Virus record (IMG/VR): IMGVR_UViG_3300037067_002612
Location: 1 to 64,000 of that record
Reading direction: 5' to 3' (one strand)
Length of the DNA: 64,000 nt
DNA from: a virus
Lineage: Duplodnaviria; Caudoviricetes
The notes beneath the pieces were generated by a model that worked only from the letters and a program-made list of their open reading frames with translations, ran no database searches and was not told where the DNA came from. Numbering within the stretch: the first letter of the stretch is position 1; the number at the start of each line of letters is the position of its first letter. Below are positions 1-64,000 of this stretch, one piece after another. The position numbers and the translations under genes are program-made.

Positions 1-124
1 GACCACACTATTATACGAACATATGATTTTTCAAATAAAACTGTCACCGACCACAGAACCGGCAAGGTTGCCCCATTAAAACAAGTCTTAAAAAAAGGAA
101 AGGTAGATTTATTAAGGTAAATAT

Positions 125-697
125 ATGAACAACTTAAATAAATTATGGGGAATGAAGGCATATCTTTGTGGTCCTATGGATAGGGCTAAAGACGGTGGTA
201 TAGATTGGAGACGAAATATTACTCCGTTTTTACAAAACCTTGGGGTCGTTATATTAGACCCAACTGATAAGCCTATTGATATTGGTTTGGAAGATATTGA
301 AAATAGGCAATATAGAAAAGAATTAAAACAAGCCGGAAATTATGATGCGTTGTCTGAACAGATTAGAACTTTGCGTGTTGTAGACTTACGTATGATTGAT
401 ATTAGTGATTTTATAATTGTATATTTAAATAATGATATTGTGTCTTGCGGTACATACGAAGAACTATTTTGGGCGAATCGCATGAAAAAGCCCATACTAA
501 TCATGTGTGAGCAGGGTAAAAATGAGTGTCCAGACTGGTTGTTTGGAGTGTTACCCCACCAACATATTATGAGTACATGGGAAGACCTATATAAATATTT
601 AGATAAGGTAAATCAGGGATTAGACACAAATTGTTATAAGCGTTGGATGTTTTTTGATTACAATCGGCTGACGCCTCCATGTATTGTAAAGGAATAA
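125..697 (+). CDS. nucleoside 2-deoxyribosyltransferase-like protein
   Basis: N-terminal YLCGPM..DWR, DLRMIDISD and SCGTYEE motifs typical of the NDT/Rcl-like family. Confidence 0.7.
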   Translation: MNNLNKLWGMKAYLCGPMDRAKDGGIDWRRNITPFLQNLGVVILDPTDKPIDIGLEDIENRQYRKELKQAGNYDALSEQIRTLRVVDLRMIDISDFIIVYLNNDIVSCGTYEELFWANRMKKPILIMCEQGKNECPDWLFGVLPHQHIMSTWEDLYKYLDKVNQGLDTNCYKRWMFFDYNRLTPPCIVKE

Positions 698-701
698 TGT
701 A

Positions 702-1010
702 ATGCCATATATTAGTCAAGATTTAAGAAGTCAAATTGACGAATCATTAACCATTGATGATTGTGTCAGTGAAATTAAATTAATTATTTCGCAAGCAAAA
801 ATGAAAGGCGTAGCAAATTATACTATATCTCGTATATTACTTAATTTACTTAAACCGAATACTGGTTGGACATATAGTAGTTTATGTGATGTAATTGGTA
901 CGTTAGAGTGTGTCAAATTAGAGATATACCGTAGATTGATAAGTGAATATGAAGATAAAGCTATAGAGAAAAACGGTGATGTAGAAGAATTGGTGCAATC
1001 CGCTATTTAA
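702..1010 (+). CDS. conserved phage hypothetical protein (MPYI...YEDKAIEKNGD family)
   Basis: ORF with MPYI start and E.YRR...YED....NGD motif common in phage proteins. Confidence 0.6.
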   Translation: MPYISQDLRSQIDESLTIDDCVSEIKLIISQAKMKGVANYTISRILLNLLKPNTGWTYSSLCDVIGTLECVKLEIYRRLISEYEDKAIEKNGDVEELVQSAI

Positions 1011-1029
1011 AAACCAGCGACCACATAAC

Positions 1030-1045
1030 AAAATAGTGTATATTA
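1030..1045 (+). promoter_or_regulatory. putative phage-specific (late) promoter AAAATAGTGTATATTA
   Basis: 16-bp identical copy at 24941-24956 and a variant at 19442-19459; all lie upstream of gene starts. Confidence 0.5.
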
Positions 1046-1093
1046 TAGTGATAATGTCGCAATAATTCAGCAGGAAGTGCAGAGGATTTTTAT

Positions 1094-1459
1094 ATGAATT
1101 TAGATTTGTCAATTAAAGCCAATGAAATACTTGACAAAGTAAATAAGGATGAGCAAAAGGTCTTCGTAGACCCAGCTACCATCATTCTTGTTATTAGTAT
1201 TTTATCTATGATTTTTCAAGGCATACGTATGTGGTTGCAGTATCGTAAAAATAAACTAGATGGACAAGAAATCCAGGTTTTATGTAGTAAACCAAGTAGG
1301 TTAGCTAATTTATTTGTACGTCGTGGTATTATCAATAAATTTGGTAGAAAAACGTATAAAGATTTAGGTGGTGAAGAATTTGTGTCCGCTATATTTGAGA
1401 CTGGAGCAAACACTTCGCCGGAAGAACTTGATAATTTATTACAAAAATATGCGTACTAA
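1094..1459 (+). CDS. hypothetical membrane protein
   Basis: ORF with one hydrophobic helix (IILVISILSMIF). Confidence 0.6.
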   Translation: MNLDLSIKANEILDKVNKDEQKVFVDPATIILVISILSMIFQGIRMWLQYRKNKLDGQEIQVLCSKPSRLANLFVRRGIINKFGRKTYKDLGGEEFVSAIFETGANTSPEELDNLLQKYAY

Positions 1460-1782
1460 GGGCCTGATATGTTTCGATAGGGCATGGGAGTTTGTGATTG
1501 CGTGTCGTGGTTGACCAAATGGCCACGAAAAAAATTGGTTATTATATATTTAAATGGCAATAAGAATGTCATGGGTTGGGCTGTACCCGGAACAGCTAAC
1601 CGCAAAGTGAACGTAGAAAACCTTCCGCGTTTTCAATTTGCATAAAGTTTAATCTTGTACTCAACAAGAGTGGAGTAATTTATAAGACAGCTTTGTTTGT
1701 TGTGCAGATTAACAATAAACTACACACGTAGACGTTACTTATTGAAATGTCACTAGACCCGGTTTCGCATCCGGCAGGTCCA
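1460..1782 (+). ncRNA. ssrA: tmRNA
   Basis: 5' GGGCCTG pairs with 3' CAGGTCC+A (G3:U70 Ala identity); 5' GATATGTTTCGA D-loop-like segment; CCGG-TTTCGCAT-CCGG T-arm; internal tag ORF 1556-1645; CCA not encoded. Confidence 0.9.
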
Positions 1783-1819
1783 CTTGATATAATATTGTTC
1801 AAATTTTTTGGGAGGTAAT

Positions 1820-3496
1820 ATGATGAAATGGTTATGCTGTGTAATTACATCAGTTTTGATGTTTGTAAATGTTAATACATATGGAAAGCCATTAACATTA
1901 AATGAAATTTCCGAGGCCGTTTGCCGTATTCGTGTTGGTGTGACTTATGGCACCGGTACTTGTGTAGGTAAGACAGCCGACAATCAACATTATTTGATTT
2001 TTACTAATGGCCATGTGGTTGGGCGTCAATCTCAGGGCACGGTTGAATTTTTCCGTAGTGGTTATAAGACTACACCACTTCCTGCTGATGTTATTTATAG
2101 TAATGTAAACAACAGAAGTGATGTGGATTTTGGTTTTATGCAAGTACATGAAAAACACTTTGGGGATTATCCTCCTCGTATTATAAAAATGATGCCACCT
2201 GACTGTAAGTTAAGTGTTGGTAATTATATTGCTGCGGTGGGTTGTCCTGATGCTCGTTGGGCTCAGGCTTGGGAAGGTCATATTACCGAACATAAAGATA
2301 GTCGTGTGTTATTTATACCTGCTCCTGTTGGTGGACAAAGCGGTAGTGGAGTGATGGTATTAGTATATAACAATAACACTAAAGAATGGGAAACAAAACT
2401 AGGTGCTATTTTAACATGGCGTATTCCAATGTTGGATGGGGCAAAGTTTTGTGGTGGTGCTATTCCAGTCACTACATTATACAGTGTGTTGAACAATACT
2501 TATACAAGTTATCGTGTACCAGTTAGTTATCGACCGGTATCGCTTGAAGTCCCAACTGCTCCATTAAATACAGTTCCAAAAACACAGGGTGTATACGCAC
2601 TTGGTAGTAATAATAAACTATATAGAGTATATTTAACTAGTGATGGTTCAAAGACTGTAATCTTAGGTAGTGATTATGGCGTTCAGATATTAACATGGGA
2701 TTATTATAATAGCCCATATTATCAAAACTCGGCTGGCGTTTGTCCTCCTGGTGGTTGTCCTCCTGGTAATGCTGCCCCAAATCCTCGTTGGCAACCTTTT
2801 GGTGGTAGGTTTCAGCCTAATCAACCTGATAATCAACAACCAGAAGTGCCACCATATACACAGCCTCAACAACCAGACGGTAATAAGCCTAATAATCCTT
2901 ATGGTGTTGTACCTCCAAATCTATGGCAAGACAATAAACCGGAGGCTGTACCGGTGCCAAGTAATAAACCAGTTGTCAAACCACCGGTTGTACAAAATCC
3001 CAACGAAGATGTGTCGTTTTTGGCAGGTCTTTTTGGTCGTACTCGTGACCGTGTAAATAGCTTTTTTGGTGGGATTATGGTAGCTGTTGGCGGTGGGTTA
3101 TTTGTTTTTGCATGGAATAAATTCATTAAAAAGAGAGTTATAACTAGGGTGGATTCTCTACAAGATTATCTTGAACAGCAGGTTAAAGCTAAATGGGGAC
3201 CAGAACTTGCTAAAGAGGCTCGTGACATCATGGAGGGCGTTGAGGATGCGTTGCTAGGCTTTGCTGATGATTTTATTGCGGATTCCCAGGCTAAGAAGCA
3301 AGTTGCTAAATCAATTATAGTTGGTAAGCCAGCCGAACGTATACGCAATGGGTCAAGTAATGTATTTAAAAATGTCACCGTTCCAGAACTTGTAGCGGCT
3401 GTTAATGAAGCTGCTAAAGAAGTAGGCGATGACAGTATTACCACCGAAATACCGGCTAAGGTAGCAGATATTGTTGGTAAAATTGCAAAGAAGTAA
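1820..3496 (+). CDS. secreted/membrane-anchored trypsin-like serine protease
   Basis: GGAGG SD; signal peptide; TNGHVV (His), DFGF (Asp), GGQSGSG (Ser); Pro/Gln/Asn-rich linker; C-terminal TM helix. Confidence 0.8.
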   Translation: MMKWLCCVITSVLMFVNVNTYGKPLTLNEISEAVCRIRVGVTYGTGTCVGKTADNQHYLIFTNGHVVGRQSQGTVEFFRSGYKTTPLPADVIYSNVNNRSDVDFGFMQVHEKHFGDYPPRIIKMMPPDCKLSVGNYIAAVGCPDARWAQAWEGHITEHKDSRVLFIPAPVGGQSGSGVMVLVYNNNTKEWETKLGAILTWRIPMLDGAKFCGGAIPVTTLYSVLNNTYTSYRVPVSYRPVSLEVPTAPLNTVPKTQGVYALGSNNKLYRVYLTSDGSKTVILGSDYGVQILTWDYYNSPYYQNSAGVCPPGGCPPGNAAPNPRWQPFGGRFQPNQPDNQQPEVPPYTQPQQPDGNKPNNPYGVVPPNLWQDNKPEAVPVPSNKPVVKPPVVQNPNEDVSFLAGLFGRTRDRVNSFFGGIMVAVGGGLFVFAWNKFIKKRVITRVDSLQDYLEQQVKAKWGPELAKEARDIMEGVEDALLGFADDFIADSQAKKQVAKSIIVGKPAERIRNGSSNVFKNVTVPELVAAVNEAAKEVGDDSITTEIPAKVADIVGKIAKK

Positions 3497-3522
3497 ACAT
3501 AATATTTAAAAGGATAATATTA

Positions 3523-3687
3523 ATGGGAGAGTGTGGTTGTATTGCTATCCAGTATTTTGGTAAGATTATAGACCGTGATGGTAACGCCTGGATATTCGGG
3601 ATTTATCCATCGTGTCACTACTGCGATGCCCCTCTTGGGTTGCAGTTTTATAAAGTTTTACCTACCGATTTTGAGTGTTATGATTAG
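3523..3687 (+). CDS. small Cys-containing hypothetical protein, possibly a gene fragment
   Basis: MGECGC...CHYC ORF of 54 aa below the ORF-track cutoff; AAGGA upstream. Confidence 0.4.
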   Translation: MGECGCIAIQYFGKIIDRDGNAWIFGIYPSCHYCDAPLGLQFYKVLPTDFECYD

Positions 3688-3817
3688 GATTTAAACCACA
3701 TAATTGTATGATAGACGCATTAGATGCTGAGATTTTGTCCGAAGAAGCCTTTCCCGACCTACGCAATTGTGTATTTAAGACCGAGGACAAATTTTCAGAA
3801 AAACCCAACGGCTCCCA

Positions 3818-3845
3818 TTGACTTTTCAGATTCTCGTGCTAAAAT
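3818..3845 (+). promoter_or_regulatory. sigma70-type promoter
   Basis: TTGACT-N16-TAAAAT with TG extended -10. Confidence 0.6.
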
Positions 3846-3850
3846 ATTGT

Positions 3851-3904
3851 GGGCATAGCGAGTTCCTTTTGATATTTGCATGTACATACTCGCCGCCCTT
3901 TTTT
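3851..3904 (+). ncRNA. candidate small hairpin RNA or attenuator
   Basis: GGGC/GCCC and GCGAGT/ACTCGC stems followed by T6, starting right after the promoter. Confidence 0.4.
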
Positions 3905-3946
3905 ATTCACATAACTTCAACTATGGTTTATTAAAGGAAAATTGAT

Positions 3947-4312
3947 ATGGATTATGAGACTAAAGTATTGCGTATGGAAAATGGTGACATTATTATTTCT
4001 GATGTTATTGAACTAACACAGTTATCGCCACAGGGTGATAATACACCTAATCAAAAATGTTTTCGACTTAAAGCACCATTGGTACTTCAAATTATTCCAG
4101 CCGAAATGATGGGTGGTCCTCAGGGTCGGTCTATTATTTCGCTCGCCCCATTTCTACCGGGCGTTATTGAAGAAACGGTAGATATTTTGGCCGATAGAGT
4201 GGTGGCCAGTGGACATCCAGATACATCATTAGTAAACCTATATAAGCAAAAGACAAGTGATATTGTGATTCCTCCTGAAAAAGAAATTCTATTACCGAAT
4301 CTTAGTAGTTAG
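3947..4312 (+). CDS. hypothetical protein (possible Sm-like fold)
   Basis: VLRMENGDIIIS...LKAP pattern seen in myophage Sm-like proteins. Confidence 0.5.
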   Translation: MDYETKVLRMENGDIIISDVIELTQLSPQGDNTPNQKCFRLKAPLVLQIIPAEMMGGPQGRSIISLAPFLPGVIEETVDILADRVVASGHPDTSLVNLYKQKTSDIVIPPEKEILLPNLSS

Positions 4313-4322
4313 GGTTGCTTAT

Positions 4323-4754
4323 ATGTTAAATATACAAGAATATCAAGTTACATATAATGCTTTGGAAGATATAGGAGAACGTATAGCTCGACAATTAGAC
4401 TTACATAATAATAAAGCCTGGAGTCATTATTTACAGTCATTCGATATAGCGGATAACAACGTAATATATAATATAGATGCCATTGGTCCATATAGTGCCG
4501 AGGATTATGAGTATATTACAATTGCATTTACTGATATAGAGAATTTTAATGTTGAAGAATGGTTTAAGGAATACCTAGAGATGATAGAACGAAACAAAGC
4601 AGAAAAAGCCCAAGAACAGGCTCAAGAACAAGCTATGATTAAAGAGCAAAATATAAAAGATTCCATTATTATGGCTAAAAATCTATTAGAAGAACACGGT
4701 TATCTTGTATTGGATAATCAAGCCAGACAATTATGTAATGTTGTATTAAAATAA
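4323..4754 (+). CDS. hypothetical protein
   Basis: ORF in operon context. Confidence 0.6.
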   Translation: MLNIQEYQVTYNALEDIGERIARQLDLHNNKAWSHYLQSFDIADNNVIYNIDAIGPYSAEDYEYITIAFTDIENFNVEEWFKEYLEMIERNKAEKAQEQAQEQAMIKEQNIKDSIIMAKNLLEEHGYLVLDNQARQLCNVVLK

Positions 4755-4779
4755 TCACTCTATAGTTTGGAGAGAATAA

Positions 4780-5001
4780 ATGAAAAATCTATCTGTTTTA
4801 TGTTTTCTGCTGGGAATAATTTTGTGTGTTGTTAAAGTATTCGGTGGCTTATCAACAACCTCATGGTGGATAGTCACTACGCCGTTCTGGGCTCCATTTG
4901 CAATGTTTTTTGCGATTCATTTGGTGATTGCTATACTGATTGTTTTACGAAATATTATAGATGTAGTCATGAAAGCTTTGTTCAACAAGGATGAGGAATA
5001 A
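4780..5001 (+). CDS. small two-TM membrane protein
   Basis: hydrophobic helices, SWWIVTTPFW motif. Confidence 0.6.
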   Translation: MKNLSVLCFLLGIILCVVKVFGGLSTTSWWIVTTPFWAPFAMFFAIHLVIAILIVLRNIIDVVMKALFNKDEE

Positions 5002-5962
5002 TTTTGTGCCTCGCTTACTGTGCATCATTCCATATTACAATTTTCATAATAGTCAAATACTGACTAAAAACCATCGTAAATGTACTAGACTACTTCGTGA
5101 GCAAGGTTGTGATATACTGACGATTGAAGCATTAAACCATGAACAACACAAGTCTTCGTTACTCACTACAATATTTGATTTAAATACTAGCTTTATTGAT
5201 ATTCGTGATACTACGTGGCACAACACCAAAAGTCTCATGGATGTGATACAACACACAAATATTGTTACAAGACTAGTTATTAACCAGCCATTGTGGTATA
5301 AGGAAAATTTAATTAACTATGCAATTTTACACTATGGTCAATTATATGATTATATAGCGTGGATTGATTCTGGTTTGTTGTTAAACGATGGATGGGTTGA
5401 AAATACTATCAATGCGTTACAAAAACATGACATGGTGCAGTGTTTTGACAATGGAATATGGTTAGCACAAGACGGCTCAGTAGAAAAAACATGCAAAGGC
5501 TATGTATATGCACAACATTTGAATATCATGAGAAAGTGCGTCGAATGGCCATCTCCAGGTGGTGCTTGGGCGATTCGTCGTGATAAATATACAGATGGTT
5601 TGTTATATCAATATGCTATTGTAGGCGGTGGCGACTCATTGTTTGTTAATGCTATATTTCATAATGGTAAAACGACACACGCGACTTCTTTAGCATATAA
5701 GCAACATTTTCAAAGTTGGTATGATAATGTTTTTCTTCCAGCAAAGTTAAATATATCATATCTTAATGGTGAATATATACATTTATGGCACGCTGCCAGA
5801 CAATCTCGTATGTATCATAAAAGACACGATATACTAGCTAAGAATGGATATAACCCAGATAAACACTTGCATATTGTTAATGGTATATTACAATTTACAG
5901 ATGAGGCACCACTTAATATGATAAGTGGTATTAAACAGTATATATATCAGAGAGCAGAATAA
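4991..5962 (+). CDS. GT-A fold glycosyltransferase-like protein
   Basis: LWYKENLIN, YIAWIDS, GGAWA, GGGDS, HLWH motifs. Confidence 0.65.
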   Translation: MRNNFVPRLLCIIPYYNFHNSQILTKNHRKCTRLLREQGCDILTIEALNHEQHKSSLLTTIFDLNTSFIDIRDTTWHNTKSLMDVIQHTNIVTRLVINQPLWYKENLINYAILHYGQLYDYIAWIDSGLLLNDGWVENTINALQKHDMVQCFDNGIWLAQDGSVEKTCKGYVYAQHLNIMRKCVEWPSPGGAWAIRRDKYTDGLLYQYAIVGGGDSLFVNAIFHNGKTTHATSLAYKQHFQSWYDNVFLPAKLNISYLNGEYIHLWHAARQSRMYHKRHDILAKNGYNPDKHLHIVNGILQFTDEAPLNMISGIKQYIYQRAE

Positions 5963-6207
5963 TGAAAATACACAAGGGTGTTGTAGCAGTTACAGAAAAC
6001 GGCAAGCCATTTGTAGTTATTGGGATATGTAAAAGTCATACACCAGAAATTCGTTTTGGTTGGTATGGAGTTGGTTTTGACGGAAAGGAAGAATCAAGCG
6101 ATATGCCAGAAGTTGTCGCGGCCGATATAAATGAGTTTATTTCCAATATTGCGGCGACTGTCAACATCAAAGGGTCGGTATTAGTTGATGAGGAGTTCTA
6201 TCAATGA
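5962..6207 (+). CDS. hypothetical protein
   Basis: ORF coupled by overlapping stop/start codons. Confidence 0.55.
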   Translation: MKIHKGVVAVTENGKPFVVIGICKSHTPEIRFGWYGVGFDGKEESSDMPEVVAADINEFISNIAATVNIKGSVLVDEEFYQ

Positions 6208-6641
6208 AGTATACATATATATTAATTTGTATTAGTATAGTATTTACACTATTAACGCAAAGTCTTTATGCAGCTAATGACCCAATTTCGACTACTTTAG
6301 AAACATACAATGAAGCACATTTATTTATGAGGCAAAACAATGCGGCTGGCTTTATTGTTTTTACTGCCCAATGGTGTCAACCATGCAAAAAATTTCATAA
6401 TGAAACTATTACACCTTTACTGTCGCAATTAAAACAAAAGTATGTCGTGTATACTGTAGATGTTACAAATCCCGACAGCGTTGATGCTCAACAATGGCGT
6501 AATTATAAAACGCTAGATTATTTACCTTCTTATGCTATTTTATCTCGTGGCGGTGATTATATTCTTGGATGGAATAGTGGGTTTAAAACACAAGAAGAGT
6601 TAATCGCTTGGATGAACGAAGTTGTAAATAAGTATAAGTAA
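6204..6641 (+). CDS. exported thioredoxin-like protein
   Basis: signal peptide; FTAQWCQPC active site; cis-Pro LPSY. Confidence 0.8.
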   Translation: MKYTYILICISIVFTLLTQSLYAANDPISTTLETYNEAHLFMRQNNAAGFIVFTAQWCQPCKKFHNETITPLLSQLKQKYVVYTVDVTNPDSVDAQQWRNYKTLDYLPSYAILSRGGDYILGWNSGFKTQEELIAWMNEVVNKYK

Positions 6642-6659
6642 AATGATTAAGGACAATGA

Positions 6660-6734
6660 TGGAAGTAAGGTAAGCTGGTTGCATCCGAATCTCTTATAAG
6701 GATTTTTAGGCGAGTCCGATTCTCGCACTTCCTA
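6660..6734 (+). tRNA. tRNA-Ile (anticodon TAT)
   Basis: acceptor GGAAGT/ACTTCC; anticodon stem AATCT/GGATT with loop CT-TAT-AA; T-stem GCGAG/CTCGC; atypical 1:72 pair, D-arm and TCCGATT T-loop. Confidence 0.7.
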
Positions 6735-6772
6735 CTTTTTTTTATATTATTATATTAAGGACACTATAAGCC

Positions 6773-7183
6773 GTGAAAATCATCTCAATATGGTTGTTTA
6801 TATTATGTTGTCCGGTAATGGCCAACGCACAAGCCCTGGCATTTTCTTCTCCCCAACATCATCTGCTGAATAAGCTGGCCCAACACCATTCTCAGAATAT
6901 GGCAAACGCCCGTTATCAAAGTCATAATAATTGGGAGAATGGAAGATATCAAGCGGCCCTACAAGCTATTCCTTCTGCCGCACAAGTCGCTGAAATATGT
7001 GCTGAAACATGGCCTGGGCAACACAACAGCGATTGGTCGGAACAGTGGGCTGAATATGAATTGGTTTGGCGACAATCACCGGGTCATTGGTCAGTAGCTC
7101 GTAGACCGCATAAATTTATTGGAGTAGGTTCAGCAAAAGGGTTGAATGGAATTTGGTATGGATGTTTGATAGCAGTTGATTAA
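6773..7183 (+). CDS. exported CAP/SCP-domain protein
   Basis: signal peptide; AQHHSQNMA, EICA, WRQSPGHW, G..WY motifs. Confidence 0.75.
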   Translation: MKIISIWLFILCCPVMANAQALAFSSPQHHLLNKLAQHHSQNMANARYQSHNNWENGRYQAALQAIPSAAQVAEICAETWPGQHNSDWSEQWAEYELVWRQSPGHWSVARRPHKFIGVGSAKGLNGIWYGCLIAVD

Positions 7184-7209
7184 GATAAGTAAACAAGAAA
7201 GTAATCCTA

Positions 7210-7725
7210 ATGTTCCTCACTAAACAACAATATGATGAAGCTCTGGCTAAAAATAAATATTGGCAAGGTCGCTGGGAATATTTATCCAAAGCCGTAGAAA
7301 TACTACAGACCTTTAATACTACAAATATCTTGGAAATTGGTTGTAATGGTTTACAGTTGTGTGACCACAGCGATACTATGTCTAATAGACCAGCAGACAA
7401 TTCTACATATACCTATGATATCACGCAAGTGCCGTGGCCAGTAAATAATAACTCTTATGATGTGTTAATTGCACTACAGGTTTGGGAACACTTACAGGGT
7501 TGTCAATCACAAGCATTTTCCGAAGCACGTAGTGTAGCCCGTAACATAGTGTTAAGTTTACCATATATGTGGAATTCTCCGAAAGATTTAACACACCATC
7601 AAATTGATTTACAACAAATTATAAGTTGGACAGGTATAGATAGAGTACCTGACTATTATGTTATTGGGTCTAATAAATATCAAAGAATCATTTGTGTGTG
7701 GCCTGAAAGATTACTGAATATATGA
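7210..7725 (+). CDS. SAM-dependent methyltransferase-like protein
   Basis: ILEIGC motif I; YDVLIALQVWEHL. Confidence 0.6.
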   Translation: MFLTKQQYDEALAKNKYWQGRWEYLSKAVEILQTFNTTNILEIGCNGLQLCDHSDTMSNRPADNSTYTYDITQVPWPVNNNSYDVLIALQVWEHLQGCQSQAFSEARSVARNIVLSLPYMWNSPKDLTHHQIDLQQIISWTGIDRVPDYYVIGSNKYQRIICVWPERLLNI

Positions 7726-8534
7726 AAATCCAAACACATTATTTTAATCCACCAGTCACATCGCCGGGACACCATAACTTCGGAGATATGCTAGTACCAA
7801 TTATCTTACGTTTTTTAACTAACAACAAATATAATATTGAATATGTTATTCGTGACATCCAAGGTAAACTATTATGTATAGGAAGCGAATTAGCATCTGG
7901 TGTAGTTTTACAAGAAAACGATGTAATCTTTGGATATGGGGCGAAATTAGAAAAACCTATTGATATTCCTAAGGGTGTAGAAATACTAAGTGTAAGAGGA
8001 CCATTAACACGCGAGTTAATTAACATAGATAATGTTCCAGAAATATATGGCGACCCGGCTATATTAATGCCATTGATTTATTCAGCAGGAAGTGCAGTAT
8101 GTAAATATAGAATAGGTATAATCCCACATTATGTTGATAAACCATTGTTCAATCATTTATTATTATCAGATGACACAATTCTCATTGATATTAATCAATC
8201 TCCATATGATGTGATTCAACAAATTTTATCATGTGATATTATTCTGTCCACTAGTTTACACGGAGCTATAGTAGCAGAAGCCTATGGTAAGAAAGTTGTG
8301 TGGCTTCAAGCAAGTAATAAAATAGGTGGATTTATATTTAAGTGGCTTGATTATTTAGTTAGCACAGGAAGACCAGATAATATTCAACCCGTGATATATG
8401 ATGGCGTAGAAAACCCGAATGAATATATTAAATATGCACTCCCACCACCGTCCAATTTAAGTTTTTTACAGCAAGGTTTATTAAATACCTGGAAAGAAAA
8501 TGAGCAGTATATACTTAGCACATGTCAGGGATAA
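7722..8534 (+). CDS. polysaccharide pyruvyl transferase family protein
   Basis: NFGD, SVRGPLT, GDPA, IIPHY, SLHGAIVAEAYG, FKW.DY motifs. Confidence 0.85.
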   Translation: MKIQTHYFNPPVTSPGHHNFGDMLVPIILRFLTNNKYNIEYVIRDIQGKLLCIGSELASGVVLQENDVIFGYGAKLEKPIDIPKGVEILSVRGPLTRELINIDNVPEIYGDPAILMPLIYSAGSAVCKYRIGIIPHYVDKPLFNHLLLSDDTILIDINQSPYDVIQQILSCDIILSTSLHGAIVAEAYGKKVVWLQASNKIGGFIFKWLDYLVSTGRPDNIQPVIYDGVENPNEYIKYALPPPSNLSFLQQGLLNTWKENEQYILSTCQG

Positions 8535-9174
8535 ACATAAACGTCGTGTAGGCTCATCTGGTGGGTTTACCCGAGCAGTCTTTGAACATGCTATTAGAAT
8601 TGGTTGGGTAGATGGCGTTTGGATGGCAAAAGCCCCGCGTAATGCTGTCTATATTACCAAACAAAATGTGGATGAAATATGGGCATGTGGTTTTGCCAGT
8701 GTTTATAAAAAAGTACACTATACATCCTCTGCTAATGATGGAGTGTTTTTACTGCCGTGTCAAATTAATAATGATACCAAATATAAACTGTGTATTAGTC
8801 CTTTGTGCGGTGGTGTTTTACAAGATTCTCCAATAGATGACTCAATTGTATCATATAAACATGGTGATATGTGGCCAAAATTTAATTTGATAACTAAATC
8901 TGGTAAACAACCAACTGCATATCAAAAAAGCAAAACATTACAGCAATGCCAACAATGTAAGCTTGTTACACCATTGAAGCAACCTCATATGATGGTAGCT
9001 GACCCGTGGCAATTGTTAAATCCAAAACGTATGCAAAACGGATGGACGTTAGTTAAACTATTTGATGATAATTTACAATCATTATTAACTTCGGCTGATG
9101 TTGAGTTAATTAATCTAAAAGAAAGCGTGTGGACTTTACATATTGACGCTTTTAAAAAGGGTCATAATAGATGA
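8500..9174 (+). CDS. FrhB-like (F420 hydrogenase beta N-terminal-like) Cys-rich protein
   Basis: SSGG.T motif, LPCQ, LCGG, C..C, ADPW; this family often sits beside pyruvyl transferases. Confidence 0.5.
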   Translation: MSSIYLAHVRDKHKRRVGSSGGFTRAVFEHAIRIGWVDGVWMAKAPRNAVYITKQNVDEIWACGFASVYKKVHYTSSANDGVFLLPCQINNDTKYKLCISPLCGGVLQDSPIDDSIVSYKHGDMWPKFNLITKSGKQPTAYQKSKTLQQCQQCKLVTPLKQPHMMVADPWQLLNPKRMQNGWTLVKLFDDNLQSLLTSADVELINLKESVWTLHIDAFKKGHNR

Positions 9175-9935
9175 GTGCAGAACTTATTACATTTATCATT
9201 CCGTTTACTCCTACCACATTTGATAGACAAAAAATCTATATGTGGCTCAGGGATATGCTGGCGATTACATCTAAAAAATGGTCATATAATATAAATGTGA
9301 TAGAAACAGATGACCCATTTAACAATCCTAGGCAATACAACAAAGCCGCTGCTATTATTTCCGCTTTTACCAAAATACCTATTCAGAGTGATATTATAGT
9401 AATACATGATGCTGATGTTTGGTGTGGTGGTCTTCCAGAAGCAATATCTATGGTGTCAAATCGTGAATATGATATGGTTATGCCTCATAATCATGTGGTT
9501 AGATATAGCTTAGATACTACTCAACAAATATTAAGTGGGCAACGACCTATTCAATTACAACAAAATGATATTAGTGAGCACAAGCACAGTAGACTAAATC
9601 ATAATACTGGTGAATATACTACGAAAACATCCATAGCCGGATGTGGTGGTATAGTAGTTATAAATAAGTCAATTCTCTATCAGTACCCGCCAGACATAAG
9701 ATTTCAAGGATGGGGAGCAGAAGACGAAGCATGGTTTACAAAACTAAGTACACTGTGTAATATACATAAATGCGATTGGCCATTATTTCATTTATATCAC
9801 GCAGCCCAAGAACTTACCACATATGACGCAAATTTTGCATTATATAGTAGATATAAAGAGTGTAAACACGATAAAGAAAAAATGACCATTTTGAATAACG
9901 AGGCTATATCTCACATAAGATTGATGCCATCATGA
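9171..9935 (+). CDS. glycosyltransferase (GT2/GT7-like)
   Basis: HDAD DxD motif; FQGWGAEDE; HLYH. Confidence 0.75.
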   Translation: MSAELITFIIPFTPTTFDRQKIYMWLRDMLAITSKKWSYNINVIETDDPFNNPRQYNKAAAIISAFTKIPIQSDIIVIHDADVWCGGLPEAISMVSNREYDMVMPHNHVVRYSLDTTQQILSGQRPIQLQQNDISEHKHSRLNHNTGEYTTKTSIAGCGGIVVINKSILYQYPPDIRFQGWGAEDEAWFTKLSTLCNIHKCDWPLFHLYHAAQELTTYDANFALYSRYKECKHDKEKMTILNNEAISHIRLMPS

Positions 9936-10411
9936 GTAATTTTTCCCCAATGCTGAAATATACCTGGATAATTATCAAACATAAGTATTTCCTGTTGAAA
10001 ATCGGCAGGAGGTTGGGGGTGCCTTATTATCGGTTATTAAAACATGATTTAAGTAAGTTTTCATGGAAAGAATTACCACATTATGCTAGACAATTTTGCG
10101 GTGATAAAAGCGACCAACCGAGTTTTATGAGAGCCTGGTTGCATCATCAAAATAGTAATGACCATCATTGGGAATATTGGATTAACAGAAGTGTTTATCA
10201 TAAAGACAAAGGGGATTGTGACACTATAGATATGAGTGACGCCGCAATCCGTGAAATGATTGCAGATTGGTTGGCTGCCTCACGAGCATATAGTGGTTTT
10301 TGGCCTGCGTCACTAGATAAGTGGACATGGTATCAAGACAAGTGGAATAAAATACATTTGTCGTCGGATACTAAACAAAAAGTATTAGATATTTTAATAA
10401 CTTTATTTTAA
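9932..10411 (+). CDS. HD-domain protein (DUF5662-like)
   Basis: HK...HDLSK, AWLHH..N.HHWEYW, EMIADW motifs. Confidence 0.7.
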   Translation: MSNFSPMLKYTWIIIKHKYFLLKIGRRLGVPYYRLLKHDLSKFSWKELPHYARQFCGDKSDQPSFMRAWLHHQNSNDHHWEYWINRSVYHKDKGDCDTIDMSDAAIREMIADWLAASRAYSGFWPASLDKWTWYQDKWNKIHLSSDTKQKVLDILITLF

Positions 10412-10422
10412 TAGGAATAAAT

Positions 10423-11439
10423 ATGCTTTGTAGCAAGAATGTGTTTGGTAATGGTACAATATATAATATTGATGATGTGCAAGGTAAAATATACTGTGTG
10501 TGTACTGCGTGTATGTCTGTTTGGGCTGATTTTTTAAGTTGGGCCAACGCACATAAATTTCGTATGGTTTTCACTCCACAAGATGCTGATAATATTATTG
10601 TGCTATCATGTCAAGTTACTGACCTTGCTATATATAATGATTTACAAACACTATGGGCATTACAAAAACAATATCCAACTAAACAGTTTTATATTGGTGG
10701 TTGTTTAGCATACAGGTTTGATATTGAACTTGGTGATAATATTAAGCGTTTAAGCAACACACATGTAGATGGTCAATTTTTATTTGATAATCAACTTGTA
10801 AAATATATAGAACCATTTTGGAGTAATAAAAATGGAAATGCTGGTATTTTATTTCGTCAAGCTTATCCGTTAAGAATTGGGGTTGGTTGTAGTCGTAAGT
10901 GTTCGTATTGCACAATTAGACATACCCGTGCTCCATGTTATAATTTAGATGCTAATGTAGACGAATTAGTATACGCACATAAAATATGGCCTCGTAGAAA
11001 CATTGTCCTGATTGCTGATAATCCCACTGTGGTACAACTTTCTAAGTGGTTGGTGACTGCTGAAAAAGAGAATATACCTATTTCTTTACGCAATATAGAA
11101 CCTTCTACTGCTGTAGAATTATGGAAAGAAATTAAGATATTGTCTTCTGAATCATTATTATCTGTATTTCACTGTCCAATACAATCATGTGATGTAAAAA
11201 TATTAGAGAATATGAACAGAGATGTGGCGAACACATTATACATTTATAATCATATATATCAATTGGCCGCACACACAACTTGTGCTACTAATATTATTGT
11301 AGACTATATGGATTTTAATAATAATTGGACATTGGATGTATATGATAGGTTTCATTATGTCAGTTGGAATCCGTATTGGGACAATAAATGGGATTTAGAC
11401 AAGGCTAGATTACGTTGGAGAAGATATTTCGGGGCTTAG
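10423..11439 (+). CDS. MiaB/MtaB-like radical SAM protein without TRAM domain
   Basis: CSRKCSYC cluster motif; N-terminal AD.IIVLSC.VT and GGCLA; H.PIQS. Confidence 0.7.
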   Translation: MLCSKNVFGNGTIYNIDDVQGKIYCVCTACMSVWADFLSWANAHKFRMVFTPQDADNIIVLSCQVTDLAIYNDLQTLWALQKQYPTKQFYIGGCLAYRFDIELGDNIKRLSNTHVDGQFLFDNQLVKYIEPFWSNKNGNAGILFRQAYPLRIGVGCSRKCSYCTIRHTRAPCYNLDANVDELVYAHKIWPRRNIVLIADNPTVVQLSKWLVTAEKENIPISLRNIEPSTAVELWKEIKILSSESLLSVFHCPIQSCDVKILENMNRDVANTLYIYNHIYQLAAHTTCATNIIVDYMDFNNNWTLDVYDRFHYVSWNPYWDNKWDLDKARLRWRRYFGA

Positions 11440-11486
11440 AAAAAATCGGGGATTTCTTTTTAGGGTATTAAACAGAAAGGTGTTAT

Positions 11487-11789
11487 ATGAAAGAACAAAC
11501 TATTAAATATTTATGTGATGATTGTGGTAGCCTCACACCACCACATAAAATAGCACACGTAGATGATTCAGGGAAACCGTGTTTAGATGGTGCAGGAATG
11601 GATATTTGTTTCGCTTGCCTAGATGAACGCATACAACATAGCGTCTCTTTGACTCCCATAGGTAGACAATGTAAGACATGTAGCGGGACTGGTAAGACCA
11701 AAGAATATTACGGACATAATGAATATGATTATAAAGACTGTGTTGATTGTGGTGGAATTGGATATATCAAACTAACACACAAAACCTGA
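11487..11789 (+). CDS. Cys-rich zinc-finger protein
   Basis: CxxC pairs and DnaJ-like CxxCxGxG repeats. Confidence 0.6.
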   Translation: MKEQTIKYLCDDCGSLTPPHKIAHVDDSGKPCLDGAGMDICFACLDERIQHSVSLTPIGRQCKTCSGTGKTKEYYGHNEYDYKDCVDCGGIGYIKLTHKT

Positions 11790-11790
11790 C

Positions 11791-11893
11791 GGCCAATGTA
11801 GATGAACCGCTATCATGGAGAGTCGTTCGTCCGTAAACGAACTATGACTTGGGCACATGGATAGTAAAGTGCAAGGTGTCTACTGTGTTGGTT
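11791..11893 (+). ncRNA. candidate ~100-nt rod-like structured RNA
   Basis: nested complementary segments GCCAAT/GTTGGT, GTAGAT/GTCTAC, CTATC/GATAG, GAGTC/GACTT, GTTCGT/ACGAAC fill the intergenic gap. Confidence 0.4.
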
Positions 11894-11916
11894 ATAAATA
11901 ATGTTTTTAAGGAGAA

Positions 11917-12309
11917 TTGATAATGAACGTAGAACGAACTAAAGTTTTGATTACTTGTAGTGAGTGTTTTGAAGATGTCATTTTACAACATACAAAAGAC
12001 TGTTCATATGACATTCTTTATATAATTGAGGGAGATGAAGTTTTTGTTTTTGATTATAATACTAGGGTAACAACCAATATCCTAAATCAGATAAACACAT
12101 ATAAACATACTCTTAAATTTGTTTGTCCTGAGGCACCTAGTACAGCACTAACGCTGTTGTTTTATGCTCTATGCACTGAGGAATTAGACGCTGTGTTTAG
12201 TATTTATTTAGATGATTGTTTAGAGTTTAATAACGAATTCGAGGAAGATTTAGTGACCAAATGGATAGAACAAGGATATTACGCGACTGTAGCTGACAAT
12301 GGACAGTAA
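11917..12309 (+). CDS. hypothetical protein
   Basis: ORF with AAGGAG SD. Confidence 0.55.
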   Translation: MIMNVERTKVLITCSECFEDVILQHTKDCSYDILYIIEGDEVFVFDYNTRVTTNILNQINTYKHTLKFVCPEAPSTALTLLFYALCTEELDAVFSIYLDDCLEFNNEFEEDLVTKWIEQGYYATVADNGQ

Positions 12310-12787
12310 AACACTAAATATTACAGAGCAACAATTCAATACTTATTTACTAGATTTAACTGATAAGATTAAAAATAGTAATATGCAGTTTGATGTTGTT
12401 GTCGGAATTGAAAACGGTGGATTACACGTTAGTGTTCCATTGGCGGAAGCATTAGGGATACCGCATGAGTCTATCAAAGTAAGTTGGTATGATGGCCAAG
12501 TCCTGCAAACACAACCAATCGTTGACTTACACGATTTTAATTTAAGTAAATACAAAGCTTGTTTATTTGTTGATGATATCATAGATAGTAGGGCAACAAT
12601 AAATAAAATAAACCGCCTTTTACACTTGCGTGAGAATGATGCTTTTGCTAGTGTGTTTATAAAATTTTATAATCTATCTGAATGTGGATATTATACATCA
12701 GATAATGTTTTTATATTTGGATATCGCCTTTTCGTGTCACAAAATATTGACGGTGATACTTGGGTTGTTTTTCCGTGGGAGAAATAA
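12299..12787 (+). CDS. purine phosphoribosyltransferase (Gpt-like)
   Basis: VVGI.NGG, LFVDDIIDS PRPP-binding loop, C-terminal WVVFPWE. Confidence 0.8.
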   Translation: MDSKTLNITEQQFNTYLLDLTDKIKNSNMQFDVVVGIENGGLHVSVPLAEALGIPHESIKVSWYDGQVLQTQPIVDLHDFNLSKYKACLFVDDIIDSRATINKINRLLHLRENDAFASVFIKFYNLSECGYYTSDNVFIFGYRLFVSQNIDGDTWVVFPWEK

Positions 12788-14259
12788 TGAACATTGAAAA
12801 TGATATTAAACTAGACTTTGACGATGTATTAATCAAGCCTAAGCGGTCTGAAATGACAAGTCGTGCAGACGTACAACTTGAAAAGACATATAAGTTTTTA
12901 CATACATCACAAACTTGGACTGGGTTTCCAATTATAGCAGCTAATATGGATACAATTGGCACCAAAAAAATGGCCATCTCGTTGGCGGCTTATGGTGGAT
13001 TGACCGCGCTGCATAAATATCACAATAATGTAGATATCAGAGAATTGTTTACTAATGATATTTATAAAAATTGTGTTTTTTACACTATTGGGATATCAGA
13101 CGTGAATAAACTTGAGGATTTAGACTACATGCATCTGAATAATATACCGTATATGATATGTGTGGATGTGGCTAATGGATATAATCAACAGTTTATTGAA
13201 AATGTATCATATATCCGAGAAATGTATCTTGGGTCTATTATTATGGCTGGAAACGTAGCTACGCCTGAAATGACACAAGAGTTGTTAATTGGCGGTAGAG
13301 CAGATATAGTCAAGGTGGGAATCGGGCCAGGGTGTTTTATTGGTGATACATTAATCCAAACTACAGTTGGTTTAAAGAAAATTGCTGATGTGTGCATCGG
13401 TGATTCAGTCTTAACTCATAATGGAACATATCAAAAAGTAATAGGTACAAAATCTAGGCAGGAAAATAATAAATTATTAGAAATCAATGATAATATTTGC
13501 ACTACAGAACATGAGTTTTATGTTTTACATCAGCAATATTATAAACATGGTATGACATATGATGACACAGCAAAATTTGGTGAATGGATACAAGCACAAT
13601 ATTTAAACCCAGACCATTATTTGTTGATTTGTAGAATAAGTGGACGCAAGCCATTTCTATCAGGCATTGAGATATATGAACATAATTTACAATCGCCAGA
13701 AAATGTATACGATATTGAAGTCGAAAACAGTAATTCATTTTGTGTAGGGTATCATAATATTATAGTACATAATTCTGCCTGTACCACTCGCAAGGTTACT
13801 GGTGTAGGATATCCTCAGTTATCTGCTATTATGGAATGTGCTGATGTGGCTCATGGTCTAGGAGGACATATCTGTGCTGACGGAGGATGTAGAGAAGTAG
13901 GGGATATTTGCAAAGCATTTGGGGCTGGAGCGGATTTTGTAATGTTAGGTGGATTATTAGCAGGAAGTGATGAGTGTGACGGCGAATGGATATACAAAAA
14001 TGCTGGTTTAGATGACAACTATAAAGGTCAAAAAACAGGGATGAAGTTTTATGGTATGGCGTCTCAAAATGCCCTAGATAAATATGGTCAGAATAATGAC
14101 TATAGGACAAGTGAAGGACAAATGATAGAAGTCCCGTATAAAGGCCCAGTGTCTAATGTAATTCAACAAATTCAAGGTGGCTTACGTAGTGCATGTGCAT
14201 ATGTTGGAGCACGTACACTGAAAGATTTCCCCAAATGTACTACTTTTATAAGGACTTAA
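12787..14259 (+). CDS. guaC: GMP reductase, intein-containing
   Basis: KLDFDDVLIKPKRS, AANMDT, DVANG, KVGIGPG|SACTTR, ADGGC, FYGMAS, GGLRSACAYVGA. Confidence 0.9.
   Translation: MNIENDIKLDFDDVLIKPKRSEMTSRADVQLEKTYKFLHTSQTWTGFPIIAANMDTIGTKKMAISLAAYGGLTALHKYHNNVDIRELFTNDIYKNCVFYTIGISDVNKLEDLDYMHLNNIPYMICVDVANGYNQQFIENVSYIREMYLGSIIMAGNVATPEMTQELLIGGRADIVKVGIGPGCFIGDTLIQTTVGLKKIADVCIGDSVLTHNGTYQKVIGTKSRQENNKLLEINDNICTTEHEFYVLHQQYYKHGMTYDDTAKFGEWIQAQYLNPDHYLLICRISGRKPFLSGIEIYEHNLQSPENVYDIEVENSNSFCVGYHNIIVHNSACTTRKVTGVGYPQLSAIMECADVAHGLGGHICADGGCREVGDICKAFGAGADFVMLGGLLAGSDECDGEWIYKNAGLDDNYKGQKTGMKFYGMASQNALDKYGQNNDYRTSEGQMIEVPYKGPVSNVIQQIQGGLRSACAYVGARTLKDFPKCTTFIRT
13333..13773 (+). mobile_element. 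mini-intein in GMP reductase (147 aa)
   Basis: CFIGDT...CTTEHEF...VYDIEVE...IIVHN|S; no endonuclease motifs. Confidence 0.9.
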
Positions 14260-14260
14260 T

Positions 14261-14473
14261 ATGGTTATTTTTATTATTACTGCGTGTGTCGTAATGACTA
14301 TTATAAATATAGTAATATATTATATGCTTAGAAAACGCGATTCACAATACTATTTATATTTTTTAACACGGGTATCAAAAAATAGAGCAGTAAAAATCTT
14401 AACAGACTATCAATATCCATTTGTAATCGTTAATAGTATGATTATGGTTGAAGTGCCACCAAAACCAGAATAA
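14261..14473 (+). CDS. small membrane protein
   Basis: N-terminal hydrophobic helix. Confidence 0.5.
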   Translation: MVIFIITACVVMTIINIVIYYMLRKRDSQYYLYFLTRVSKNRAVKILTDYQYPFVIVNSMIMVEVPPKPE

Positions 14474-14491
14474 ATTTTAATATTTTTATCT

Positions 14492-15256
14492 ATGATTATA
14501 TTTCTAATTCCCGTGCGTCATAATGATGGCGTCAAAGACTATAATTTATTGTGGTGGCGATTAAACAACACACTTAGAAGTATTGTCCTACAAACCGACG
14601 ATGATTGGAGAGTTGTAGTTTGTGCCAATAAAGTTTTACCAATTTTTAATGATATACCCGATGATAAAGTAATATTCATTGAACAACAACGCCCCTTTAT
14701 AGCCCACACACAATTAAAATGGGACGCACAGTATTTTCGGTCTCATGTGATTGACAAAGCAATGAGGAGACAATGCGGTGTTCTATACTCGATGAATATG
14801 AACTGGAAGCCAGAGTGGTATTTTATGGTGGATGCCGACGATTATTTAGCATTAGATTTAGTAGAAAACCTACATGCACTTCCTGCTAATAGTTTATGTG
14901 TTGGTATTACTCGCGGTGTGGTGCTCAACACTAAAAATGAGTATTATGTAACAGACAATTTTAATGAAATGTGCGGTACGTCGTTCGGGGTTAGGCCGTC
15001 ATTATTGTATGACACTATGAACCAACATGACAATACAAATACATGCGTGTTACTTGGACATCATCAACCAAAATATTTTATGAGATTATGTAAAAATACG
15101 CAAGTTTCTTGTTTAAGCAATAAAGTATACGCTGGATATTTACTGCATGAAGAAAACCACGGTAAATACTTGTATAATTTTGAAGGCGAATGGAAACCAA
15201 TAACAGAACAAATTCGGAAGCGTTTGTCTATACACTTGACATCACCGCAGAACTAG
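14492..15256 (+). CDS. GT-A fold glycosyltransferase-like protein
   Basis: FLIP, TLRSIVLQT, MVDADD, CGTS motifs. Confidence 0.65.
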   Translation: MIIFLIPVRHNDGVKDYNLLWWRLNNTLRSIVLQTDDDWRVVVCANKVLPIFNDIPDDKVIFIEQQRPFIAHTQLKWDAQYFRSHVIDKAMRRQCGVLYSMNMNWKPEWYFMVDADDYLALDLVENLHALPANSLCVGITRGVVLNTKNEYYVTDNFNEMCGTSFGVRPSLLYDTMNQHDNTNTCVLLGHHQPKYFMRLCKNTQVSCLSNKVYAGYLLHEENHGKYLYNFEGEWKPITEQIRKRLSIHLTSPQN

Positions 15257-15263
15257 GTATAAT
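15236..15263 (+). promoter_or_regulatory. sigma70-type promoter
   Basis: TTGACA-N16-TATAAT upstream of the zinc-ribbon gene and ssb. Confidence 0.75.
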
Positions 15264-15280
15264 AAAACGAGGAAAGAATT

Positions 15281-15484
15281 ATGTCTGAGATATTGGAAAG
15301 CGATTGTTTTACAGTAATTGACTCTCACCATTATTTAGACGGTTATACAGAGATTGAATTGGAATGTTGTAACTGTGGGCATGAGTTTATTGTAGATACA
15401 CAGACAGACCTTAACATGGTATGGATAGGTGATAGATTTATTCCTCAATGCCCTCATTGTAATTATAATGAAATTCTTTTTTAA
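15281..15484 (+). CDS. zinc-ribbon protein
   Basis: CCNCG...CPHC. Confidence 0.6.
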   Translation: MSEILESDCFTVIDSHHYLDGYTEIELECCNCGHEFIVDTQTDLNMVWIGDRFIPQCPHCNYNEILF

Positions 15485-15496
15485 GGGAGATAGATT

Positions 15497-15931
15497 ATGG
15501 CAGCGTTTAACAGAGTTATTTTAGTTGGTAATGTCACACGTCAACCAGAGCTACGTAGTGTTGGTAATGGTACATCTGTAACTAGTGTTGGAATGGCTGT
15601 CAACGAATCGTATAAAAAGGATGGTAAAACTGTCGAGTCCACAGTATTTGTTGATGTTACGTTTTGGGGGCGAACTGCCGAAGTTGCAGTAGAATATTTA
15701 ACCCCCGGAATGCCAATTCTCATAGAGGGTAAACTGAAACTGGACAAGTGGCAAGACACAGATGGTAAGAATCACAGTCGTTTAACTGTTACTGGAGACC
15801 GTATGCAAATGCTTGGTGGTAAAAAGGATTCAGTCAATCAAGAGTCCACACTACCATCAGAAAATGTCGAAACAGATAGTGTTGAAACCGATAATGCCGT
15901 GGCAGATAATAATACGGCTATCCCATTTTAA
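15497..15931 (+). CDS. ssb: single-stranded DNA-binding protein
   Basis: FNRVILVGNVTR.PELR, FWGRTAE, IEGKL, acidic tail ending IPF. Confidence 0.95.
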   Translation: MAAFNRVILVGNVTRQPELRSVGNGTSVTSVGMAVNESYKKDGKTVESTVFVDVTFWGRTAEVAVEYLTPGMPILIEGKLKLDKWQDTDGKNHSRLTVTGDRMQMLGGKKDSVNQESTLPSENVETDSVETDNAVADNNTAIPF

Positions 15932-15947
15932 GTGAAAGCAACATATC

Positions 15948-16823
15948 ATGGAATTTGCTCAAGTATTACAATCATATATGATGGACGTAGACACCACGCC
16001 GTATAAGGATGTTACGCTGGCGTATCAAATAGCGGAAAAAGAGGGTGTCCAATTTCCACTACAATATCTAAAAATAACATATGATAATTTATTAGAAATA
16101 ATTAAAGGTGATATTGACTTAAGAAATATGATGATTGACAACTGTCCTAATCTTTTTACTATAAGACCAAACATACTTGTCAGTGTCCAGCACATATATA
16201 ACATTATTGACGGAAGAGATAATGGATGGACTGTTATAAATCGTCACGTTACAACCAAGGCAATGGACGTATTGACAGAAATAAAGAATAAAATAGACGC
16301 ATTGCGTTGGGTTATACCTTTAAGCAATGTGTCTGCTGGATGGTCATTAATTATAGAAGAGTTGCCTTTAGTGTTTGATATCCCTGTTATAAAATATCCA
16401 TTGATGCCAGTTTATTATAAAGTACATTCATTTTATAATAAAGCTGTGATTTTACAAGTCACTACTTATGGTGATACTTATAATGATGTGAATGAATGGT
16501 ATGATATTAACACTAGTAAATTATTATATCCCGAGAAATCAATTGGCGTTTGGAATAATAAAACAGACAGACTAATAGAATTTGCTCAAACCATGTCTCA
16601 AGCAACACAACTACCATATGTCAGAGTAGATTTCGTTGCATCGGCTGCGGGGCCACTTTTTTGTGGTTTTGCATGTACTCCTGGCGATATGAGAAACACA
16701 AAATATAGGGCGTTTTATGACGCACATAATAGTGTATTTATGAAAAATTGGCAAGAAGCAAAAGAAAAATTAAATATTAAAAATGCACCAGTCTCATTAC
16801 GCAACGCAGATTATGATAATTAA
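15948..16823 (+). CDS. TupA-like ATP-grasp protein
   Basis: IIEEL, YKVHSF, PYVRVDF, F...PG motifs. Confidence 0.55.
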   Translation: MEFAQVLQSYMMDVDTTPYKDVTLAYQIAEKEGVQFPLQYLKITYDNLLEIIKGDIDLRNMMIDNCPNLFTIRPNILVSVQHIYNIIDGRDNGWTVINRHVTTKAMDVLTEIKNKIDALRWVIPLSNVSAGWSLIIEELPLVFDIPVIKYPLMPVYYKVHSFYNKAVILQVTTYGDTYNDVNEWYDINTSKLLYPEKSIGVWNNKTDRLIEFAQTMSQATQLPYVRVDFVASAAGPLFCGFACTPGDMRNTKYRAFYDAHNSVFMKNWQEAKEKLNIKNAPVSLRNADYDN

Positions 16824-16831
16824 GGATATGT

Positions 16832-16885
16832 ATGGGAATATGGTTTACTGCTGATACACATGCGTGGCATCAAATGAAGAATTAG
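16832..16885 (+). pseudogene. N-terminal remnant of calcineurin-like metallophosphoesterase
   Basis: MGIWFTADTHAWH matches the family N-terminal D-x-H motif, then stops after 17 codons. Confidence 0.55.
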
Positions 16886-16889
16886 ATTA

Positions 16890-17807
16890 ATGAAATACAT
16901 ATGTGCACAACCACCTATTTTATATTATGAGTGGCAATTACATATTTTTCTTAAGTCTTTAATTACACATGGGATTGATGCAAAAGACATATGTATTATT
17001 ACGTTAAAAGACCATCCTAAAGCTTCGCCAACTTTTCAGACTTTAGGTGAGATATACGGTGTACAAATATATTATTATCCAGACACCAGGAAATCCATTG
17101 TTTATATACCAAGTATACGTCATCATTTATTAATTCAACATTGGCAAAGTAATCCAGAGTTAATAAACGAAGTAGTTTTTTACTGTGATTCAGATATACT
17201 ATTACGGCAACCACTTAATTTACATGACAAACTTAACGATGACATCTGGTATGTGTCTGACGCCAAATCATATATAGGGCATGACTATATTAAACAACAT
17301 GGTGTCAATGTACTGGATAAAATGTGCGCTATTGTAGGTATTAAAAAATCGCTGGTCAAAGAACAACAAAACAACTCTGGTGGTGCTCAGTATTTATTAA
17401 AACATGTGACTACGGAATTTTGGCAGGAAGTGTATGATGATAGTATTAACTTATTTACCGAACTAAGTAAGTATAACCAAACTCAGGAAAAATTATCCAA
17501 AAAACCACAGTTGCAAATTTGGTGTGCAGACATGTGGGCAATACTATGGAATGCGTGGAAAAGAGGAATAACTACCAAGATTACTAGTGATTTTGATTTT
17601 TCATGGGGAAGTAGTACACAAGCAGAGTGGGATAATAAGCCGATTTATCATAACGCCGGTGTTATCAAAAGTGATTGTGATGGTCAATTTTGTAAAGCAA
17701 ACTATATAGATATGCTACCTCCTGCTGATTTACAATTACATACTGAACTGGCAAATAAGAATTATTATCAAGTAGTTCAAGCGGTATTATATGGAGATAA
17801 TATATAA
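16890..17807 (+). CDS. glycosyltransferase-like protein (GT-A)
   Basis: YYEWQ, FYCDSD DxD, GGAQY, WCADMWA, IYHNAG. Confidence 0.55.
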   Translation: MKYICAQPPILYYEWQLHIFLKSLITHGIDAKDICIITLKDHPKASPTFQTLGEIYGVQIYYYPDTRKSIVYIPSIRHHLLIQHWQSNPELINEVVFYCDSDILLRQPLNLHDKLNDDIWYVSDAKSYIGHDYIKQHGVNVLDKMCAIVGIKKSLVKEQQNNSGGAQYLLKHVTTEFWQEVYDDSINLFTELSKYNQTQEKLSKKPQLQIWCADMWAILWNAWKRGITTKITSDFDFSWGSSTQAEWDNKPIYHNAGVIKSDCDGQFCKANYIDMLPPADLQLHTELANKNYYQVVQAVLYGDNI

Positions 17808-18332
17808 ATGGTTTATTGTATGAGGTCTCCTGGTGAAGTTATAGATTTAGTCAATATGATTAAGTATACTGGGCTTAAAGATTTTACAATGGTAGAGGTA
17901 GGATGTTTCTCTGGCGAGAGTACGGAAGTTTTTTTAAATAATGGTGCTCAATATATTTACGCGGTAGACATGTGGCAACCATTACCGAGGGATTATACAA
18001 ACTTAAAAATTGAACCACATATAGCAGAACCAATCTTTGACGCGTGCATGAAAGCATATGATGGACGTGTTTGTAAAATGAAAATGAGCAGTGAACAAGC
18101 TGCCGAGTCTTTTAAGGAAGTAGTAGACTTAGTATATATAGATGCTTGTCATATATATCATGCCGTCAAAAGAGATATAGAAATTTGGATATCTCACATT
18201 AGACCGGGAGGATTTATCACCGGGCATGATTTTAGTGGTAATCATAAAGGTGTAATGCAAGCTGTTACAGAAAAATTTACTCAAGCAAAAATACATTTAT
18301 GTGGCCCCAACTGGGTATATCCAATATGTTAA
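17808..18332 (+). CDS. class I SAM methyltransferase (Methyltransf_24-like)
   Basis: VEVGCFSGES, AVDMW, DLVYIDACH.Y, RPGG.I.GHD. Confidence 0.85.
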   Translation: MVYCMRSPGEVIDLVNMIKYTGLKDFTMVEVGCFSGESTEVFLNNGAQYIYAVDMWQPLPRDYTNLKIEPHIAEPIFDACMKAYDGRVCKMKMSSEQAAESFKEVVDLVYIDACHIYHAVKRDIEIWISHIRPGGFITGHDFSGNHKGVMQAVTEKFTQAKIHLCGPNWVYPIC

Positions 18333-19426
18333 ATATTAACCTGACCGCTCCTATAAATCAATTAGGCTATGGTGTTGTTGGTAGTAACATACTCACAACC
18401 ATGTTAAACAATAAAATCAATGTGAAGTTATGGCCAATCGGACGTGTTGATACTGGGGCGTTTGCTTTAGATGAAGTTGATAAAAACACACTCAAAATTC
18501 AAAGATGTATTGACGCACATAGCGTTTATGATATCCATGCACCGAGTCTGCGAATTTGGCACCAGTTTGATTTAGCACAACATGTAGGGAAAGGATTACA
18601 TATAGGTTTCCCAATATTTGAGTTAGATGATTTTACTAATCAAGAAAAGGCTGAGTTGAATAGACTAGACATACTATTTGTGTGCTCTAGGTGGGCAAAA
18701 AATGTAGTAGAAAAACATTGCCCTGGAGTTAATATCAAGGTTGTCCCCCTGGGTGTAAATAGAAAAATTTTCCATGAAAACATTAAAGAACCAGACCCCG
18801 AATGGACGACCTTTATTAATGTCGGAAAATGGGAATATCGCAAGGGACATGATATATTAGCCGAGGCATTTCACAAAGCATTTGAACCAAAAGACAGAGT
18901 TCGCCTATGGATGATGTCTCATAATCCTTTTATATCTCGTGAGAAAACGCAATACTGGGAGGGGCTATATAAAAACGGGAAAATGGGCCACCGAGTATCC
19001 TTTCTTCCAAGACAATTAAATGCTGATGGCGTGGCTAACGTCATGGCGGCAGCAGATTGTGGTGTGTTTCCTGCTAGAGCCGAAGGATGGAACCTGGAGC
19101 TTTTGGAAATGATGTCTGTCGGTCGTCGTGTTATTGCGACAAATTATGCTGGACACACGGAATTTTGTAATGAATCCAATTGTTATTTGCTGGACGTGGA
19201 TAATTTAGAAAGGGCTCAAGATAATGTGTTTTTTGATGGCAAGGTAGGTAATTGGGCTAATTTAGATAAACACAAAGAGGTTGGACAACTATTAATAGCC
19301 GCAATGCGTGATGTTTATTTGCGGAAACAAAACCAAGAATTGTGGCACAATATTAATGGTATTACCACTGCCAAGAATTTAACCTGGGATAATACAACAA
19401 ATGTTATATCATCATATGTATTGTAA
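18326..19426 (+). CDS. glycosyltransferase family 4
   Basis: GYG N-terminus, RKGHDIL, RAEGWNLELLEMM. Confidence 0.85.
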   Translation: MLNINLTAPINQLGYGVVGSNILTTMLNNKINVKLWPIGRVDTGAFALDEVDKNTLKIQRCIDAHSVYDIHAPSLRIWHQFDLAQHVGKGLHIGFPIFELDDFTNQEKAELNRLDILFVCSRWAKNVVEKHCPGVNIKVVPLGVNRKIFHENIKEPDPEWTTFINVGKWEYRKGHDILAEAFHKAFEPKDRVRLWMMSHNPFISREKTQYWEGLYKNGKMGHRVSFLPRQLNADGVANVMAAADCGVFPARAEGWNLELLEMMSVGRRVIATNYAGHTEFCNESNCYLLDVDNLERAQDNVFFDGKVGNWANLDKHKEVGQLLIAAMRDVYLRKQNQELWHNINGITTAKNLTWDNTTNVISSYVL

Positions 19427-19502
19427 TTAAAATTTTCAATCAAAATAAGTGTATAAATAGAAAGGAGTATAGTGTTTTTATAAAATAGTTTAGTGGTGAA
19501 AT

Positions 19503-19811
19503 ATGTTAAGGTTGTTGTTATTCTTTATATGTATATGTTTTTTCGCACAGGATATTAGTGGTGAAGATATACATTGTTATAAAACACTAGCGATAAACAA
19601 TCTACATGAAATGGATGGACAGGTTTTAACAACCATTAATTATGGTAGACATAGTACACAACAATGGGTGTATTATAATATTGATGTTGTAGATGATGGT
19701 CTTCTTATAAACACATCTATATGTGGCCCACGACGCATGGCTGTAAACACACAAGTACATTTAGTTTGGGTTAATCTCATTGATGAGTTCTTAAAACACA
19801 AGGAGGAGTAA
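19503..19811 (+). CDS. putative exported protein
   Basis: signal-peptide-like N-terminus. Confidence 0.55.
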   Translation: MLRLLLFFICICFFAQDISGEDIHCYKTLAINNLHEMDGQVLTTINYGRHSTQQWVYYNIDVVDDGLLINTSICGPRRMAVNTQVHLVWVNLIDEFLKHKEE

Positions 19812-19812
19812 A

Positions 19813-20169
19813 ATGAAGAAAGTATTGTTAGGTTTATTTGGTTTAGTGGTAATTGCATTATTCAGCAGAGAGTGCATGGCTAATGAGGGTGGGTATTATC
19901 ATTATTATAATTATAATACTCAATATCAAAATAAGGGCTATGGATATTGGTATTCATACGATAGACAACGACCAACCCCTCCTCAATATCATCCCGTCCC
20001 ACAACCAACTCCACCACCACCGGCTATGCCAATACCTTTTGGTTTTTATCATTATCAACATGGGCATGGTCATGGTAATGGCGGTGGTCCTCTGTATCGG
20101 TATTGGTATCAACCCAATGTGCCTGGTAGCAACGGCTGGGGTTTCAGCTTTGGAATTCATGATAGGTAA
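19813..20169 (+). CDS. exported Tyr/Pro/Gly-rich low-complexity protein
   Basis: AGGAGG SD, signal peptide, low-complexity body ending GFSFG. Confidence 0.65.
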   Translation: MKKVLLGLFGLVVIALFSRECMANEGGYYHYYNYNTQYQNKGYGYWYSYDRQRPTPPQYHPVPQPTPPPPAMPIPFGFYHYQHGHGHGNGGGPLYRYWYQPNVPGSNGWGFSFGIHDR

Positions 20170-20185
20170 TTTAAGTAAATTGGTA

Positions 20186-20213
20186 TTGACATTACCCACA
20201 AATGGGGTATAAT
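20186..20213 (+). promoter_or_regulatory. sigma70-type promoter
   Basis: TTGACA-N16-TATAAT. Confidence 0.75.
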
Positions 20214-20220
20214 AAGTTTA

Positions 20221-20295
20221 TCTAGAGGGGGGCCTGGGGATTAAAGGTGTTTGGGACTAGCCGAAACCTTTTTTATGCCGCCCCCTCGGGTTTTT
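20221..20295 (+). ncRNA. candidate ~75-nt GC-rich hairpin RNA or attenuator
   Basis: GAGGGGG..C/GCCCCCTC, AAAGGT/ACCTTT and TTTGG/CCGAA stems, then T5; begins at the predicted TSS. Confidence 0.5.
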
Positions 20296-20308
20296 ATATA
20301 GGCGAAAA

Positions 20309-20500
20309 ATGCCAGTAGAAAAATGTACAATTAACGGTAAAAGTGGTTGGAGATGGGGGAAGTCTGGAAAGTGTTATACCGGTCCTGGAGCTAAAGCAAA
20401 GGCTGCAAAACAAGGACGAGCCATCAAAGTATCTCAAACACAAAGTGATGATTTATTTACTAACTTATTTAAGTCATTTAAATCTTTGTTTGAAAAATAA
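20309..20500 (+). CDS. small basic conserved phage protein
   Basis: MPV.KC...GKSGW.WG.SGKCY.G..A..KA..QG.A pattern. Confidence 0.7.
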   Translation: MPVEKCTINGKSGWRWGKSGKCYTGPGAKAKAAKQGRAIKVSQTQSDDLFTNLFKSFKSLFEK

Positions 20501-20503
20501 TAT

Positions 20504-21439
20504 ATGAAAATTCTAATCAATAGTCAACACTTAAATGGCACGGGCGGCATAGACCGTGTATCGCGTAGACTCATCTCCGAATTACTCAATAGAGGGCATG
20601 TGGTGGATACAACTTCCCAAAATCCTCCCTATGATATACACCTACTTCCTGCTAATGGTGTGGTTGGAGCTAATGTCAATATGTTACCTATAGATAATAC
20701 ACCGGTGGTATCTGTAGTACATGACATTATTCCATATATTACCAAAACAGGCAATGAAAATTATATAGAGAAGTTAAAAAAAACATTTGAAATTTCATCC
20801 CATATTATTACTGTGTCTAAATATTCATCTGAAAGTATCATTCGTGAGTTCGCACCAAGTATACCGGTTAGTGTAGTTTATTCTGGTGTTTTATTGCCAG
20901 TTGTTCAATACAAAGAAATATATCCAGAGCCATATTTATTATCTGTGGGGTACGGTCCACATAAAAATTTAGATTTGGTTTTAGATATTATAACTAAAAT
21001 TGATAATCTTATTCTTATAATTGTTGGAAAACAATTTTATGTTGATAATGTACAACGAGATAGAGTAAAAAAATTAGTCGATATTGGTAAAATTATTGAG
21101 TATGGTATTGTCAACGAAGAGACTTTAATTAGCTTGTATAAAAACGCTTTTGCTTTGTTGTGTCTTAGTGAACATGAGGGTTTTGGGTTGCCGGTGATTG
21201 AGGCAATGGCGTGTGGTTGTCCAGTTATTTCTAGCTGTCAAGGAGGATTAAAGGAAGCGTGTGGGAATTCAGCGTTTTATACACAAACAAATCAAGAGGT
21301 AATAAATGCTATTCAAACTTTAACACATTCAAACGATAGACGACGATTTGTTAAAAGTGGGTTAAAATACGTTAGTATGTTTAATTGGGACAATACAATT
21401 CAGGAATATGAGCAAATATTGGAGAAAGTATGTCGGTAG
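20504..21439 (+). CDS. glycosyltransferase family 4
   Basis: GG..R, VHDIIP, HKN, EGFGLPVIEAMACGCPV. Confidence 0.9.
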   Translation: MKILINSQHLNGTGGIDRVSRRLISELLNRGHVVDTTSQNPPYDIHLLPANGVVGANVNMLPIDNTPVVSVVHDIIPYITKTGNENYIEKLKKTFEISSHIITVSKYSSESIIREFAPSIPVSVVYSGVLLPVVQYKEIYPEPYLLSVGYGPHKNLDLVLDIITKIDNLILIIVGKQFYVDNVQRDRVKKLVDIGKIIEYGIVNEETLISLYKNAFALLCLSEHEGFGLPVIEAMACGCPVISSCQGGLKEACGNSAFYTQTNQEVINAIQTLTHSNDRRRFVKSGLKYVSMFNWDNTIQEYEQILEKVCR

Positions 21440-22023
21440 TTGTACATGATATTAATACTACAAAATACAAACAAAATCAACATTTGTATAGTGAATTACC
21501 GGCTGAATACTGGGGGTTAGAAAAATATTATCAAACTGCTAAAAAGTGTATCGTTTTTTTTGGTGGGTGTTCTTTGTCACAAAACATGTTAAAAGATGAA
21601 GACGCGATTGCTTTTGTCGCCGAGAACTTAATGCGTGGTATGTATAGATGGAAGCCAGACGGAGGCAGAACACTACATTGTTATTTGAACCAATGTGCCT
21701 TATGGGCAATCTGCAAATGGTCAAAGTTACTATCACACAGTGCTAGACACAATAATATTGATATATATAATGATAATTTTGCAGACAATCAACCATCATT
21801 GCATCGCACACCATTAGAAGAGATATTGAACCGTGAACAAGAACAATTAACTGAATTGAAAATTAAAAGTGCAAATTTAACGCCTCGTCAACTTACATGT
21901 GTGGTTAGAGTATATATCGACGGTGAAACATGTAGTCGTGTAGCTAAAGACCTACAGATAAGTAGACAAGCTGTACATCAACATATTCAACATGGATTAA
22001 CCAAATTAAAAAATGTTTGTTAA
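21430..22023 (+). CDS. sigma70-like factor (region 4 HTH)
   Basis: region-2-like helix plus LTPRQ...VAKDLQISRQAVHQ HTH. Confidence 0.7.
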   Translation: MSVVVHDINTTKYKQNQHLYSELPAEYWGLEKYYQTAKKCIVFFGGCSLSQNMLKDEDAIAFVAENLMRGMYRWKPDGGRTLHCYLNQCALWAICKWSKLLSHSARHNNIDIYNDNFADNQPSLHRTPLEEILNREQEQLTELKIKSANLTPRQLTCVVRVYIDGETCSRVAKDLQISRQAVHQHIQHGLTKLKNVC

Positions 22024-22498
22024 AAATTTAAGTGATGGTCAAAACGCCGAGAGTATTGTGGCTAACCTTTTTAGGAGTGTTGGGTTTCAAGTTCTGCATG
22101 ATAAAAAAAAGAATATTGATTGGGATATGGTTTTGCTAGTAAAAAACAAGAGAATACCAATTGAAATTAAATTTGACGCTTATGAACAAAAAAGTGGTAA
22201 TATAGCTATAGAAGTTTATAATCCAAAATCATGTAGTCCGTCAGGAGTTACCGCGACTAAAGCATTGTTATGGATTCATATTTTAATACCACATCAAATT
22301 TTACTTACCACTGTTAATAGACTAAGGAGATATATTGACAACCATCAACCGGCACGGATAATAAATTGTGGGGGCGATGATAATGCTACGCTGTATTTAT
22401 ATAAAACAGAGGATATTTCAACGGTTTTTGATAGAATAGATAAAATGAAAAAGGAAGAATTACAAAATTTTATACAGGAAATAAGCGAATATGTTTAA
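22013..22498 (+). CDS. PD-(D/E)XK nuclease-family protein
   Basis: G..AE, WD, IEIKFD...SGNIAIE. Confidence 0.65.
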   Translation: MFVKNLSDGQNAESIVANLFRSVGFQVLHDKKKNIDWDMVLLVKNKRIPIEIKFDAYEQKSGNIAIEVYNPKSCSPSGVTATKALLWIHILIPHQILLTTVNRLRRYIDNHQPARIINCGGDDNATLYLYKTEDISTVFDRIDKMKKEELQNFIQEISEYV

Positions 22499-22895
22499 TA
22501 ATACCACATCATTTTCTGTAGAAGTAGCCGTAGCAATTTTATTGCGTGATAGCTCTAACCAAATGAAATGTGGGTTTTTGACATCCACAGATAATAAACT
22601 ATGTTTACCAAATCAAGTGATTTCTCATAATAATTATATAAGTAAGGTGGCTATTCAGTTATTATGTGAATACTTGAAAATAGACCTACGGACAATTGAT
22701 ATTATACCAGTTGGTTTTTTTGACGACAAATCAGCAGATATTAATAACAGAGTTTTATTAGTGTATAAAACTATTATTTTGCCCGGTACGCCGGTCCATA
22801 GCGATATTACGTTTATGGATAATGAAAGTGTCACAACAGCCCATCATAGAATAAGTAGGTTACACTATGCAGCATACAACACAGCCATCAGATAA
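22491..22895 (+). CDS. hypothetical protein (degenerate NUDIX-like)
   Basis: beta-strand pattern and LP, but no intact Nudix box. Confidence 0.45.
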   Translation: MFNNTTSFSVEVAVAILLRDSSNQMKCGFLTSTDNKLCLPNQVISHNNYISKVAIQLLCEYLKIDLRTIDIIPVGFFDDKSADINNRVLLVYKTIILPGTPVHSDITFMDNESVTTAHHRISRLHYAAYNTAIR

Positions 22896-23193
22896 ATATA
22901 TCATTCAGATTGTTGTAGATGATATTCATCAACTAAAAATTACTGTCGATTGGCCAGAGACATTACATGGACCGTGTTACATGGCTGGTCTTTTAGATGC
23001 CTTATCTACTGGGCAATTTACTCAACAGTTATCACAAGCAATCCAACATAGTCCTCACACAGAAGATTCTATAAATATGGTTCTACAAACGTGGCAAGAA
23101 TTGCACGCTAACAAAGAACTGTTTGCACAAATGCCGTGTATAGCTCCTCGTGATGTTTTTAAAGTATCTGATAACAATGATGGTAATAAATAA
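22867..23193 (+). CDS. hypothetical protein
   Basis: ORF in operon. Confidence 0.55.
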   Translation: MQHTTQPSDKYIIQIVVDDIHQLKITVDWPETLHGPCYMAGLLDALSTGQFTQQLSQAIQHSPHTEDSINMVLQTWQELHANKELFAQMPCIAPRDVFKVSDNNDGNK

Positions 23194-23783
23194 TGAAAAA
23201 AAATATTATTTGGCGTAAATGGACTGACCCACTAGTTAAACAGATTAAGTCTATTGAACAGGAAGGGTCGGAGGTTAGTGGTCCACCACAAGCTGTGTTA
23301 TACACTCCGATGGGAGTTCTGGGTTGTGTTACGGATACCTTTGTTGCAAATAGTTTTGATTTTTGGATGATGTATACTAATTTTAGTATTACTCCACAAA
23401 TTGCACAGATTATTGATAATACACACGGGGTGGAAAGCCTAGATATTTATACAAAGTATCGTGCTCGGATTGGTTTCCCGACATCTGGATTATTTGACGT
23501 TGAACATGTAATGCAACAAATTAAAGACAGGATTGTGTTTTTAGACAGACAATCACAAAACCAACAATTAACTGGTTTATCGGAAGATTTAACCAAAAAA
23601 GCTATTGAGACACGCGATAAACTTGACGACAAATTTGAATATTGGGCTATGCTAGTGTTACCAAATGGTAATATTGAAGTGATGTGTAGTAATGAAAAAA
23701 ATATTACTTTTGATGAAAAAGTTAAAGTTTTAAAGACAACAGAGCAGTGTGTAGGTGGTAAATTATTGATATCAAACGATTAA
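23193..23783 (+). CDS. conserved phage hypothetical protein
   Basis: W.KW.DP, FDFW..TNF.IT, GVE.L...TKYR.RIG motifs. Confidence 0.65.
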   Translation: MKKNIIWRKWTDPLVKQIKSIEQEGSEVSGPPQAVLYTPMGVLGCVTDTFVANSFDFWMMYTNFSITPQIAQIIDNTHGVESLDIYTKYRARIGFPTSGLFDVEHVMQQIKDRIVFLDRQSQNQQLTGLSEDLTKKAIETRDKLDDKFEYWAMLVLPNGNIEVMCSNEKNITFDEKVKVLKTTEQCVGGKLLISND

Positions 23784-23799
23784 TAGGATATATATATAT

Positions 23800-24462
23800 A
23801 TGAACAACCAATGTGATGCCCAGTTTTATAGAGATATATTATCTGATGTTCATAGTTTTGACGCTATATTAGACAGTAGAGAAATTTTTGTAGGACCACA
23901 ATATGACAGTTATTTAGACTTTCCAATGATTGAATATCATACCTGTCAACAATTTATTCGGAACATACAGGTATTAAATGCTATCAACAATGACACAATT
24001 TTAGTGCATATGATGGTCTGTGGCGGCAATTGGAATTATGGCATGGGTATGTATGATGCTATTAAAGCAAGCTCATCAAATATAGTGATTTTATCTTATG
24101 CCGGTGCTTGTAGTATGTCTTCTATTATTCCTCAGGCCGCAACAACTCGCGTGCTTATGCCAAATACTGAGTATCTAGTACATTATGCAGAATACAATAT
24201 TAGTGGTGGTTTTACACAAATGGTAGCCGACACTAATTGGTATAAAAAATGTAATGAAAATATGTTGAAAATTTATGTTGACAGAATTAAAGAAGCTGAC
24301 TTTTTTAAGGATTATAGTGAAACACAAGTTTTACAATGGTTGCAGTCTACATTAGACACAAAACAACAATTTTATATGTCACCAAGAGAAGCCGTCGAGT
24401 TTGGTTTTGCAGACGCCGTTTTAGGCGATAAAGGATATGAAACAATCAAATGTCTACGATAA
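23800..24462 (+). CDS. clpP: ClpP-like protease
   Basis: GG....G..MYD.I, A.SM catalytic Ser, R...PN...LVH, Y.S..EA..GFAD. Confidence 0.8.
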   Translation: MNNQCDAQFYRDILSDVHSFDAILDSREIFVGPQYDSYLDFPMIEYHTCQQFIRNIQVLNAINNDTILVHMMVCGGNWNYGMGMYDAIKASSSNIVILSYAGACSMSSIIPQAATTRVLMPNTEYLVHYAEYNISGGFTQMVADTNWYKKCNENMLKIYVDRIKEADFFKDYSETQVLQWLQSTLDTKQQFYMSPREAVEFGFADAVLGDKGYETIKCLR

Positions 24463-24947
24463 TAGAATATGCCAAAATAGATAATCAAACATTCAATATA
24501 TATTACGACACATATAAAGAATACATACAAAAAATAAGCAGGAAGTATGGTGTATTATCAAAAGACGAGCAAATATCATGTGGGATGACCGCACTGTGGA
24601 GATGTCTGGCCAACACACAAGCTTCGCATAATGAGAAAATTCGTAATTTTAAATCAGTATTATATACATATGTCCGGTGGGAATGCCTTAGTTGTATACA
24701 TAAGCTCCCCACTACATTACTGCCACTTCCTGCTGAAATTGTATTAGATGATAACTTTGATGTTAATGTGTTTATCGAAGATTACTTTACTGATTTACCC
24801 AACCGTAATAAACGTATTATGGTATGTAAGTTTGTAGATGGATATACTATAAATGAAATTGCTGTCCGCGAAGGGTTAAGCAAACACAATGTATGTTGTA
24901 TTATACAACAGTCATTGAAAAATATTAGTAAAAAGATATTAAAATAG
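24450..24947 (+). CDS. sigma70/ECF-like factor
   Basis: G..ALW, F...LY..VRW region 2; LP...GYTINEIA..EGLS HTH. Confidence 0.7.
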   Translation: MSTIIEYAKIDNQTFNIYYDTYKEYIQKISRKYGVLSKDEQISCGMTALWRCLANTQASHNEKIRNFKSVLYTYVRWECLSCIHKLPTTLLPLPAEIVLDDNFDVNVFIEDYFTDLPNRNKRIMVCKFVDGYTINEIAVREGLSKHNVCCIIQQSLKNISKKILK

Positions 24948-24956
24948 TGTATATTA
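24941..24956 (+). promoter_or_regulatory. putative phage-specific (late) promoter AAAATAGTGTATATTA
   Basis: identical to 1030-1045; upstream of ORF 25034. Confidence 0.5.
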
Positions 24957-25033
24957 AGTGTAGGAATTTAGGATTGTCCAGGTCATTGATAGGATTTTAG
25001 TGATTATTGTTTTTTTAATAAAGGTATAAACAC

Positions 25034-25579
25034 ATGGGTAAGGCAAACGATGGTCTGTATGATAAAGTAATTGAAGCGAATTACCTAAAAGACAACGGAG
25101 CGACAGTTTTAATGGGAGGAAACATTGATACGGCTAGTAATCGAGTTACAAATGCACCCGGAGCTTCTATTGTTGGGGCTAGTATACAACCACAGGCTAA
25201 ACCAGTAAAAAGTGCTTATGTTGGTGCGACACACGTCGTAGAAGCTGGCGATTTTGCTACTATGACCGCTGGAAAGTATGTTGTCAAAGGTGGAAATGTG
25301 ACAAGCCAATTAGCCGGTGTAGCATACACTGGGCTTGCTAGTGGTGGTAATCCCAACCAGATACGTGGTATTAATTCGTTACTGACACGACGCACAGTTC
25401 TGATTGATTCATGGAATTATGCCACTGGTGCAGCAACATTTAATGCTGGTAATCCTAGCAGCGATAGTTTTGATAAAGGCTCATACGCTGACCCAACTCG
25501 GGCTGTGCCTGGTAATCTAGTAATACTTGAAGACGGTGATATTCCTGAGACTAGTGCTTATTCAGCCAAAACGGGTTAA
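25034..25579 (+). CDS. Gly/Ala/Thr-rich protein, possibly virion structural
   Basis: composition; own promoter motif and terminator. Confidence 0.5.
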   Translation: MGKANDGLYDKVIEANYLKDNGATVLMGGNIDTASNRVTNAPGASIVGASIQPQAKPVKSAYVGATHVVEAGDFATMTAGKYVVKGGNVTSQLAGVAYTGLASGGNPNQIRGINSLLTRRTVLIDSWNYATGAATFNAGNPSSDSFDKGSYADPTRAVPGNLVILEDGDIPETSAYSAKTG

Positions 25580-25593
25580 TATCACACGACATA

Positions 25594-25624
25594 GGGGGCG
25601 GGACATATAAACCCCGCCTTTTTT
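25594..25624 (+). terminator. rho-independent terminator
   Basis: GGCGGG/CCCGCC stem + T6. Confidence 0.7.
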
Positions 25625-25650
25625 AAGTTAATTACTGGAGAATCACCAAA

Positions 25651-26031
25651 ATGATAGAAGCTAAACAATCCAAAACCTCCAAGTTGTGTCACTCTGCATA
25701 TGTTACTATACAAACTTGTAAAAGTCGTATAACAATTGTTTACAGTTTGGCTTTGCTAATTATAGCTATTACCACTGTGTGTGTTACATTAGTGATATAC
25801 GCTGGTAGCAAAGCTGATGCTGCTACTGCTCGTTGTGAAACATTATCGACTTATGTTACTAATACTACAAATGAAACAAATAAGAGTATTTCTATATTAG
25901 AAAAATGTTTAATTGAATATCGAACAAGACAAACAGAAATGTTCAAAAAATTAGATGAATTAAGAGAAGAGTTGGCAGAACAACGTAAAGAACAAAAAGA
26001 CCTGTTGGAAAAAATACTATCTCAAAAGTAG
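25651..26031 (+). CDS. membrane protein with coiled coil
   Basis: TM helix then heptad-rich C-terminus. Confidence 0.55.
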   Translation: MIEAKQSKTSKLCHSAYVTIQTCKSRITIVYSLALLIIAITTVCVTLVIYAGSKADAATARCETLSTYVTNTTNETNKSISILEKCLIEYRTRQTEMFKKLDELREELAEQRKEQKDLLEKILSQK

Positions 26032-26038
26032 GTAGAAA

Positions 26039-26329
26039 ATGACCGTAAGATTTCTGAATAATTATCTTATTACCGTAGCACAAACATATCTGGACCAATC
26101 TAATAAAATGTCGGTGCAAAGTAAACAAATTCATGTACACGCCGGTGATATTTATCGTATTACACAATTTTATCGACATCCAAATGGAAGTTTAGATTTA
26201 CACTTTCCTAAAGACAGTGTATTATATGGTGTGGCTACTCGTATAGACTCGGACATTTGTGCAATCAACAATGATGGAACAAAGAAGCCGTCTAGTGGTT
26301 GCGGCGGATGTGGTAAAAAGAAGAGCTAA
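26039..26329 (+). CDS. hypothetical protein
   Basis: ORF ending GCGGCGKKK; N-terminus (VRFL.N) resembles the next ORF. Confidence 0.55.
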   Translation: MTVRFLNNYLITVAQTYLDQSNKMSVQSKQIHVHAGDIYRITQFYRHPNGSLDLHFPKDSVLYGVATRIDSDICAINNDGTKKPSSGCGGCGKKKS

Positions 26330-26358
26330 ATATCTTAAATGAAGGAGAGAGAATAACA

Positions 26359-26682
26359 ATGGGAGTTAGATTTTTAAAAAATATTATTTTAAAAGTTGAT
26401 TATCAAGGTATTAAGGAAGACGTACCATTTGCAAGTGGTGAAATTGTAAACGCACCACTTGTAGAAGACGATGGAGAATATAGTGATATCCATTTATATG
26501 ACGGCAGTATAATACATGAAGTGAGTAATACTGTATTTGGTATTATTGGGACAAAAACAAATCACGTTGTAAAAAAACCAGATGTATTGCCAAACGAAGA
26601 TATAGTACATGACCCTGTAATTTTAGACGGTTCTATTTTTAATAATACGTGGGATGAGGATGATGGGAAAGACATATCGTAA
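26359..26682 (+). CDS. hypothetical protein
   Basis: AAGGAG SD; MGVRFLKN N-terminus similar to the preceding ORF. Confidence 0.6.
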   Translation: MGVRFLKNIILKVDYQGIKEDVPFASGEIVNAPLVEDDGEYSDIHLYDGSIIHEVSNTVFGIIGTKTNHVVKKPDVLPNEDIVHDPVILDGSIFNNTWDEDDGKDIS

Positions 26683-26815
26683 AGAAGAACGTAAGCAACA
26701 CCAACAAAAGAAAAGCAATCGTAAAAGCAAAAAACGGCCAATCATACCAAAATATCATTATGATGATTATGTGTTGGCTTTTGAAAATGACTTAGCTACA
26801 CAAAAATACAAATAA
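26660..26815 (+). CDS. small basic protein
   Basis: MMGKTYRK... 51-aa Lys/Arg-rich ORF filling the gap before the terminator. Confidence 0.5.
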   Translation: MMGKTYRKEERKQHQQKKSNRKSKKRPIIPKYHYDDYVLAFENDLATQKYK

Positions 26816-26839
26816 ATCTTTTACATATAAGAGTTTATG

Positions 26840-26870
26840 AATAGTCACGCGTCTTGTGACTATTTTTTTT
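26840..26870 (+). terminator. rho-independent terminator
   Basis: AATAGTCAC/GTGACTATT stem + T run. Confidence 0.7.
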
Positions 26871-26903
26871 ATAGAAATATATCAACTGGGAGATAGTACA
26901 TAA

Positions 26904-29900
26904 ATGGAGAAAATACAGTACACTTATGATGAAGCATTGACTGCTAGCGTTGAATACTTTAATGGCGATGAGTTAGGGGCTAAAGTTTTTGTAGATAAAT
27001 ATGCACTGACTGATAATGATGGACATTGTTTGGAAAAAACACCAGCAGACATGCACAGGAGATTAGCAAGAGAATTAGCAAGAAAGGATAAAGAAAAATT
27101 TAAGCAGGAAGCCATAAGTGAAGAAGAAATCTTTTCTTATTTAGATAAGTTTAGATATATTGTACCACAAGGCGGAATACTATATGGATTAGGTAATCCT
27201 TACCAATATGTGAGTTTGGGAAATTGTTTCGTTCCTGGTACTAAAGTATATACTACGTCTGGGGTTAAAAATATAGAAGATGTAAATATTGATGATAAAG
27301 TAGTAACACATGACGGAACATTACAAAATGTCAAACAATTACATAAGAATCCATTAAATGGTAGACAGTTATACACAATTAAGTGTTATCACACACCATC
27401 TGTGACTGTTACTGGTAATCATAAATTTTTGTCAATTTCTAAAGAACAAATCGGCTGGCAAGAAAAACCACAATGGAATACCATTGAATACTTACGTAAT
27501 GGTGATTTTATAGCAATTCCGCATAAAACAGAATACGATAATTATATAGGCGAAATAGATATTAGAGACATATTTCCTCAAGACGATTATGAAATAAATA
27601 CGAGAAAATATCAAATTGAAACAAATAATGAATTCATACAATTAATAACACTTTGGACTAATAATAAAAATCACGATAAGTATAATCGTAGACTACATAG
27701 TCCAGTGAAAAGAAGATGGTCAATAGATAAAGATTTTGCTTATTTTCTTGGTTTATGGTATGGCGATGGATGTATTTTTAGTAATAGCAGTGCTAAAAAC
27801 TTACCTAGTAGGAGTCATAAGGCAAGAACAACAAATTATTGTGTTAAGGGTATTACATTTACTTTTGGGGCACATGAAAAGGAAATTATTGATTTTGTGT
27901 CATGTTATGGAGAAAAACTTTTTGGTTTAAAACCAGATGTAAATTATCACAATGTGAATAAAGACGGGTCTGTACAAATAGTTTTTAATTCTGTATTGGT
28001 GGCAATGGTTTTTGAAAAATTATTTGGTAGATACTGTGATGGTAAAAAAATGTACACGGAAGTGTTTGCATGGCCAAATGAATTAATAAAAAATATGTTA
28101 CAAGGAATCGTTGATTCTGATGGATGTATAACTAGTTATCGTAAGGCCATTACTGTAGTTATGAATAATTATAAATTTTTAGATGATGTATATAATCTTG
28201 CAAGAGCGTTGGGGTATTCCGTTGGGCTCACAAAATGTATAGAAAGTGACAAAAAAAATTATGGTCGATTATCATTTGATGTTGACTGTGATTTAGCAGA
28301 CAATAGTAGAAAATATTATGATGATGATAGAATATCTAGGATAGCAAACGTCAACCAGCAAAGTAGAGCAAAACACACAATAAATATAGACGGATATACA
28401 TTAGTAAAAATTAACAAAAAAACAAAATGTAATATGACCCCAGAATATGTTTATACATTGGGTATAGAAAATAATCATTCATATACTGTTGAGGGATTAA
28501 TTTGTCAAAATTGTTTTGTTGTTCGCAGTCCTGACGATAGCTTTTCATCTATACTTTATACAGACGCCCAAATAGTACACGCATTACGTAGGCGTGGTGG
28601 TATAGGAGTTAATATCTCTAAACTACGTCCCAATGGAACATCAACCAAAAACGCAGCTAAAACCAGTAGTGGACCAGTTTCCTTTTTACATAGGTATTCT
28701 GATTCAATTAGAAATGTATGTATTAATGGTAGACGTGGAGCAGGATTAGCATGTATGAGTGTACATCATCCTGATATTTTAGAATTTATAACATGTAAAA
28801 AAGATTTAACTAAAATTACTGGAATGAATCTTTCTATACAGTTTACTGACGAGTTTTTTAGTGCCCTCAAACAACAAAAAACATATGAATTGCGATGGCC
28901 AGTTGATAGTAAAACACCACAAATTTCTAAACAACAAAATGCTCAAGCATTATGGGATATATTTATACAAAACACAAGAGACCAAGCAGAGCCAGGAGCA
29001 TTGTTTTGGGATACTGTTTTGCGTGAATCTCCTTCTGATTGTTATGAAGAATTTCGTAGTGTCAGTACAAATGTGTGTGGGGAGCAAAATTTATCTGAAT
29101 ATGATAGTTGTAGATTATTGTTAGTCAATGTCTTTTCTTTTGTTGATAATCCATTTACAACAAAAGCAACTTTTAATTGGTCAAAATTTTATAAAATATG
29201 TAGTATAGCACAAAGATTAATGGATAATATTGTTGACCTTGAATTAGAACAAGTACATCGTATTATTAGTAAGATAGAAAGTGACCCAGAACCAAACTAT
29301 GTAAAACAAAGCGAATTAGATTTTTGGCTACATGTATATGACAAATGTGAAAATGGCCGACGAACCGGCACCGGTATGACTGGTGTTGGTGATGTGCTGG
29401 CTGCATTAGGAATTAAATATGACAGCAATAAAGGATTAAAAATTATAGAACGTATTTACAAAACCATGAAATTTGCATGTTATGAAGCATCTGTAGATGT
29501 GGCGGAAAAATTAGGACCATTTCCAAGTTTTGATGCTTCATTGGAGGTCACTTGTCCGTTTTTCCAACGATTCTACGATGAAGAATGTATATTGTCTGAT
29601 AGTATTACGGTGCGTGGTTCAGATATTATGAATAAGATGAAAAAATATGGTCGTCGTAATGTCGCATTACTAACTGCTTCTCCTGCTGGCTCAATGAGTA
29701 TACTTACTCAAACAACTTCTGGTATCGAACCACTATTTATGATGAGTTATACACGAAGAAAAAAGGGTAATCCGAACGATAAAGATTTCCGCGTGGATTA
29801 TACTGATAAAAATGGTGACGCTTGGATGCAATTTGATGCCATACATCCAAAACTACAAACGTGGATGGAAATAACCGGTGAAACAGATATAAGTAAATCT

Positions 29901-30668
29901 CCATATGCTGATAGTTGTGCAGAATCGCTAGATTATATCCAAAGAGTCAAAATACAAGCTGCTATTCAAAAGCATATTTGTTCAAATATTAGTAGTACAG
30001 TTAATTTACCTCATAATATAACAATAGAAGAAGTAGATAAAATTTACAAAACAGCCTATAAACTTGGCACCAAAGGAATAACCATATACCGCAAGGGCTG
30101 TAGGGATGGCGTTATCATAGATAGGACCGACGCACCACTTGACAATAAAAAACCACAGGGTATAATAGTACATGACAGACCTCGCGTTTTACCATGTGAT
30201 GTCCACCACACCACGATAGACGGACGAGAGTATTTCGTTTTAGTCGGTTTATTAAATGGGAAACCATATGAGGTATTTTCTGGTAAAAATGGATGTATAT
30301 CCAAAACAGTAAAGACCGGAACAATAAAACGTAAACGGAAAAACTTTTATATTGCAACTTTTGATGGAACAGACGATGAACTATCTCCTATTACTGCGTC
30401 AACCAATGAAATGGAAGAAGCTATAAGTCGTTTAACCTCACTGGCATTGAGGTCTGGTTCTGAAATGCACAGGGTTGTACAACAATTAGAAAAAGTAGGA
30501 GAAAAAACCACCTTACATAGTTTTGCTCGTGGCATAGCTCGTGTGTTGAAAAAATACATACCAGACGGAACACTAGAAGGAGAAAAATGCCCAGAGTGTA
30601 ATTCTGAGATTATGAGACAAGAGGGTTGTTTGTTATGTAAATCATGTGGATATTCTAAGTGCCTATAA
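26904..30668 (+). CDS. nrdJ: class II (B12-dependent) ribonucleotide reductase, intein-containing
   Basis: SLGN|CFV, RGGIG, RRGA, TNVCGE, R.GTG..G, TSGIEP, KGITIYR.G.R, C-terminal CPEC..EGC..C..CGYSKC. Confidence 0.92.
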   Translation: MEKIQYTYDEALTASVEYFNGDELGAKVFVDKYALTDNDGHCLEKTPADMHRRLARELARKDKEKFKQEAISEEEIFSYLDKFRYIVPQGGILYGLGNPYQYVSLGNCFVPGTKVYTTSGVKNIEDVNIDDKVVTHDGTLQNVKQLHKNPLNGRQLYTIKCYHTPSVTVTGNHKFLSISKEQIGWQEKPQWNTIEYLRNGDFIAIPHKTEYDNYIGEIDIRDIFPQDDYEINTRKYQIETNNEFIQLITLWTNNKNHDKYNRRLHSPVKRRWSIDKDFAYFLGLWYGDGCIFSNSSAKNLPSRSHKARTTNYCVKGITFTFGAHEKEIIDFVSCYGEKLFGLKPDVNYHNVNKDGSVQIVFNSVLVAMVFEKLFGRYCDGKKMYTEVFAWPNELIKNMLQGIVDSDGCITSYRKAITVVMNNYKFLDDVYNLARALGYSVGLTKCIESDKKNYGRLSFDVDCDLADNSRKYYDDDRISRIANVNQQSRAKHTINIDGYTLVKINKKTKCNMTPEYVYTLGIENNHSYTVEGLICQNCFVVRSPDDSFSSILYTDAQIVHALRRRGGIGVNISKLRPNGTSTKNAAKTSSGPVSFLHRYSDSIRNVCINGRRGAGLACMSVHHPDILEFITCKKDLTKITGMNLSIQFTDEFFSALKQQKTYELRWPVDSKTPQISKQQNAQALWDIFIQNTRDQAEPGALFWDTVLRESPSDCYEEFRSVSTNVCGEQNLSEYDSCRLLLVNVFSFVDNPFTTKATFNWSKFYKICSIAQRLMDNIVDLELEQVHRIISKIESDPEPNYVKQSELDFWLHVYDKCENGRRTGTGMTGVGDVLAALGIKYDSNKGLKIIERIYKTMKFACYEASVDVAEKLGPFPSFDASLEVTCPFFQRFYDEECILSDSITVRGSDIMNKMKKYGRRNVALLTASPAGSMSILTQTTSGIEPLFMMSYTRRKKGNPNDKDFRVDYTDKNGDAWMQFDAIHPKLQTWMEITGETDISKSPYADSCAESLDYIQRVKIQAAIQKHICSNISSTVNLPHNITIEEVDKIYKTAYKLGTKGITIYRKGCRDGVIIDRTDAPLDNKKPQGIIVHDRPRVLPCDVHHTTIDGREYFVLVGLLNGKPYEVFSGKNGCISKTVKTGTIKRKRKNFYIATFDGTDDELSPITASTNEMEEAISRLTSLALRSGSEMHRVVQQLEKVGEKTTLHSFARGIARVLKKYIPDGTLEGEKCPECNSEIMRQEGCLLCKSCGYSKCL
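27225..28511 (+). mobile_element. intein with LAGLIDADG endonuclease in NrdJ (429 aa)
   Basis: CFVPGT...VTGNHKF...LGLWYGDG...LQGIVDSDG...VYTLGIE...LICQN|C. Confidence 0.9.
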
Positions 30669-30679
30669 GGATATATAAT

Positions 30680-30883
30680 ATGCATTATCAAGAAACTGAA
30701 TACGGTTTTGAATATGGTGCGGCTAAAATAACACGTATGTGTAGTGATGATAATAAGGGATGGATTACATTAGGTATAGAAACACCTAAAAAAATTCTAC
30801 AAATATATATAACGAAAACTGGTAAAATTCGTATACATGATTCTAATGGTGAGTGGTGTCCACCAGATAAAAAACAGGAATAA
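30680..30883 (+). CDS. hypothetical protein
   Basis: ET.YGFEYG...QIYITKTGKIR. Confidence 0.6.
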   Translation: MHYQETEYGFEYGAAKITRMCSDDNKGWITLGIETPKKILQIYITKTGKIRIHDSNGEWCPPDKKQE

Positions 30884-30885
30884 AA

Positions 30886-31968
30886 ATGAGTAGGCATATT
30901 GAGGATATTCTGAATATCAAAATCAATGATATTTGGCGGTCTATGTTTGTTGACAACGGATATATTTCTTGTCGCCCTCATCCTGATGAACATTTATTTA
31001 TTCTGAACTATACTCCACAATGTCAAATTGAGTGGTATTGGACACCAGAAACAATTGCTTGTCGTGGTCTTATCATCAATGAAGATGGTAATGTAATAGC
31101 CCGTCCATTCGCCAAATTCTTTACATTAGAACAGTATAAATCTATTAAAGATAAAATGCCAGCATTATATGGTATGGATTATTCAGATTTATTTAAGAAT
31201 TCTTTTAAAACATATGAAAAGGTTGATGGGTCATTAGGCATATTATATAAACGTCAAGACGGGTCATATGATATAGCCACCCGTGGTTCCTTTGTATCAG
31301 AGCAAGCTCAAAGAGCAACTGAAATTCTGCACCAAAATTATTCTGATATACAATTCAATACTGACGACTATACCTATTTATTTGAAATTGTATACCCAGA
31401 AAACAGCACTACTATTGTGAATTATGGTGATACTACCGATATTATTTTGTTGGATGTTTTGAATATTGATACCGGACATAGTTGTCAGGACGAAATTGAC
31501 CGTCTTAGAATATTAGCCGTTCCGTATGTCAATGAATATTATTTTAATAGTGTAGATGATGTTCTGTGTTTCCAAGAACATAATGCTGAGGGTTTTGTAT
31601 TAAAATTTGACAACGAGATAAGAGTGAAAGTAAAATTTGAGGAATATTTACTTTGGCAAAGAGCGGCTGTTGATATTAGCCCCAAGAGAATTTGGCAAAA
31701 ACTACATGATGGTGAACCATTATACCCCCCTGCACTTCCTGCTCATTTAGTTGGAAAAATTAAGGAAATTGCCCAAGCCTTTAATGAAAAATACAGTATT
31801 ATACAAACAGAAATTGATAACTTTATTGCAACAAAGATTGAGCCATATATTGCAACTAAAAAAGATATAGCTATCTTGTATCCAGACCATCCATATAAAC
31901 ATATATTTTTTTTATATTTAGATAATAAATCTTATAAACAAGCTATATGGAAATTGTTGAAACCATGA
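30886..31968 (+). CDS. RNA ligase (T4 Rnl1-like)
   Basis: CRGLI, RPF.KFF, EKVDGS (adenylated Lys), ATRGSF, FEI, EGFV, KVK. Confidence 0.88.
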   Translation: MSRHIEDILNIKINDIWRSMFVDNGYISCRPHPDEHLFILNYTPQCQIEWYWTPETIACRGLIINEDGNVIARPFAKFFTLEQYKSIKDKMPALYGMDYSDLFKNSFKTYEKVDGSLGILYKRQDGSYDIATRGSFVSEQAQRATEILHQNYSDIQFNTDDYTYLFEIVYPENSTTIVNYGDTTDIILLDVLNIDTGHSCQDEIDRLRILAVPYVNEYYFNSVDDVLCFQEHNAEGFVLKFDNEIRVKVKFEEYLLWQRAAVDISPKRIWQKLHDGEPLYPPALPAHLVGKIKEIAQAFNEKYSIIQTEIDNFIATKIEPYIATKKDIAILYPDHPYKHIFFLYLDNKSYKQAIWKLLKP

Positions 31969-32273
31969 TACTACATTGTGCAATATCATTAGATAGAGAA
32001 AAGTTTTTACAGTTTAAAAGTGACGCCTTAAATAAACTTGTGGATGGAGCGGTATATAATGCACGGTTATTAAATCCAGAGCCAAATTTACTAAAAAACT
32101 ATATTTGGAAGTATTTACTACAATCGCATGGTCTGCGTCAAAACGATGATAATTCAGTGTTACTATGGTTACAAGAACACACGGCCAAGTCAATAGGTTT
32201 GTTTATTTATGTAGACGTAAATGATAATATAGGATTTGCTTTAAGAAACGCTGACGAATTTAGAACACACTAA
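31965..32273 (+). CDS. hypothetical protein
   Basis: ORF between ligase and PNK. Confidence 0.55.
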   Translation: MILHCAISLDREKFLQFKSDALNKLVDGAVYNARLLNPEPNLLKNYIWKYLLQSHGLRQNDDNSVLLWLQEHTAKSIGLFIYVDVNDNIGFALRNADEFRTH

Positions 32274-32289
32274 TACAGGAATCGAAAAC

Positions 32290-33210
32290 ATGGGACAAGA
32301 AGTAATTATTTTACGTGGTTTGCCAGCATCGGGTAAAACAACATGGTCGCTAAATTATATTAGTGAACATCCAGAATATATTAGAATAAATAAAGATGAA
32401 ATTAGAAAAATTATCCATCACGACGTTTATTCTAAGGAAAATGAAAAGATAACACTACATATTCGTGATATTCTTATAAACAGTTGTTTAAACAAGGGTG
32501 AATCTATTATAATAGACGATACAAATTTAAATCCGTTCCACGAACAGTGTATAAGGCAATTGGTTAAACAATATAATAAAGAAAACAACACTAATATTGC
32601 TATAAGTATTGTGGATTTTCCAGTGTCAGTAGAAGAATGTATTCAACGGGACGGCGATAGAATGTGCAGTGTCGGTAAGTATGTTATAGAAAAAATGTCA
32701 AAACGATGGGATTATCCTCAAAAATTATCACATCAAATACCTGAAATCGACGTAGAAACATTTCTAAAGGATAAAAGAACTCCTTGTATTATCTATGATT
32801 TAGATGGTACTGCCGCCATTACGGGAGATAGATGTATTTATGATGCATCTAATTGTGACAAAATAGACCGATGCAATAATCCGCTACAAACCATATTACA
32901 AATGGTTAAGACATATTATGACATTAATGATGCCCCAATAGTATTTATCGCGTTGTCTGGCCGTAAAGAAGAATATCGTGCCCCGACAATAAGATTTTTA
33001 GACCAATACAGTTTTCCATATCATAAATTATATATGAGGAACAATGATGATAATCGCAAAGATAGTGTGATAAAAAAAGAAATTTTTGAAAAACATATAG
33101 CACCACATTATAAAACACTGGTCGTGTTTGACGATAGAAATCAAGTAGTAGATATGTGGAGAAATGAATTGCATATTCCATGCTTTCAGGTAAATTATGG
33201 TGATTTTTAA
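32290..33210 (+). CDS. pseT: polynucleotide 5'-kinase/3'-phosphatase (T4 PseT-like)
   Basis: GLPASGKTT, DDTN, HAD DLDGT, SGR, FDDR.QVV.MWR. Confidence 0.9.
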   Translation: MGQEVIILRGLPASGKTTWSLNYISEHPEYIRINKDEIRKIIHHDVYSKENEKITLHIRDILINSCLNKGESIIIDDTNLNPFHEQCIRQLVKQYNKENNTNIAISIVDFPVSVEECIQRDGDRMCSVGKYVIEKMSKRWDYPQKLSHQIPEIDVETFLKDKRTPCIIYDLDGTAAITGDRCIYDASNCDKIDRCNNPLQTILQMVKTYYDINDAPIVFIALSGRKEEYRAPTIRFLDQYSFPYHKLYMRNNDDNRKDSVIKKEIFEKHIAPHYKTLVVFDDRNQVVDMWRNELHIPCFQVNYGDF

Positions 33211-33251
33211 ATAAAAATAAGCAGAAAGTGTGTATAGGAGTATATCATCTT

Positions 33252-33662
33252 ATGATTATGTATATTTATCAATGTGACGATTGCGGTAAAACATTCGAGA
33301 TAGGTCAAAGTATTAAGGATGACAGATTAACCAATTGCCCTGAATGTAATAGTACAAATTTTTATAGATTAATTCAAATGCCATTATATGTAAGAGTAAT
33401 CGGCGAACCAACCACGGTAGGACAATTAGCAGAACGTAACAAAAAAACATTATCTAGTGAGCAAATAGCAAAGCTAAAAGAAGAAAATAAAACCAAAAAA
33501 ACGATTAGTCGAATACCACATGACCAACTTCCTGCTCATACTAAGCTCCGCAAGAAAGAACCGTTACCAGAATGGATGGCGAAAGCAAGAACTAAAACAC
33601 ATAAAGATATATTAAAAATGTCTCCTAAACAAATAGAAAAGTATATACATACTGGTGAGTAG
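33252..33662 (+). CDS. FmdB-family zinc-ribbon protein
   Basis: Y.YQCDDCG..FE......CPEC. Confidence 0.75.
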   Translation: MIMYIYQCDDCGKTFEIGQSIKDDRLTNCPECNSTNFYRLIQMPLYVRVIGEPTTVGQLAERNKKTLSSEQIAKLKEENKTKKTISRIPHDQLPAHTKLRKKEPLPEWMAKARTKTHKDILKMSPKQIEKYIHTGE

Positions 33663-33668
33663 ACTGAA

Positions 33669-34076
33669 ATGGACTTTACATTTTTATTATTGACAATATT
33701 AACCTCACATATTAACCCCAATTATAATTTACAACCGACGCTAGCACCTAAAAATATTATTATAGAAAATTATTCTTCATTGCCACATGAGATAACAATT
33801 GAACTAAACGGCGGTTATATCAATACTGTATATCCATATAGAATATATTGTGTTTATAAATCCAGCAAATATGGTAGTTTATTGATAGGGCATATTTATA
33901 TTGTAGATGATTTTAATGAATATCTGAATGATTATGATAGCCATTATGAAGAATATTATATGTTGTTTACGGAACCTGAACAATGGACATGTGTATTTAA
34001 ATATATAACTAGTCAACACACGGGATATGGAGTCGGTTTACAAAAAGTTGGACAATTTATATTAAATAAATATTGA
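33669..34076 (+). CDS. hypothetical protein
   Basis: ORF with hydrophobic N-terminus. Confidence 0.5.
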   Translation: MDFTFLLLTILTSHINPNYNLQPTLAPKNIIIENYSSLPHEITIELNGGYINTVYPYRIYCVYKSSKYGSLLIGHIYIVDDFNEYLNDYDSHYEEYYMLFTEPEQWTCVFKYITSQHTGYGVGLQKVGQFILNKY

Positions 34077-34083
34077 AGAATAT

Positions 34084-34695
34084 ATGAAGCTTATTGATAT
34101 TATAACAAAAAAAGATATTGCTATAGTTGGTGGTTCTACATCTATACTATCAGCTAAACAAGGAGAGACGATAGATTCACATGATTGTGTGATACGACTA
34201 AACTTACGCTTTCCAAATAGTAATGAATATGAATCAGTCGGTAAAAAAACCACATTATTCTACTGTGGTGCAATCTTACGAATAACTAATAAGCGTTTAA
34301 TAGAATATGCTAAAATTACTAATTTATTAAAATTACAAAAAGAATGGCAAATAAAGGGAACTGCAAATGGTATTCCGTGTTTTCTATATAATGAAGCAAT
34401 TCAACAAAAGTTAATTGGTCATATTAACATATTTAATGCTAATGAACCATATGTAGATAATTTATTAATCCCTAATACTGGAATGGTATGTATTTATGAT
34501 TGTTTGATTTCCCATGCCTTAAAAATTACATTATATGGTTTTGACGCATTTACTACACCTAATAGATACAGTGGTTTTATGCCTAATCACAAATTTCTTA
34601 ATAGTATGCAACAAAGACTGAGATTTCTTCTAAATAATCATTTGGTATGTCCAGATATAATACTTGAGAAAATGAGACATAATGGACAAATATAA
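34084..34695 (+). CDS. GT29 sialyltransferase-like protein
   Basis: sialylmotif L-like AIVG......G..IDSHD.VIRLN...VG.KT; sialylmotif S-like PNTG......I.LYGFD. Confidence 0.7.
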   Translation: MKLIDIITKKDIAIVGGSTSILSAKQGETIDSHDCVIRLNLRFPNSNEYESVGKKTTLFYCGAILRITNKRLIEYAKITNLLKLQKEWQIKGTANGIPCFLYNEAIQQKLIGHINIFNANEPYVDNLLIPNTGMVCIYDCLISHALKITLYGFDAFTTPNRYSGFMPNHKFLNSMQQRLRFLLNNHLVCPDIILEKMRHNGQI

Positions 34696-35368
34696 TATAG
34701 TGGGATTAATTCCAGTCAAAGGTAATAGTTCCAGAATTCCAAATAAGAACATTAGACCATTTGCAGACACAACATTATTAGATATAAAAATCAAACAACT
34801 ATTATCTTTGCAGGAGTTGGGATTTATAGATAAAGTTTTTGTTAATTCTGACTCAAATGAAATCTTAAGTATAGCGGAATCATATATAGATGTTGTTCGT
34901 ATTAAAAGACCAGATGGATTAGACGCAACGTGTTTTAATTTGAGTATAATGCAAGGAATATTACAAGATATAAATTCTGAGTCTATTGTATTATGTCAGG
35001 TAACATCACCATTTATTATGATACAAACACTTAAAAAATGTATCAATACATATTTATTGTTGGCATCAGATAAATATTTTCCTATAATTCAAACAGTTAA
35101 TCAAATAAAAAAGTTTGTTTTATTAGGAACGGTAGACGGCCTTCAACCAATAAATTATAATGTGAATAAATTTGTTGCCACACAAAATATAAATGACACA
35201 TATGTATTAAATGGTGGTTGTTTTGTATTTAATAGGAAATTGGCAATGGTAGAATGGCCCATTAAGCAAAAAAGATTTATTGAAACATCTGAGTATGAAG
35301 GTGTAGATATTGATTCAATACTAGACTTTGCAATAGCGGAATTTTTATGGGTCAAAGATTATAAATAA
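34682..35368 (+). CDS. acylneuraminate cytidylyltransferase (NeuA-like)
   Basis: IPVKGNSSRIPNKN, VNSD, KRP, QVTSPF, DID...DF. Confidence 0.85.
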   Translation: MDKYNIVGLIPVKGNSSRIPNKNIRPFADTTLLDIKIKQLLSLQELGFIDKVFVNSDSNEILSIAESYIDVVRIKRPDGLDATCFNLSIMQGILQDINSESIVLCQVTSPFIMIQTLKKCINTYLLLASDKYFPIIQTVNQIKKFVLLGTVDGLQPINYNVNKFVATQNINDTYVLNGGCFVFNRKLAMVEWPIKQKRFIETSEYEGVDIDSILDFAIAEFLWVKDYK

Positions 35369-35380
35369 GAAAGGTATATA

Positions 35381-35722
35381 ATGCCGACTACTATGTGTGT
35401 GACACAAGATGGAACTCAAGTAACAACTAAAACATCTGATGTTATTGCCGATACTAAAGAATCATGTCAAGCCATTGTCACTACACAGATAGCAATTTGT
35501 GAACCAATGACTGACGGGCAATGGAAACTAATTGCAGCTTTCAAAGATAATTATAATATTGTGTTAAAAGAAAGAGAACCAGACAAAGCCAAAGAAGAAG
35601 TTATTCAAGCAATAGAGGAGATAAAAAATAAATGGAAAAAAGAAAACCGCATTGTATGCTTAGAAAATTTTCTGACATGTCCGAAGATTCCAGAGCCCTC
35701 GTCAACGGAGATAAAAGAATAA
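35381..35722 (+). CDS. hypothetical protein
   Basis: ORF with SD. Confidence 0.5.
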   Translation: MPTTMCVTQDGTQVTTKTSDVIADTKESCQAIVTTQIAICEPMTDGQWKLIAAFKDNYNIVLKEREPDKAKEEVIQAIEEIKNKWKKENRIVCLENFLTCPKIPEPSSTEIKE

Positions 35723-35976
35723 TAACGTGCTCTAATTGTGGTAAAGAATTAGCTGAAATATGGATGATACGACCTAATTTACCAATACAAAGTAATATTG
35801 TGTGTTTATGTCCATTTTGTGGTGATAAATCGTTTGTATTTGAGTGTGGTGGACAATATTGTTTAGGAATTCCAGAAAATAGTGGTGTGGTATTAGCCAA
35901 TATCGAAACAACCACTGACACTAATAAAGACAATAGTGTATCTCAAAATGTTATAGTTGATGTTCGTAAAAAATAA
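35632..35976 (+). CDS. zinc-finger protein
   Basis: CSNCG...CPFCGDKSF; start uncertain. Confidence 0.6.
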   Translation: MEKRKPHCMLRKFSDMSEDSRALVNGDKRIITCSNCGKELAEIWMIRPNLPIQSNIVCLCPFCGDKSFVFECGGQYCLGIPENSGVVLANIETTTDTNKDNSVSQNVIVDVRKK

Positions 35977-35989
35977 GGAGATATAATAT

Positions 35990-36349
35990 ATGACAGAATT
36001 TTTGTGTAAAAAAAAAGAAAACACGTCCACGGCTGTTGGATATGGAACCACTGTAGATATTGACCCTGTAACCAACAGTGTTGGTCTTGTGCCAATACCG
36101 GTTGACGATATAAACTGTTATGCTAAAATAATACAACACAACGCAACCACACGAGTATGTCTACTGCGATTAAATATATACGGTAAATTAGCCGACCCGT
36201 GGGGTGATTATACACAAGGCTCTATACGTAATCAAGATATTAAATTCGTGCATACTACAGAAGACACTTTTATGAAATATCTTAAATATCTTGCCACTAA
36301 AAACAAAGCATTATTACATATATGTGAAAGGGAAATGAAAGATGCGTAG
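35990..36349 (+). CDS. hypothetical protein
   Basis: AGGAG SD; F.KYL.YL.TKN motif. Confidence 0.6.
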   Translation: MTEFLCKKKENTSTAVGYGTTVDIDPVTNSVGLVPIPVDDINCYAKIIQHNATTRVCLLRLNIYGKLADPWGDYTQGSIRNQDIKFVHTTEDTFMKYLKYLATKNKALLHICEREMKDA

Positions 36350-36707
36350 ACAATTAACCAAAGTTGAAAAAGCCTATATCGACCAAAATCACGCAACTAT
36401 GTCAGTAGATGAACTGTGTGGTGATATGCAGGGCGTTGGGCCTAAAACCGTTCAAGCGTATATTGATGATGAAGTTTTACCCAAAAAGCAAAATACTGAA
36501 AATATGGATGAATATCATAGCCAAATTCAAAAACGCACTGGATTACAAGCTGGAAATTTAATGGGTCGAGACCCTAGTCGGGGCATAGCGGTTATGACCG
36601 AAGCTGCGTCTACTGTATCTGATGCCCATCGAGGTAAAAATACTAAAACCGCCGCTACAAGTAAAGATAGAATTTTTGTTATGGACCCCAGTAAACCTAC
36701 TCGATAA
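36342..36707 (+). CDS. hypothetical protein with possible N-terminal HTH
   Basis: LTKVEKAYI...MSVDELC...KTVQAYI; MTEAAS..SD. Confidence 0.55.
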   Translation: MRRQLTKVEKAYIDQNHATMSVDELCGDMQGVGPKTVQAYIDDEVLPKKQNTENMDEYHSQIQKRTGLQAGNLMGRDPSRGIAVMTEAASTVSDAHRGKNTKTAATSKDRIFVMDPSKPTR

Positions 36708-36712
36708 TTAAC

Positions 36713-37132
36713 ATGTTATGTACTAACAGTGATGATTTTATTGCCGATAAATGTATTTGGGTGGCTGAATTACAAGATGGAACCAAAGTTTTTCAAGATG
36801 ATGATAGACCCGGACTTGAAGAACCAAGTGCGTGGAAGAGATTATCACAATATATCAAAAAAAATCCGCATAATCCAATTGTTGGTTTTCGTTTGAGGTT
36901 TCGTAGTAATGTAGTATATCTGCCTAACCATCAAAGCTTTTATTTTTATTCACATGGTCTTGTGCAGGTTACGCCAAATACAAATAATTCAGCTTTTCAT
37001 ATTGTGGGATGGCCACACAAAACAGACCAAGTAATGTGTGAATGGTATAGAGTACCTGAGTTAATACTGATGAGACGTGTTTATAAAGACTTGGATAAAT
37101 GTAAAGCGGACCAAATTATATATAATTTTTAG
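36713..37132 (+). CDS. conserved phage hypothetical protein
   Basis: W...L.DG..V.QDDDRPG...SAW.RL. Confidence 0.65.
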   Translation: MLCTNSDDFIADKCIWVAELQDGTKVFQDDDRPGLEEPSAWKRLSQYIKKNPHNPIVGFRLRFRSNVVYLPNHQSFYFYSHGLVQVTPNTNNSAFHIVGWPHKTDQVMCEWYRVPELILMRRVYKDLDKCKADQIIYNF

Positions 37133-37138
37133 TTTATA

Positions 37139-37567
37139 ATGAAAGACCAAACTTCTACACATACATTCCCTTCTAAATATGGTGGTGATTGGATTACCCC
37201 AGCCCAATACCTTACTGAATATCTATGTGAGATTATTGCACGTCAACAAAAGGAAGAATTACCAGATAAATTTTGGCAGGAAGTGCTATGGTGTAAAATT
37301 TACAAAACACAAATAGTTTTAGTTAATCGTTTACTGAAAACGTATGACGTATCTGTTATTTTACAGGCGTTGAAACATCCACAGTGCAGGCGGTTACAGT
37401 CTTTTGGGGCAAAATGGTTATTAGAGCCAATATTGAAGAAGTTGCAAAAACAGTTTAATGCCAAAACCGTATCAGATTCGAGCATACGAGAAAAAACGCC
37501 GATTGACCAAGCCCCAAGACCAGCTACCAGTAATAAAAAACAATCGTTATTTTCACAATTAAAGTAA
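37139..37567 (+). CDS. conserved phage hypothetical protein
   Basis: SKYG..IT.AQY..E..C...LP.KFW. Confidence 0.65.
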   Translation: MKDQTSTHTFPSKYGGDWITPAQYLTEYLCEIIARQQKEELPDKFWQEVLWCKIYKTQIVLVNRLLKTYDVSVILQALKHPQCRRLQSFGAKWLLEPILKKLQKQFNAKTVSDSSIREKTPIDQAPRPATSNKKQSLFSQLK

Positions 37568-37589
37568 TCCAACATATATTAAAGACAGT

Positions 37590-38615
37590 ATGAAAAGTTT
37601 AATCAAAGAATACGGTGCCGAAGCCTTTATAACCGGCGATGAATTACAGAAATATACACATAGTGTTGTTAAGGTTAGTCCTAAGCTTGATATTGTACTG
37701 GGTGGCGGTATTCCCGGAGGAAGCGTTGTCACATTAGCAGGAAAGCAAAAGTGTGGTAAAAGTGTGTCAGCGTTACATATACTCGGCAAGGCACAACAGG
37801 CGGGGCGTCCTACATATTATTTGAATGTTGAGGGTCGCTTAAAGCCCAGGGATATTGAGGGGATAAAATGTCTGGATATTAAGAAATTGAATATTGTGCG
37901 GTCATATCGTAAAGATAAAGAAGTTAGAATTTTACAGGCACATGAATTTTTAGAAATTGCTGAACAATTAGCTCACGAGAACCCTGGTGCTGTAATAGTC
38001 ATAGATTCTATTTCTCAGTTAGTTACCGAGGGTGAATTAACTAGCGATATCAACAAACAAGATAGAGCCCCAGGAGCTATTCTCATGTCAAAGTTCTGCA
38101 AAAGGCTATCCAATTTATTAGCAGTCAATGACATTATCTTAATTGGTATATTACATGTTGTGGCAAACACCAGTGGATATGGTAAAACCACGCATGTGAG
38201 CGGTGGAAATAAAATTCAGTTTGCTATGGATATTGGGCTAGAATGTAAAAAGTTTACTATCATAAGAGAAGGCGGGGCAGAGGATGGCAAACCAATCGGG
38301 CAAGACGTAGAGTGGATTACAACGTCTACTGCGTTCGCCCCCCCTGGACAAAAAACCACCTCACATATTACATACGGACTTGGTATTGATGAACTAGCAG
38401 AAATGGTAGATATTGGGTTAGAACTTGGATTTATTGAACAGTCGGCATCATGGCTCAAAATGCCGTATATGGCAGATTATATCAAAGAAGATTTCAACAT
38501 TAAGGATTATACCATACAGGGTAGAGCTAACCTAGTAGAAAGGCTAAGACAAAACCCACACGAGCAAGAATGTTTACGTAGTTCATATCATAGCTTAATG
38601 GGTTTAGCAGAATAA
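37590..38615 (+). CDS. recA: RecA/UvsX-like recombinase
   Basis: LD..LGGGIP.G, Walker A G...CGKS, Walker B IVIDSI, SGG..I.F, YG.GID. Confidence 0.85.
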   Translation: MKSLIKEYGAEAFITGDELQKYTHSVVKVSPKLDIVLGGGIPGGSVVTLAGKQKCGKSVSALHILGKAQQAGRPTYYLNVEGRLKPRDIEGIKCLDIKKLNIVRSYRKDKEVRILQAHEFLEIAEQLAHENPGAVIVIDSISQLVTEGELTSDINKQDRAPGAILMSKFCKRLSNLLAVNDIILIGILHVVANTSGYGKTTHVSGGNKIQFAMDIGLECKKFTIIREGGAEDGKPIGQDVEWITTSTAFAPPGQKTTSHITYGLGIDELAEMVDIGLELGFIEQSASWLKMPYMADYIKEDFNIKDYTIQGRANLVERLRQNPHEQECLRSSYHSLMGLAE

Positions 38616-38617
38616 AT

Positions 38618-38950
38618 ATGAATATATCGCAGTATTGGTGGATACCCATTGTAATAATCATGTATATGGTTTATTACTACAATTCTATTTTTATAAATGA
38701 AAATTCTAGTATCCAAAACTGGGTTATATCTTACGTGATTCAATGCTGTGGTATATGGCCAATTATCGCTTATAAATCTGAAAACTTGTTATTAGATGGT
38801 GTGTTATTTGATATAATAATGATATGTGTATTTTACGTAGTTATGGTTATACACGGAGAATGTAGTGGGTTTAATACACTACAAATAGCTGGTGGTTCAT
38901 TGGCCTTGGTTGGTATAATAATGGTCAAGATTGGTGAATTATCAATATGA
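38618..38950 (+). CDS. small multi-pass membrane protein
   Basis: about four hydrophobic helices. Confidence 0.55.
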   Translation: MNISQYWWIPIVIIMYMVYYYNSIFINENSSIQNWVISYVIQCCGIWPIIAYKSENLLLDGVLFDIIMICVFYVVMVIHGECSGFNTLQIAGGSLALVGIIMVKIGELSI

Positions 38951-39342
38951 GAGTTATAGACTTTGGCGGTAGAGAACATAATTGGCCACCATCAATGGGC
39001 CGGGTTAATAAAACGGCTAAAAAATCCGATTTACATATTAGGTGTCGCAAGATATTACATCGGTTATATGGTACACAGCCCATCCTAGAAGAAGTGCCTA
39101 TTCCAGTCAAAACAAAATTATTCTTGGATTTCTATTTACCTTTACAGCAAGTCGCCGTAGAATGTCATGGGAGACAACACTACGAATTTATACCGCATTT
39201 TCACGGGACCAGACGAGCATTTGTGTCTTCGCAACAACGAGATAGAGACAAAGCTGAATGGTGCAATATCAACAATATTACTTTGATAATATTACCATAC
39301 ACGGAGACTGATAGTGAGTGGACAACAAGACTCAATAACTGA
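38947..39342 (+). CDS. PD-(D/E)XK (DUF559/Vsr-like) endonuclease
   Basis: LDFYLP...AVECHGRQH...RD..K..WC. Confidence 0.75.
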   Translation: MRVIDFGGREHNWPPSMGRVNKTAKKSDLHIRCRKILHRLYGTQPILEEVPIPVKTKLFLDFYLPLQQVAVECHGRQHYEFIPHFHGTRRAFVSSQQRDRDKAEWCNINNITLIILPYTETDSEWTTRLNN

Positions 39343-39808
39343 TAAGCACGATAAAATAAAACAATTACTTGCACAATATCCAGAAATTGTTGGAATAGGC
39401 AAGCTAACTCCTATAAATGAAGTTAATCGTTTTATTAAAATGTCACAGCCCCAACAACGTAAGCTGAGTGATATGGACTGTGGTGAAGCAGCAGTAATAC
39501 TAAACCAAGAAGCAACATATATACAATTATTAACTAACCAAATAACAGCCGATATTCAATGGTGCGAGCGGTATATAAATTTTTTGATTGCAGATACAGT
39601 TATGAATTATGGTGGTCAGTATACCCCATTTGAATACAGAAAAATTTTAGCTATTAAAGCAAATGACGTAGCCATACAATTACAAACAATCATTTCCAAC
39701 GCACAATTAAAACTAGAAACCCTACAGTATTTACCTACATACTTAAGAGCTATTGCATCGTCTTATATGGCTTTGCAACAAACCAAGCGTTGTCAACGAG
39801 GAGATTAA
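39314..39808 (+). CDS. helical hypothetical protein (possible recombination mediator)
   Basis: all-helical character, located between recA and dnaB; function is a guess. Confidence 0.45.
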   Translation: MSGQQDSITDKHDKIKQLLAQYPEIVGIGKLTPINEVNRFIKMSQPQQRKLSDMDCGEAAVILNQEATYIQLLTNQITADIQWCERYINFLIADTVMNYGGQYTPFEYRKILAIKANDVAIQLQTIISNAQLKLETLQYLPTYLRAIASSYMALQQTKRCQRGD

Positions 39809-39810
39809 AC

Positions 39811-40395
39811 ATGACCATCAAAGAAGCTTTTTATCAAGGCATTCAACATGGAGATTGGCAGCAAATTTGCCAAGTATATAAAAGATTGACTGGCGAAGAA
39901 CCCCCTGCACTTCCTGCTGAAAAGAAGAAATCTATAGCCGAGGAAGTATTTGGGGTTGATTTAGATGAGGAGGTAGATGAGGTCGTTGAATTAGAAAAGA
40001 TGGGGTTGGTTAAAACAGATGGGTTTGGTGTTGTAACACAAGATAATGATAACAATAGTGAATTTTATATTGAACATGGTTCTGCTGTCAAGCAAAATAA
40101 ACGTGCTGGGCATTTTGTTCCACTGAGTAATACTAACACCCCACCAGGCTTTGTCGATGATGGCAGCGAATTTGATGATGAAAGAGTAGATAAATTTCCA
40201 GATAATATCATACTAGGCATAGGAAAGGTAAGAGAGAGAAAACGCAAATGTAATTTAGTAGATGTAAAATGTGCCATATGTGGGAAACAAGATAAAGTTA
40301 GCCCTATACTGGCTGATGGTTATGACAATGACCCGCAAAACAACGTCTACAGATGTACACACTGCCAATTGCAACATGATAGAAGTAAAAACTAA
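39811..40395 (+). CDS. hypothetical protein with C-terminal zinc finger
   Basis: GGAG SD; CAICG...CTHC. Confidence 0.6.
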   Translation: MTIKEAFYQGIQHGDWQQICQVYKRLTGEEPPALPAEKKKSIAEEVFGVDLDEEVDEVVELEKMGLVKTDGFGVVTQDNDNNSEFYIEHGSAVKQNKRAGHFVPLSNTNTPPGFVDDGSEFDDERVDKFPDNIILGIGKVRERKRKCNLVDVKCAICGKQDKVSPILADGYDNDPQNNVYRCTHCQLQHDRSKN

Positions 40396-40401
40396 ATCAA
40401 T

Positions 40402-41856
40402 ATGAATAATGAAAAAATGACCGATGTAGCCGCAGAACGAGCAGTCCTGGTTGGTCTATTTCAATATGGCGAAGATGCTTATTTAGATATTGCTGATTTT
40501 ATCAATGACGATAGTTTTACAGATGTGTTAAATCAAGTAATATTTAAATGTATCCAACATCTATATACTAATAAAGAAATGAAAAACTTTGACCAAGTTT
40601 CATTATTAGCATGTGCTAGCGAACTTGGATTGCAAAACTTTTTTAGTCAAACGGATGATATTCGGCATTTGCGGAGTATTATAAATGGTAAGGTCCAGCT
40701 AGAAAATGTGCGTATTTGGGCTGGACAGATAAGAAAACTGCAAATAGGCCGTTTATTACGTGACCAACTTAATGAAGCTTCTGTAACCATCGAGGATATT
40801 AAAGGGACAGAATCATTAGAGAGTATTCTGGGTATTGCGGAAAACATTATCTTTGATTTCAGTAAGTTGTTGCATAGCGAAGAGTCTTCAACGCCAGCTT
40901 TAATTGGTAATGATATCGACGCTTATTTGGATATGATTGAGGCGAATCCCGTAAAGGTAGTAGGAATAAGTAGTGGAATGCCGTATTATGACCAAGCTAT
41001 AGGAGGAGGGTTTAGACGTAAGACAGTTTCATTGTTAAGTGGTCGCCCGAAAAGCGGGAAATCAGTTTTAGCAGTTAATATTGCTATACATGTTGCTAAA
41101 ATCCTCAAGATTCCAGTGTTATATCTAGATACTGAAATGAGCAAGGAAGACCACTGGGCAAGACTTTTACCCAAGCTATGTCTAGGTGAGAATGTTCAAG
41201 TCACTATCAACGAAATAGAAACCGGACAATATGCCAAAAACTCATATCAACGGAACAGTGTTCGTAAAGCAGCACAAATATTAAAGCAATCGCCGTTTTA
41301 TTATTTAAACGTCTCCGGCAAGGCATTTGAGGAAACTTTATCTATTATGCGAAGGTGGGTAGCAAAAGAGGTAGGCTTCAATGAAAACGGTACTCGTAAA
41401 GATTGTTTAATTATATATGATTATATTAAATTAATGCATGATGAAGATATATCTGGTAATCTCAGCGAATATCAAATATTAGGTTTTATGATGACCTCTC
41501 TGCATAACTTTGCCGTACATTATGATGTACCTGTATTAACATTTGCTCAGTTAAACCGTGACGGCATAGATAGAGAGTCAACTGCTGTAATATCTGGTAG
41601 TGATAGAATATTATGGTTGGTAACTAACTTTACAATTTACAAAGTTAAAACCGACGAGGAAATAGCTGAAATAGGTCCACAACATGGTAATCGCAAATTA
41701 GTGCCCGTCAGTGCTAGACACGGCGAGGGCTTAGAACCCGGCGATTATATAAATGTTAAGTTTCATGGTAAATTTGGTCATATAGAAGAAGGTGAAACAA
41801 AGTTTAACTTACTATCGCAAAATAAAACAACACAACATAAACCAGATGACAAATAA
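40402..41856 (+). CDS. dnaB: replicative DNA helicase
   Basis: AERAVL, GRPKSGKS, DTEMS, YDYIKLM, AQLNR, SD.I, ARHG. Confidence 0.92.
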   Translation: MNNEKMTDVAAERAVLVGLFQYGEDAYLDIADFINDDSFTDVLNQVIFKCIQHLYTNKEMKNFDQVSLLACASELGLQNFFSQTDDIRHLRSIINGKVQLENVRIWAGQIRKLQIGRLLRDQLNEASVTIEDIKGTESLESILGIAENIIFDFSKLLHSEESSTPALIGNDIDAYLDMIEANPVKVVGISSGMPYYDQAIGGGFRRKTVSLLSGRPKSGKSVLAVNIAIHVAKILKIPVLYLDTEMSKEDHWARLLPKLCLGENVQVTINEIETGQYAKNSYQRNSVRKAAQILKQSPFYYLNVSGKAFEETLSIMRRWVAKEVGFNENGTRKDCLIIYDYIKLMHDEDISGNLSEYQILGFMMTSLHNFAVHYDVPVLTFAQLNRDGIDRESTAVISGSDRILWLVTNFTIYKVKTDEEIAEIGPQHGNRKLVPVSARHGEGLEPGDYINVKFHGKFGHIEEGETKFNLLSQNKTTQHKPDDK

Positions 41857-42973
41857 GATTGTTACAAACAAACCATATTTCTCGCAGGCATTATTAACCC
41901 AAATCAGCAATGAGTGTTGCAATAATATTGAAACAATGTTAAACGCTCTTGGAGTAGAATATTATAAAGGCCACAAGAGATTATATGGTCCGTGCCCTAT
42001 ACATGGTGGCGATAACCCTATGGCATGGAATATATACCCAGACGGTGATGTAGTTCGTGGAACATGGTTTTGTTATACACACCGTTGTCAAAAAAAATGG
42101 AAGAAAAATATTATCGGTTTTGTTCATGGAGTCTTAAGTAATAAAACAGCAAATATGCCGTGGACGCAAGCTGTTTTGTGGATGATAAAATTTTTAGGAT
42201 ATAAAGATGTACATGATATTAAAATTGATGATGCACTTAAACTAGATAGACAAAATTATAGTAATATATTTCACAGATTGAATATTAATTGTGTGGCACC
42301 ACAACCTAAAACAACATGGACGCCCACAATATATAAAAGCCAAGTAGTTATTCCATCAAAGTATTACATCAAGCGTGGATATTCACAGGAAATTTTACAA
42401 AAATACGACGTAGGAGATTCACAACGCAGTTATAGTTCTGTCATACCTATATATGATAATAAACATCAAAATATTATTGGAATGATTGGTAGAACACATT
42501 ATAATAAATGCAACGCGTGTGGCTTTTATCATGGGCATGATGATAAATGTCCCACTACCGCAGCAGACCAAATAACACATAGTAAATGGAGAAATGCACC
42601 TGGGTTTGACATGCGATATTACTTGTATAATCTGTGGTTTGCCAAAGAGCATATTGAAAAAACACAAACAATTATACTAACAGAGGGGCCTGGTGATGTG
42701 TGGCGATTAGAAGAAGCCGATATACATAATAGCGTTGCAATATTCAAAGCATGTCTTACAGAAGAACAGTTGGTTATCTTAGAAGGGTTACAATGTACTA
42801 ATGTAATATTATTATTAGATAACGATGACGCTGGGCAAAATGGCACACAAGAAATCACTAAAATGTTACACCGAACACATAATATTTATTGTCCAAAATT
42901 ATCGGCAGGAAGTGATGTAGGAGATTTAACCGTGGAAGAAATTAAACATATCATTGGAAGGATTTATACATGA
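41846..42973 (+). CDS. dnaG: DNA primase
   Basis: CPIHGGDN..C.T..C zinc finger; TOPRIM TEGPGD, DNDDAG, DVGD. Confidence 0.9.
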   Translation: MTNKIVTNKPYFSQALLTQISNECCNNIETMLNALGVEYYKGHKRLYGPCPIHGGDNPMAWNIYPDGDVVRGTWFCYTHRCQKKWKKNIIGFVHGVLSNKTANMPWTQAVLWMIKFLGYKDVHDIKIDDALKLDRQNYSNIFHRLNINCVAPQPKTTWTPTIYKSQVVIPSKYYIKRGYSQEILQKYDVGDSQRSYSSVIPIYDNKHQNIIGMIGRTHYNKCNACGFYHGHDDKCPTTAADQITHSKWRNAPGFDMRYYLYNLWFAKEHIEKTQTIILTEGPGDVWRLEEADIHNSVAIFKACLTEEQLVILEGLQCTNVILLLDNDDAGQNGTQEITKMLHRTHNIYCPKLSAGSDVGDLTVEEIKHIIGRIYT

Positions 42974-43785
42974 AACTTTTAGCATTTAGTGGGAAAAAAA
43001 GCTCTGGTAAAACTACCACTGCAAACTGGATTATTGGACAACAAATGTGTGCTATCCAGATGGTGTCGTGGATTCGGATTAACGCGAAGGGGCAGTTGAT
43101 TATACCGGCTGTTGTAGATGGGGAATTAATTAATGGGATTTTTGACCCAATGAGTCCAGACCCCGACGTACAAAAGATGCTGGCTCAGTATATTTGGCCG
43201 TCAGTTAAACTATACTCATTTGCGAATACATTAAAATTGTCCGTGATGGCGATATTCGGGCTGTCATATGACCAAGTTAATGGTACAAATGACCAAAAGA
43301 ACCAACTAACACAATACAAGTGGGGACAGTTTTGGCCATTCTTGAATAAATCTACTAAAAAAATGGTTATATCAAAATATGATAACACATATCAAGCACA
43401 GTCGTCTTACATGAGTGGTAGAGAAATTCTACAAGTATTTGGAACTGATATTGGGAGACGCATAAACGAAAACGTATGGGGAGACGCTTGTTTGCGTGAA
43501 GTGCAAAACGACCAACCTAAACTTGCTATTGTCACCGACTGTAGATTCCCCAGTGAGGTACAAGCGATTCAAGAAGCGGGCGGAAAAGTAATTAGATTCC
43601 TCCGAGCACCGTTTGCCGACCAAGATGAACATTCTAGTGAACAGGCTTTAGATAATTATCCATTAGAGAATTTCGACTATGTATTTGATAATAGAGAATT
43701 AAGCGTGGAAGAACAAAATAAACTTACCAACGAGTTATTAACCGAGTGGGGATACAACACCTGGGATTGGGAGGCCACATCATAA
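42970..43785 (+). CDS. deoxynucleoside monophosphate kinase
   Basis: SGKKSSGKTT, SFA..LK, REILQ.FGTD..R, TDCRF..E, H.SE. Confidence 0.85.
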   Translation: MKLLAFSGKKSSGKTTTANWIIGQQMCAIQMVSWIRINAKGQLIIPAVVDGELINGIFDPMSPDPDVQKMLAQYIWPSVKLYSFANTLKLSVMAIFGLSYDQVNGTNDQKNQLTQYKWGQFWPFLNKSTKKMVISKYDNTYQAQSSYMSGREILQVFGTDIGRRINENVWGDACLREVQNDQPKLAIVTDCRFPSEVQAIQEAGGKVIRFLRAPFADQDEHSSEQALDNYPLENFDYVFDNRELSVEEQNKLTNELLTEWGYNTWDWEATS

Positions 43786-45756
43786 GTGATTATAACATAC
43801 TTCCGCAGTTCATCCTTTAATAATTGGCAGCTTTGCCAGATGCAATACTTCATTACGTATGTATTGGGTGTGCAAGCACCTTCTGGTAAAAAAGCGGAAA
43901 TGGGAACAATTCTTCATAAGGTAATGGAGTGTTTAGCGAATGTCAAAAAACACATTCAAGATGATAATACAAGCGATATTAAAGACAATGTGGTAGGTGT
44001 ACTTCCTGCTAATGAGAGTTTATTATATACAGACGCGTTTGTCAAAGATATATTTAACAAAGCATATCAATATTATACGTCTCCTACTAATACCGTGCAT
44101 CCATATTATCCCAAGGATAAGGAAACCATCTGGGAATGGATTTTACAAACACTGGCATTTGGCAAGGGAATGTTTGACCCACGGTTAAGTAATATCGTAG
44201 CAGCAGAACCATTTTTTGATTTTGTAATTGACGAACCTTGGGCTCAATACAAGTATGTATTACCTGATGGTAACACTATCGAGGGAAAATTGAGTATTAA
44301 GGGAACGATAGACCTTGTAACAAAAGTGGATGAGAATCATTATGAGATAGTAGACTGGAAAGGTTTACCACTAGACACACCAATACCAACGGTTGGTGGA
44401 TGGACAACTATGGAGCAAATATCTATTGGTGATACCGTGTTTGACCAGAATGGTCATCAGTGTAAAGTTATCGGTAAGTCAACTGAAAAGATGAAACAAT
44501 GTTACACTATTACATTTGATGATAAAAGTCAGGTTACATGTGATGAAGACCATTTATGGAAATTAAATACTGATAGTGTTATCAATATACAAAATCTAAA
44601 AATTGGCGATAAAATATCAGTTACAAAACCACTTGTAATAGACGATGTTGAATTACCTATACATCCGTATGTACTTGGGGCGTGGCTTAGGGACGGAAAA
44701 AATAGGAGTGGAGAAATAAGCGGAATAGATTCAGAAATATTTGAAAAGATTGAACAATGTGGATTTAATGTTGGTCCAGATATTAGCTGTAAAAATGACA
44801 GTTGTTCATCACGAACAATTTATGGTCTAACCACTAAACTAAAACCACTTGGAGTCTTACATAATAAACATATTCCTGATATTTATTTACGTTCTTCATA
44901 TAATCAAAGACTAGAGTTATTACGTGGACTCATGGACACAGATGGAAATGCCAATCCGTATAGACATCAGGCGTGTTTTATCACCACAACCCCACGCCTT
45001 TCTGACAATATTATAGAGTTGTTGTTATCGCTTGGGCAAAGACCTAATTGTTTTGAGGATAATAAAGAAACCAATTTCGCAAAATCATGTCATTATTACC
45101 AAATACAATTTAGACCAGTAGATATTAATCCTTTTTATATTACAAGAAAAAGAGAACAAATCAAAAGTGAATGGGGTAACGGCGTATCAAACATACGAAG
45201 AGTTATCAAAATAGAAAAGAATATTATACAACCAACACAGTGTATTATGGTAGACAGTCCAGATAATACATATTTATGCACAAAGCGTATGATTCCAACA
45301 CATAATACCGGCGAGTGTAAAAATTGGGGTACTGGTGCCGAAAAAGACTATAAAGACTTTTGTGTTGACCCACAACTTCGCTTTTATCATTTGGCATTGC
45401 ATAAGCTATTTCCACAAGTTGAATATTTTACTATGACTATAAACTATGTCAGAACGGCCGGGGCTTTTACGGTCGCGTATGATAACTCTGATTGTAAAGC
45501 CATGCTGGAAGACTTACGACAAAGATTCCATATCATACAACAATGTAAATCACCTAAACCAAAATCTCGTCAGTGTAATCATTGGTTCTGCCAGCGTGTA
45601 TGCTGGTATGGAAAAACTCCTCATCCTAAGAATCCATCTCAAAATATGTGTCAATATTCCCAAGAACAATTACACAAACATGGACTAAACCAAACCATGA
45701 AAAATGAAATGTGTTCAACTTTTAACCATGAACATTACTCTAATCCAGGTGAGTAA
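43786..45756 (+). CDS. PD-(D/E)XK exonuclease (RecB/Cas4-like), intein-containing
   Basis: SS....C, G..H, E..F, GTIDL, VDWK|TG, QL..Y, C-terminal C...C. Confidence 0.85.
   Translation: MIITYFRSSSFNNWQLCQMQYFITYVLGVQAPSGKKAEMGTILHKVMECLANVKKHIQDDNTSDIKDNVVGVLPANESLLYTDAFVKDIFNKAYQYYTSPTNTVHPYYPKDKETIWEWILQTLAFGKGMFDPRLSNIVAAEPFFDFVIDEPWAQYKYVLPDGNTIEGKLSIKGTIDLVTKVDENHYEIVDWKGLPLDTPIPTVGGWTTMEQISIGDTVFDQNGHQCKVIGKSTEKMKQCYTITFDDKSQVTCDEDHLWKLNTDSVINIQNLKIGDKISVTKPLVIDDVELPIHPYVLGAWLRDGKNRSGEISGIDSEIFEKIEQCGFNVGPDISCKNDSCSSRTIYGLTTKLKPLGVLHNKHIPDIYLRSSYNQRLELLRGLMDTDGNANPYRHQACFITTTPRLSDNIIELLLSLGQRPNCFEDNKETNFAKSCHYYQIQFRPVDINPFYITRKREQIKSEWGNGVSNIRRVIKIEKNIIQPTQCIMVDSPDNTYLCTKRMIPTHNTGECKNWGTGAEKDYKDFCVDPQLRFYHLALHKLFPQVEYFTMTINYVRTAGAFTVAYDNSDCKAMLEDLRQRFHIIQQCKSPKPKSRQCNHWFCQRVCWYGKTPHPKNPSQNMCQYSQEQLHKHGLNQTMKNEMCSTFNHEHYSNPGE
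44362..45306 (+). mobile_element. class 3-type intein with LAGLIDADG domain (315 aa), Gly at position 1
   Basis: GLPLDTPIPT start; DEDHLW, TQCIMVD and IPTHN|T match the class 3 WCT signature; LGAWLRDG and LRGLMDTDG. Confidence 0.85.
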
Positions 45757-45768
45757 GGAGAATTTTAT

Positions 45769-46185
45769 ATGTCACGAGGCAAGAAAATATGTCCAAAGTG
45801 TAAAACTGAATGTGGCGTAAGAACAAAAATTTGTCAAAAGTGTAAATATGATTTTGCAAGAACACCACAGAAAGTTAATAATAAAACGAATCGTAGACGA
45901 AAAAAGAAGACGGATACTCCAAGTGGAACCTGGGTATATGACCTGCCACCCGGTATGCCAAAAATACAAAAACCACAACCTTTACCAGATGGCCCAGTAG
46001 ACAATATAGTTTTATATGAGTATTGTGTATATAATGGATTTGGTAACGCAATCTTTGAAGAAATACCTAATCACAAGATTGCAGACCACGTACTGCGTAA
46101 AAAATGGCAAAAGGCCCATGACGCAATGCACGAAGCGTGGACATATTTGACTAAATATTTAGAAAAGGCTTTTAACAATGAGTAA
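45769..46185 (+). CDS. zinc-ribbon basic protein
   Basis: GKK.CPKC....G.R...C.KC. Confidence 0.6.
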   Translation: MSRGKKICPKCKTECGVRTKICQKCKYDFARTPQKVNNKTNRRRKKKTDTPSGTWVYDLPPGMPKIQKPQPLPDGPVDNIVLYEYCVYNGFGNAIFEEIPNHKIADHVLRKKWQKAHDAMHEAWTYLTKYLEKAFNNE

Positions 46186-46426
46186 TACCACCACAACAAA
46201 AAAGGTTCAAATTAATATCAACCGTAAGTTGATGTCTCACGATATAGTCCAACAACTAAGAGATACAATCAACGCAGAAGGAATGTTAGCAGGAAGTGCA
46301 GTATTAAATCTGTTGGATGAATACGACAGACTTAGGTATTTATCTGAGGGTTTAGCAACAGCTTATATGAAACAAAAACCACATGATATTAAGAAAATAA
46401 TGGAGATTTTGCAATTAATTCTTTAA
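46178..46426 (+). CDS. hypothetical protein
   Basis: ORF in operon. Confidence 0.5.
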   Translation: MSNTTTTKKVQININRKLMSHDIVQQLRDTINAEGMLAGSAVLNLLDEYDRLRYLSEGLATAYMKQKPHDIKKIMEILQLIL

Positions 46427-46452
46427 CAGTAAACTTATGAGGAAGAAGGACA

Positions 46453-46799
46453 ATGAAATTACTTGATAAATATAACTCCTTGCGGCAACAATTATTTGAT
46501 TATTTTGGTTATGTTGAAGATTGTAGGATTTTACCGATAGACGATGCTAGACAATACTATTGGTATTTAACCGGCGAGTCCTATGGAGACGAAGTATGTT
46601 TTGCCAAATATGAATGTAATCTATTTAAGATGATGGATATTCAAACGATATTTATACTCAACGACATTTGCCCAAATGGGTATATCGCGGAGATGAATAT
46701 ACCATGATAGTTGTTGATACACATTGTGATGGCAACCAATTTTTACAGATTTTTGATAATACTAAAGAAAGACCAATGAGGGATACAGAAAATGACTGA
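46453..46799 (+). pseudogene. phage hypothetical gene with a frameshift near 46627-46629
   Basis: FDYFGYVED N-half; the protein-like C-half DDGYSNDIYTQRHLPKWVYRG...VDTHCDGNQFLQIFDN lies in the -1 frame and ends overlapping the next start. Confidence 0.6.
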
Positions 46800-47214
46800 T
46801 ATATTTGCTCATTCCGTATCTAGGTTTATACAAACCGAAAGAGAAAAGACCCCCGTGATTCTTGACAAAGCTCACGCTCATGGTAAAATACTAGAGAAGT
46901 TGGACAGGTTCAATCGGGCAGATGGCGATATATTGTCTGCTCTTGTAGAACTGGCGGGCATTGCCCAGATTATTGCGGAAAAATTAGGTCTTGTAGAGGA
47001 AACGAACACCACGGAAATTCAGGCGATTCGTCAATCCGTAGACAACATAGCAGAAACTTCTAGGCAGGTTATTGATTTAATAGCCAGCAATCTAAAATCA
47101 TTACCACCATTACAAAAAAACGGACCAAGACAAATACATATTGAACTCACAAACAATGAGCTTAAGCAATTACTTGAGTGCTTAAAAGAGCTTGGTGATA
47201 TAGTAAAATCATAA
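46792..47214 (+). CDS. hypothetical protein
   Basis: ORF in operon. Confidence 0.55.
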   Translation: MTDIFAHSVSRFIQTEREKTPVILDKAHAHGKILEKLDRFNRADGDILSALVELAGIAQIIAEKLGLVEETNTTEIQAIRQSVDNIAETSRQVIDLIASNLKSLPPLQKNGPRQIHIELTNNELKQLLECLKELGDIVKS

Positions 47215-47251
47215 TACATTAATCACTTTTTATATGGAGGACAAAAAAAAG

Positions 47252-48630
47252 ATGACGATGAAGACGTACTTTCCGCTTCATTGTCATTCTTAGGTGGGTC
47301 TCATTACTCACTTTTGGATGGCCTAAGTAAACCTAGTCAAATTGCCAAGCGTTGCATAACAGCCCAACTACATGGGTCAGCCCTCACTGACCACGGCAGT
47401 ATATCAGGGGCTATTAGTTTTATGCAAGCAATGTCAGATAAAAACCTGCAATTCATCATGGGATGTGAGTTGTATGTTTGTCCACAAGACCCCAGTATTA
47501 AAGATAAGGATAGAACCCTACATCATTTGGTGGTGTTGGCAAAAAATCTACAAGGTTGGAAAAGCTTAGTCAACATAGTCAGTGAATCTAATAAACCAGA
47601 AAACTTTTACTATAAGCCTCGACTAAACTTAGATACACTTGCACAATTAAACAACGGTAATCTAATAGCTTTCAGCGGACACTTAGGCTCACATTTATCT
47701 CATTGTATATTGCAAGACATTAACGGAGCCACTGGTTGTGCGACCGTAGATGAAGTCAAAAAGTTTGCCAACCCAAATTGGGTTAAAGATACAACTGAGA
47801 TGGCCAAACGCCTTCAAGACATATTTGGAAAAGACCACTTTTTCTTGGAAGTTCAGCTAATAGATACATTACTTCCTGCTAATAAATTGCTTGCGATGGG
47901 CTTACGTTATATCTCCAAGCAAACTGGCATACCGTTGATTGCTACTCCAGACGCCCACTATGCTGAGAAAGAAGATGCGGTTGACCAGAGAGTATTATTA
48001 TGTAATGCGTTGCACACAACATTTCGGGAAGTAGAACATAAAATGACCCTGGGCGAAGACGTTGGTTTGGGGGCATTTTTTAAATCAAGAAATTATCATA
48101 TTCCGTCATATGAAGAAATGCTCAACTGTGGAAATACAGAAGAAGAGTTAGAAAATACCATTAAAATCGCCTCAATGTGTGAGTCATATAGTATTACAGA
48201 CAAACCTCAATTACCACGATTTATTTGTCCAAACAATATTGCATCGGAAGATTATCTCAACGAGTTGGTAGATATAGGATGGAAAGAAAGATGGCCTAAA
48301 ATTCAAAAAATAATTACTAATACATCTCACACAGAAGCAGAATATAAAGAAAGACTTTCATATGAACTGGAAGTTTTAAAGGAAGCTGGACTATCAGATT
48401 ATTTTCTCATCGTTAATGATATAATTAACTGGGCACGGACTCAAGGACAATTATGTGGTCCTGGGCGAGGTTCAAGTTCTGGCTCATTAGTATTATATTT
48501 ATTGGGCGTCACGCAAATCGACCCTATAGAATATGACTTATTATTTTCTAGGTTTTACAATAATTCTCGAAATATTAGTTCACATGTGTCATTCCCAGAA
48601 TATTCATTTCTAAAATATATCAGTGTGTAG
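47252..48630 (+). CDS. dnaE: DNA polymerase III alpha, part 1 (PHP + palm N-part), with an 11-nt interruption at 47291-47301
   Basis: GGAGG SD; YFPLHCHS + HYSLLDG, LTDHG, GCE.Y, HL.VLAKN, YKPR, DAHY, GPGRGS..GSLV.Y.LG.T.IDP, LLFSRF. Confidence 0.9.
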
Positions 48631-48639
48631 AAAGCAACT

Positions 48640-49533
48640 ATGGACAATATTGCAAAATTGCAAAGCCTAAGCTATAATATAAACTTAGATAAGCTTGAAC
48701 AATTAAAAAATAATAAATATTTTCAGTCTGAGTTAGACATTATATTCTCTTCTAAGCAAGTTACATCATATTACATATATATTATCAAGAGTGTAGAATT
48801 AGACAAAACAAATTCACAAAATAGTTATATTATGTGGGTGTTTGATAAGGTTGATGAAATAAACTTAAATCAACCAGCAAATATTGTACCAAGTAGAGTT
48901 AGTTTACCAGATGTTGATATGGATTTTGAAATTAGACAACGAGGCAGTATAATTGAATACATTCGTAATAAATATGGTAGTGAATACGTTGGACAAATGT
49001 TGACATTTACACGATTACAGGGGCGAGGAGCCTTAAAAGACGTTCTACGTGCTCATGGTGTGGTTACACCGAAAGAAATGGATATAATTACATCTTGCAT
49101 ACCTGGCGAGTCTGAAATATCTGACCAACTACAAGAAATGAAGGATGCTGATAAAAATGACGGTGGCGATGGAGAAGCCAGTATTATTCAATGGGCCATA
49201 GAACATCACGCTAAAGACCTAAAACCCTGGGTTTATTTAGATAATGACGGTAACTTACAGGGGCCTCTGAGTAAATACTTTGAACAAGCAATTCGCATCG
49301 AAGGTACTAAAAAATCTCAAAGTAAACATCCAGCCGGTGTCATAATTTCTAAAGAGCCACTTGCCAGTATATGCCCGATGGTGTATGATAAAACGACAGA
49401 GGAAATGATATGCGGGATGGAAATGTCGGACATGGAGGCTATGGGGTTGGTCAAGATGGATTGTCTTGGGGTTTCTGTCTTAGACAAAGTTCATAATGTT
49501 ATACGATTATTAGCAGGAAGTGCAATGGAGTAG
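48640..49533 (+). CDS. dnaE: DNA polymerase III alpha, part 2 (catalytic palm/thumb)
   Basis: RVSLPDVDMDF catalytic aspartates, HPAGVIIS, GLVKMDCLG. Confidence 0.9.
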   Translation: MDNIAKLQSLSYNINLDKLEQLKNNKYFQSELDIIFSSKQVTSYYIYIIKSVELDKTNSQNSYIMWVFDKVDEINLNQPANIVPSRVSLPDVDMDFEIRQRGSIIEYIRNKYGSEYVGQMLTFTRLQGRGALKDVLRAHGVVTPKEMDIITSCIPGESEISDQLQEMKDADKNDGGDGEASIIQWAIEHHAKDLKPWVYLDNDGNLQGPLSKYFEQAIRIEGTKKSQSKHPAGVIISKEPLASICPMVYDKTTEEMICGMEMSDMEAMGLVKMDCLGVSVLDKVHNVIRLLAGSAME

Positions 49534-49535
49534 AA

Positions 49536-49784
49536 ATGGGAGAAATATCTACATATGACGAAATATTTACACATGGCGAAAGAATTCCATGCCCATATTG
49601 TGCTGAACACAGACACGATAAATATACACAAGTATTACAATGCATATATCAAAATTATAGCGGATGTTCTGTAGATATAGGATTTTGCCCACAGTGTGGT
49701 AATAGTTATCAAATCAGTTATAAAATACATTCTATTATACAAAGAAAAAAGGAAGCAGATAATGTGGATACAACGACATGTTGA
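49536..49784 (+). CDS. zinc-finger protein
   Basis: CPYC...CPQCG. Confidence 0.6.
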   Translation: MGEISTYDEIFTHGERIPCPYCAEHRHDKYTQVLQCIYQNYSGCSVDIGFCPQCGNSYQISYKIHSIIQRKKEADNVDTTTC

Positions 49785-50010
49785 TGAAATGCCAGATGAA
49801 AATGGTCGGCATAGAGGTCAACGATTAGAGATAGTTATTAATAACACAAACTGTGTGTTGTGTGCTGGTGAGTGGGACACGCCTGATTCGGAGCAAATCA
49901 AAATATTGGAAGAATATATAGAAAAGTTAAAAAATTGGCTTCCCAAGTTAATACAAGAGTTTAATGTTATCAAACAATATGTAGAGAGTAATCCAAATAA
50001 AACATATTAA
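49762..50010 (+). CDS. hypothetical protein
   Basis: ORF with AAGGAAG upstream. Confidence 0.55.
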   Translation: MWIQRHVDEMPDENGRHRGQRLEIVINNTNCVLCAGEWDTPDSEQIKILEEYIEKLKNWLPKLIQEFNVIKQYVESNPNKTY

Positions 50011-50019
50011 GGTTAATAC

Positions 50020-50325
50020 ATGAATATCACGCAAGAGTTAATTGAAAAAATCATCGCTAAACATAAGCCTGACGAACATGGTCCGTTGGCTAAATATGTC
50101 AGTAAAACAATCACAGATATAAATTATATCGACGTGACGATGACAGCATATAAAAAACAAATTATAAACATCGAAAAAGAAGCTAGCAAACAAATTAAAG
50201 AAATTCAAACATTAATAGTAAAATTACAAAATAAATGTCCTCATTTGTTGACTCAGTATTATCCAGACCCATCCGGTGGTAATGACTCATCTATAGAATG
50301 TGAAATATGTGGAGCAGAATTATAA
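50020..50325 (+). CDS. hypothetical protein
   Basis: coiled coil then CPH...DPSGGNDS..C.ICG. Confidence 0.6.
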   Translation: MNITQELIEKIIAKHKPDEHGPLAKYVSKTITDINYIDVTMTAYKKQIINIEKEASKQIKEIQTLIVKLQNKCPHLLTQYYPDPSGGNDSSIECEICGAEL

Positions 50326-50537
50326 TGGTTATCATTATTTCAATTATAATATATGTATTAGGAATAGTATTAATATCTATTATGTTTGGTTTAATATGTG
50401 ATAGCATGGCTGATTTGCTGCCGTTTACACTACTTTGGCCAGTATTATTATGTGTGTGTATATTATGCTTATGTGTGTATATTATAGCATATCCATCTTA
50501 TTTACTTGGTATAAAACTTAAATCTATGAAAGGATAA
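50325..50537 (+). CDS. small two-TM membrane protein
   Basis: hydrophobic; LLPFTLLWP. Confidence 0.6.
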   Translation: MVIIISIIIYVLGIVLISIMFGLICDSMADLLPFTLLWPVLLCVCILCLCVYIIAYPSYLLGIKLKSMKG

Positions 50538-50539
50538 AA

Positions 50540-50779
50540 ATGATTTTAACACCTGCATATATTGTTATAATACTGTATGTCTTGGGAATATTGATTAGTA
50601 CAATTATTTTAGGTTGTATAGCGTCTGTTGAAGAACCTATCTTTAATGAGTACAATGATACAACCTGTTTATTACCATTGGTACTAGCGTGACCATTTAC
50701 GTTATGTGCGGGTATAATTATATTATTTTTAATTTCTCCTTATATCATTGTCATTAAACTCAGAAGGTGGTTTGCTTAA
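50540..50779 (+). pseudogene. tandem paralog of the preceding membrane protein with an internal TGA
   Basis: YVLGI..., LLPLVLA*PFTLC aligns with LLPFTLLWPVLLC; frame stays open to 50779. Confidence 0.65.
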
Positions 50780-50780
50780 A

Positions 50781-51131
50781 ATGAAAACACGAGCCGGATT
50801 TGTTAGTAATAGTAGTTCAAGCTCATTTGTTATACTTGGCTTTAATAGTGATAATATCCATGTTGATTTTAGTAAGGTTTTTGCCACTGAATTAGAGACA
50901 TATAGACAAAGTATTTTATCTACAAGGAAAAATATAGACGAGTGTGTAGAAGATAGACTACAAGACCTAATATACGATAATTCGGCGGCAGATGGCAAAT
51001 TTGTAGGACGGAGATTATATCAATTATCATATTCGCTCGATGAACTACGGGAAATGGCACAACATATAGCATACAAATACGGTGTTAGGATTGATGATAT
51101 AAGATTGTTGATTGGAACTGAGTGGAATTAA
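50781..51131 (+). CDS. MK.R.GFVSNSSSSSF-family phage protein
   Basis: diagnostic N-terminal MKTRAGFVSNSSSSSF. Confidence 0.75.
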   Translation: MKTRAGFVSNSSSSSFVILGFNSDNIHVDFSKVFATELETYRQSILSTRKNIDECVEDRLQDLIYDNSAADGKFVGRRLYQLSYSLDELREMAQHIAYKYGVRIDDIRLLIGTEWN

Positions 51132-51133
51132 AA

Positions 51134-51925
51134 ATGCGTTCTCATAAATGGTATTGCCCAGATTGTGTTGTGATGTATCAATCTAAACAATCCATAAAAC
51201 AATATACCTGCAAGTGTGGCAAGGCCATGAAACCAATGCCACCAAACAAACAAACATGTTTTTTCATAGCTGTAACACCAGACGACAAACCACAGATTGT
51301 TCGTAAAAATAAAAATAATGGCGACTACATTCAATCTATTAAACATAACTATTCCAATTATTTAAAATGTGTAAATAAAAAAGAATATGATATTGTTAAG
51401 ATTACCGGAGAATATTATCATGTGATTACCTCTAAACACAAGCTATGGTGTATTCAGGGGTTTAATATCCAAACTAATAAAAAAACCAATGTATATCCAT
51501 TAAGTTATGCATTATGGGCATTGTGTAAAAATAAAAATGACTTTGATTTCAAACAAAGACCTAACCCACGACAAAATCCCAATAAATATCGTTTACGTGC
51601 TACAAAAAAGAAGTATAAAGCAAAATATCAAAAACTACAACAAATAGTACATAGCAAAGATGGATATTCTTGGTATTTAACAACTAAGCATTGGCAAAAG
51701 TTTCGTAAGCGAGCTTTAGAATATTATGGATATCGTTGTGGTCTTTGCGGGACGGACCAAGGTTTACAGGTGCATCATTTACATTATAAAACATTGTTTC
51801 GAGAATCATTCAAAGATGTAAAAGTATTGTGTGGATGTTGTCACGCAGAACAACATGGTTATGAGGGGTTGTCTGAACTAGATAAAGAAAATCTTAAACA
51901 CTTAAAAAATATTATGACAGAATAA
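51134..51925 (+). CDS. HNH endonuclease
   Basis: YL....W...R, CGLCG....LQVHH..Y......LC..CH. Confidence 0.8.
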   Translation: MRSHKWYCPDCVVMYQSKQSIKQYTCKCGKAMKPMPPNKQTCFFIAVTPDDKPQIVRKNKNNGDYIQSIKHNYSNYLKCVNKKEYDIVKITGEYYHVITSKHKLWCIQGFNIQTNKKTNVYPLSYALWALCKNKNDFDFKQRPNPRQNPNKYRLRATKKKYKAKYQKLQQIVHSKDGYSWYLTTKHWQKFRKRALEYYGYRCGLCGTDQGLQVHHLHYKTLFRESFKDVKVLCGCCHAEQHGYEGLSELDKENLKHLKNIMTE

Positions 51926-51938
51926 TGGTATATTAACA

Positions 51939-54900
51939 ATGAATCAACTTATTATGCCATGTGGGTGTTCATTCAACACAGCCGCCTCAGATGAATTACC
52001 GGATATTAATATTGATGTCTATGACAGCGAAATCCATCCGCCATTGGCTATAGATATTTATCATATTCCATTAGATTGTCCGAAAACATGGCATTTACTT
52101 ACTGATGGACACACAAAAGGAATATTCCAACTAGAAAGTCATTTAGGCAGAACGTGGGCTATAAAACTAAAACCAGAAAGCGTTGAAGAATTGTCTGCAT
52201 TGGTAAGTTTGATTCGACCGGGGTCGATGAACGTCAAATTTGGCAACCCACCCAAAAGTGTACCACAACATTATTGTGATAGAAAACATAAGCTGGAAGA
52301 TGTAGAGTATTTACACGAGGCATTGAAACCAATATTAGAAAAAACATACGGAATTATCGCATATCAGGAGGAAAGTATGCAAATTTCCGTTGTGTTGGCT
52401 GGTTTTGATTTACAAAAAGTCGATATACTCAGAAAATGTGTCGCTAAAGGAAGCTTGGTATATACACAAAACGGTCCAAAAAAAATAGAAGATTTATGTA
52501 ATTCAAAAGGTTCGCCACAAATATTAACAATTGATAATAAAAATAAACTTGTTTATAAAAAAATAAAAAGGGTATGGAATACAGGTATACAACAAACATA
52601 TAAAATCACTTGTAGTAAAGGATATCAAATATGTCTGACCGCAAAACACCAAGTATTTACTCAAGACGGATGGAAATCAGTAGAAGCATTAAATATATAC
52701 GATTTTATCGCCATACCAAAACAATATACATATAAGGGGTACGCGACCAAACACATTTCAATAGATGATGTTATTATTATGTCGTATCTTATATCAGAAG
52801 GGTATCATACCAAGCAACAAACAAAAATCACCAATTCTGATGAATGGGTTCTTAATATTATAAAACAATGCTTAAAAAATAAAAAAGCTGAAACCAAAGA
52901 ATATATACATAAAAATGGTTGTGTAGACATACATATTAAAGGTAAATATAAAAAATGGCTAGACCAACACATACAACATAATAAATCAAGATACAAAGTA
53001 ATTCCAAACGAAATTCTACATAATACCAATGGTTTTACACAGGCATTCGTGGGGCATTATTTTTCAGCAGAAGGTAGTGTAGGAAAATATGGTTTAGAAA
53101 TATCGTCAACATCACATGAAATCATACTTGCCTTACAAGCATTATTACTACGTGATAAAATACATAGTGGTATAAATATACATAACGGAACATATCTAAA
53201 CCAACCTTATGTTTCTTATAGACTATATATTTGTTCATTAGTAGATATGTATAAATTTCTTAAAACGTATCATGATTATATTTGCCCTAGAAAACTGGAA
53301 AAACTACAACATAACTTAAATACAAAGACTGAATATCAAACATATAATAATAATAGATTTTTAATACCTGCGTGTTTTATTAAAGCCGCAACAAAACACA
53401 TATGTCTTAGTTCTGTGTTAGGCTCTCCATGCGGGTCAGACTATAACAAAAATCAAACTTATGATAGGGCAGAAAGACTAAATCAAATTATTGACTCTGA
53501 ATTATTGTCTACTATATTAAACGCAGATTTTAGGTTAGTACAAGTCACCGGTGTAACTACACATGGTCAAGAAGAGACATATGATTACGAAATTGATGAT
53601 GATAATATCCATTATGGTTTTATAAATGGTATATTAGTACATAATAGCATTGGTAAGAAAAAAGCCGATATTATGGCTAAAGTACAAGCCATGTTTATGG
53701 ATGGATGCAAGCAAACCGCCGTTGTAACACAAGAGCAAGCCGAAGAAATATTTGGTTGGATAAAAGAGTCACAACGCTACTCATTTAATAAATCTATCAC
53801 ACCAGACACATTAGTGGTTACTTCTGACGGAACTACAAAAACCATTAGTGATATACAAATTGGAGAAAAAATTCAGTGTCCAAACATAATGAATCGCCTC
53901 TCATATGAAAATGAGTATTGTGCTGTTATAAATAAATTTAACCACGGGAAACAAGACGTATACGAAGTAGAATTAGTAAGTGGTCAAAAAATCAAATGTA
54001 CTATGCAACATAAATTTTTGTGCCAAGACAGTGTGATGAGACCACTGTATGAAATTATAAAAGACCACCATTTTATTCTTTGTAGAACCGTTTATTATGA
54101 TATACCTTTAATCTCCGAAAGAATAATATCCATCCAATACATAGGTAAAATAGATACCATGGATATTGAAGTTGACAACCCAGAACATGTTTTTTATGCC
54201 AATGGGATAGCCACTTCTAATTCACATGGTGTATCATATGGATTAATATCATATTGGACCGCATATCTCAAAGCTCACTTTCCACAACAGTTTTATTGTT
54301 CATATTTACATGGGGCGTTAGACAAACAAGACACTCGGCAGGAAATCAAAGAATTAGTCAATCACGCCAAACAAGACAGCAATTTAACCATGTGTGTTCC
54401 AGATTTTAGACATCAACGAACAAAACCATATATTAAAAATCATTCAGTTTACTTTGGAATAGATAGCATAAAAAAAATCGGCGACGCATCTCTCAAAAAG
54501 ATTATCAACGCTATAACCGAAATTAAAAAACCGATAGCTGACTGGACATGGTTGGATTATCTATTGTTGTTTTCTGATAAGATTTCCACCACATCTAATA
54601 CGGCTATTATTTCAAGTGGCGGGCTTGATTATACAAGTAAGTCCCGTACTGAAATGCTTTATGAATTTGAGGTTTGGAATCAACTGACGACTAGCGAAAA
54701 GGCGTATGTCCACAATATATATAATGATAATAAATTGTCTGAAAAATATACCTTGCACTCTCTGCTGAATTTGTGTGGTAATACTAAGAAGAATGGCGGT
54801 GGATGTCATAATTCAAAACGGGTTGACAAACTGCAAGATTTAATCAACATATTACAAAATCCGCCGCATAATCTACAAGACACTCCTGATTTTCTAGCGT

Positions 54901-55262
54901 GGTGTGAAGAACAATACCTGGGAGCGGCAATCACATGTAGTAGAATAGAAGGATGCCGCAAAGCCATAGACGCAAATACCACATGCAAAGAAATTGCCAG
55001 CGGCAAAGGACATAAATATTGTTTACTTGCTGTAGAAGTCACGGAAGTTAAAGAACATACAATTAAAAGCGAAAAAAACTATGGAGCGTTAATGGGGTTT
55101 ATAAACGTAGCTGATAAAACAGGCGAGTTAAATACGGTTATTTTCCCAGAGCAATGGAGTAAGTATGGCCACATGTTCTATACTGGAAATACACTATTAT
55201 TAGATGTAATATCGCAAAAACAAAATTCGTCACCTATTATTAATCAGGCCTGGCAAATATAA
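51939..55262 (+). CDS. dnaE: DNA polymerase III alpha, part 3 (fingers, HhH, OB), with two inteins
   Basis: IPLD, TKGIFQLES, IRPG, TYGII.YQE, RK|SIGKKK, YSFNK|SH..SY, YLKAHFP, FG...IK.IG, OB-fold C-terminus. Confidence 0.92.
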   Translation: MNQLIMPCGCSFNTAASDELPDINIDVYDSEIHPPLAIDIYHIPLDCPKTWHLLTDGHTKGIFQLESHLGRTWAIKLKPESVEELSALVSLIRPGSMNVKFGNPPKSVPQHYCDRKHKLEDVEYLHEALKPILEKTYGIIAYQEESMQISVVLAGFDLQKVDILRKCVAKGSLVYTQNGPKKIEDLCNSKGSPQILTIDNKNKLVYKKIKRVWNTGIQQTYKITCSKGYQICLTAKHQVFTQDGWKSVEALNIYDFIAIPKQYTYKGYATKHISIDDVIIMSYLISEGYHTKQQTKITNSDEWVLNIIKQCLKNKKAETKEYIHKNGCVDIHIKGKYKKWLDQHIQHNKSRYKVIPNEILHNTNGFTQAFVGHYFSAEGSVGKYGLEISSTSHEIILALQALLLRDKIHSGINIHNGTYLNQPYVSYRLYICSLVDMYKFLKTYHDYICPRKLEKLQHNLNTKTEYQTYNNNRFLIPACFIKAATKHICLSSVLGSPCGSDYNKNQTYDRAERLNQIIDSELLSTILNADFRLVQVTGVTTHGQEETYDYEIDDDNIHYGFINGILVHNSIGKKKADIMAKVQAMFMDGCKQTAVVTQEQAEEIFGWIKESQRYSFNKSITPDTLVVTSDGTTKTISDIQIGEKIQCPNIMNRLSYENEYCAVINKFNHGKQDVYEVELVSGQKIKCTMQHKFLCQDSVMRPLYEIIKDHHFILCRTVYYDIPLISERIISIQYIGKIDTMDIEVDNPEHVFYANGIATSNSHGVSYGLISYWTAYLKAHFPQQFYCSYLHGALDKQDTRQEIKELVNHAKQDSNLTMCVPDFRHQRTKPYIKNHSVYFGIDSIKKIGDASLKKIINAITEIKKPIADWTWLDYLLLFSDKISTTSNTAIISSGGLDYTSKSRTEMLYEFEVWNQLTTSEKAYVHNIYNDNKLSEKYTLHSLLNLCGNTKKNGGGCHNSKRVDKLQDLINILQNPPHNLQDTPDFLAWCEEQYLGAAITCSRIEGCRKAIDANTTCKEIASGKGHKYCLLAVEVTEVKEHTIKSEKNYGALMGFINVADKTGELNTVIFPEQWSKYGHMFYTGNTLLLDVISQKQNSSPIINQAWQI
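52437..53645 (+). mobile_element. intein with LAGLIDADG-like domain in DnaE (403 aa)
   Basis: CVAKGS...LTAKHQV...YLISEG...YFSAEG...TYDYEI...ILVHN|S. Confidence 0.9.
53793..54221 (+). mobile_element. mini-intein in DnaE (143 aa)
   Basis: SITPDT...CTMQHKF...TMDIEVD...ANGIATSN|S. Confidence 0.88.
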
Positions 55263-55274
55263 AAGGTAGCATAA

Positions 55275-55895
55275 ATGAACAAAGAGGTTTTAGATATTTT
55301 ATTGAAAAATGAATACGTTGTATTAACACATGTACCAGATGACACTGGACAAAAATCATGTTTAACACACATACCAAAGAATACAGACCATGAAACATAT
55401 TTTATGCAACAAAATTTCATCAAAGGTGATGAGCAAACCCCAGATGTTGTAAATATTGAGTGGGATTACTTAGATAAAACACATAGTATAGCTATAAAAT
55501 GTCCTGTTTATGCACAGAGAGCATTTGCTTGGTATGTGGTATTACAAGAATGTATGAACGTACAATATCCGGTAGACCTTTTGTGTTTTCGCCGCCCCGA
55601 AACTGACGAATTATGCCAGGCTGGTATTTTTTTCAGTGAGTATATTCCACATAATTTAAACCATGAAGACAAACGTATTGAAAATGAACTTGCTCCATTG
55701 GCACAAGAATTGTTTTATGCTATATTAGCTGACAATCAAGAGGAATTAATAAGAGTATACAAAGTTGGAGCATCTAAAAATTTAGTAGATGGTTTGTTAG
55801 CCATACATACAATATTTAATTGTTATGAAACCCCAGAAATACCGTTGGAAACAACCAATAATGACAAGAAAACCGAAAATCCTGTGGATGAATGA
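55275..55895 (+). CDS. hypothetical protein
   Basis: ORF with SD. Confidence 0.6.
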   Translation: MNKEVLDILLKNEYVVLTHVPDDTGQKSCLTHIPKNTDHETYFMQQNFIKGDEQTPDVVNIEWDYLDKTHSIAIKCPVYAQRAFAWYVVLQECMNVQYPVDLLCFRRPETDELCQAGIFFSEYIPHNLNHEDKRIENELAPLAQELFYAILADNQEELIRVYKVGASKNLVDGLLAIHTIFNCYETPEIPLETTNNDKKTENPVDE

Positions 55896-57564
55896 AGCCA
55901 GTTTCCTTAGCACCGGATACGGCGTTTATGGAAATGAGATTCTCCATAGATTACACGATACTGGCAAATATGAAATAGCCGAAATGGGCGTTTATTCTTC
56001 GTCTAATGACCCACTTGCTAATAATTTGCCGTGGTTGTACTATGGATGTTTACCAGACACGCCAGAGCAAAACGTAGAATACAACTCACAGCTAGCAAAC
56101 CAGTGGGGTTTATGGAGATTTGAAGAAGTATGTTTAGACTTTAAGCCAGATATTGTAATAGATACGAGAGATTGGTGGGCCGGTGAATTTGTATCACGGT
56201 CTCCGTTCAGGAGATTCTTTCATTGGAGTATTATGCCGACCGTGGACAGTGCCCCTCAAATGGAACAATGGTTAGCAACATATTTAGATGCAGACTCACT
56301 GTGTACTTATACAGAGTTTGGACGAGACACCCTTAATACCGAGACTAACGGAAAAATAAAATTCCGTGGAATTCCAAGCCCTAGTGCAAATTACAACATA
56401 TTTAAACCAGTTGGAGACAAACAAAAGCATAAAGAGTTGTTTGGCTTAGATGGGGATGTCTGTATTGTCGGTACAATAATGAGAAACCAAAAACGCAAGT
56501 TATATCCTGATTTAATACTTGCATTTAAGAAGTTTTTGGAACAGTCTCATAGAGACATCAGTGATAAAGTATACTTATATTTACATACGTCGTATCCAGA
56601 TATAGGATGGGATATCCCAAGGCTTATTCGAGAGTCAGGTATAGGACATAGAATTCTTTGTACATATATTTGTAGTAATTGTGGACATGTATGCTGTTCT
56701 GTTTTTAATGACGCAACCCAAGTATGTAGGCAATGCCATAGACCTACTGCTAAATTACCATCTGTATCACATGGAGTTAGTACGAAGGACTTAGCTGCTA
56801 TTATTAATTTGTTTGATGTATATGTACAATACGCTATCGCGGAGGGCCTTGGAATGCCTGCTATTGAGGCAGCTTCATGTGGTGTCCCAGTTATGGCTGT
56901 AGACTATTCTGGTATGGCGTCTGTTCTTAAAAACATTCAAGGAATTCCTATTAAAGTACAACGATTTTTCCGTGAGTCTGAGACACATGCTTATAGGGCT
57001 CTGCCGGATAATCAAGATTTAGCTGATAAATTATCCAAATTTTTTACTATATCTATTGACAATCAACGTGGTTTAGGTCGTCAAACAGCCATAGCGTGTC
57101 GCCAAGCATACTCATGGGAGAAAGCAGTAAATATCTGGGAAAACATTATAGATGGAGTTGTTATAAAACCGTTAGAACAAACGTGGGATAGTCCACCTAG
57201 AGTTATCACACCAAATTTAAATATCCCTAATAATTTGACCCAAGATGAATTTGTGAGATGGTGTGTAGTAAATGTATGGGGCGAGCCCAGTCAACTAAAC
57301 TCATATGTAGTTATGCGTATGGTAAGAGACTTACATTATGGTGAGGCCATTTCAGGTTTTGGAGGTCCATATTACTCTGAGGATAGTTTAATCATTGAAC
57401 AGCCTAAATACAGAACATTTGATAAGCAGGAAGTGCTAGGGGCATTAAAAAAAATGGGTGATACACGCAATTATTGGGAGGAAAGGCGGGCTGGTCTAGT
57501 ACAGGTGGACACGCCTATTTATATTCAACGAGCACATAATAGGGTAAAACATCATGTCGTATAA
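55861..57564 (+). CDS. glycosyltransferase family 4 with Cys-rich insert
   Basis: TGYG, RNQ.RK, C..C...C..C insert, EGLGMPAIEAASCGVP. Confidence 0.85.
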   Translation: MTRKPKILWMNEASFLSTGYGVYGNEILHRLHDTGKYEIAEMGVYSSSNDPLANNLPWLYYGCLPDTPEQNVEYNSQLANQWGLWRFEEVCLDFKPDIVIDTRDWWAGEFVSRSPFRRFFHWSIMPTVDSAPQMEQWLATYLDADSLCTYTEFGRDTLNTETNGKIKFRGIPSPSANYNIFKPVGDKQKHKELFGLDGDVCIVGTIMRNQKRKLYPDLILAFKKFLEQSHRDISDKVYLYLHTSYPDIGWDIPRLIRESGIGHRILCTYICSNCGHVCCSVFNDATQVCRQCHRPTAKLPSVSHGVSTKDLAAIINLFDVYVQYAIAEGLGMPAIEAASCGVPVMAVDYSGMASVLKNIQGIPIKVQRFFRESETHAYRALPDNQDLADKLSKFFTISIDNQRGLGRQTAIACRQAYSWEKAVNIWENIIDGVVIKPLEQTWDSPPRVITPNLNIPNNLTQDEFVRWCVVNVWGEPSQLNSYVVMRMVRDLHYGEAISGFGGPYYSEDSLIIEQPKYRTFDKQEVLGALKKMGDTRNYWEERRAGLVQVDTPIYIQRAHNRVKHHVV

Positions 57565-58717
57565 AGTATTATACATAGGTAATTGGAAAGACGGCGGCGG
57601 GTGGAGCACCGCTGCCCAAAATGCCATTTTAGCAATGGACAGTGTTGGTATTGATGTTGTGCCACGGCACGTTACTTCGAGTGATACATCTCATCGTCAA
57701 CAAGAAATCCCAGAGCGATTATTGGAGCTAGAACAAAAAAGGGCCACTGGATGTGATATTTGTATACAACATTTATTGCCTCATATGATGGAGTATGACG
57801 GTCATTTTAAGTTAAATATTGGTAGATTCGACTATGAGACATCCAACTTTAATCATACATACTGGGCGAGACACCTAAACACGATGGACCATATTTTTGT
57901 GTCAAACCCTTATATGCAGGAAGTATGTAAAAATAGCAATGTCACCACGCCGACATCTGTAATTCCACATTGCTTTGATATTTCAAAATATTCTCAGTAT
58001 TATAAAGATTATGAAATACCAGCCTTAAAAGACCAATTTGTATTTTACACAATTGGAGAAGTAATTAGACGAAAGAATCTGGCGGGCTTAATTAAGGCAT
58101 TTCACCTAGAATTCCGACCATATGAGCCTGTTACTTTACTAATTAAGGGTCATATGATGGGATTATCTCCTGCTGAAACTAACGAAAAAATTAAAAAACT
58201 TATTGAAGAAATTAAAAGAGGGCTTCGACTATATCCTAATATTACAGACTACCATAATGAAGTAATTATAACACAGTGGATGAAAGACGAAGAAATATTA
58301 CGCTTACATAAAACATGCGATTGTTTTGTATCCGCGTCTTATGGAGAAGCATGGAATATTCCTGGTTTTGAAGCAATGGCAATGGGTAAGCCTGTTATCC
58401 TAAACAATGAAGGTGGTCCTAAGTATTACATTGAAAATCTAAAATCTGGGTTATTATTGAGAAATGTTACCGAAGAAGTATTTATGCCACCAAGTGAAAT
58501 CCCGGTTGACGGCATTTGGACAGGGGATGAATCATGGCATAAACCGTCAGTGCAACACTTAAGACAATTAATGAGGAAGATATACCAAGACGAAGAAATC
58601 CGCTGTTTACTAGGCAACCACGGGATTGACAGAGCGTATGACTTTTCGTATAATATAGTAGGTAATCTTATAAACAACACTTTACAAAAACTATTGGATA
58701 TTACTAATGAGCGGTAA
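57554..58717 (+). CDS. glycosyltransferase family 4
   Basis: RRKN, DCFVSAS.GEAWNIP.FEAMAMGKPVI. Confidence 0.85.
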   Translation: MSYKVLYIGNWKDGGGWSTAAQNAILAMDSVGIDVVPRHVTSSDTSHRQQEIPERLLELEQKRATGCDICIQHLLPHMMEYDGHFKLNIGRFDYETSNFNHTYWARHLNTMDHIFVSNPYMQEVCKNSNVTTPTSVIPHCFDISKYSQYYKDYEIPALKDQFVFYTIGEVIRRKNLAGLIKAFHLEFRPYEPVTLLIKGHMMGLSPAETNEKIKKLIEEIKRGLRLYPNITDYHNEVIITQWMKDEEILRLHKTCDCFVSASYGEAWNIPGFEAMAMGKPVILNNEGGPKYYIENLKSGLLLRNVTEEVFMPPSEIPVDGIWTGDESWHKPSVQHLRQLMRKIYQDEEIRCLLGNHGIDRAYDFSYNIVGNLINNTLQKLLDITNER

Positions 58718-59258
58718 TTTATTTTTTGCTGTTGGTATGGCACGTTCTGGCAAAAGCACTGCGTGTAAGAAATGGGCATATGGAGACGCAGATATCGTAG
58801 ATGGAATTATGATTGACGATAATACTCCGTATAGAAATAGAATTATAACTTCTCCGCGAGTTGTTGTATCAGCAGACGCCATACGACTCACCATCACAGG
58901 TCAAGAGTGGTTTTTACCAGCAGAACCACAAATATATTCTGTATATTATACCATGATAAGGACACTACTGTCACAAAATTATGATGTTCTGGCAGATGAA
59001 ACCAATACATCCGATGCAAGTATTGCTAAATTACTTGAAATTGATATGCACGCATCTTTTTTCTTACAATACACATCTTTGAAAACATGTCTCGAAAGAG
59101 CTATAGAAACTAATACACCAGAACTAGTTCCTGTTATTTCGCGTCATTACAAAAATTTGGTTGGTAATTTAACCAGTATAAATCAATCGACAATTTTAAC
59201 ATATACACAACAGCGAATACAAAATATTACATTAGCGCTCTTAAATCAAAAAATATAA
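58707..59258 (+). CDS. P-loop kinase (AAA_33/PNK-like)
   Basis: GMARSGKST, SADAIR, DETN, C.ERA. Confidence 0.75.
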   Translation: MSGNLFFAVGMARSGKSTACKKWAYGDADIVDGIMIDDNTPYRNRIITSPRVVVSADAIRLTITGQEWFLPAEPQIYSVYYTMIRTLLSQNYDVLADETNTSDASIAKLLEIDMHASFFLQYTSLKTCLERAIETNTPELVPVISRHYKNLVGNLTSINQSTILTYTQQRIQNITLALLNQKI

Positions 59259-60268
59259 TGCCAACATCAGTACAATGTTTAATTAAACGAAGTGTCAATG
59301 AACAACCACTGAATATATTGACATTCCCTACACACGAACGATATGAGACCTCCCTAGCAGCAACGGGACATAATTTTTATTCCATTCGTATAGCCGGTAT
59401 GAAAGATTGGAATACGAACTACGCCGCTGTTCCGTCAAATTATACGTTATTGCCGGTCAGCGACAGCTCTCTTATATTGCCCGTGTGGATAGTACCAGAT
59501 TTAATTTTAAGTCAACATAAAGCTGGACAATTTCAAATAGCACAGAATATAGCAAGACAATTAAAAATCCCTCACATAAGTCTAGAACACAGACTCCCGA
59601 CAAATAAGCAGGAAGCAGCAAGTGTACAGGGCTTATTGGGCGACACCAACGTGTTTGTTTCAGAATACCAGGCAGAACAATGGCAAGTAGATAATTGTGA
59701 GATTAACCATACTGGTATAGATACTGATTTATTTATTCCACCCATCACCCCACAAAGACAACCTTGGGCTTTATCGGTAGTCAACGACTGGATAAAAAGA
59801 GATTTTCACTGTGGGTTTTACTTATGGAAAGAAACGGTAGGATTTAAAGATAATAAATATAAACATATACCATGTGAAGTATTAGGAGACACGCCCGGAT
59901 TATCTAAGCCTGCACCCGATATTGCAACACTCGTGCAATATTATCAAAAAGCAGGTGTATTTCTTAATACTACTCTTAATTCATCATTGCCGACAGTTAT
60001 TTTAGAAGCCATGTCATGTGGTTGCCCGGTAGTAAGTACAGGAACCTGTTTAATACCTAAAATCATTATTGAACACGGGGTTAATGGACTAATTGGAAAT
60101 GATGCCACTGAACTTAGACAACATACGCACTTCCTGCTTAATAATCCTGACGAAGCACATCGTATTGGAATGGCGGGTCGCAAAACCATAGAAGACAAAT
60201 TTTCACAAAAACAGTTTGTACAACGATGGAATGAAATTTTTACTAAAACAATGGATAATTATAAATGA
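59258..60268 (+). CDS. glycosyltransferase family 4
   Basis: THERYE, GIDT..F, FLNT....P..ILEAMSCGCPVVST. Confidence 0.85.
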   Translation: MPTSVQCLIKRSVNEQPLNILTFPTHERYETSLAATGHNFYSIRIAGMKDWNTNYAAVPSNYTLLPVSDSSLILPVWIVPDLILSQHKAGQFQIAQNIARQLKIPHISLEHRLPTNKQEAASVQGLLGDTNVFVSEYQAEQWQVDNCEINHTGIDTDLFIPPITPQRQPWALSVVNDWIKRDFHCGFYLWKETVGFKDNKYKHIPCEVLGDTPGLSKPAPDIATLVQYYQKAGVFLNTTLNSSLPTVILEAMSCGCPVVSTGTCLIPKIIIEHGVNGLIGNDATELRQHTHFLLNNPDEAHRIGMAGRKTIEDKFSQKQFVQRWNEIFTKTMDNYK

Positions 60269-61350
60269 TAATAGGAATTCCAAAGGAAATAAAAACTGGA
60301 GAGCAACGAGTATCTTTACTGGCCGACCAAGTAAAAATATTGGTTGATGATGGTCACACTGTATTAGTTGAATCCAACGCAGGTCATTGTGCATTTTGTA
60401 CCAACGAAGAGTATAGTAAAGCCGGTGCAGTCATATTGAATTCTCACGCGGAAGTATTTAATAAAAGTGAGTTAATTGTAAAGGTCAAAGAAATTTTACA
60501 ATCAGAGTATAGCTTATTAAGGCCGTCTTTGATTATTGTAGGATATTTACATACTGCTGCCAACAAAGAAGAAACAGACCAGTTTTTACAACGTCATATT
60601 ACATCTTTTTCTGCTGAGGAAATGTTTTCTCAATGTTGCCCAAGTGCCGTATTAGCTGGAGAAATTGGAGCGTTAGAAGGAATCGCTCTTGTCAGAAGTT
60701 GTAGTGGTATACACTGTATCAATTATTATAATGGGATACCATTAAAAGTAGTTGTGTTGGGATTAGGTACGGTTGGTCAAGGAGCATTGCGTACTACTAT
60801 AAATATGGGTTGTTGTGTTAGAGGTTTTAATCAATCTTCCGACACTGTACGAGCACAGACCAATTTAACATGGTATAAATATAATTTTGTGGCACTTCCA
60901 ATTACACAACTACATGATTATTTATATGATTGTAATTTAATTATAAATTGTGTCAAATGGGACAAAACACGAAATGACCATCTTATTTATCAAAGTGATT
61001 TAGGAGAGTTGAAAAAAAATTGTGTTATTGTAGATATATCATGCGATAAACATGGTGCTGTTGAAACATGTTCGCCGACCACATGGGAAAAACCAACTTA
61101 TTCTAAGAATGGTGTTTGTCACTTTTGCGTAGACAACATACCAAGTATTGTTCCTGTCACAGCCTCACAAAGCTATGCGGCTTGCTTGATAGAATATATA
61201 AGACAAATTGCTTCACTAGGAGTGATGGACGCTTGTGTAGCCAATTCTATGATAAAAAATGGATTAACAACCCATAACGGTCACTTAATATTATCAGAAA
61301 CAGGTTTATACCAAAGAAGAAACTATGTCACTTTAGACAAACTAAGTTAA
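60265..61350 (+). CDS. ald: alanine dehydrogenase-like protein
   Basis: IGIPKEIK.GE.RV, VKVKE, YLH.AA, G.G.VG, VDIS.D..G.VET..PTT, V.NIP..VP.TAS. Confidence 0.8.
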   Translation: MIIGIPKEIKTGEQRVSLLADQVKILVDDGHTVLVESNAGHCAFCTNEEYSKAGAVILNSHAEVFNKSELIVKVKEILQSEYSLLRPSLIIVGYLHTAANKEETDQFLQRHITSFSAEEMFSQCCPSAVLAGEIGALEGIALVRSCSGIHCINYYNGIPLKVVVLGLGTVGQGALRTTINMGCCVRGFNQSSDTVRAQTNLTWYKYNFVALPITQLHDYLYDCNLIINCVKWDKTRNDHLIYQSDLGELKKNCVIVDISCDKHGAVETCSPTTWEKPTYSKNGVCHFCVDNIPSIVPVTASQSYAACLIEYIRQIASLGVMDACVANSMIKNGLTTHNGHLILSETGLYQRRNYVTLDKLS

Positions 61351-61380
61351 AATCAATTGCTATATACAGGAAAGTTATAA

Positions 61381-61830
61381 ATGAAAGTACATTTACATAT
61401 TAATCCAGAAGAAGCCATGTCTGGTTATACAAATATTTGCTTGGGTTATAATCACTGGAAAGAAGAAGTAGATGTTCGTGTCAGTGATGCAGAAGCCAAA
61501 GAGCTAATAGCAAATAATATATTAGAATACGTTAAGTTATCTGACGTGTTAAATACACTGGAATACCTAATCAGTAAAATCCGTCACGGCGGCAGGTTAA
61601 TTATTTCTGGTACTGATATAGATAGTGTCGCTCAAGATTATTGCCAACATAAATTGACCATTGAAGAACTTAATATTTTGATACATGGAGACCAACGAGA
61701 TATATCAAATGTCAAGTTAGTCACATTATCTATGAATGACTTAATTAGTTTTCTAACAAAATCTGGATTTAACATTTTGCGTAAAACATACCATGAATAT
61801 ATCTATATAATTGAGGCACAGCGACAATGA
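61381..61830 (+). CDS. methyltransferase-like protein (truncated fold)
   Basis: GY.NI, ILEY, K.R.GG.L.I...D. Confidence 0.5.
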   Translation: MKVHLHINPEEAMSGYTNICLGYNHWKEEVDVRVSDAEAKELIANNILEYVKLSDVLNTLEYLISKIRHGGRLIISGTDIDSVAQDYCQHKLTIEELNILIHGDQRDISNVKLVTLSMNDLISFLTKSGFNILRKTYHEYIYIIEAQRQ

Positions 61831-62567
61831 GCACTATTGTAAAAACAACATGTCCAACCTGTATTTTTTGGAATAAGTATGACACGACAGACAAGTGGTG
61901 TTATATGGGAGTTTGGGGAAAAGTATCACAACAAAAATACAGAAATGTTTCTATTGACAGTAATAACTGTTTACTTAATTTTACATGTCCGTTTTACAGA
62001 CCGTCACAGTGGCGTGAAACCGACCAATGTAGTATTTCTATTTGTGTAGACAGAGCCAAACGAGAAACACACTTACAATATGATGTTGTGATTTGGTTTG
62101 ATAATAGGATGACTATAGAAGACCTACAAACAACACTTACATCCATACAAGATATAACCCCCATACCAAATAAAGTATTTATTGTTAATAATAACAGTAT
62201 AATTAAGCCAAGCAATCTTATTACGTTAATGGCTAATTTTAAATTACCGTGGCAAATAGAAACTTTTACGCAAAAAATGCGAATATCGCGTGGACTTAAT
62301 CTGATTACTCAAAAAACTAATAGCATATTTGTATTTTATTGCTTGGCAGGATATTCACCATCTAAAGCTATGTTTAACAAACTAGATAAATATTTATATG
62401 ATGACCTACAAAGACTGCTGATGCTATTACCGACAGATAGTATTAATAATATGATGGTTATGAGACATTTATGGAAATTACTTGGACCAACACATGTACT
62501 TGAAAAAGCCAGAACTCTCCAGAGGGAAAAACCATGTCTGATTCAGTCAGCACAAGAGTGGGTATAA
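61827..62567 (+). CDS. Cys-rich, degenerate GT2-like protein
   Basis: C..C.F N-terminus; L..TL.SI......V.IV.N. Confidence 0.45.
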   Translation: MSTIVKTTCPTCIFWNKYDTTDKWCYMGVWGKVSQQKYRNVSIDSNNCLLNFTCPFYRPSQWRETDQCSISICVDRAKRETHLQYDVVIWFDNRMTIEDLQTTLTSIQDITPIPNKVFIVNNNSIIKPSNLITLMANFKLPWQIETFTQKMRISRGLNLITQKTNSIFVFYCLAGYSPSKAMFNKLDKYLYDDLQRLLMLLPTDSINNMMVMRHLWKLLGPTHVLEKARTLQREKPCLIQSAQEWV

Positions 62568-63322
62568 TTATTCCATGTTATAATCATGGTAAGTATATTC
62601 AACAAGCATTAGATAGTATAATTTTGCAAGACTACCCCCACGATTTAATCCGTGTGTGTATTGTCGATGATTGTTCTACTGATGATTCTGTACAAGAAAT
62701 ACTAGCTTTAATTAACCCGTTAGCAGACCCAATATTTAATACTGAATATATGGTTTGGTCTACTGGAGAATATTATGATATACAAGTTATTTTAGCTAAA
62801 CATAAAGTAAATCGTAAACAAGCAGCAGCACGAAATCTAGCGATTAATCTATTATTAGATAATGTGGATACATTTTGTCAATTAGACGCAGATGACCTTT
62901 ATCTTCCAGGCAAATTATCAAAGTCTGTCGCTTTATATGAAAAATATTCTGAGTGGACTGGACTCGTATATAGTGATGCTATAATACATGACCTACGTGA
63001 CAACACATATGTTAGAGAATTTCGTGAGCCATATTCTTATATAAGACTTCAACAAGAAAATATTATATCCAACGCTCCATTGATTGCAAAAAAAGCACTA
63101 TTAGATGTGGGTCTATATGATGAAGAATTACCACCATGTGAAGATTGGGATTTGTGGTTAAGAATTGCAGAACAGTTTGTAATCTTTCATATACCAGAGG
63201 CATTACAACAATATACTGTCACTGGTCAAAATTGTACATTTACAGTCCCGGTGACACATTGGCAACAACAATGGTCGCGTATACAACAAAAAATAAAGGA
63301 ACGGCATGTCATTAGCACATAG
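62534..63322 (+). CDS. glycosyltransferase family 2
   Basis: IIPCYN, VDDCSTD, ARN, LDADD, EDWDLWLR. Confidence 0.9.
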   Translation: MSDSVSTRVGIIIPCYNHGKYIQQALDSIILQDYPHDLIRVCIVDDCSTDDSVQEILALINPLADPIFNTEYMVWSTGEYYDIQVILAKHKVNRKQAAARNLAINLLLDNVDTFCQLDADDLYLPGKLSKSVALYEKYSEWTGLVYSDAIIHDLRDNTYVREFREPYSYIRLQQENIISNAPLIAKKALLDVGLYDEELPPCEDWDLWLRIAEQFVIFHIPEALQQYTVTGQNCTFTVPVTHWQQQWSRIQQKIKERHVIST

Positions 63323-64000
63323 GCATATTGCACCAGTAAAATCATCAGTTATACCTGATAGTATAAGCTTTATTATTACCGGGGCTGGAATAAGCCACAA
63401 AATGAAAACGCGTGGACCAATTGGGTTACTGCCAATGCACCGTGGTATATTCCTTTTCGAGCACCAAGTGAAAACTATTCTCAGTGTATACCCACATGCC
63501 GATATTATATATGTGTCGGGATTTGAACACAGTAAATTACGAGAAGCCATATATGGACAATACCCCGTAAGATTAATATGTAATGAAAATTATCAAGAAA
63601 CCAACACTGCTTATAGTATAAGTTTGGCATTAGACGCAATATATGCAAGCATAGTTTTTGTTATACATGGAGATATTCTTTTTAATCATACTGCAATTCA
63701 GTGTTTAGATAATAAATCCAGTATATTATCAGCAGGAAGTGCATGTGTGATAGATGAAAATAAGCCTGGTATTAAAGAGTTGAATGGTAAGGCTGTATCA
63801 CTGGCCCACGACTTAAATCCTCGATGGTCACAGGTTTTGAGAGTGCAGGATAAAGAGTTGACATTACTGAGGAATATAGTATTTAATTATAAGTTATCAC
63901 AGAGATGGTTTACTTATGAGGTAATTAATAAGATAATTAGCCGGAAGGGGAGTGTAGCCGTCTGTGAAAATCAAAATGCTAAGGTCATAGAGATTAATAA
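63306..64000 (+). CDS. sugar/choline nucleotidyltransferase-like protein (partial, runs off window)
   Basis: II.GAG...MK..GP..LL, VSGF, NENYQETN..YS, HGDILF; open to the window end. Confidence 0.7.
   Translation, partial: MSLAHRHIAPVKSSVIPDSISFIITGAGISHKMKTRGPIGLLPMHRGIFLFEHQVKTILSVYPHADIIYVSGFEHSKLREAIYGQYPVRLICNENYQETNTAYSISLALDAIYASIVFVIHGDILFNHTAIQCLDNKSSILSAGSACVIDENKPGIKELNGKAVSLAHDLNPRWSQVLRVQDKELTLLRNIVFNYKLSQRWFTYEVINKIISRKGSVAVCENQNAKVIEIN

Follow-up and report, generated by a model that had tools for sequence, protein, structure and literature searches.

An asymmetric word written into phage genes on both strands is arranged in convergent pairs and may mark strand-specific priming sites

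The word GCAGGAAGT recurs throughout the 64,000-nucleotide stretch of DNA analyzed here (the window), which belongs to a circular phage genome (G000; whole record 162,164 bp). The window contains 22 exact copies, 12 on the + strand and 10 on the − strand (Table 1), whereas dinucleotide shuffles contain 0.25 on average and never more than 2. All 21 copies listed in an earlier note on this DNA were present, and one more, at 24538 (+), had been overlooked. The five one-mismatch copies reported there (10002, 17718 on the − strand, 27101, 54335 and 59605) were also real, each with a TNR flank, and the reading frames were borne out: nine copies are read as LPA, six as AGS, four as QEV and one as HFL, while the copy at 24538 reads RK and that at 1070 is intergenic. 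The remark that no exact copy lies in the inteins was true, but not significant, as only ≈1.6 copies would be expected in these about 5 kb.

Table 1. Exact and family-level sites in the 64,000-nt window.
Site	Position	Strand	Remarks
Exact, TCA-GCAGGAAGT-GCA	1067..1081	+	intergenic; left member of convergent pair with 2074-2088
Exact	2074..2088	-	right member of pair with 1067-1081, 1.0 kb
Exact	8082..8096	+	read AGS
Family-level, TCGGCAGGAGG	10002..10012	+	one mismatch to 9-mer
Family-level, TAGGCAGGAAA	13455..13465	+	
Exact	13957..13971	+	left member of pair with 14875-14889, 0.9 kb
Exact	14875..14889	-	right member of pair with 13957-13971
Exact	17420..17434	+	left member of pair with 17718-17728, 0.3 kb
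Family-level, TCAGCAGGAGG	17718..17728	-	right member of pair with 17420-17434
Exact	20641..20655	-	orthologous G001 place scored full family-level site in first mapping
Exact	24535..24549	+	overlooked earlier; left member of pair with 24722-24736, 0.19 kb
Exact	24722..24736	-	right member of pair with 24535-24549
Family-level, TAAGCAGGAAG(C)	27101..27111	+	
Exact	31731..31745	-	read LPA
Exact	33524..33538	-	
Exact	37273..37287	+	read QEV
Family-level, TTAGCAGGAAA	37734..37744	+	dialect of relative G001
Exact	39906..39920	-	orthologous L197 place scored full family-level site (TTAGCAGGGAA) in first mapping
Exact	42902..42916	+	left member of pair with 43998-44012, 1.1 kb
Exact	43998..44012	-	right member of pair with 42902-42916
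Exact	46286..46300	+	left member of pair with 47868-47882, 1.6 kb
Exact	47868..47882	-	right member of pair with 46286-46300
Exact	49510..49524	+	12 nt before stop of DnaE part 2
Family-level, TCGGCAGGAAA	54335..54345	+	
Exact	57423..57437	+	left member of pair with 58166-58176, 0.74 kb
Exact 9-mer	57913..57927	+	-1 is T instead of purine
Family-level, TCAGCAGGAGA	58166..58176	-	right member of pair with 57423-57437
Family-level, TAAGCAGGAAG(C)	59605..59615	+	left member of pair with 60126-60140, 0.5 kb
Exact	60126..60140	-	right member of pair with 59605-59615
Exact	63729..63743	+	read AGS

The word is not confined to the window. The whole record holds 53 copies (26 on + and 27 on −), where 0.68 would be expected, and GCAGGAAGT is the most over-represented word in this genome at k = 8 to 12. 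The sites occur about once per 2–3 kb, with both strands used equally, and about 50–80 places in the genome can be counted as sites of a 12–15 nt word. Within genes, where 45 of the 53 copies lie, all three frames and both orientations are used, and about half of the copies are antisense, within a 69-kb block in which all genes are on the + strand. Shuffling synonymous codons with every protein kept yielded 11.1 ± 1.6 copies, and shuffling codon order yielded 8.6, both nulls leaving the 8 intergenic copies unchanged. The over-representation is real, holds under codon-aware nulls and is stronger than first noted. The word is present at 45 of the 84 places where the protein sequence permits it by synonymous choice alone. 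The sites align to orthologues without gaps, while the residues at several of them differ from those of the orthologues; to judge from these alignments, the word arose in genes by point substitution, not by insertion. The use of three frames and two orientations, the survival of the enrichment in protein-preserving shuffles and the ungapped alignments together uphold the earlier proposal that selection acts on the DNA rather than on the protein.

Across the 53 copies, information spans positions −7 to +10. The full signal is ≈26 nt long and amounts to ≈25 bits, and can be written WWWW-T-N-R-GCAGGAAGT-R-C-A-K-G, followed by a C-poor stretch. The flanks have T at −3 (51 of 53 copies), a purine at −1 (52 of 53) and at +1 (51 of 53), and, less strictly, C at +2 and A at +3 (29 of 53 each), while position 9 is invariably T. 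The signal is asymmetric, with a T|purine junction, and does not fit the palindromic class of parS/matS-like sites to which it had been tentatively compared. No stable hairpin was seen at the sites, where 50-nt windows fold no better than background, apart from an effect of G-richness. As the earlier note had found, no match among described elements was apparent.

With its AT-rich segment at −16 to −13, its invariant block, the purine at +1 and the scarcity of C in the first bases, the signal recalls T7-type promoters in layout, and −10-like hexamers are slightly enriched downstream of the sites (15, compared to 9.5 ± 2.8). The word might then be a promoter, used either by an unrecognized RNA polymerase of the phage or by a host polymerase that has been redirected, with convergent transcription from paired sites. 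We consider this highly improbable. T7-type promoters are intergenic and co-oriented with downstream genes, whereas most copies here are intragenic (45/53) and half are antisense in a block of uniformly oriented genes. The −10-like hexamers have no fixed spacing, and no T7-type polymerase was found, PF00940 giving no match in G000 (the control genomes for this search were likewise silent). The conclusion that the word is not an ordinary promoter, ribosome binding site or mRNA signal stands.

The word was found in the nearest relatives only, as variants (“dialects”) of the common core TNRGCAGGRRR. The dialect of G001 is TNAGCAGGAAAG, and that of L197 and L326 is TRAGCAGGGAAG, while 41 kb of G006 contain 11 TNRGCAGGRRR sites and 0 control matches. 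Relatives share the TNRGCAGG core and differ in the 3′ half of the word. In four motif-less relatives (G002–G005), the word is at background level. Conservation in relatives, a point raised previously, was found at five sites in orthologous places in the nearest relatives, where identity is 10–11 of 11 positions compared to 55–68% in the flanks, but not in the motif-less relatives (0 of 48 places). Site positions turn over quickly between relatives.

These properties could also be those of a signal aimed at the host machinery, either a Chi-like regulator of the helicase-nuclease with which the host processes breaks or a host-wide “self” word shared by the phage. The equal orientations, the 9–12-nt core with flanks, the tolerance of reading frames, the dialects and the even spacing all match uptake sequences. 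However, the core-sharing relatives range in G+C from 37 to 51%, which suggests different hosts. In a scan of 185,579 species genomes with a 17-mer, there were single matches only among the matches listed, and a 15/16-nt pattern with 25 matches in the 162-kb phage had at most three in any of 352 sampled genomes, a small sample (151 Pseudomonadota and 201 Bacillota). Phages can enrich Chi, as in the lambdoid phages LLS and MD8, where the octamer lies near one end with an orientation bias of 20:3 or 32:0 (PMC12315714), and an alternating orientation would protect both ends of a break. The earlier suggestion of a Chi-like site nevertheless fails on three counts: the ≈25 bits of the signal exceed a 5–8 nt word, there is no single-orientation bias (26:27), and the phage carries RecA and a RecB/Cas4-type nuclease, whereas the Chi-rich phages have no recombination genes. 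Taken together, we regard a host-directed signal as quite unlikely; if the word does mirror one of the host, it would tell which host this is and reveal a new signal of self-recognition.

The word had been described as orientation-independent. This is correct in that the two strands are used equally (26+/27−), but the order of the orientations is strongly non-random. In G000, the spacing of sites is more even than random (CV = 0.73, P = 0.008; largest gap 8.3 kb, P = 0.005), and the orientation alternates, giving 36 runs compared to 27.5 expected (P = 0.012). Among exact copies separated by gaps of <1.3 kb, 12 of 15 neighbors are in the +/− (convergent) arrangement. When TNRGCAGGRRR is used, 21 of the 28 short gaps are +/− and only 2 are −/+ (permutation P < 1e-5). 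The convergent pairs are 0.1–1.6 kb apart, and there are 25 pairs at <1.7 kb in G000. The bias is strong in G000 and G006 and absent from L326 (3:3, counted from the site positions). An orientation memory reaching up to 1.6 kb presumably reflects a process that tracks along or synthesizes DNA, and is less readily explained by simple looping.

Such order bears on two further explanations. The word could be a plain binding site for a phage DNA-binding protein, without cutting or priming, acting in genome organization, loading or blocking of a translocase, packaging or shielding from host defense. The asymmetric ≈26-nt footprint, the even coverage and the alternating orientation are consistent with such a site, the dialects suggest co-evolution with a phage-encoded reader, and several small subclade-specific proteins of unknown function are encoded. 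We nevertheless think this rather unlikely: no candidate binder was identified, and the preference for +/− over −/+ across up to 1.6 kb would be unaccounted for unless a tracking motor were added. Alternatively, the word could owe its spread to a bias in mutation or repair, for example a sequence-specific correction of mismatches by which near-matches become matches, leaving a functionless array. The excess of perfect copies (53) over TNR-flanked one-mismatch copies (15) in G000, the presence of the word wherever the protein tolerates it and the quick positional turnover would fit, but drive alone would not be expected to produce even spacing, alternation or convergent pairing, and some sites are kept at orthologous places despite diverged flanks. 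In addition, a search for N6/N4-family DNA methyltransferases gave no match. We consider this explanation very unlikely.

The motif-bearing subclade, including G001, has an extra primase gene (139511-140086 in G000) that matches PHROG “DNA primase” families and is absent from G002–G005, including the complete G003. Its product is a predicted stand-alone catalytic domain of the DnaG/T7 type without a zinc finger, hereafter the mini-primase. The AF2 model (pLDDT 86) had its best structural matches among DnaG RNA-polymerase domains, a T7 gp4 primase fragment and T4 gp61; the match spans the whole primase RNA-polymerase domain, not Toprim alone, and the acidic residues of Toprim show no variation. 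Of three further contigs with the mini-primase gene, two carry the motif at 0.44–0.49 per kb, yet L329, which also has the gene, has only 2 sites within its 18.5 kb. Gene and motif are linked on the basis of five genomes or contigs, and the link is confounded by phylogeny, since ≈37 other genes follow the identical presence/absence pattern. The neighbors of the gene resemble RNA-repair genes (a CCA-adding enzyme, a phosphoesterase and an RNA ligase) and include no replication genes, and the phage also has a canonical pair of DnaB and Toprim primase. A clade-specific extra primase points to priming, a function that was absent from the possibilities listed in the earlier note.

Most likely, the word shows a phage enzyme where to start or to cut one DNA strand, and no described phage signal marks such points in this manner. 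It would be a cis-acting signal with strand polarity, and its reader an enzyme that the phage itself encodes. The reading we favor, though it is less likely than not, is that the sites serve strand-specific priming and work in pairs on opposite strands. The candidate mini-primase, alone or with a partner, would recognize the word on a single-stranded template and start at the G-T, which is invariant and has a purine after it, with the conserved 12 nt copied as primer. With one site per strand, 0.1–1.6 kb apart, there would be one start in each direction, so that each pair might be a small unit from which synthesis is initiated or restarted bidirectionally, and the array as a whole would map out priming on the two strands. 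The recognition triplets of T7 primase (GTC) and T4 primase (GTT/GCT) likewise consist of G-T plus one base. Long sequence-specific priming signals on complementary strands have a precedent in ssiA/ssiB of RSF1010, used with RepB′, while the known DnaG-type primases read triplets only (PMC8567376). The fuller version of this proposal, in which DNA synthesis is started by a mini-primase without a zinc finger, and exclusively at ≈50–80 paired sites of 12–15 nt written into genes on both strands, with site dialects that drift with the enzyme, is slightly less likely. Against priming are the lack of a zinc-binding domain in an enzyme that would have to read at least 12 nt, the canonical DnaB–primase pair already present, the RNA-repair-like gene neighbors, the two sites only in L329, the missing convergent bias in L326 and the lack of a hairpin like those of ssiA/ssiB.

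The same clade-specific protein could cut rather than prime, since Toprim-fold enzymes include nickases. The sites would then be site-specific single-strand nicks in virion or replicating DNA, on both strands, with pairs giving staggered nicks 0.1–1.6 kb apart. Among published phage signals, the nick motifs of T5, phiKMV and tf/Rembedalsseter come closest, and those of tf and Rembedalsseter share with the present word an asymmetric 9-nt core, a density of about one per 3 kb, a placement mostly within genes whatever their frame or strand, and the T|purine junction. The described motifs are found on one strand only, in contrast to the 26+/27− observed here, and the fold match of the mini-primase is not restricted to Toprim. 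Nicking is the next most likely reading after priming, but on the whole unlikely.

Compared to the known nick motifs, the array is denser, uses both strands, is ordered in pairs, has dialects in relatives and comes with a concrete candidate enzyme, so that one protein and a 26-nt oligonucleotide would suffice to test the question. If these are priming or nicking sites, the phage hard-wires where DNA synthesis or processing begins over its whole chromosome, and its coding sequence is measurably bent to that map, with 45 of 84 compatible peptide sites used. It would also follow that a DnaG-type catalytic domain can gain long-sequence specificity, which would be of interest as a tool.

Among known systems, the DUS of Neisseriaceae and the USS of Pasteurellaceae are used equally on both strands, and have a 9–12-nt core with flanks, tolerant frames, dialects and even spacing. 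The phage word is similar in all of these respects, including the dialects among relatives, but DUS and USS are features of bacterial chromosomes driven by uptake, and kilobase-scale convergent pairing is not known from either, while the genomes sampled here included no host rich in the phage word. Like Chi in LLS and MD8, the word is the most frequent in its phage and is written into genes (PMC12315714); unlike it, the word is longer, unbiased and evenly spread, in a phage that has RecA. The invariant G-T plus one base is shared with the sites of T7 gp4 and T4 gp61, which are also the structural neighbors of the clade-specific protein. The triplets read by those primases turn up everywhere by chance alone, with no need to be written into a genome, whereas the present word specifies at least 12 positions and its candidate enzyme is without the triplet-reading zinc finger. 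As in ssiA/ssiB of RSF1010, there are long, specific, inverted signals on complementary strands and a dedicated element primase, in our case a candidate one (PMC8567376). RSF1010, however, has one pair per replicon, of 40 nt each and with a stable hairpin, and a primase of the archaeo-eukaryotic type, compared to 50–80 hairpin-less sites and a DnaG/T7-type fold in the phage.

Genome-wide asymmetric words of the T5/tf nick type have been on record for 50 years with no function assigned to them, and to our knowledge all described phage nick motifs lie on one strand only. The tf motif TACT/RTGMC occurs 14 times in a 46-kb genome (PMC3517423), and the Rembedalsseter motif WACTRTGAC, which has no known function, 13 times in 45 kb, 88% in genes (PMC11780129); all copies of both are on one strand (PMC3517423, PMC11780129). 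Conservation of WACTRTGAC extends to 61 phages whose nucleotide sequences are otherwise little alike (PMC11780129), and the present word is similarly conserved across a phage clade of low nucleotide similarity. Both are short, asymmetric, over-represented intragenic words. Whereas the nick motifs are clustered towards one end of the genome, the word described here uses both strands equally, covers the genome evenly, varies in its 3′ half between relatives and is arranged in convergent pairs.

The phage genome (G000; 162,164 bp, 36.8% G+C), whose initial 64 kb form the window, begins with a sequence that recurs at the end of the record, and the genome, or its assembly, is therefore closed. The nonamer GCAGGAAGT was found 22 times in the window (12 copies on the plus strand and 10 on the minus strand), compared to 0.25 expected from dinucleotide shuffles; the earlier note had counted at least 21 and overlooked one copy. 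The whole genome contains 53 copies where 0.68 are expected, so that the word is genome-wide, as had been proposed from the window. In an unbiased count, GCAGGAAGT and its extensions were the most over-represented words at each length from 8 to 12, and the extension GCAGGAAGTGCA occurred 20 times, compared to 0.01 expected. The pattern is statistically unassailable. In the aligned copies, the invariant core is preceded by T at −3 (51 of 53), any base at −2 and a purine at −1 (52 of 53), and is followed by a purine at +1 (51 of 53) and then by C, A, K and G. Positions −7 to −4 are A/T-rich and G-poor, and a C-poor stretch extends on the 3′ side to about +10. The whole signal is thus asymmetric and longer than the nonamer, with an information content of ≈25 bits.

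Most copies (45 of 53) are intragenic, about half of them sense and half antisense, and spell AGS, QEV or LPA, with other peptides being rare. This position and strand distribution excludes a promoter, as the earlier note had argued. A classical sigma-70 promoter was also rejected on the downstream −10-like boxes, which are weakly enriched and not at a fixed spacing, and no hairpin was found at the sites. A different kind of word was seen in G003 (contigs L147–L155), a complete 173-kb genome of a relative lacking the motif: TTTGGTGTATAATA(nn)GTAG occurs about 36 times, in most cases directly before a ribosome-binding site and start codon, and resembles an extended −10 promoter that lacks a −35 box. 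No promoter word as dominant as this was found in G000.

The earlier note held that selection acts on DNA rather than on protein, and suggested a codon-preserving shuffle. The enrichment persisted: a synonymous-codon shuffle that kept all proteins gave 11.1 copies and a codon-order shuffle 8.6, compared to the 53 observed, with the eight intergenic copies kept as they are in both nulls. Codon or peptide bias is thereby ruled out as the source of the word, which is present at 45 of the 84 places where synonymous choice alone permits it. An example of a peptide-bias artefact is AAGAGCTTG in two motif-less relatives (G002 and G004), which tracks the gene strand. Orthologue alignments with five relatives were collinear across the word sites, showing that the word arose by substitution and ruling out insertion or a mini-element. 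Some sites cost residues that are conserved in relatives, such as QQEV, where the relatives have QTAI or QYSI.

The sites are more evenly spaced than random (CV 0.73, P = 0.008), and the largest gap is 8.3 kb, compared to an expected 13.6 kb (P = 0.005). The motif had been described as orientation-independent, which holds for the strand totals (26 plus and 27 minus) but not for the order of orientations, which alternate more than expected by chance (36 runs vs. 27.5 ± 3.6, P = 0.012). Among 15 gaps of <1.3 kb between exact copies, 12 were convergent (plus then minus) and two were minus/plus. When the 77 sites matching the family-level pattern TNRGCAGGRRR were considered, the 28 short gaps comprised 21 plus/minus, five plus/plus, two minus/plus and no minus/minus arrangements (orientation-permutation P < 1e-5). 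The genome has 25 convergent pairs, 99–1,597 bp in length and ≈6.6 kb apart from centre to centre; the pairs are unrelated to gene starts and are not accompanied by any long-range shift in composition. Such memory of orientation over >1 kb leads us to infer a reader that moves along, or synthesises, DNA. The convergent bias was repeated in one relative, G006 (4:1), but not in another, L326 (3:3, counted from site positions), and the pooled relatives gave 6:3. Convergent pairing is thus firm in G000, but only suggestive across the clade.

No close relative of G000 was found among GenBank phages. Relatives were instead found via the major capsid protein and DnaB, and five large ones, with a mean protein identity to G000 of 38–46%, were fetched whole. 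The exact word occurred at background level in all of these, while the family-level pattern was enriched in the nearest subclade, with a 3′ half specific to each member; the motif thus carries over to relatives as dialects, and not as the nonamer itself. Base-permuted controls gave 0–7 hits in G000 and 0–3 in the relatives. In the more distant G002–G005, including the complete G003, the pattern was at background.

Family-level sites (TNRGCAGGRRR) in G000 and the motif-bearing relatives
Sequence	Sites	Preferred form
G000	77, of which 54 end in AAG	TNRGCAGGAAGT
G001	15 in 125 kb	TNAGCAGGAAAG
G006	11 in 41 kb (0 control hits)	mixed R-rich endings
L197	9 in 20.7 kb	TNWGCAGGGAAGC
L326	10 in 20.5 kb	TRAGCAGGGAAGGT
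L332	8 in 18 kb	mixed forms

When site positions were transferred between genomes through protein alignments, the full family-level motif was present at the orthologous place for five of 43 mappable sites in motif-bearing relatives, and for none of 48 in motif-less ones, so that conservation of position is limited to a minority of sites in the former. These five are 10–11/11 identical, compared to 55–68% identity over 60 flanking bases, and none of them is of the AAGT form in G000, suggesting that AAGT sites are new in the G000 lineage. Most site positions appear to turn over while density is maintained. Other top words of the relatives (GGTTGGGCA, CCACGACTG and others) were protein or tandem repeats and were rejected as analogues. 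A 15-mer scan of other viral contigs gave single chance matches, plus (Ala-Gly-Ser)n repeat genes that spell the word. Such genes, seen with GCAGGAAGTGCAGG in tandem in the unrelated IMG/VR contigs L005, L033 and L050, are a source of false positives in database searches for the motif.

The word might alternatively belong to the host, since it has the same formal statistics as uptake-sequence-like words. However, its core is common to relatives ranging from 37 to 51% G+C, and kilobase-scale pairing is foreign to such words. Neither a 17-mer over species genomes (among the matches listed) nor two small phylum samples revealed a host carrying the word.

For about 37 G000 genes, homologues are restricted to motif-bearing relatives. 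One of these encodes a 191-residue stand-alone primase catalytic domain of the DnaG/T7 type (the mini-primase), which matches PHROG “DNA primase” families. The closest folds to its AF2 model (pLDDT 86) were the DnaG RNA-polymerase domains of M. tuberculosis, Aquifex and E. coli, a T7 gp4 primase fragment and T4 gp61; a search of its profile against sequences of solved structures gave spurious matches only. The Toprim residues E98, D102, D143, D145 and D169 do not vary among 17 homologues. The protein has no zinc-binding domain, no longer fused forms were found, and the family is narrow (≈20 homologues among 5.8 billion proteins). It is restricted to the motif-bearing subclade. Three additional contigs encode it: in two of these the motif reaches full density, and the other (L329, ENA k141_1034626; 18.5 kb) has few GCAGG sites and instead seven copies of TGGCAATG (four plus, three minus), possibly a switched specificity. 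The link between mini-primase and motif is circumstantial, since it involves five genomes or contigs, is confounded by phylogeny, and the neighbouring genes (CCA-adding enzyme, Metallophos phosphoesterase and Rnl2-like ligase) look like RNA-repair genes.

G000 also encodes RecA, DnaB with an adjoining Toprim primase, a RecB/Cas4-type nuclease, a split, intein-laden PolIII alpha, ribonucleotide reductase, RNA ligase and PNKP, a tmRNA and numerous glycosyltransferases, the last constituting a sugar-modification arsenal. Searches of G000 for PrimPol, ResIII and UvrD helicases, N6/N4 methyltransferase and HNH (PF01844) found none; a T7-type RNA polymerase gave no match, in a search in which control genomes were also silent.

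Positions of features in G000 (the window is 1–64,000)
Position	Strand	Feature
1–137 and 162029–162164		137-bp start/end overlap, 99.3%
1460–1785	+	phage tmRNA (Rfam RF00023, 74 bits; no ARAGORN call)
6660–6735	+	tRNA-Ile, anticodon TAT
17808–18332		Methyltransf_24 domain, PHROG “DNA methyltransferase”; not taken as a DNA methylase, lies inside sugar-modification cluster
18299–21439 and 55825–63322	+	unusually many glycosyltransferases (several GT4, one GT2), with pyruvyl transferase, Methyltransf_24 protein and alanine dehydrogenase-like gene
24538	+	overlooked copy of GCAGGAAGT
30886–33210	+	T4-type RNA ligase 1 near polynucleotide kinase-phosphatase (tRNA-repair pair); common to L197, absent from G002–G005
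71616, 100683, 160287		runs of 10 N
139511–140086 (L121:15511–16086)	+	mini-primase, outside the window

We tentatively favour, at rather low confidence, a reading in which the sites would be strand-specific starts of DNA synthesis. The subclade has an extra primase of its own; the equal strands and even spacing are what priming of both templates needs; each opposite-strand pair would provide one start in each direction, inward or outward depending on which strand is the template; and an invariant G-T-purine accompanies a conserved stretch of ≈12 nt, as long as a DnaG-type primer. Serious rivals are nicking of the sites, by the mini-primase or another enzyme, and plain protein binding.

The G000 array falls among the genome-wide polar DNA words of phages, an already known kind, and a literature search found neither this word in phage nor any two-strand, paired array like it. 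The word departs in a defining feature from each of the two phage precedents that are documented best: known nick motifs are on one strand only, unlike the G000 word, and known Chi arrays are octamers in a single orientation, in phages without recombination genes, whereas the G000 signal is longer, lies on both strands and accompanies an encoded RecA. There is a substantial chance that the array represents a new mechanism, namely programmed priming; the array recurs as dialects in relatives and comes with a candidate enzyme and site that can be tested. A precedent is RSF1010 (PMC8567376), a replicon whose own primase serves long, sequence-specific priming signals, one on either of the complementary strands.

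Follow-up and report, generated by a model that had tools for sequence, protein, structure and literature searches.

Natural programmed translational bypassing has been established in only two systems, gene 60 of bacteriophage T4 with its relatives and the mitochondria of one yeast, with a phage terminase as a candidate. T4 gene 60 carries a 50-nt translational bypass together with a MobA homing-endonuclease element (bioRxiv 10.1101/2022.08.31.505936). In the terminase gene of Streptomyces phage phiHau3, a candidate short bypass has been described, for which a junction peptide was shown in E. coli at one site, and stem-loop and Shine-Dalgarno signals have been proposed (PMC10732093). To our knowledge, no natural bypass is as short as the one considered here, or has its landing site inside the take-off hairpin, and the literature that we searched holds no description of a comparable gap in dnaE. 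The window analysed here is a stretch of 64,000 nt of viral DNA, part of a 162-kb IMG/VR virus record. We suggest that 11 nt at positions 47291-47301, near the start of its dnaE gene, are likely a programmed translational bypass element and an independent miniature analogue of that of T4 gene 60. We put the probability of this reading at roughly 0.75; the hop itself is inferred, without experimental data. The features around the gap are the following, where the take-off and landing sites are named according to this reading.

47236-47240, plus strand: Shine-Dalgarno sequence GGAGG of the leader, read from the sequence
47252-47290, plus strand: leader open reading frame of 13 codons, encoding the first strand and the H-x-H of the PHP motif
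47288-47290, plus strand: take-off codon TCT (Ser)
47291-47301, plus strand: 11-nt coding gap, consisting of the stop codon TAG (47291-47293), an interior (47294-47298) and the landing triplet TCT (47299-47301)
47302-48630, plus strand: resumed DnaE frame (PHP domain and first part of the palm), with CAT as the resume codon

This anatomy is directly visible. The frame opened by ATG 47252 encodes M-T-M-K-T-Y-F-P-L-H-C-H-S and then meets TAG at 47291-47293. The long open reading frame, to which Pfam assigns PHP and Pol III alpha domains, lies in a different frame from the leader; it reads H-Y-S-L-L-D-G from 47302, and its sole upstream start is TTG 47281. Deleting exactly 47291-47301 joins the two frames to give L-H-C-H-S-H-Y-S-L-L-D-G, which is exactly what the gapless relative L001 encodes, and L001 in turn aligns without any gap to Pol III alpha of Thermus aquaticus (PDB 2hpi). 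The first criterion of bypassing, a coding gap whose removal restores a conserved frame, is therefore met. A preliminary description of this locus, made from sequence alone, had reported the Shine-Dalgarno sequence, H-C-H-S, the TAG, the 11-nt insert and the matched TCT codons, and had claimed that removing 47291-47301 restores the PHP start of DnaE. The former was confirmed on the sequence, and the latter held against L001 and PDB 2hpi. One consequence concerns annotation, as gene callers start these polymerase genes 3' of the gap and drop the metal-binding H-x-H.

The gap is conserved well beyond the window. A first scan of viral contigs recovered three homologues of about 50% protein identity (L001, L002 and L003): L001 has no gap; L003 (49% protein identity) has the identical 11 nt at the same codon; and L002 has a 17-nt gap that starts with TAA, is preceded by ACT and has ACT as its last triplet. 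The gap region of L002 (2980-3010) folds differently: most of its hairpin is formed by the gap, and the landing ACT belongs to the 3' arm; it appears to have arisen separately with the same logic. None of the 80 closest relatives of the window's protein has a gap. We then searched IMG/VR DNA with a pattern of His-x-His-x-stop, 3-30 free bases and the codons for Tyr-Ser-Leu-Leu-Asp-Gly, which matched 79 places, about 64 of them gapped dnaE 5' ends; four more places were found with TGA as the stop, and the same pattern with a GAC Asp codon returned no dnaE gaps. Further gap variants were added by a scan of metagenome contigs (JGI), in which four matches (L287, L319, L358 and L362) were rejected as false positives. 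Pooled over IMG/VR and metagenome contigs, with many independent assemblies, there are at least 40 distinct combinations of take-off codon, gap and resume codon. These counts are lower bounds, since neither the metagenome scan nor a scan based on the hairpin helix P1 (see below) was exhaustive, and most variants share ancestry, so that they do not count as independent events. Among cultured phages, a near-identity search returned no match and a protein search found relatives only below 35% identity, leaving no isolate available.

A DnaE tree places the window, with full support, among the gapless L005, L074, L006, L008 and L007, and forces at least eight changes of gap state. In its gap and in the 17 bases that follow, however, the window agrees with a distant clade of the tree, a pattern that suggests short-patch transfer or repeated loss.

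Because some 40 stop-led variants sit at exactly the same codon of related dnaE genes, the gap is very likely neither chance nor artefact, a judgement that rests on assemblies without examination of raw reads. The rival that the gene is dead or the gap an assembly error has in its favor that the record is a metagenome assembly without a read-level check. Against an artefact, however, the same kind of gap occurs on dozens of independent assemblies, and both flanks and the hairpin are under selection. Against a dead gene, the window's dnaE is the sole polymerase gene found: it is the only dnaE in the 162-kb record, in which neither PolA nor PolB was found, and it is thus unlikely to be dead. We regard this rival as all but excluded. 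The preliminary description had kept open an intron scar, an inactivating insertion and an artefact as alternatives, all of which are disfavored by the family-wide data.

The downstream part of dnaE is itself broken up, and its further pieces lie as follows.

48640-49533, plus strand: second piece of dnaE (rest of the palm)
51939-55262, plus strand: third piece of dnaE (fingers onward, with two inteins)

Pieces 1 and 2 are in the same frame within 48560-48900, split by one stop (48628-48630), and hold about 105 extra codons, absent in relatives, between F-Y-N-x-x-R-N and S-L-P-D-V-D-M-D-F. Neither intein motifs nor an Rfam intron could be seen, and the break may be either a split with added tails or a decayed insert. 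Between pieces 2 and 3 lies a 2.4-kb block of small open reading frames (49536-51925), the last of which (51122-51925) matches PHROG HNH endonuclease families. The inteins of piece 3 are a LAGLIDADG-domain intein at about residues 179-569 and a mini Hint at about residues 621-693.

The leader provides the next line of evidence. Among relatives, its amino acids are kept through synonymous change, with Leu encoded by five codons and the first His by CAC or CAT, and the codon comparison therefore shows the leader to be under protein-level selection, translated and needed as protein, which would be expected of a leader that is joined to the body. Of 48 gap variants, 39 have a leader of 14 codons (the window's has 13), compared with 9-11 codons in 70 of 80 gapless genes; the gapped leader is thus 3-4 codons longer. 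Its length might reflect a nascent-peptide signal as in gene 60, but its conserved residues are also PHP residues, so that the two constraints cannot be separated. Gap alleles have their own strong ribosome-binding site, of AGGAGA type and 7-9 nt before the leader ATG in all gap-bearing relatives, whereas in gapless genes of the same clade the start overlaps the stop of an upstream PD-(D/E)XK nuclease gene.

These observations bear on the possibility that the two frames are never joined, and that DnaE starts at TTG 47281 or further 3' without the H-x-H, or that the 13-residue leader peptide and the body are separate products that associate. An in-frame TTG is indeed present in the window, the window's dnaE is already in at least three pieces, and some variants with gaps of 8, 9 and 12 nt offer a resumed-frame GTG directly behind the stop. 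However, in most 11-nt variants the surroundings of the gap contain no in-frame start at all. The preliminary description had pointed out that a start at TTG 47281 would lose the metal-binding H-x-H, which held, and there is no ribosome-binding site for this TTG. The PHP residues of the leader are kept through synonymous changes and are therefore needed as protein, and a peptide of 13-14 residues is not known to assemble in trans for this fold. We consider this rival very unlikely.

A further feature shared by the gap alleles is a hairpin of two nested helices, whose parts in the window are listed here with the evidence for each.

47283-47289, plus strand: 5' arm of helix P1 (Cys and His codons and the first two take-off bases); pairing, folding
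47316-47322, plus strand: 3' arm of helix P1 (last base of the Leu codon, Asp and Gly codons); pairing, folding
47292-47299, plus strand: 5' arm of helix P2 (stop bases 2-3, gap interior and first landing base); pairing, covariation
47300-47305, plus strand: apical loop (rest of the landing triplet, resume codon and first Tyr base); folding
47306-47313, plus strand: 3' arm of helix P2 (Tyr-Ser-Leu codons); pairing, covariation

The window's hairpin (47283-47322) has a folding energy of -17.9 kcal/mol (z -5.4), and none of 200 dinucleotide shuffles was as good. The 44 distinct gap variants fold to the same shape with a mean z of -5.7, compared with -2.7 kcal/mol (z 0.1) for the same region in gapless homologues. 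Certain codons are nearly invariant in gap alleles: in the leader, GTC encodes Val in 45 of 46 and CAT the second His in 49 of 49; downstream, the codon is TTG for the second Leu, GAT without exception for Asp and in most cases GGA for Gly. These fixed bases pair with each other as the 8-bp helix P1, which is complete in 42 of 49 gap variants (8/8 pairs) compared with a mean of 3.6 pairs in 85 gapless genes. Where Val has become Cys (the window, L201, L279 and L373), the Gly codon is GGC and the pair is kept; the window's P1 is one pair shorter than the consensus. A GAC Asp codon is found in 38 of 85 gapless genes and in no gap allele, the latter because the hairpin requires its absence. Hitch-hiking of the fixed synonymous sites with a converted patch was considered as an explanation and rejected, as synonymous sites that do vary are found both between the fixed ones and beyond them, precisely at the unpaired positions of the hairpin.

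Helix P2 is nested within P1: the stop codon and the gap interior pair with the Tyr-Ser-Leu codons, which leaves the landing triplet at the top. Its pairs covary. At the third base of the Ser codon four pair types occur (U-A in 29, A-U in 4, C-G in 3, plus wobble pairs), at that of Tyr G-C in 17 and A-U in 10, and at that of Leu A-U in 28 and U-A in 12. Swapping the 5' and 3' halves between variants costs a mean of 3.2 kcal/mol, and none of 300 permutations reached the native mean. The hairpin is thus conserved and supported by compensatory changes, as established by folding and sequence comparison, and the criterion of a take-off stem-loop is met by P1 and P2 (z -5.4, with covariation). The role of each helix, on the other hand, is inferred by analogy with gene 60. 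The sequence AGGTGG in the window's gap had been called Shine-Dalgarno-like in the preliminary description. Many gaps contain GGTG-like sequences, at a distance of 0 to 3 nt from the landing triplet, and several are not Shine-Dalgarno-like and still pair as P2. With a P2 arm that is not Shine-Dalgarno-like in other variants and a spacing to the landing triplet that is not constant, a general Shine-Dalgarno role lacks support, and AGGTGG is more readily understood as the P2 5' arm.

The gaps of the 40 variants are 5, 7, 8, 9, 10, 11, 12 or 17 nt long and fall into three frame classes of 19, 12 and 9 variants, and in the DnaE tree the frame class differs between close relatives. In addition, 3 of the 40 have a stop in the resumed frame within the gap, and in the nine in-frame variants the leading stop itself blocks the frame. 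Because the gaps span all three frame classes and include in-gap stops, neither a frameshift in one direction nor readthrough can serve the family, and therefore only a frame-blind mechanism fits; this frame-independence is shown by the variants themselves. The first triplet of the gap is TAA, TAG or TGA in every variant, and even the scan that required only helix P1 and no stop returned no dnaE gap that was not stop-led, so that the criterion of a stop in the A site is met throughout, including by a search blind to it.

Codon matching is equally apparent. The preliminary description had proposed aligning the dnaE 5' ends of related phages for inserts that keep a stop and matched codons; this was done, and the roughly 40 stop-led variants found are mostly of this kind. 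Take-off codon and landing triplet are cognate in 29 of 40 variants, with the first two bases in common and differences at the wobble position (TCT, TCC, TCA), and the only Thr take-off codon, the ACT of L002, has an ACT landing triplet, which makes it an independent pair. With TCT and TCT in the window, the matched-codon criterion is met. The other 11 of 40 have a non-cognate landing triplet (ACT, GCT, GCC, ACG, TTT or TGA), nine of which match at two of three bases (ACT, GCT, GCC, ACG) and two of which mismatch (TTT, TGA). These 11 count against bypassing, and it is possible that minimal pairing suffices or that another factor sets the landing. A comparison with decoy Ser triplets inside the gaps was uninformative, because no such triplet can arise in the gap interiors, even after shuffling.

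It might be argued that each frame class is recoded in its own way, leaving extra residues in the protein. In the window, this would be a -1 shift on T-TCT-TAG, in which tRNA(Ser) moves from UCU to UUC to give H-C-H-S-L-G-G-S-H-Y-S, and in other variants a +1 shift or readthrough of the stop codon, with the hairpin as a stimulator. The -1 frame is open across the window's gap, and a GGA anticodon is inferred to permit re-pairing from UCU to UUC. Hairpins immediately 3' of the shift site are classic stimulators. However, three separate mechanisms would be needed among close relatives, three variants carry an in-gap stop in the resumed frame, and the ACT of L002 is unable to re-pair at -1. The criteria for these mechanisms are not met either: for a -1 frameshift, there is no X-XXY-YYZ slippery heptamer in the window and no single family-wide frame change, and for readthrough, the leader and resumed frames differ in the window with its 11-nt gap and coincide in only 9 of the 40 variants. 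Moreover, recoding would insert 2 to 6 residues, dictated by RNA pairing, into a motif that aligns gap-free with a solved Pol III alpha. This rival thus appears very unlikely.

Removal of the gap from the RNA could also be imagined, by hairpin-guided cleavage and ligation as in an unconventional micro-intron. Both borders of the gap are unpaired in the conserved hairpin, one in the internal loop and one in the apical loop, and the repeated triplet leaves the borders ambiguous. Nevertheless, no such system is known to us in bacteria or phages, no Rfam family matches at the gap, the gap is far too short for self-splicing, and the idea predicts neither the universal leading stop nor the wobble-only variation of the last triplet; we hold it to be very improbable. 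A self-splicing intron proper was rejected, as its catalytic fold takes hundreds of nucleotides compared with the 11 nt of the gap, and no Rfam match was found. None of the rivals considered here is formally excluded without bench data, and each fails on at least one family-wide observation.

Our preferred reading remains bypassing, and it would proceed as follows. Ribosomes would initiate at ATG 47252, unwind P1 and P2 and make a 13-residue peptide. They would then pause with peptidyl-tRNA(Ser) on TCT 47288-47290 and the stop codon TAG in the A site. P2, which starts inside the stop codon, would re-form at the decoding site, so that release-factor action would be hindered and termination slowed. 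The tRNA would unpair, the mRNA would slide by 11 nt, and the same tRNA would re-pair with TCT 47299-47301 at the top of the hairpin. Decoding would restart at CAT 47302 and yield DnaE with an intact H-x-H-S-H-Y-S-L-L-D-G. No tRNA(Ser) gene was found in the phage genome. Its tRNA genes are Ile(TAT), Leu(TAA) and Lys(TTT) (window 6660-6735; genome 119502-119588 and 132983-133056), all of which read A-ending codons, and a tmRNA is reported by Rfam at 1460-1785 (74 bits), for which ARAGORN made no call.

The bypass reading is backed by the three frame classes, the cognate triplets, the stop-led gaps, the conserved leader and the covarying hairpin. The earlier proposal that the replicase is made by ribosome hopping over a short gap is supported by these comparative data, with the hop still inferred. 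Against it stands the absence of any junction peptide, reporter or RNA evidence, and the efficiency of the hop is unknown.

The element can also be linked, in some relatives and not in the window, to an HNH-type endonuclease gene, an addition to what had been proposed before. In these relatives, the leader contains the end of an open reading frame of about 240 aa. Such frames have no Pfam match, but they hit three PHROG families ("endonuclease", "HNH endonuclease" and "endonuclease VII") with E values of 1e-14 to 1e-31. An endonuclease homologue adjoins the leader at 11 of 63 non-redundant gap loci (three of the 11 being weak remnants) compared with 1 of 91 gapless loci (Fisher p 2e-4), and this association is shown by the data. 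The ribosome-binding site and first leader codons sit in the 3' end of the endonuclease open reading frame and are kept where that frame is absent. The sole gapless locus with a homologue is L001, where an intact endonuclease open reading frame (2262-2963) abuts the dnaE start, so the nuclease can occur without the gap.

No endonuclease gene lies beside the gap in the window, where four small upstream open reading frames are unmatched. These unknown frames (45769-47214) intervene between dnaE and the PD-(D/E)XK nuclease gene that directly precedes dnaE in relatives. That nuclease gene (43786-45756) encodes 656 aa here compared with about 347 aa in relatives, has a weak LAGLIDADG match and is likely an intein-bearing copy.

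We consider it likely that the gap, the leader extension and the ribosome-binding site arrived with an HNH-type homing endonuclease gene. In this scenario, a cassette of endonuclease gene, new start and gap would have entered dnaE, and the endonuclease gene would later have been lost in most lineages, that of the window included. The gap may make the DNA of the conserved motif a poor target for that nuclease; both cleavage and immunity are inferred.

A bolder reading, which we regard as no more than possible, is that the dnaE gaps form a new, independently evolved class of natural bypass, the shortest known, in which the hairpin hides the stop and holds the landing triplet in its loop, in which the landing is set by hairpin geometry to a greater extent than by codon-anticodon matching, and which spreads with a homing endonuclease as an immunity scar. 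If geometry set the landing, the landing triplets ACT, GCT, GCC and TGA would be accounted for. If bypassing in dnaE is true, it would add a second, unrelated phage family, and hopping would be a recurrent solution to gene damage borne by endonucleases. It would also offer a minimal system for the study of take-off, slide and landing, with gap lengths of 5-17 nt, some 40 variants from nature and a hairpin that is small and easily mutated.

How does the dnaE element compare with the systems already described? It resembles the stop-hops seen in E. coli reporters (bioRxiv 10.1101/2022.08.31.505936; Weiss et al. 1987), in which the peptidyl-tRNA re-pairs a few nucleotides downstream over a stop, independently of frame, and which have been described as hopping at a codon that is decoded slowly. 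Those reporter hops are synthetic or accidental and of low efficiency; the dnaE hop, in contrast, would be needed for an essential phage protein and has a conserved hairpin. The phiHau3 terminase shares with dnaE that a short coding gap lies in a phage gene, and differs in its slow A-site codon, the rare UUA, in the gene concerned, in the proposed regulation by tRNA supply and in the lack of a described endonuclease link (PMC10732093). The byp elements of Magnusiomyces capitatus mitochondria are likewise many short bypassed inserts with mostly matched codons that spread as mobile DNA (bioRxiv 10.1101/2022.08.31.505936). They are, however, 27-55 nt long, mitochondrial and distributed over many genes, and have in the A site a sense codon without a tRNA; their spread resembles that of GC clusters and is not tied to an endonuclease gene.

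The closest parallel is T4 gene 60. Common to both are matched take-off and landing codons, a stop directly 3' of the take-off codon, a stem-loop that has the take-off codon on its 5' side and an upper part beginning at the A-site codon, and a gap near the beginning of a replication gene that is split; some of the dnaE relatives show a further likeness, a free-standing gene for an HNH-type endonuclease just upstream. The differences are equally clear. The dnaE gap measures 5-17 nt compared with 50 nt, its landing triplet is inside the take-off hairpin rather than far beyond it, and the nascent chain has 13-14 residues compared with 46. A general Shine-Dalgarno-like element, a 5' stem-loop and a barrier to forward slippage were not identified in the dnaE element. 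Since the host gene is dnaE rather than a topoisomerase gene and no sequence similarity was seen, the dnaE element is best regarded as an analogue, and not a homologue, of gene 60.
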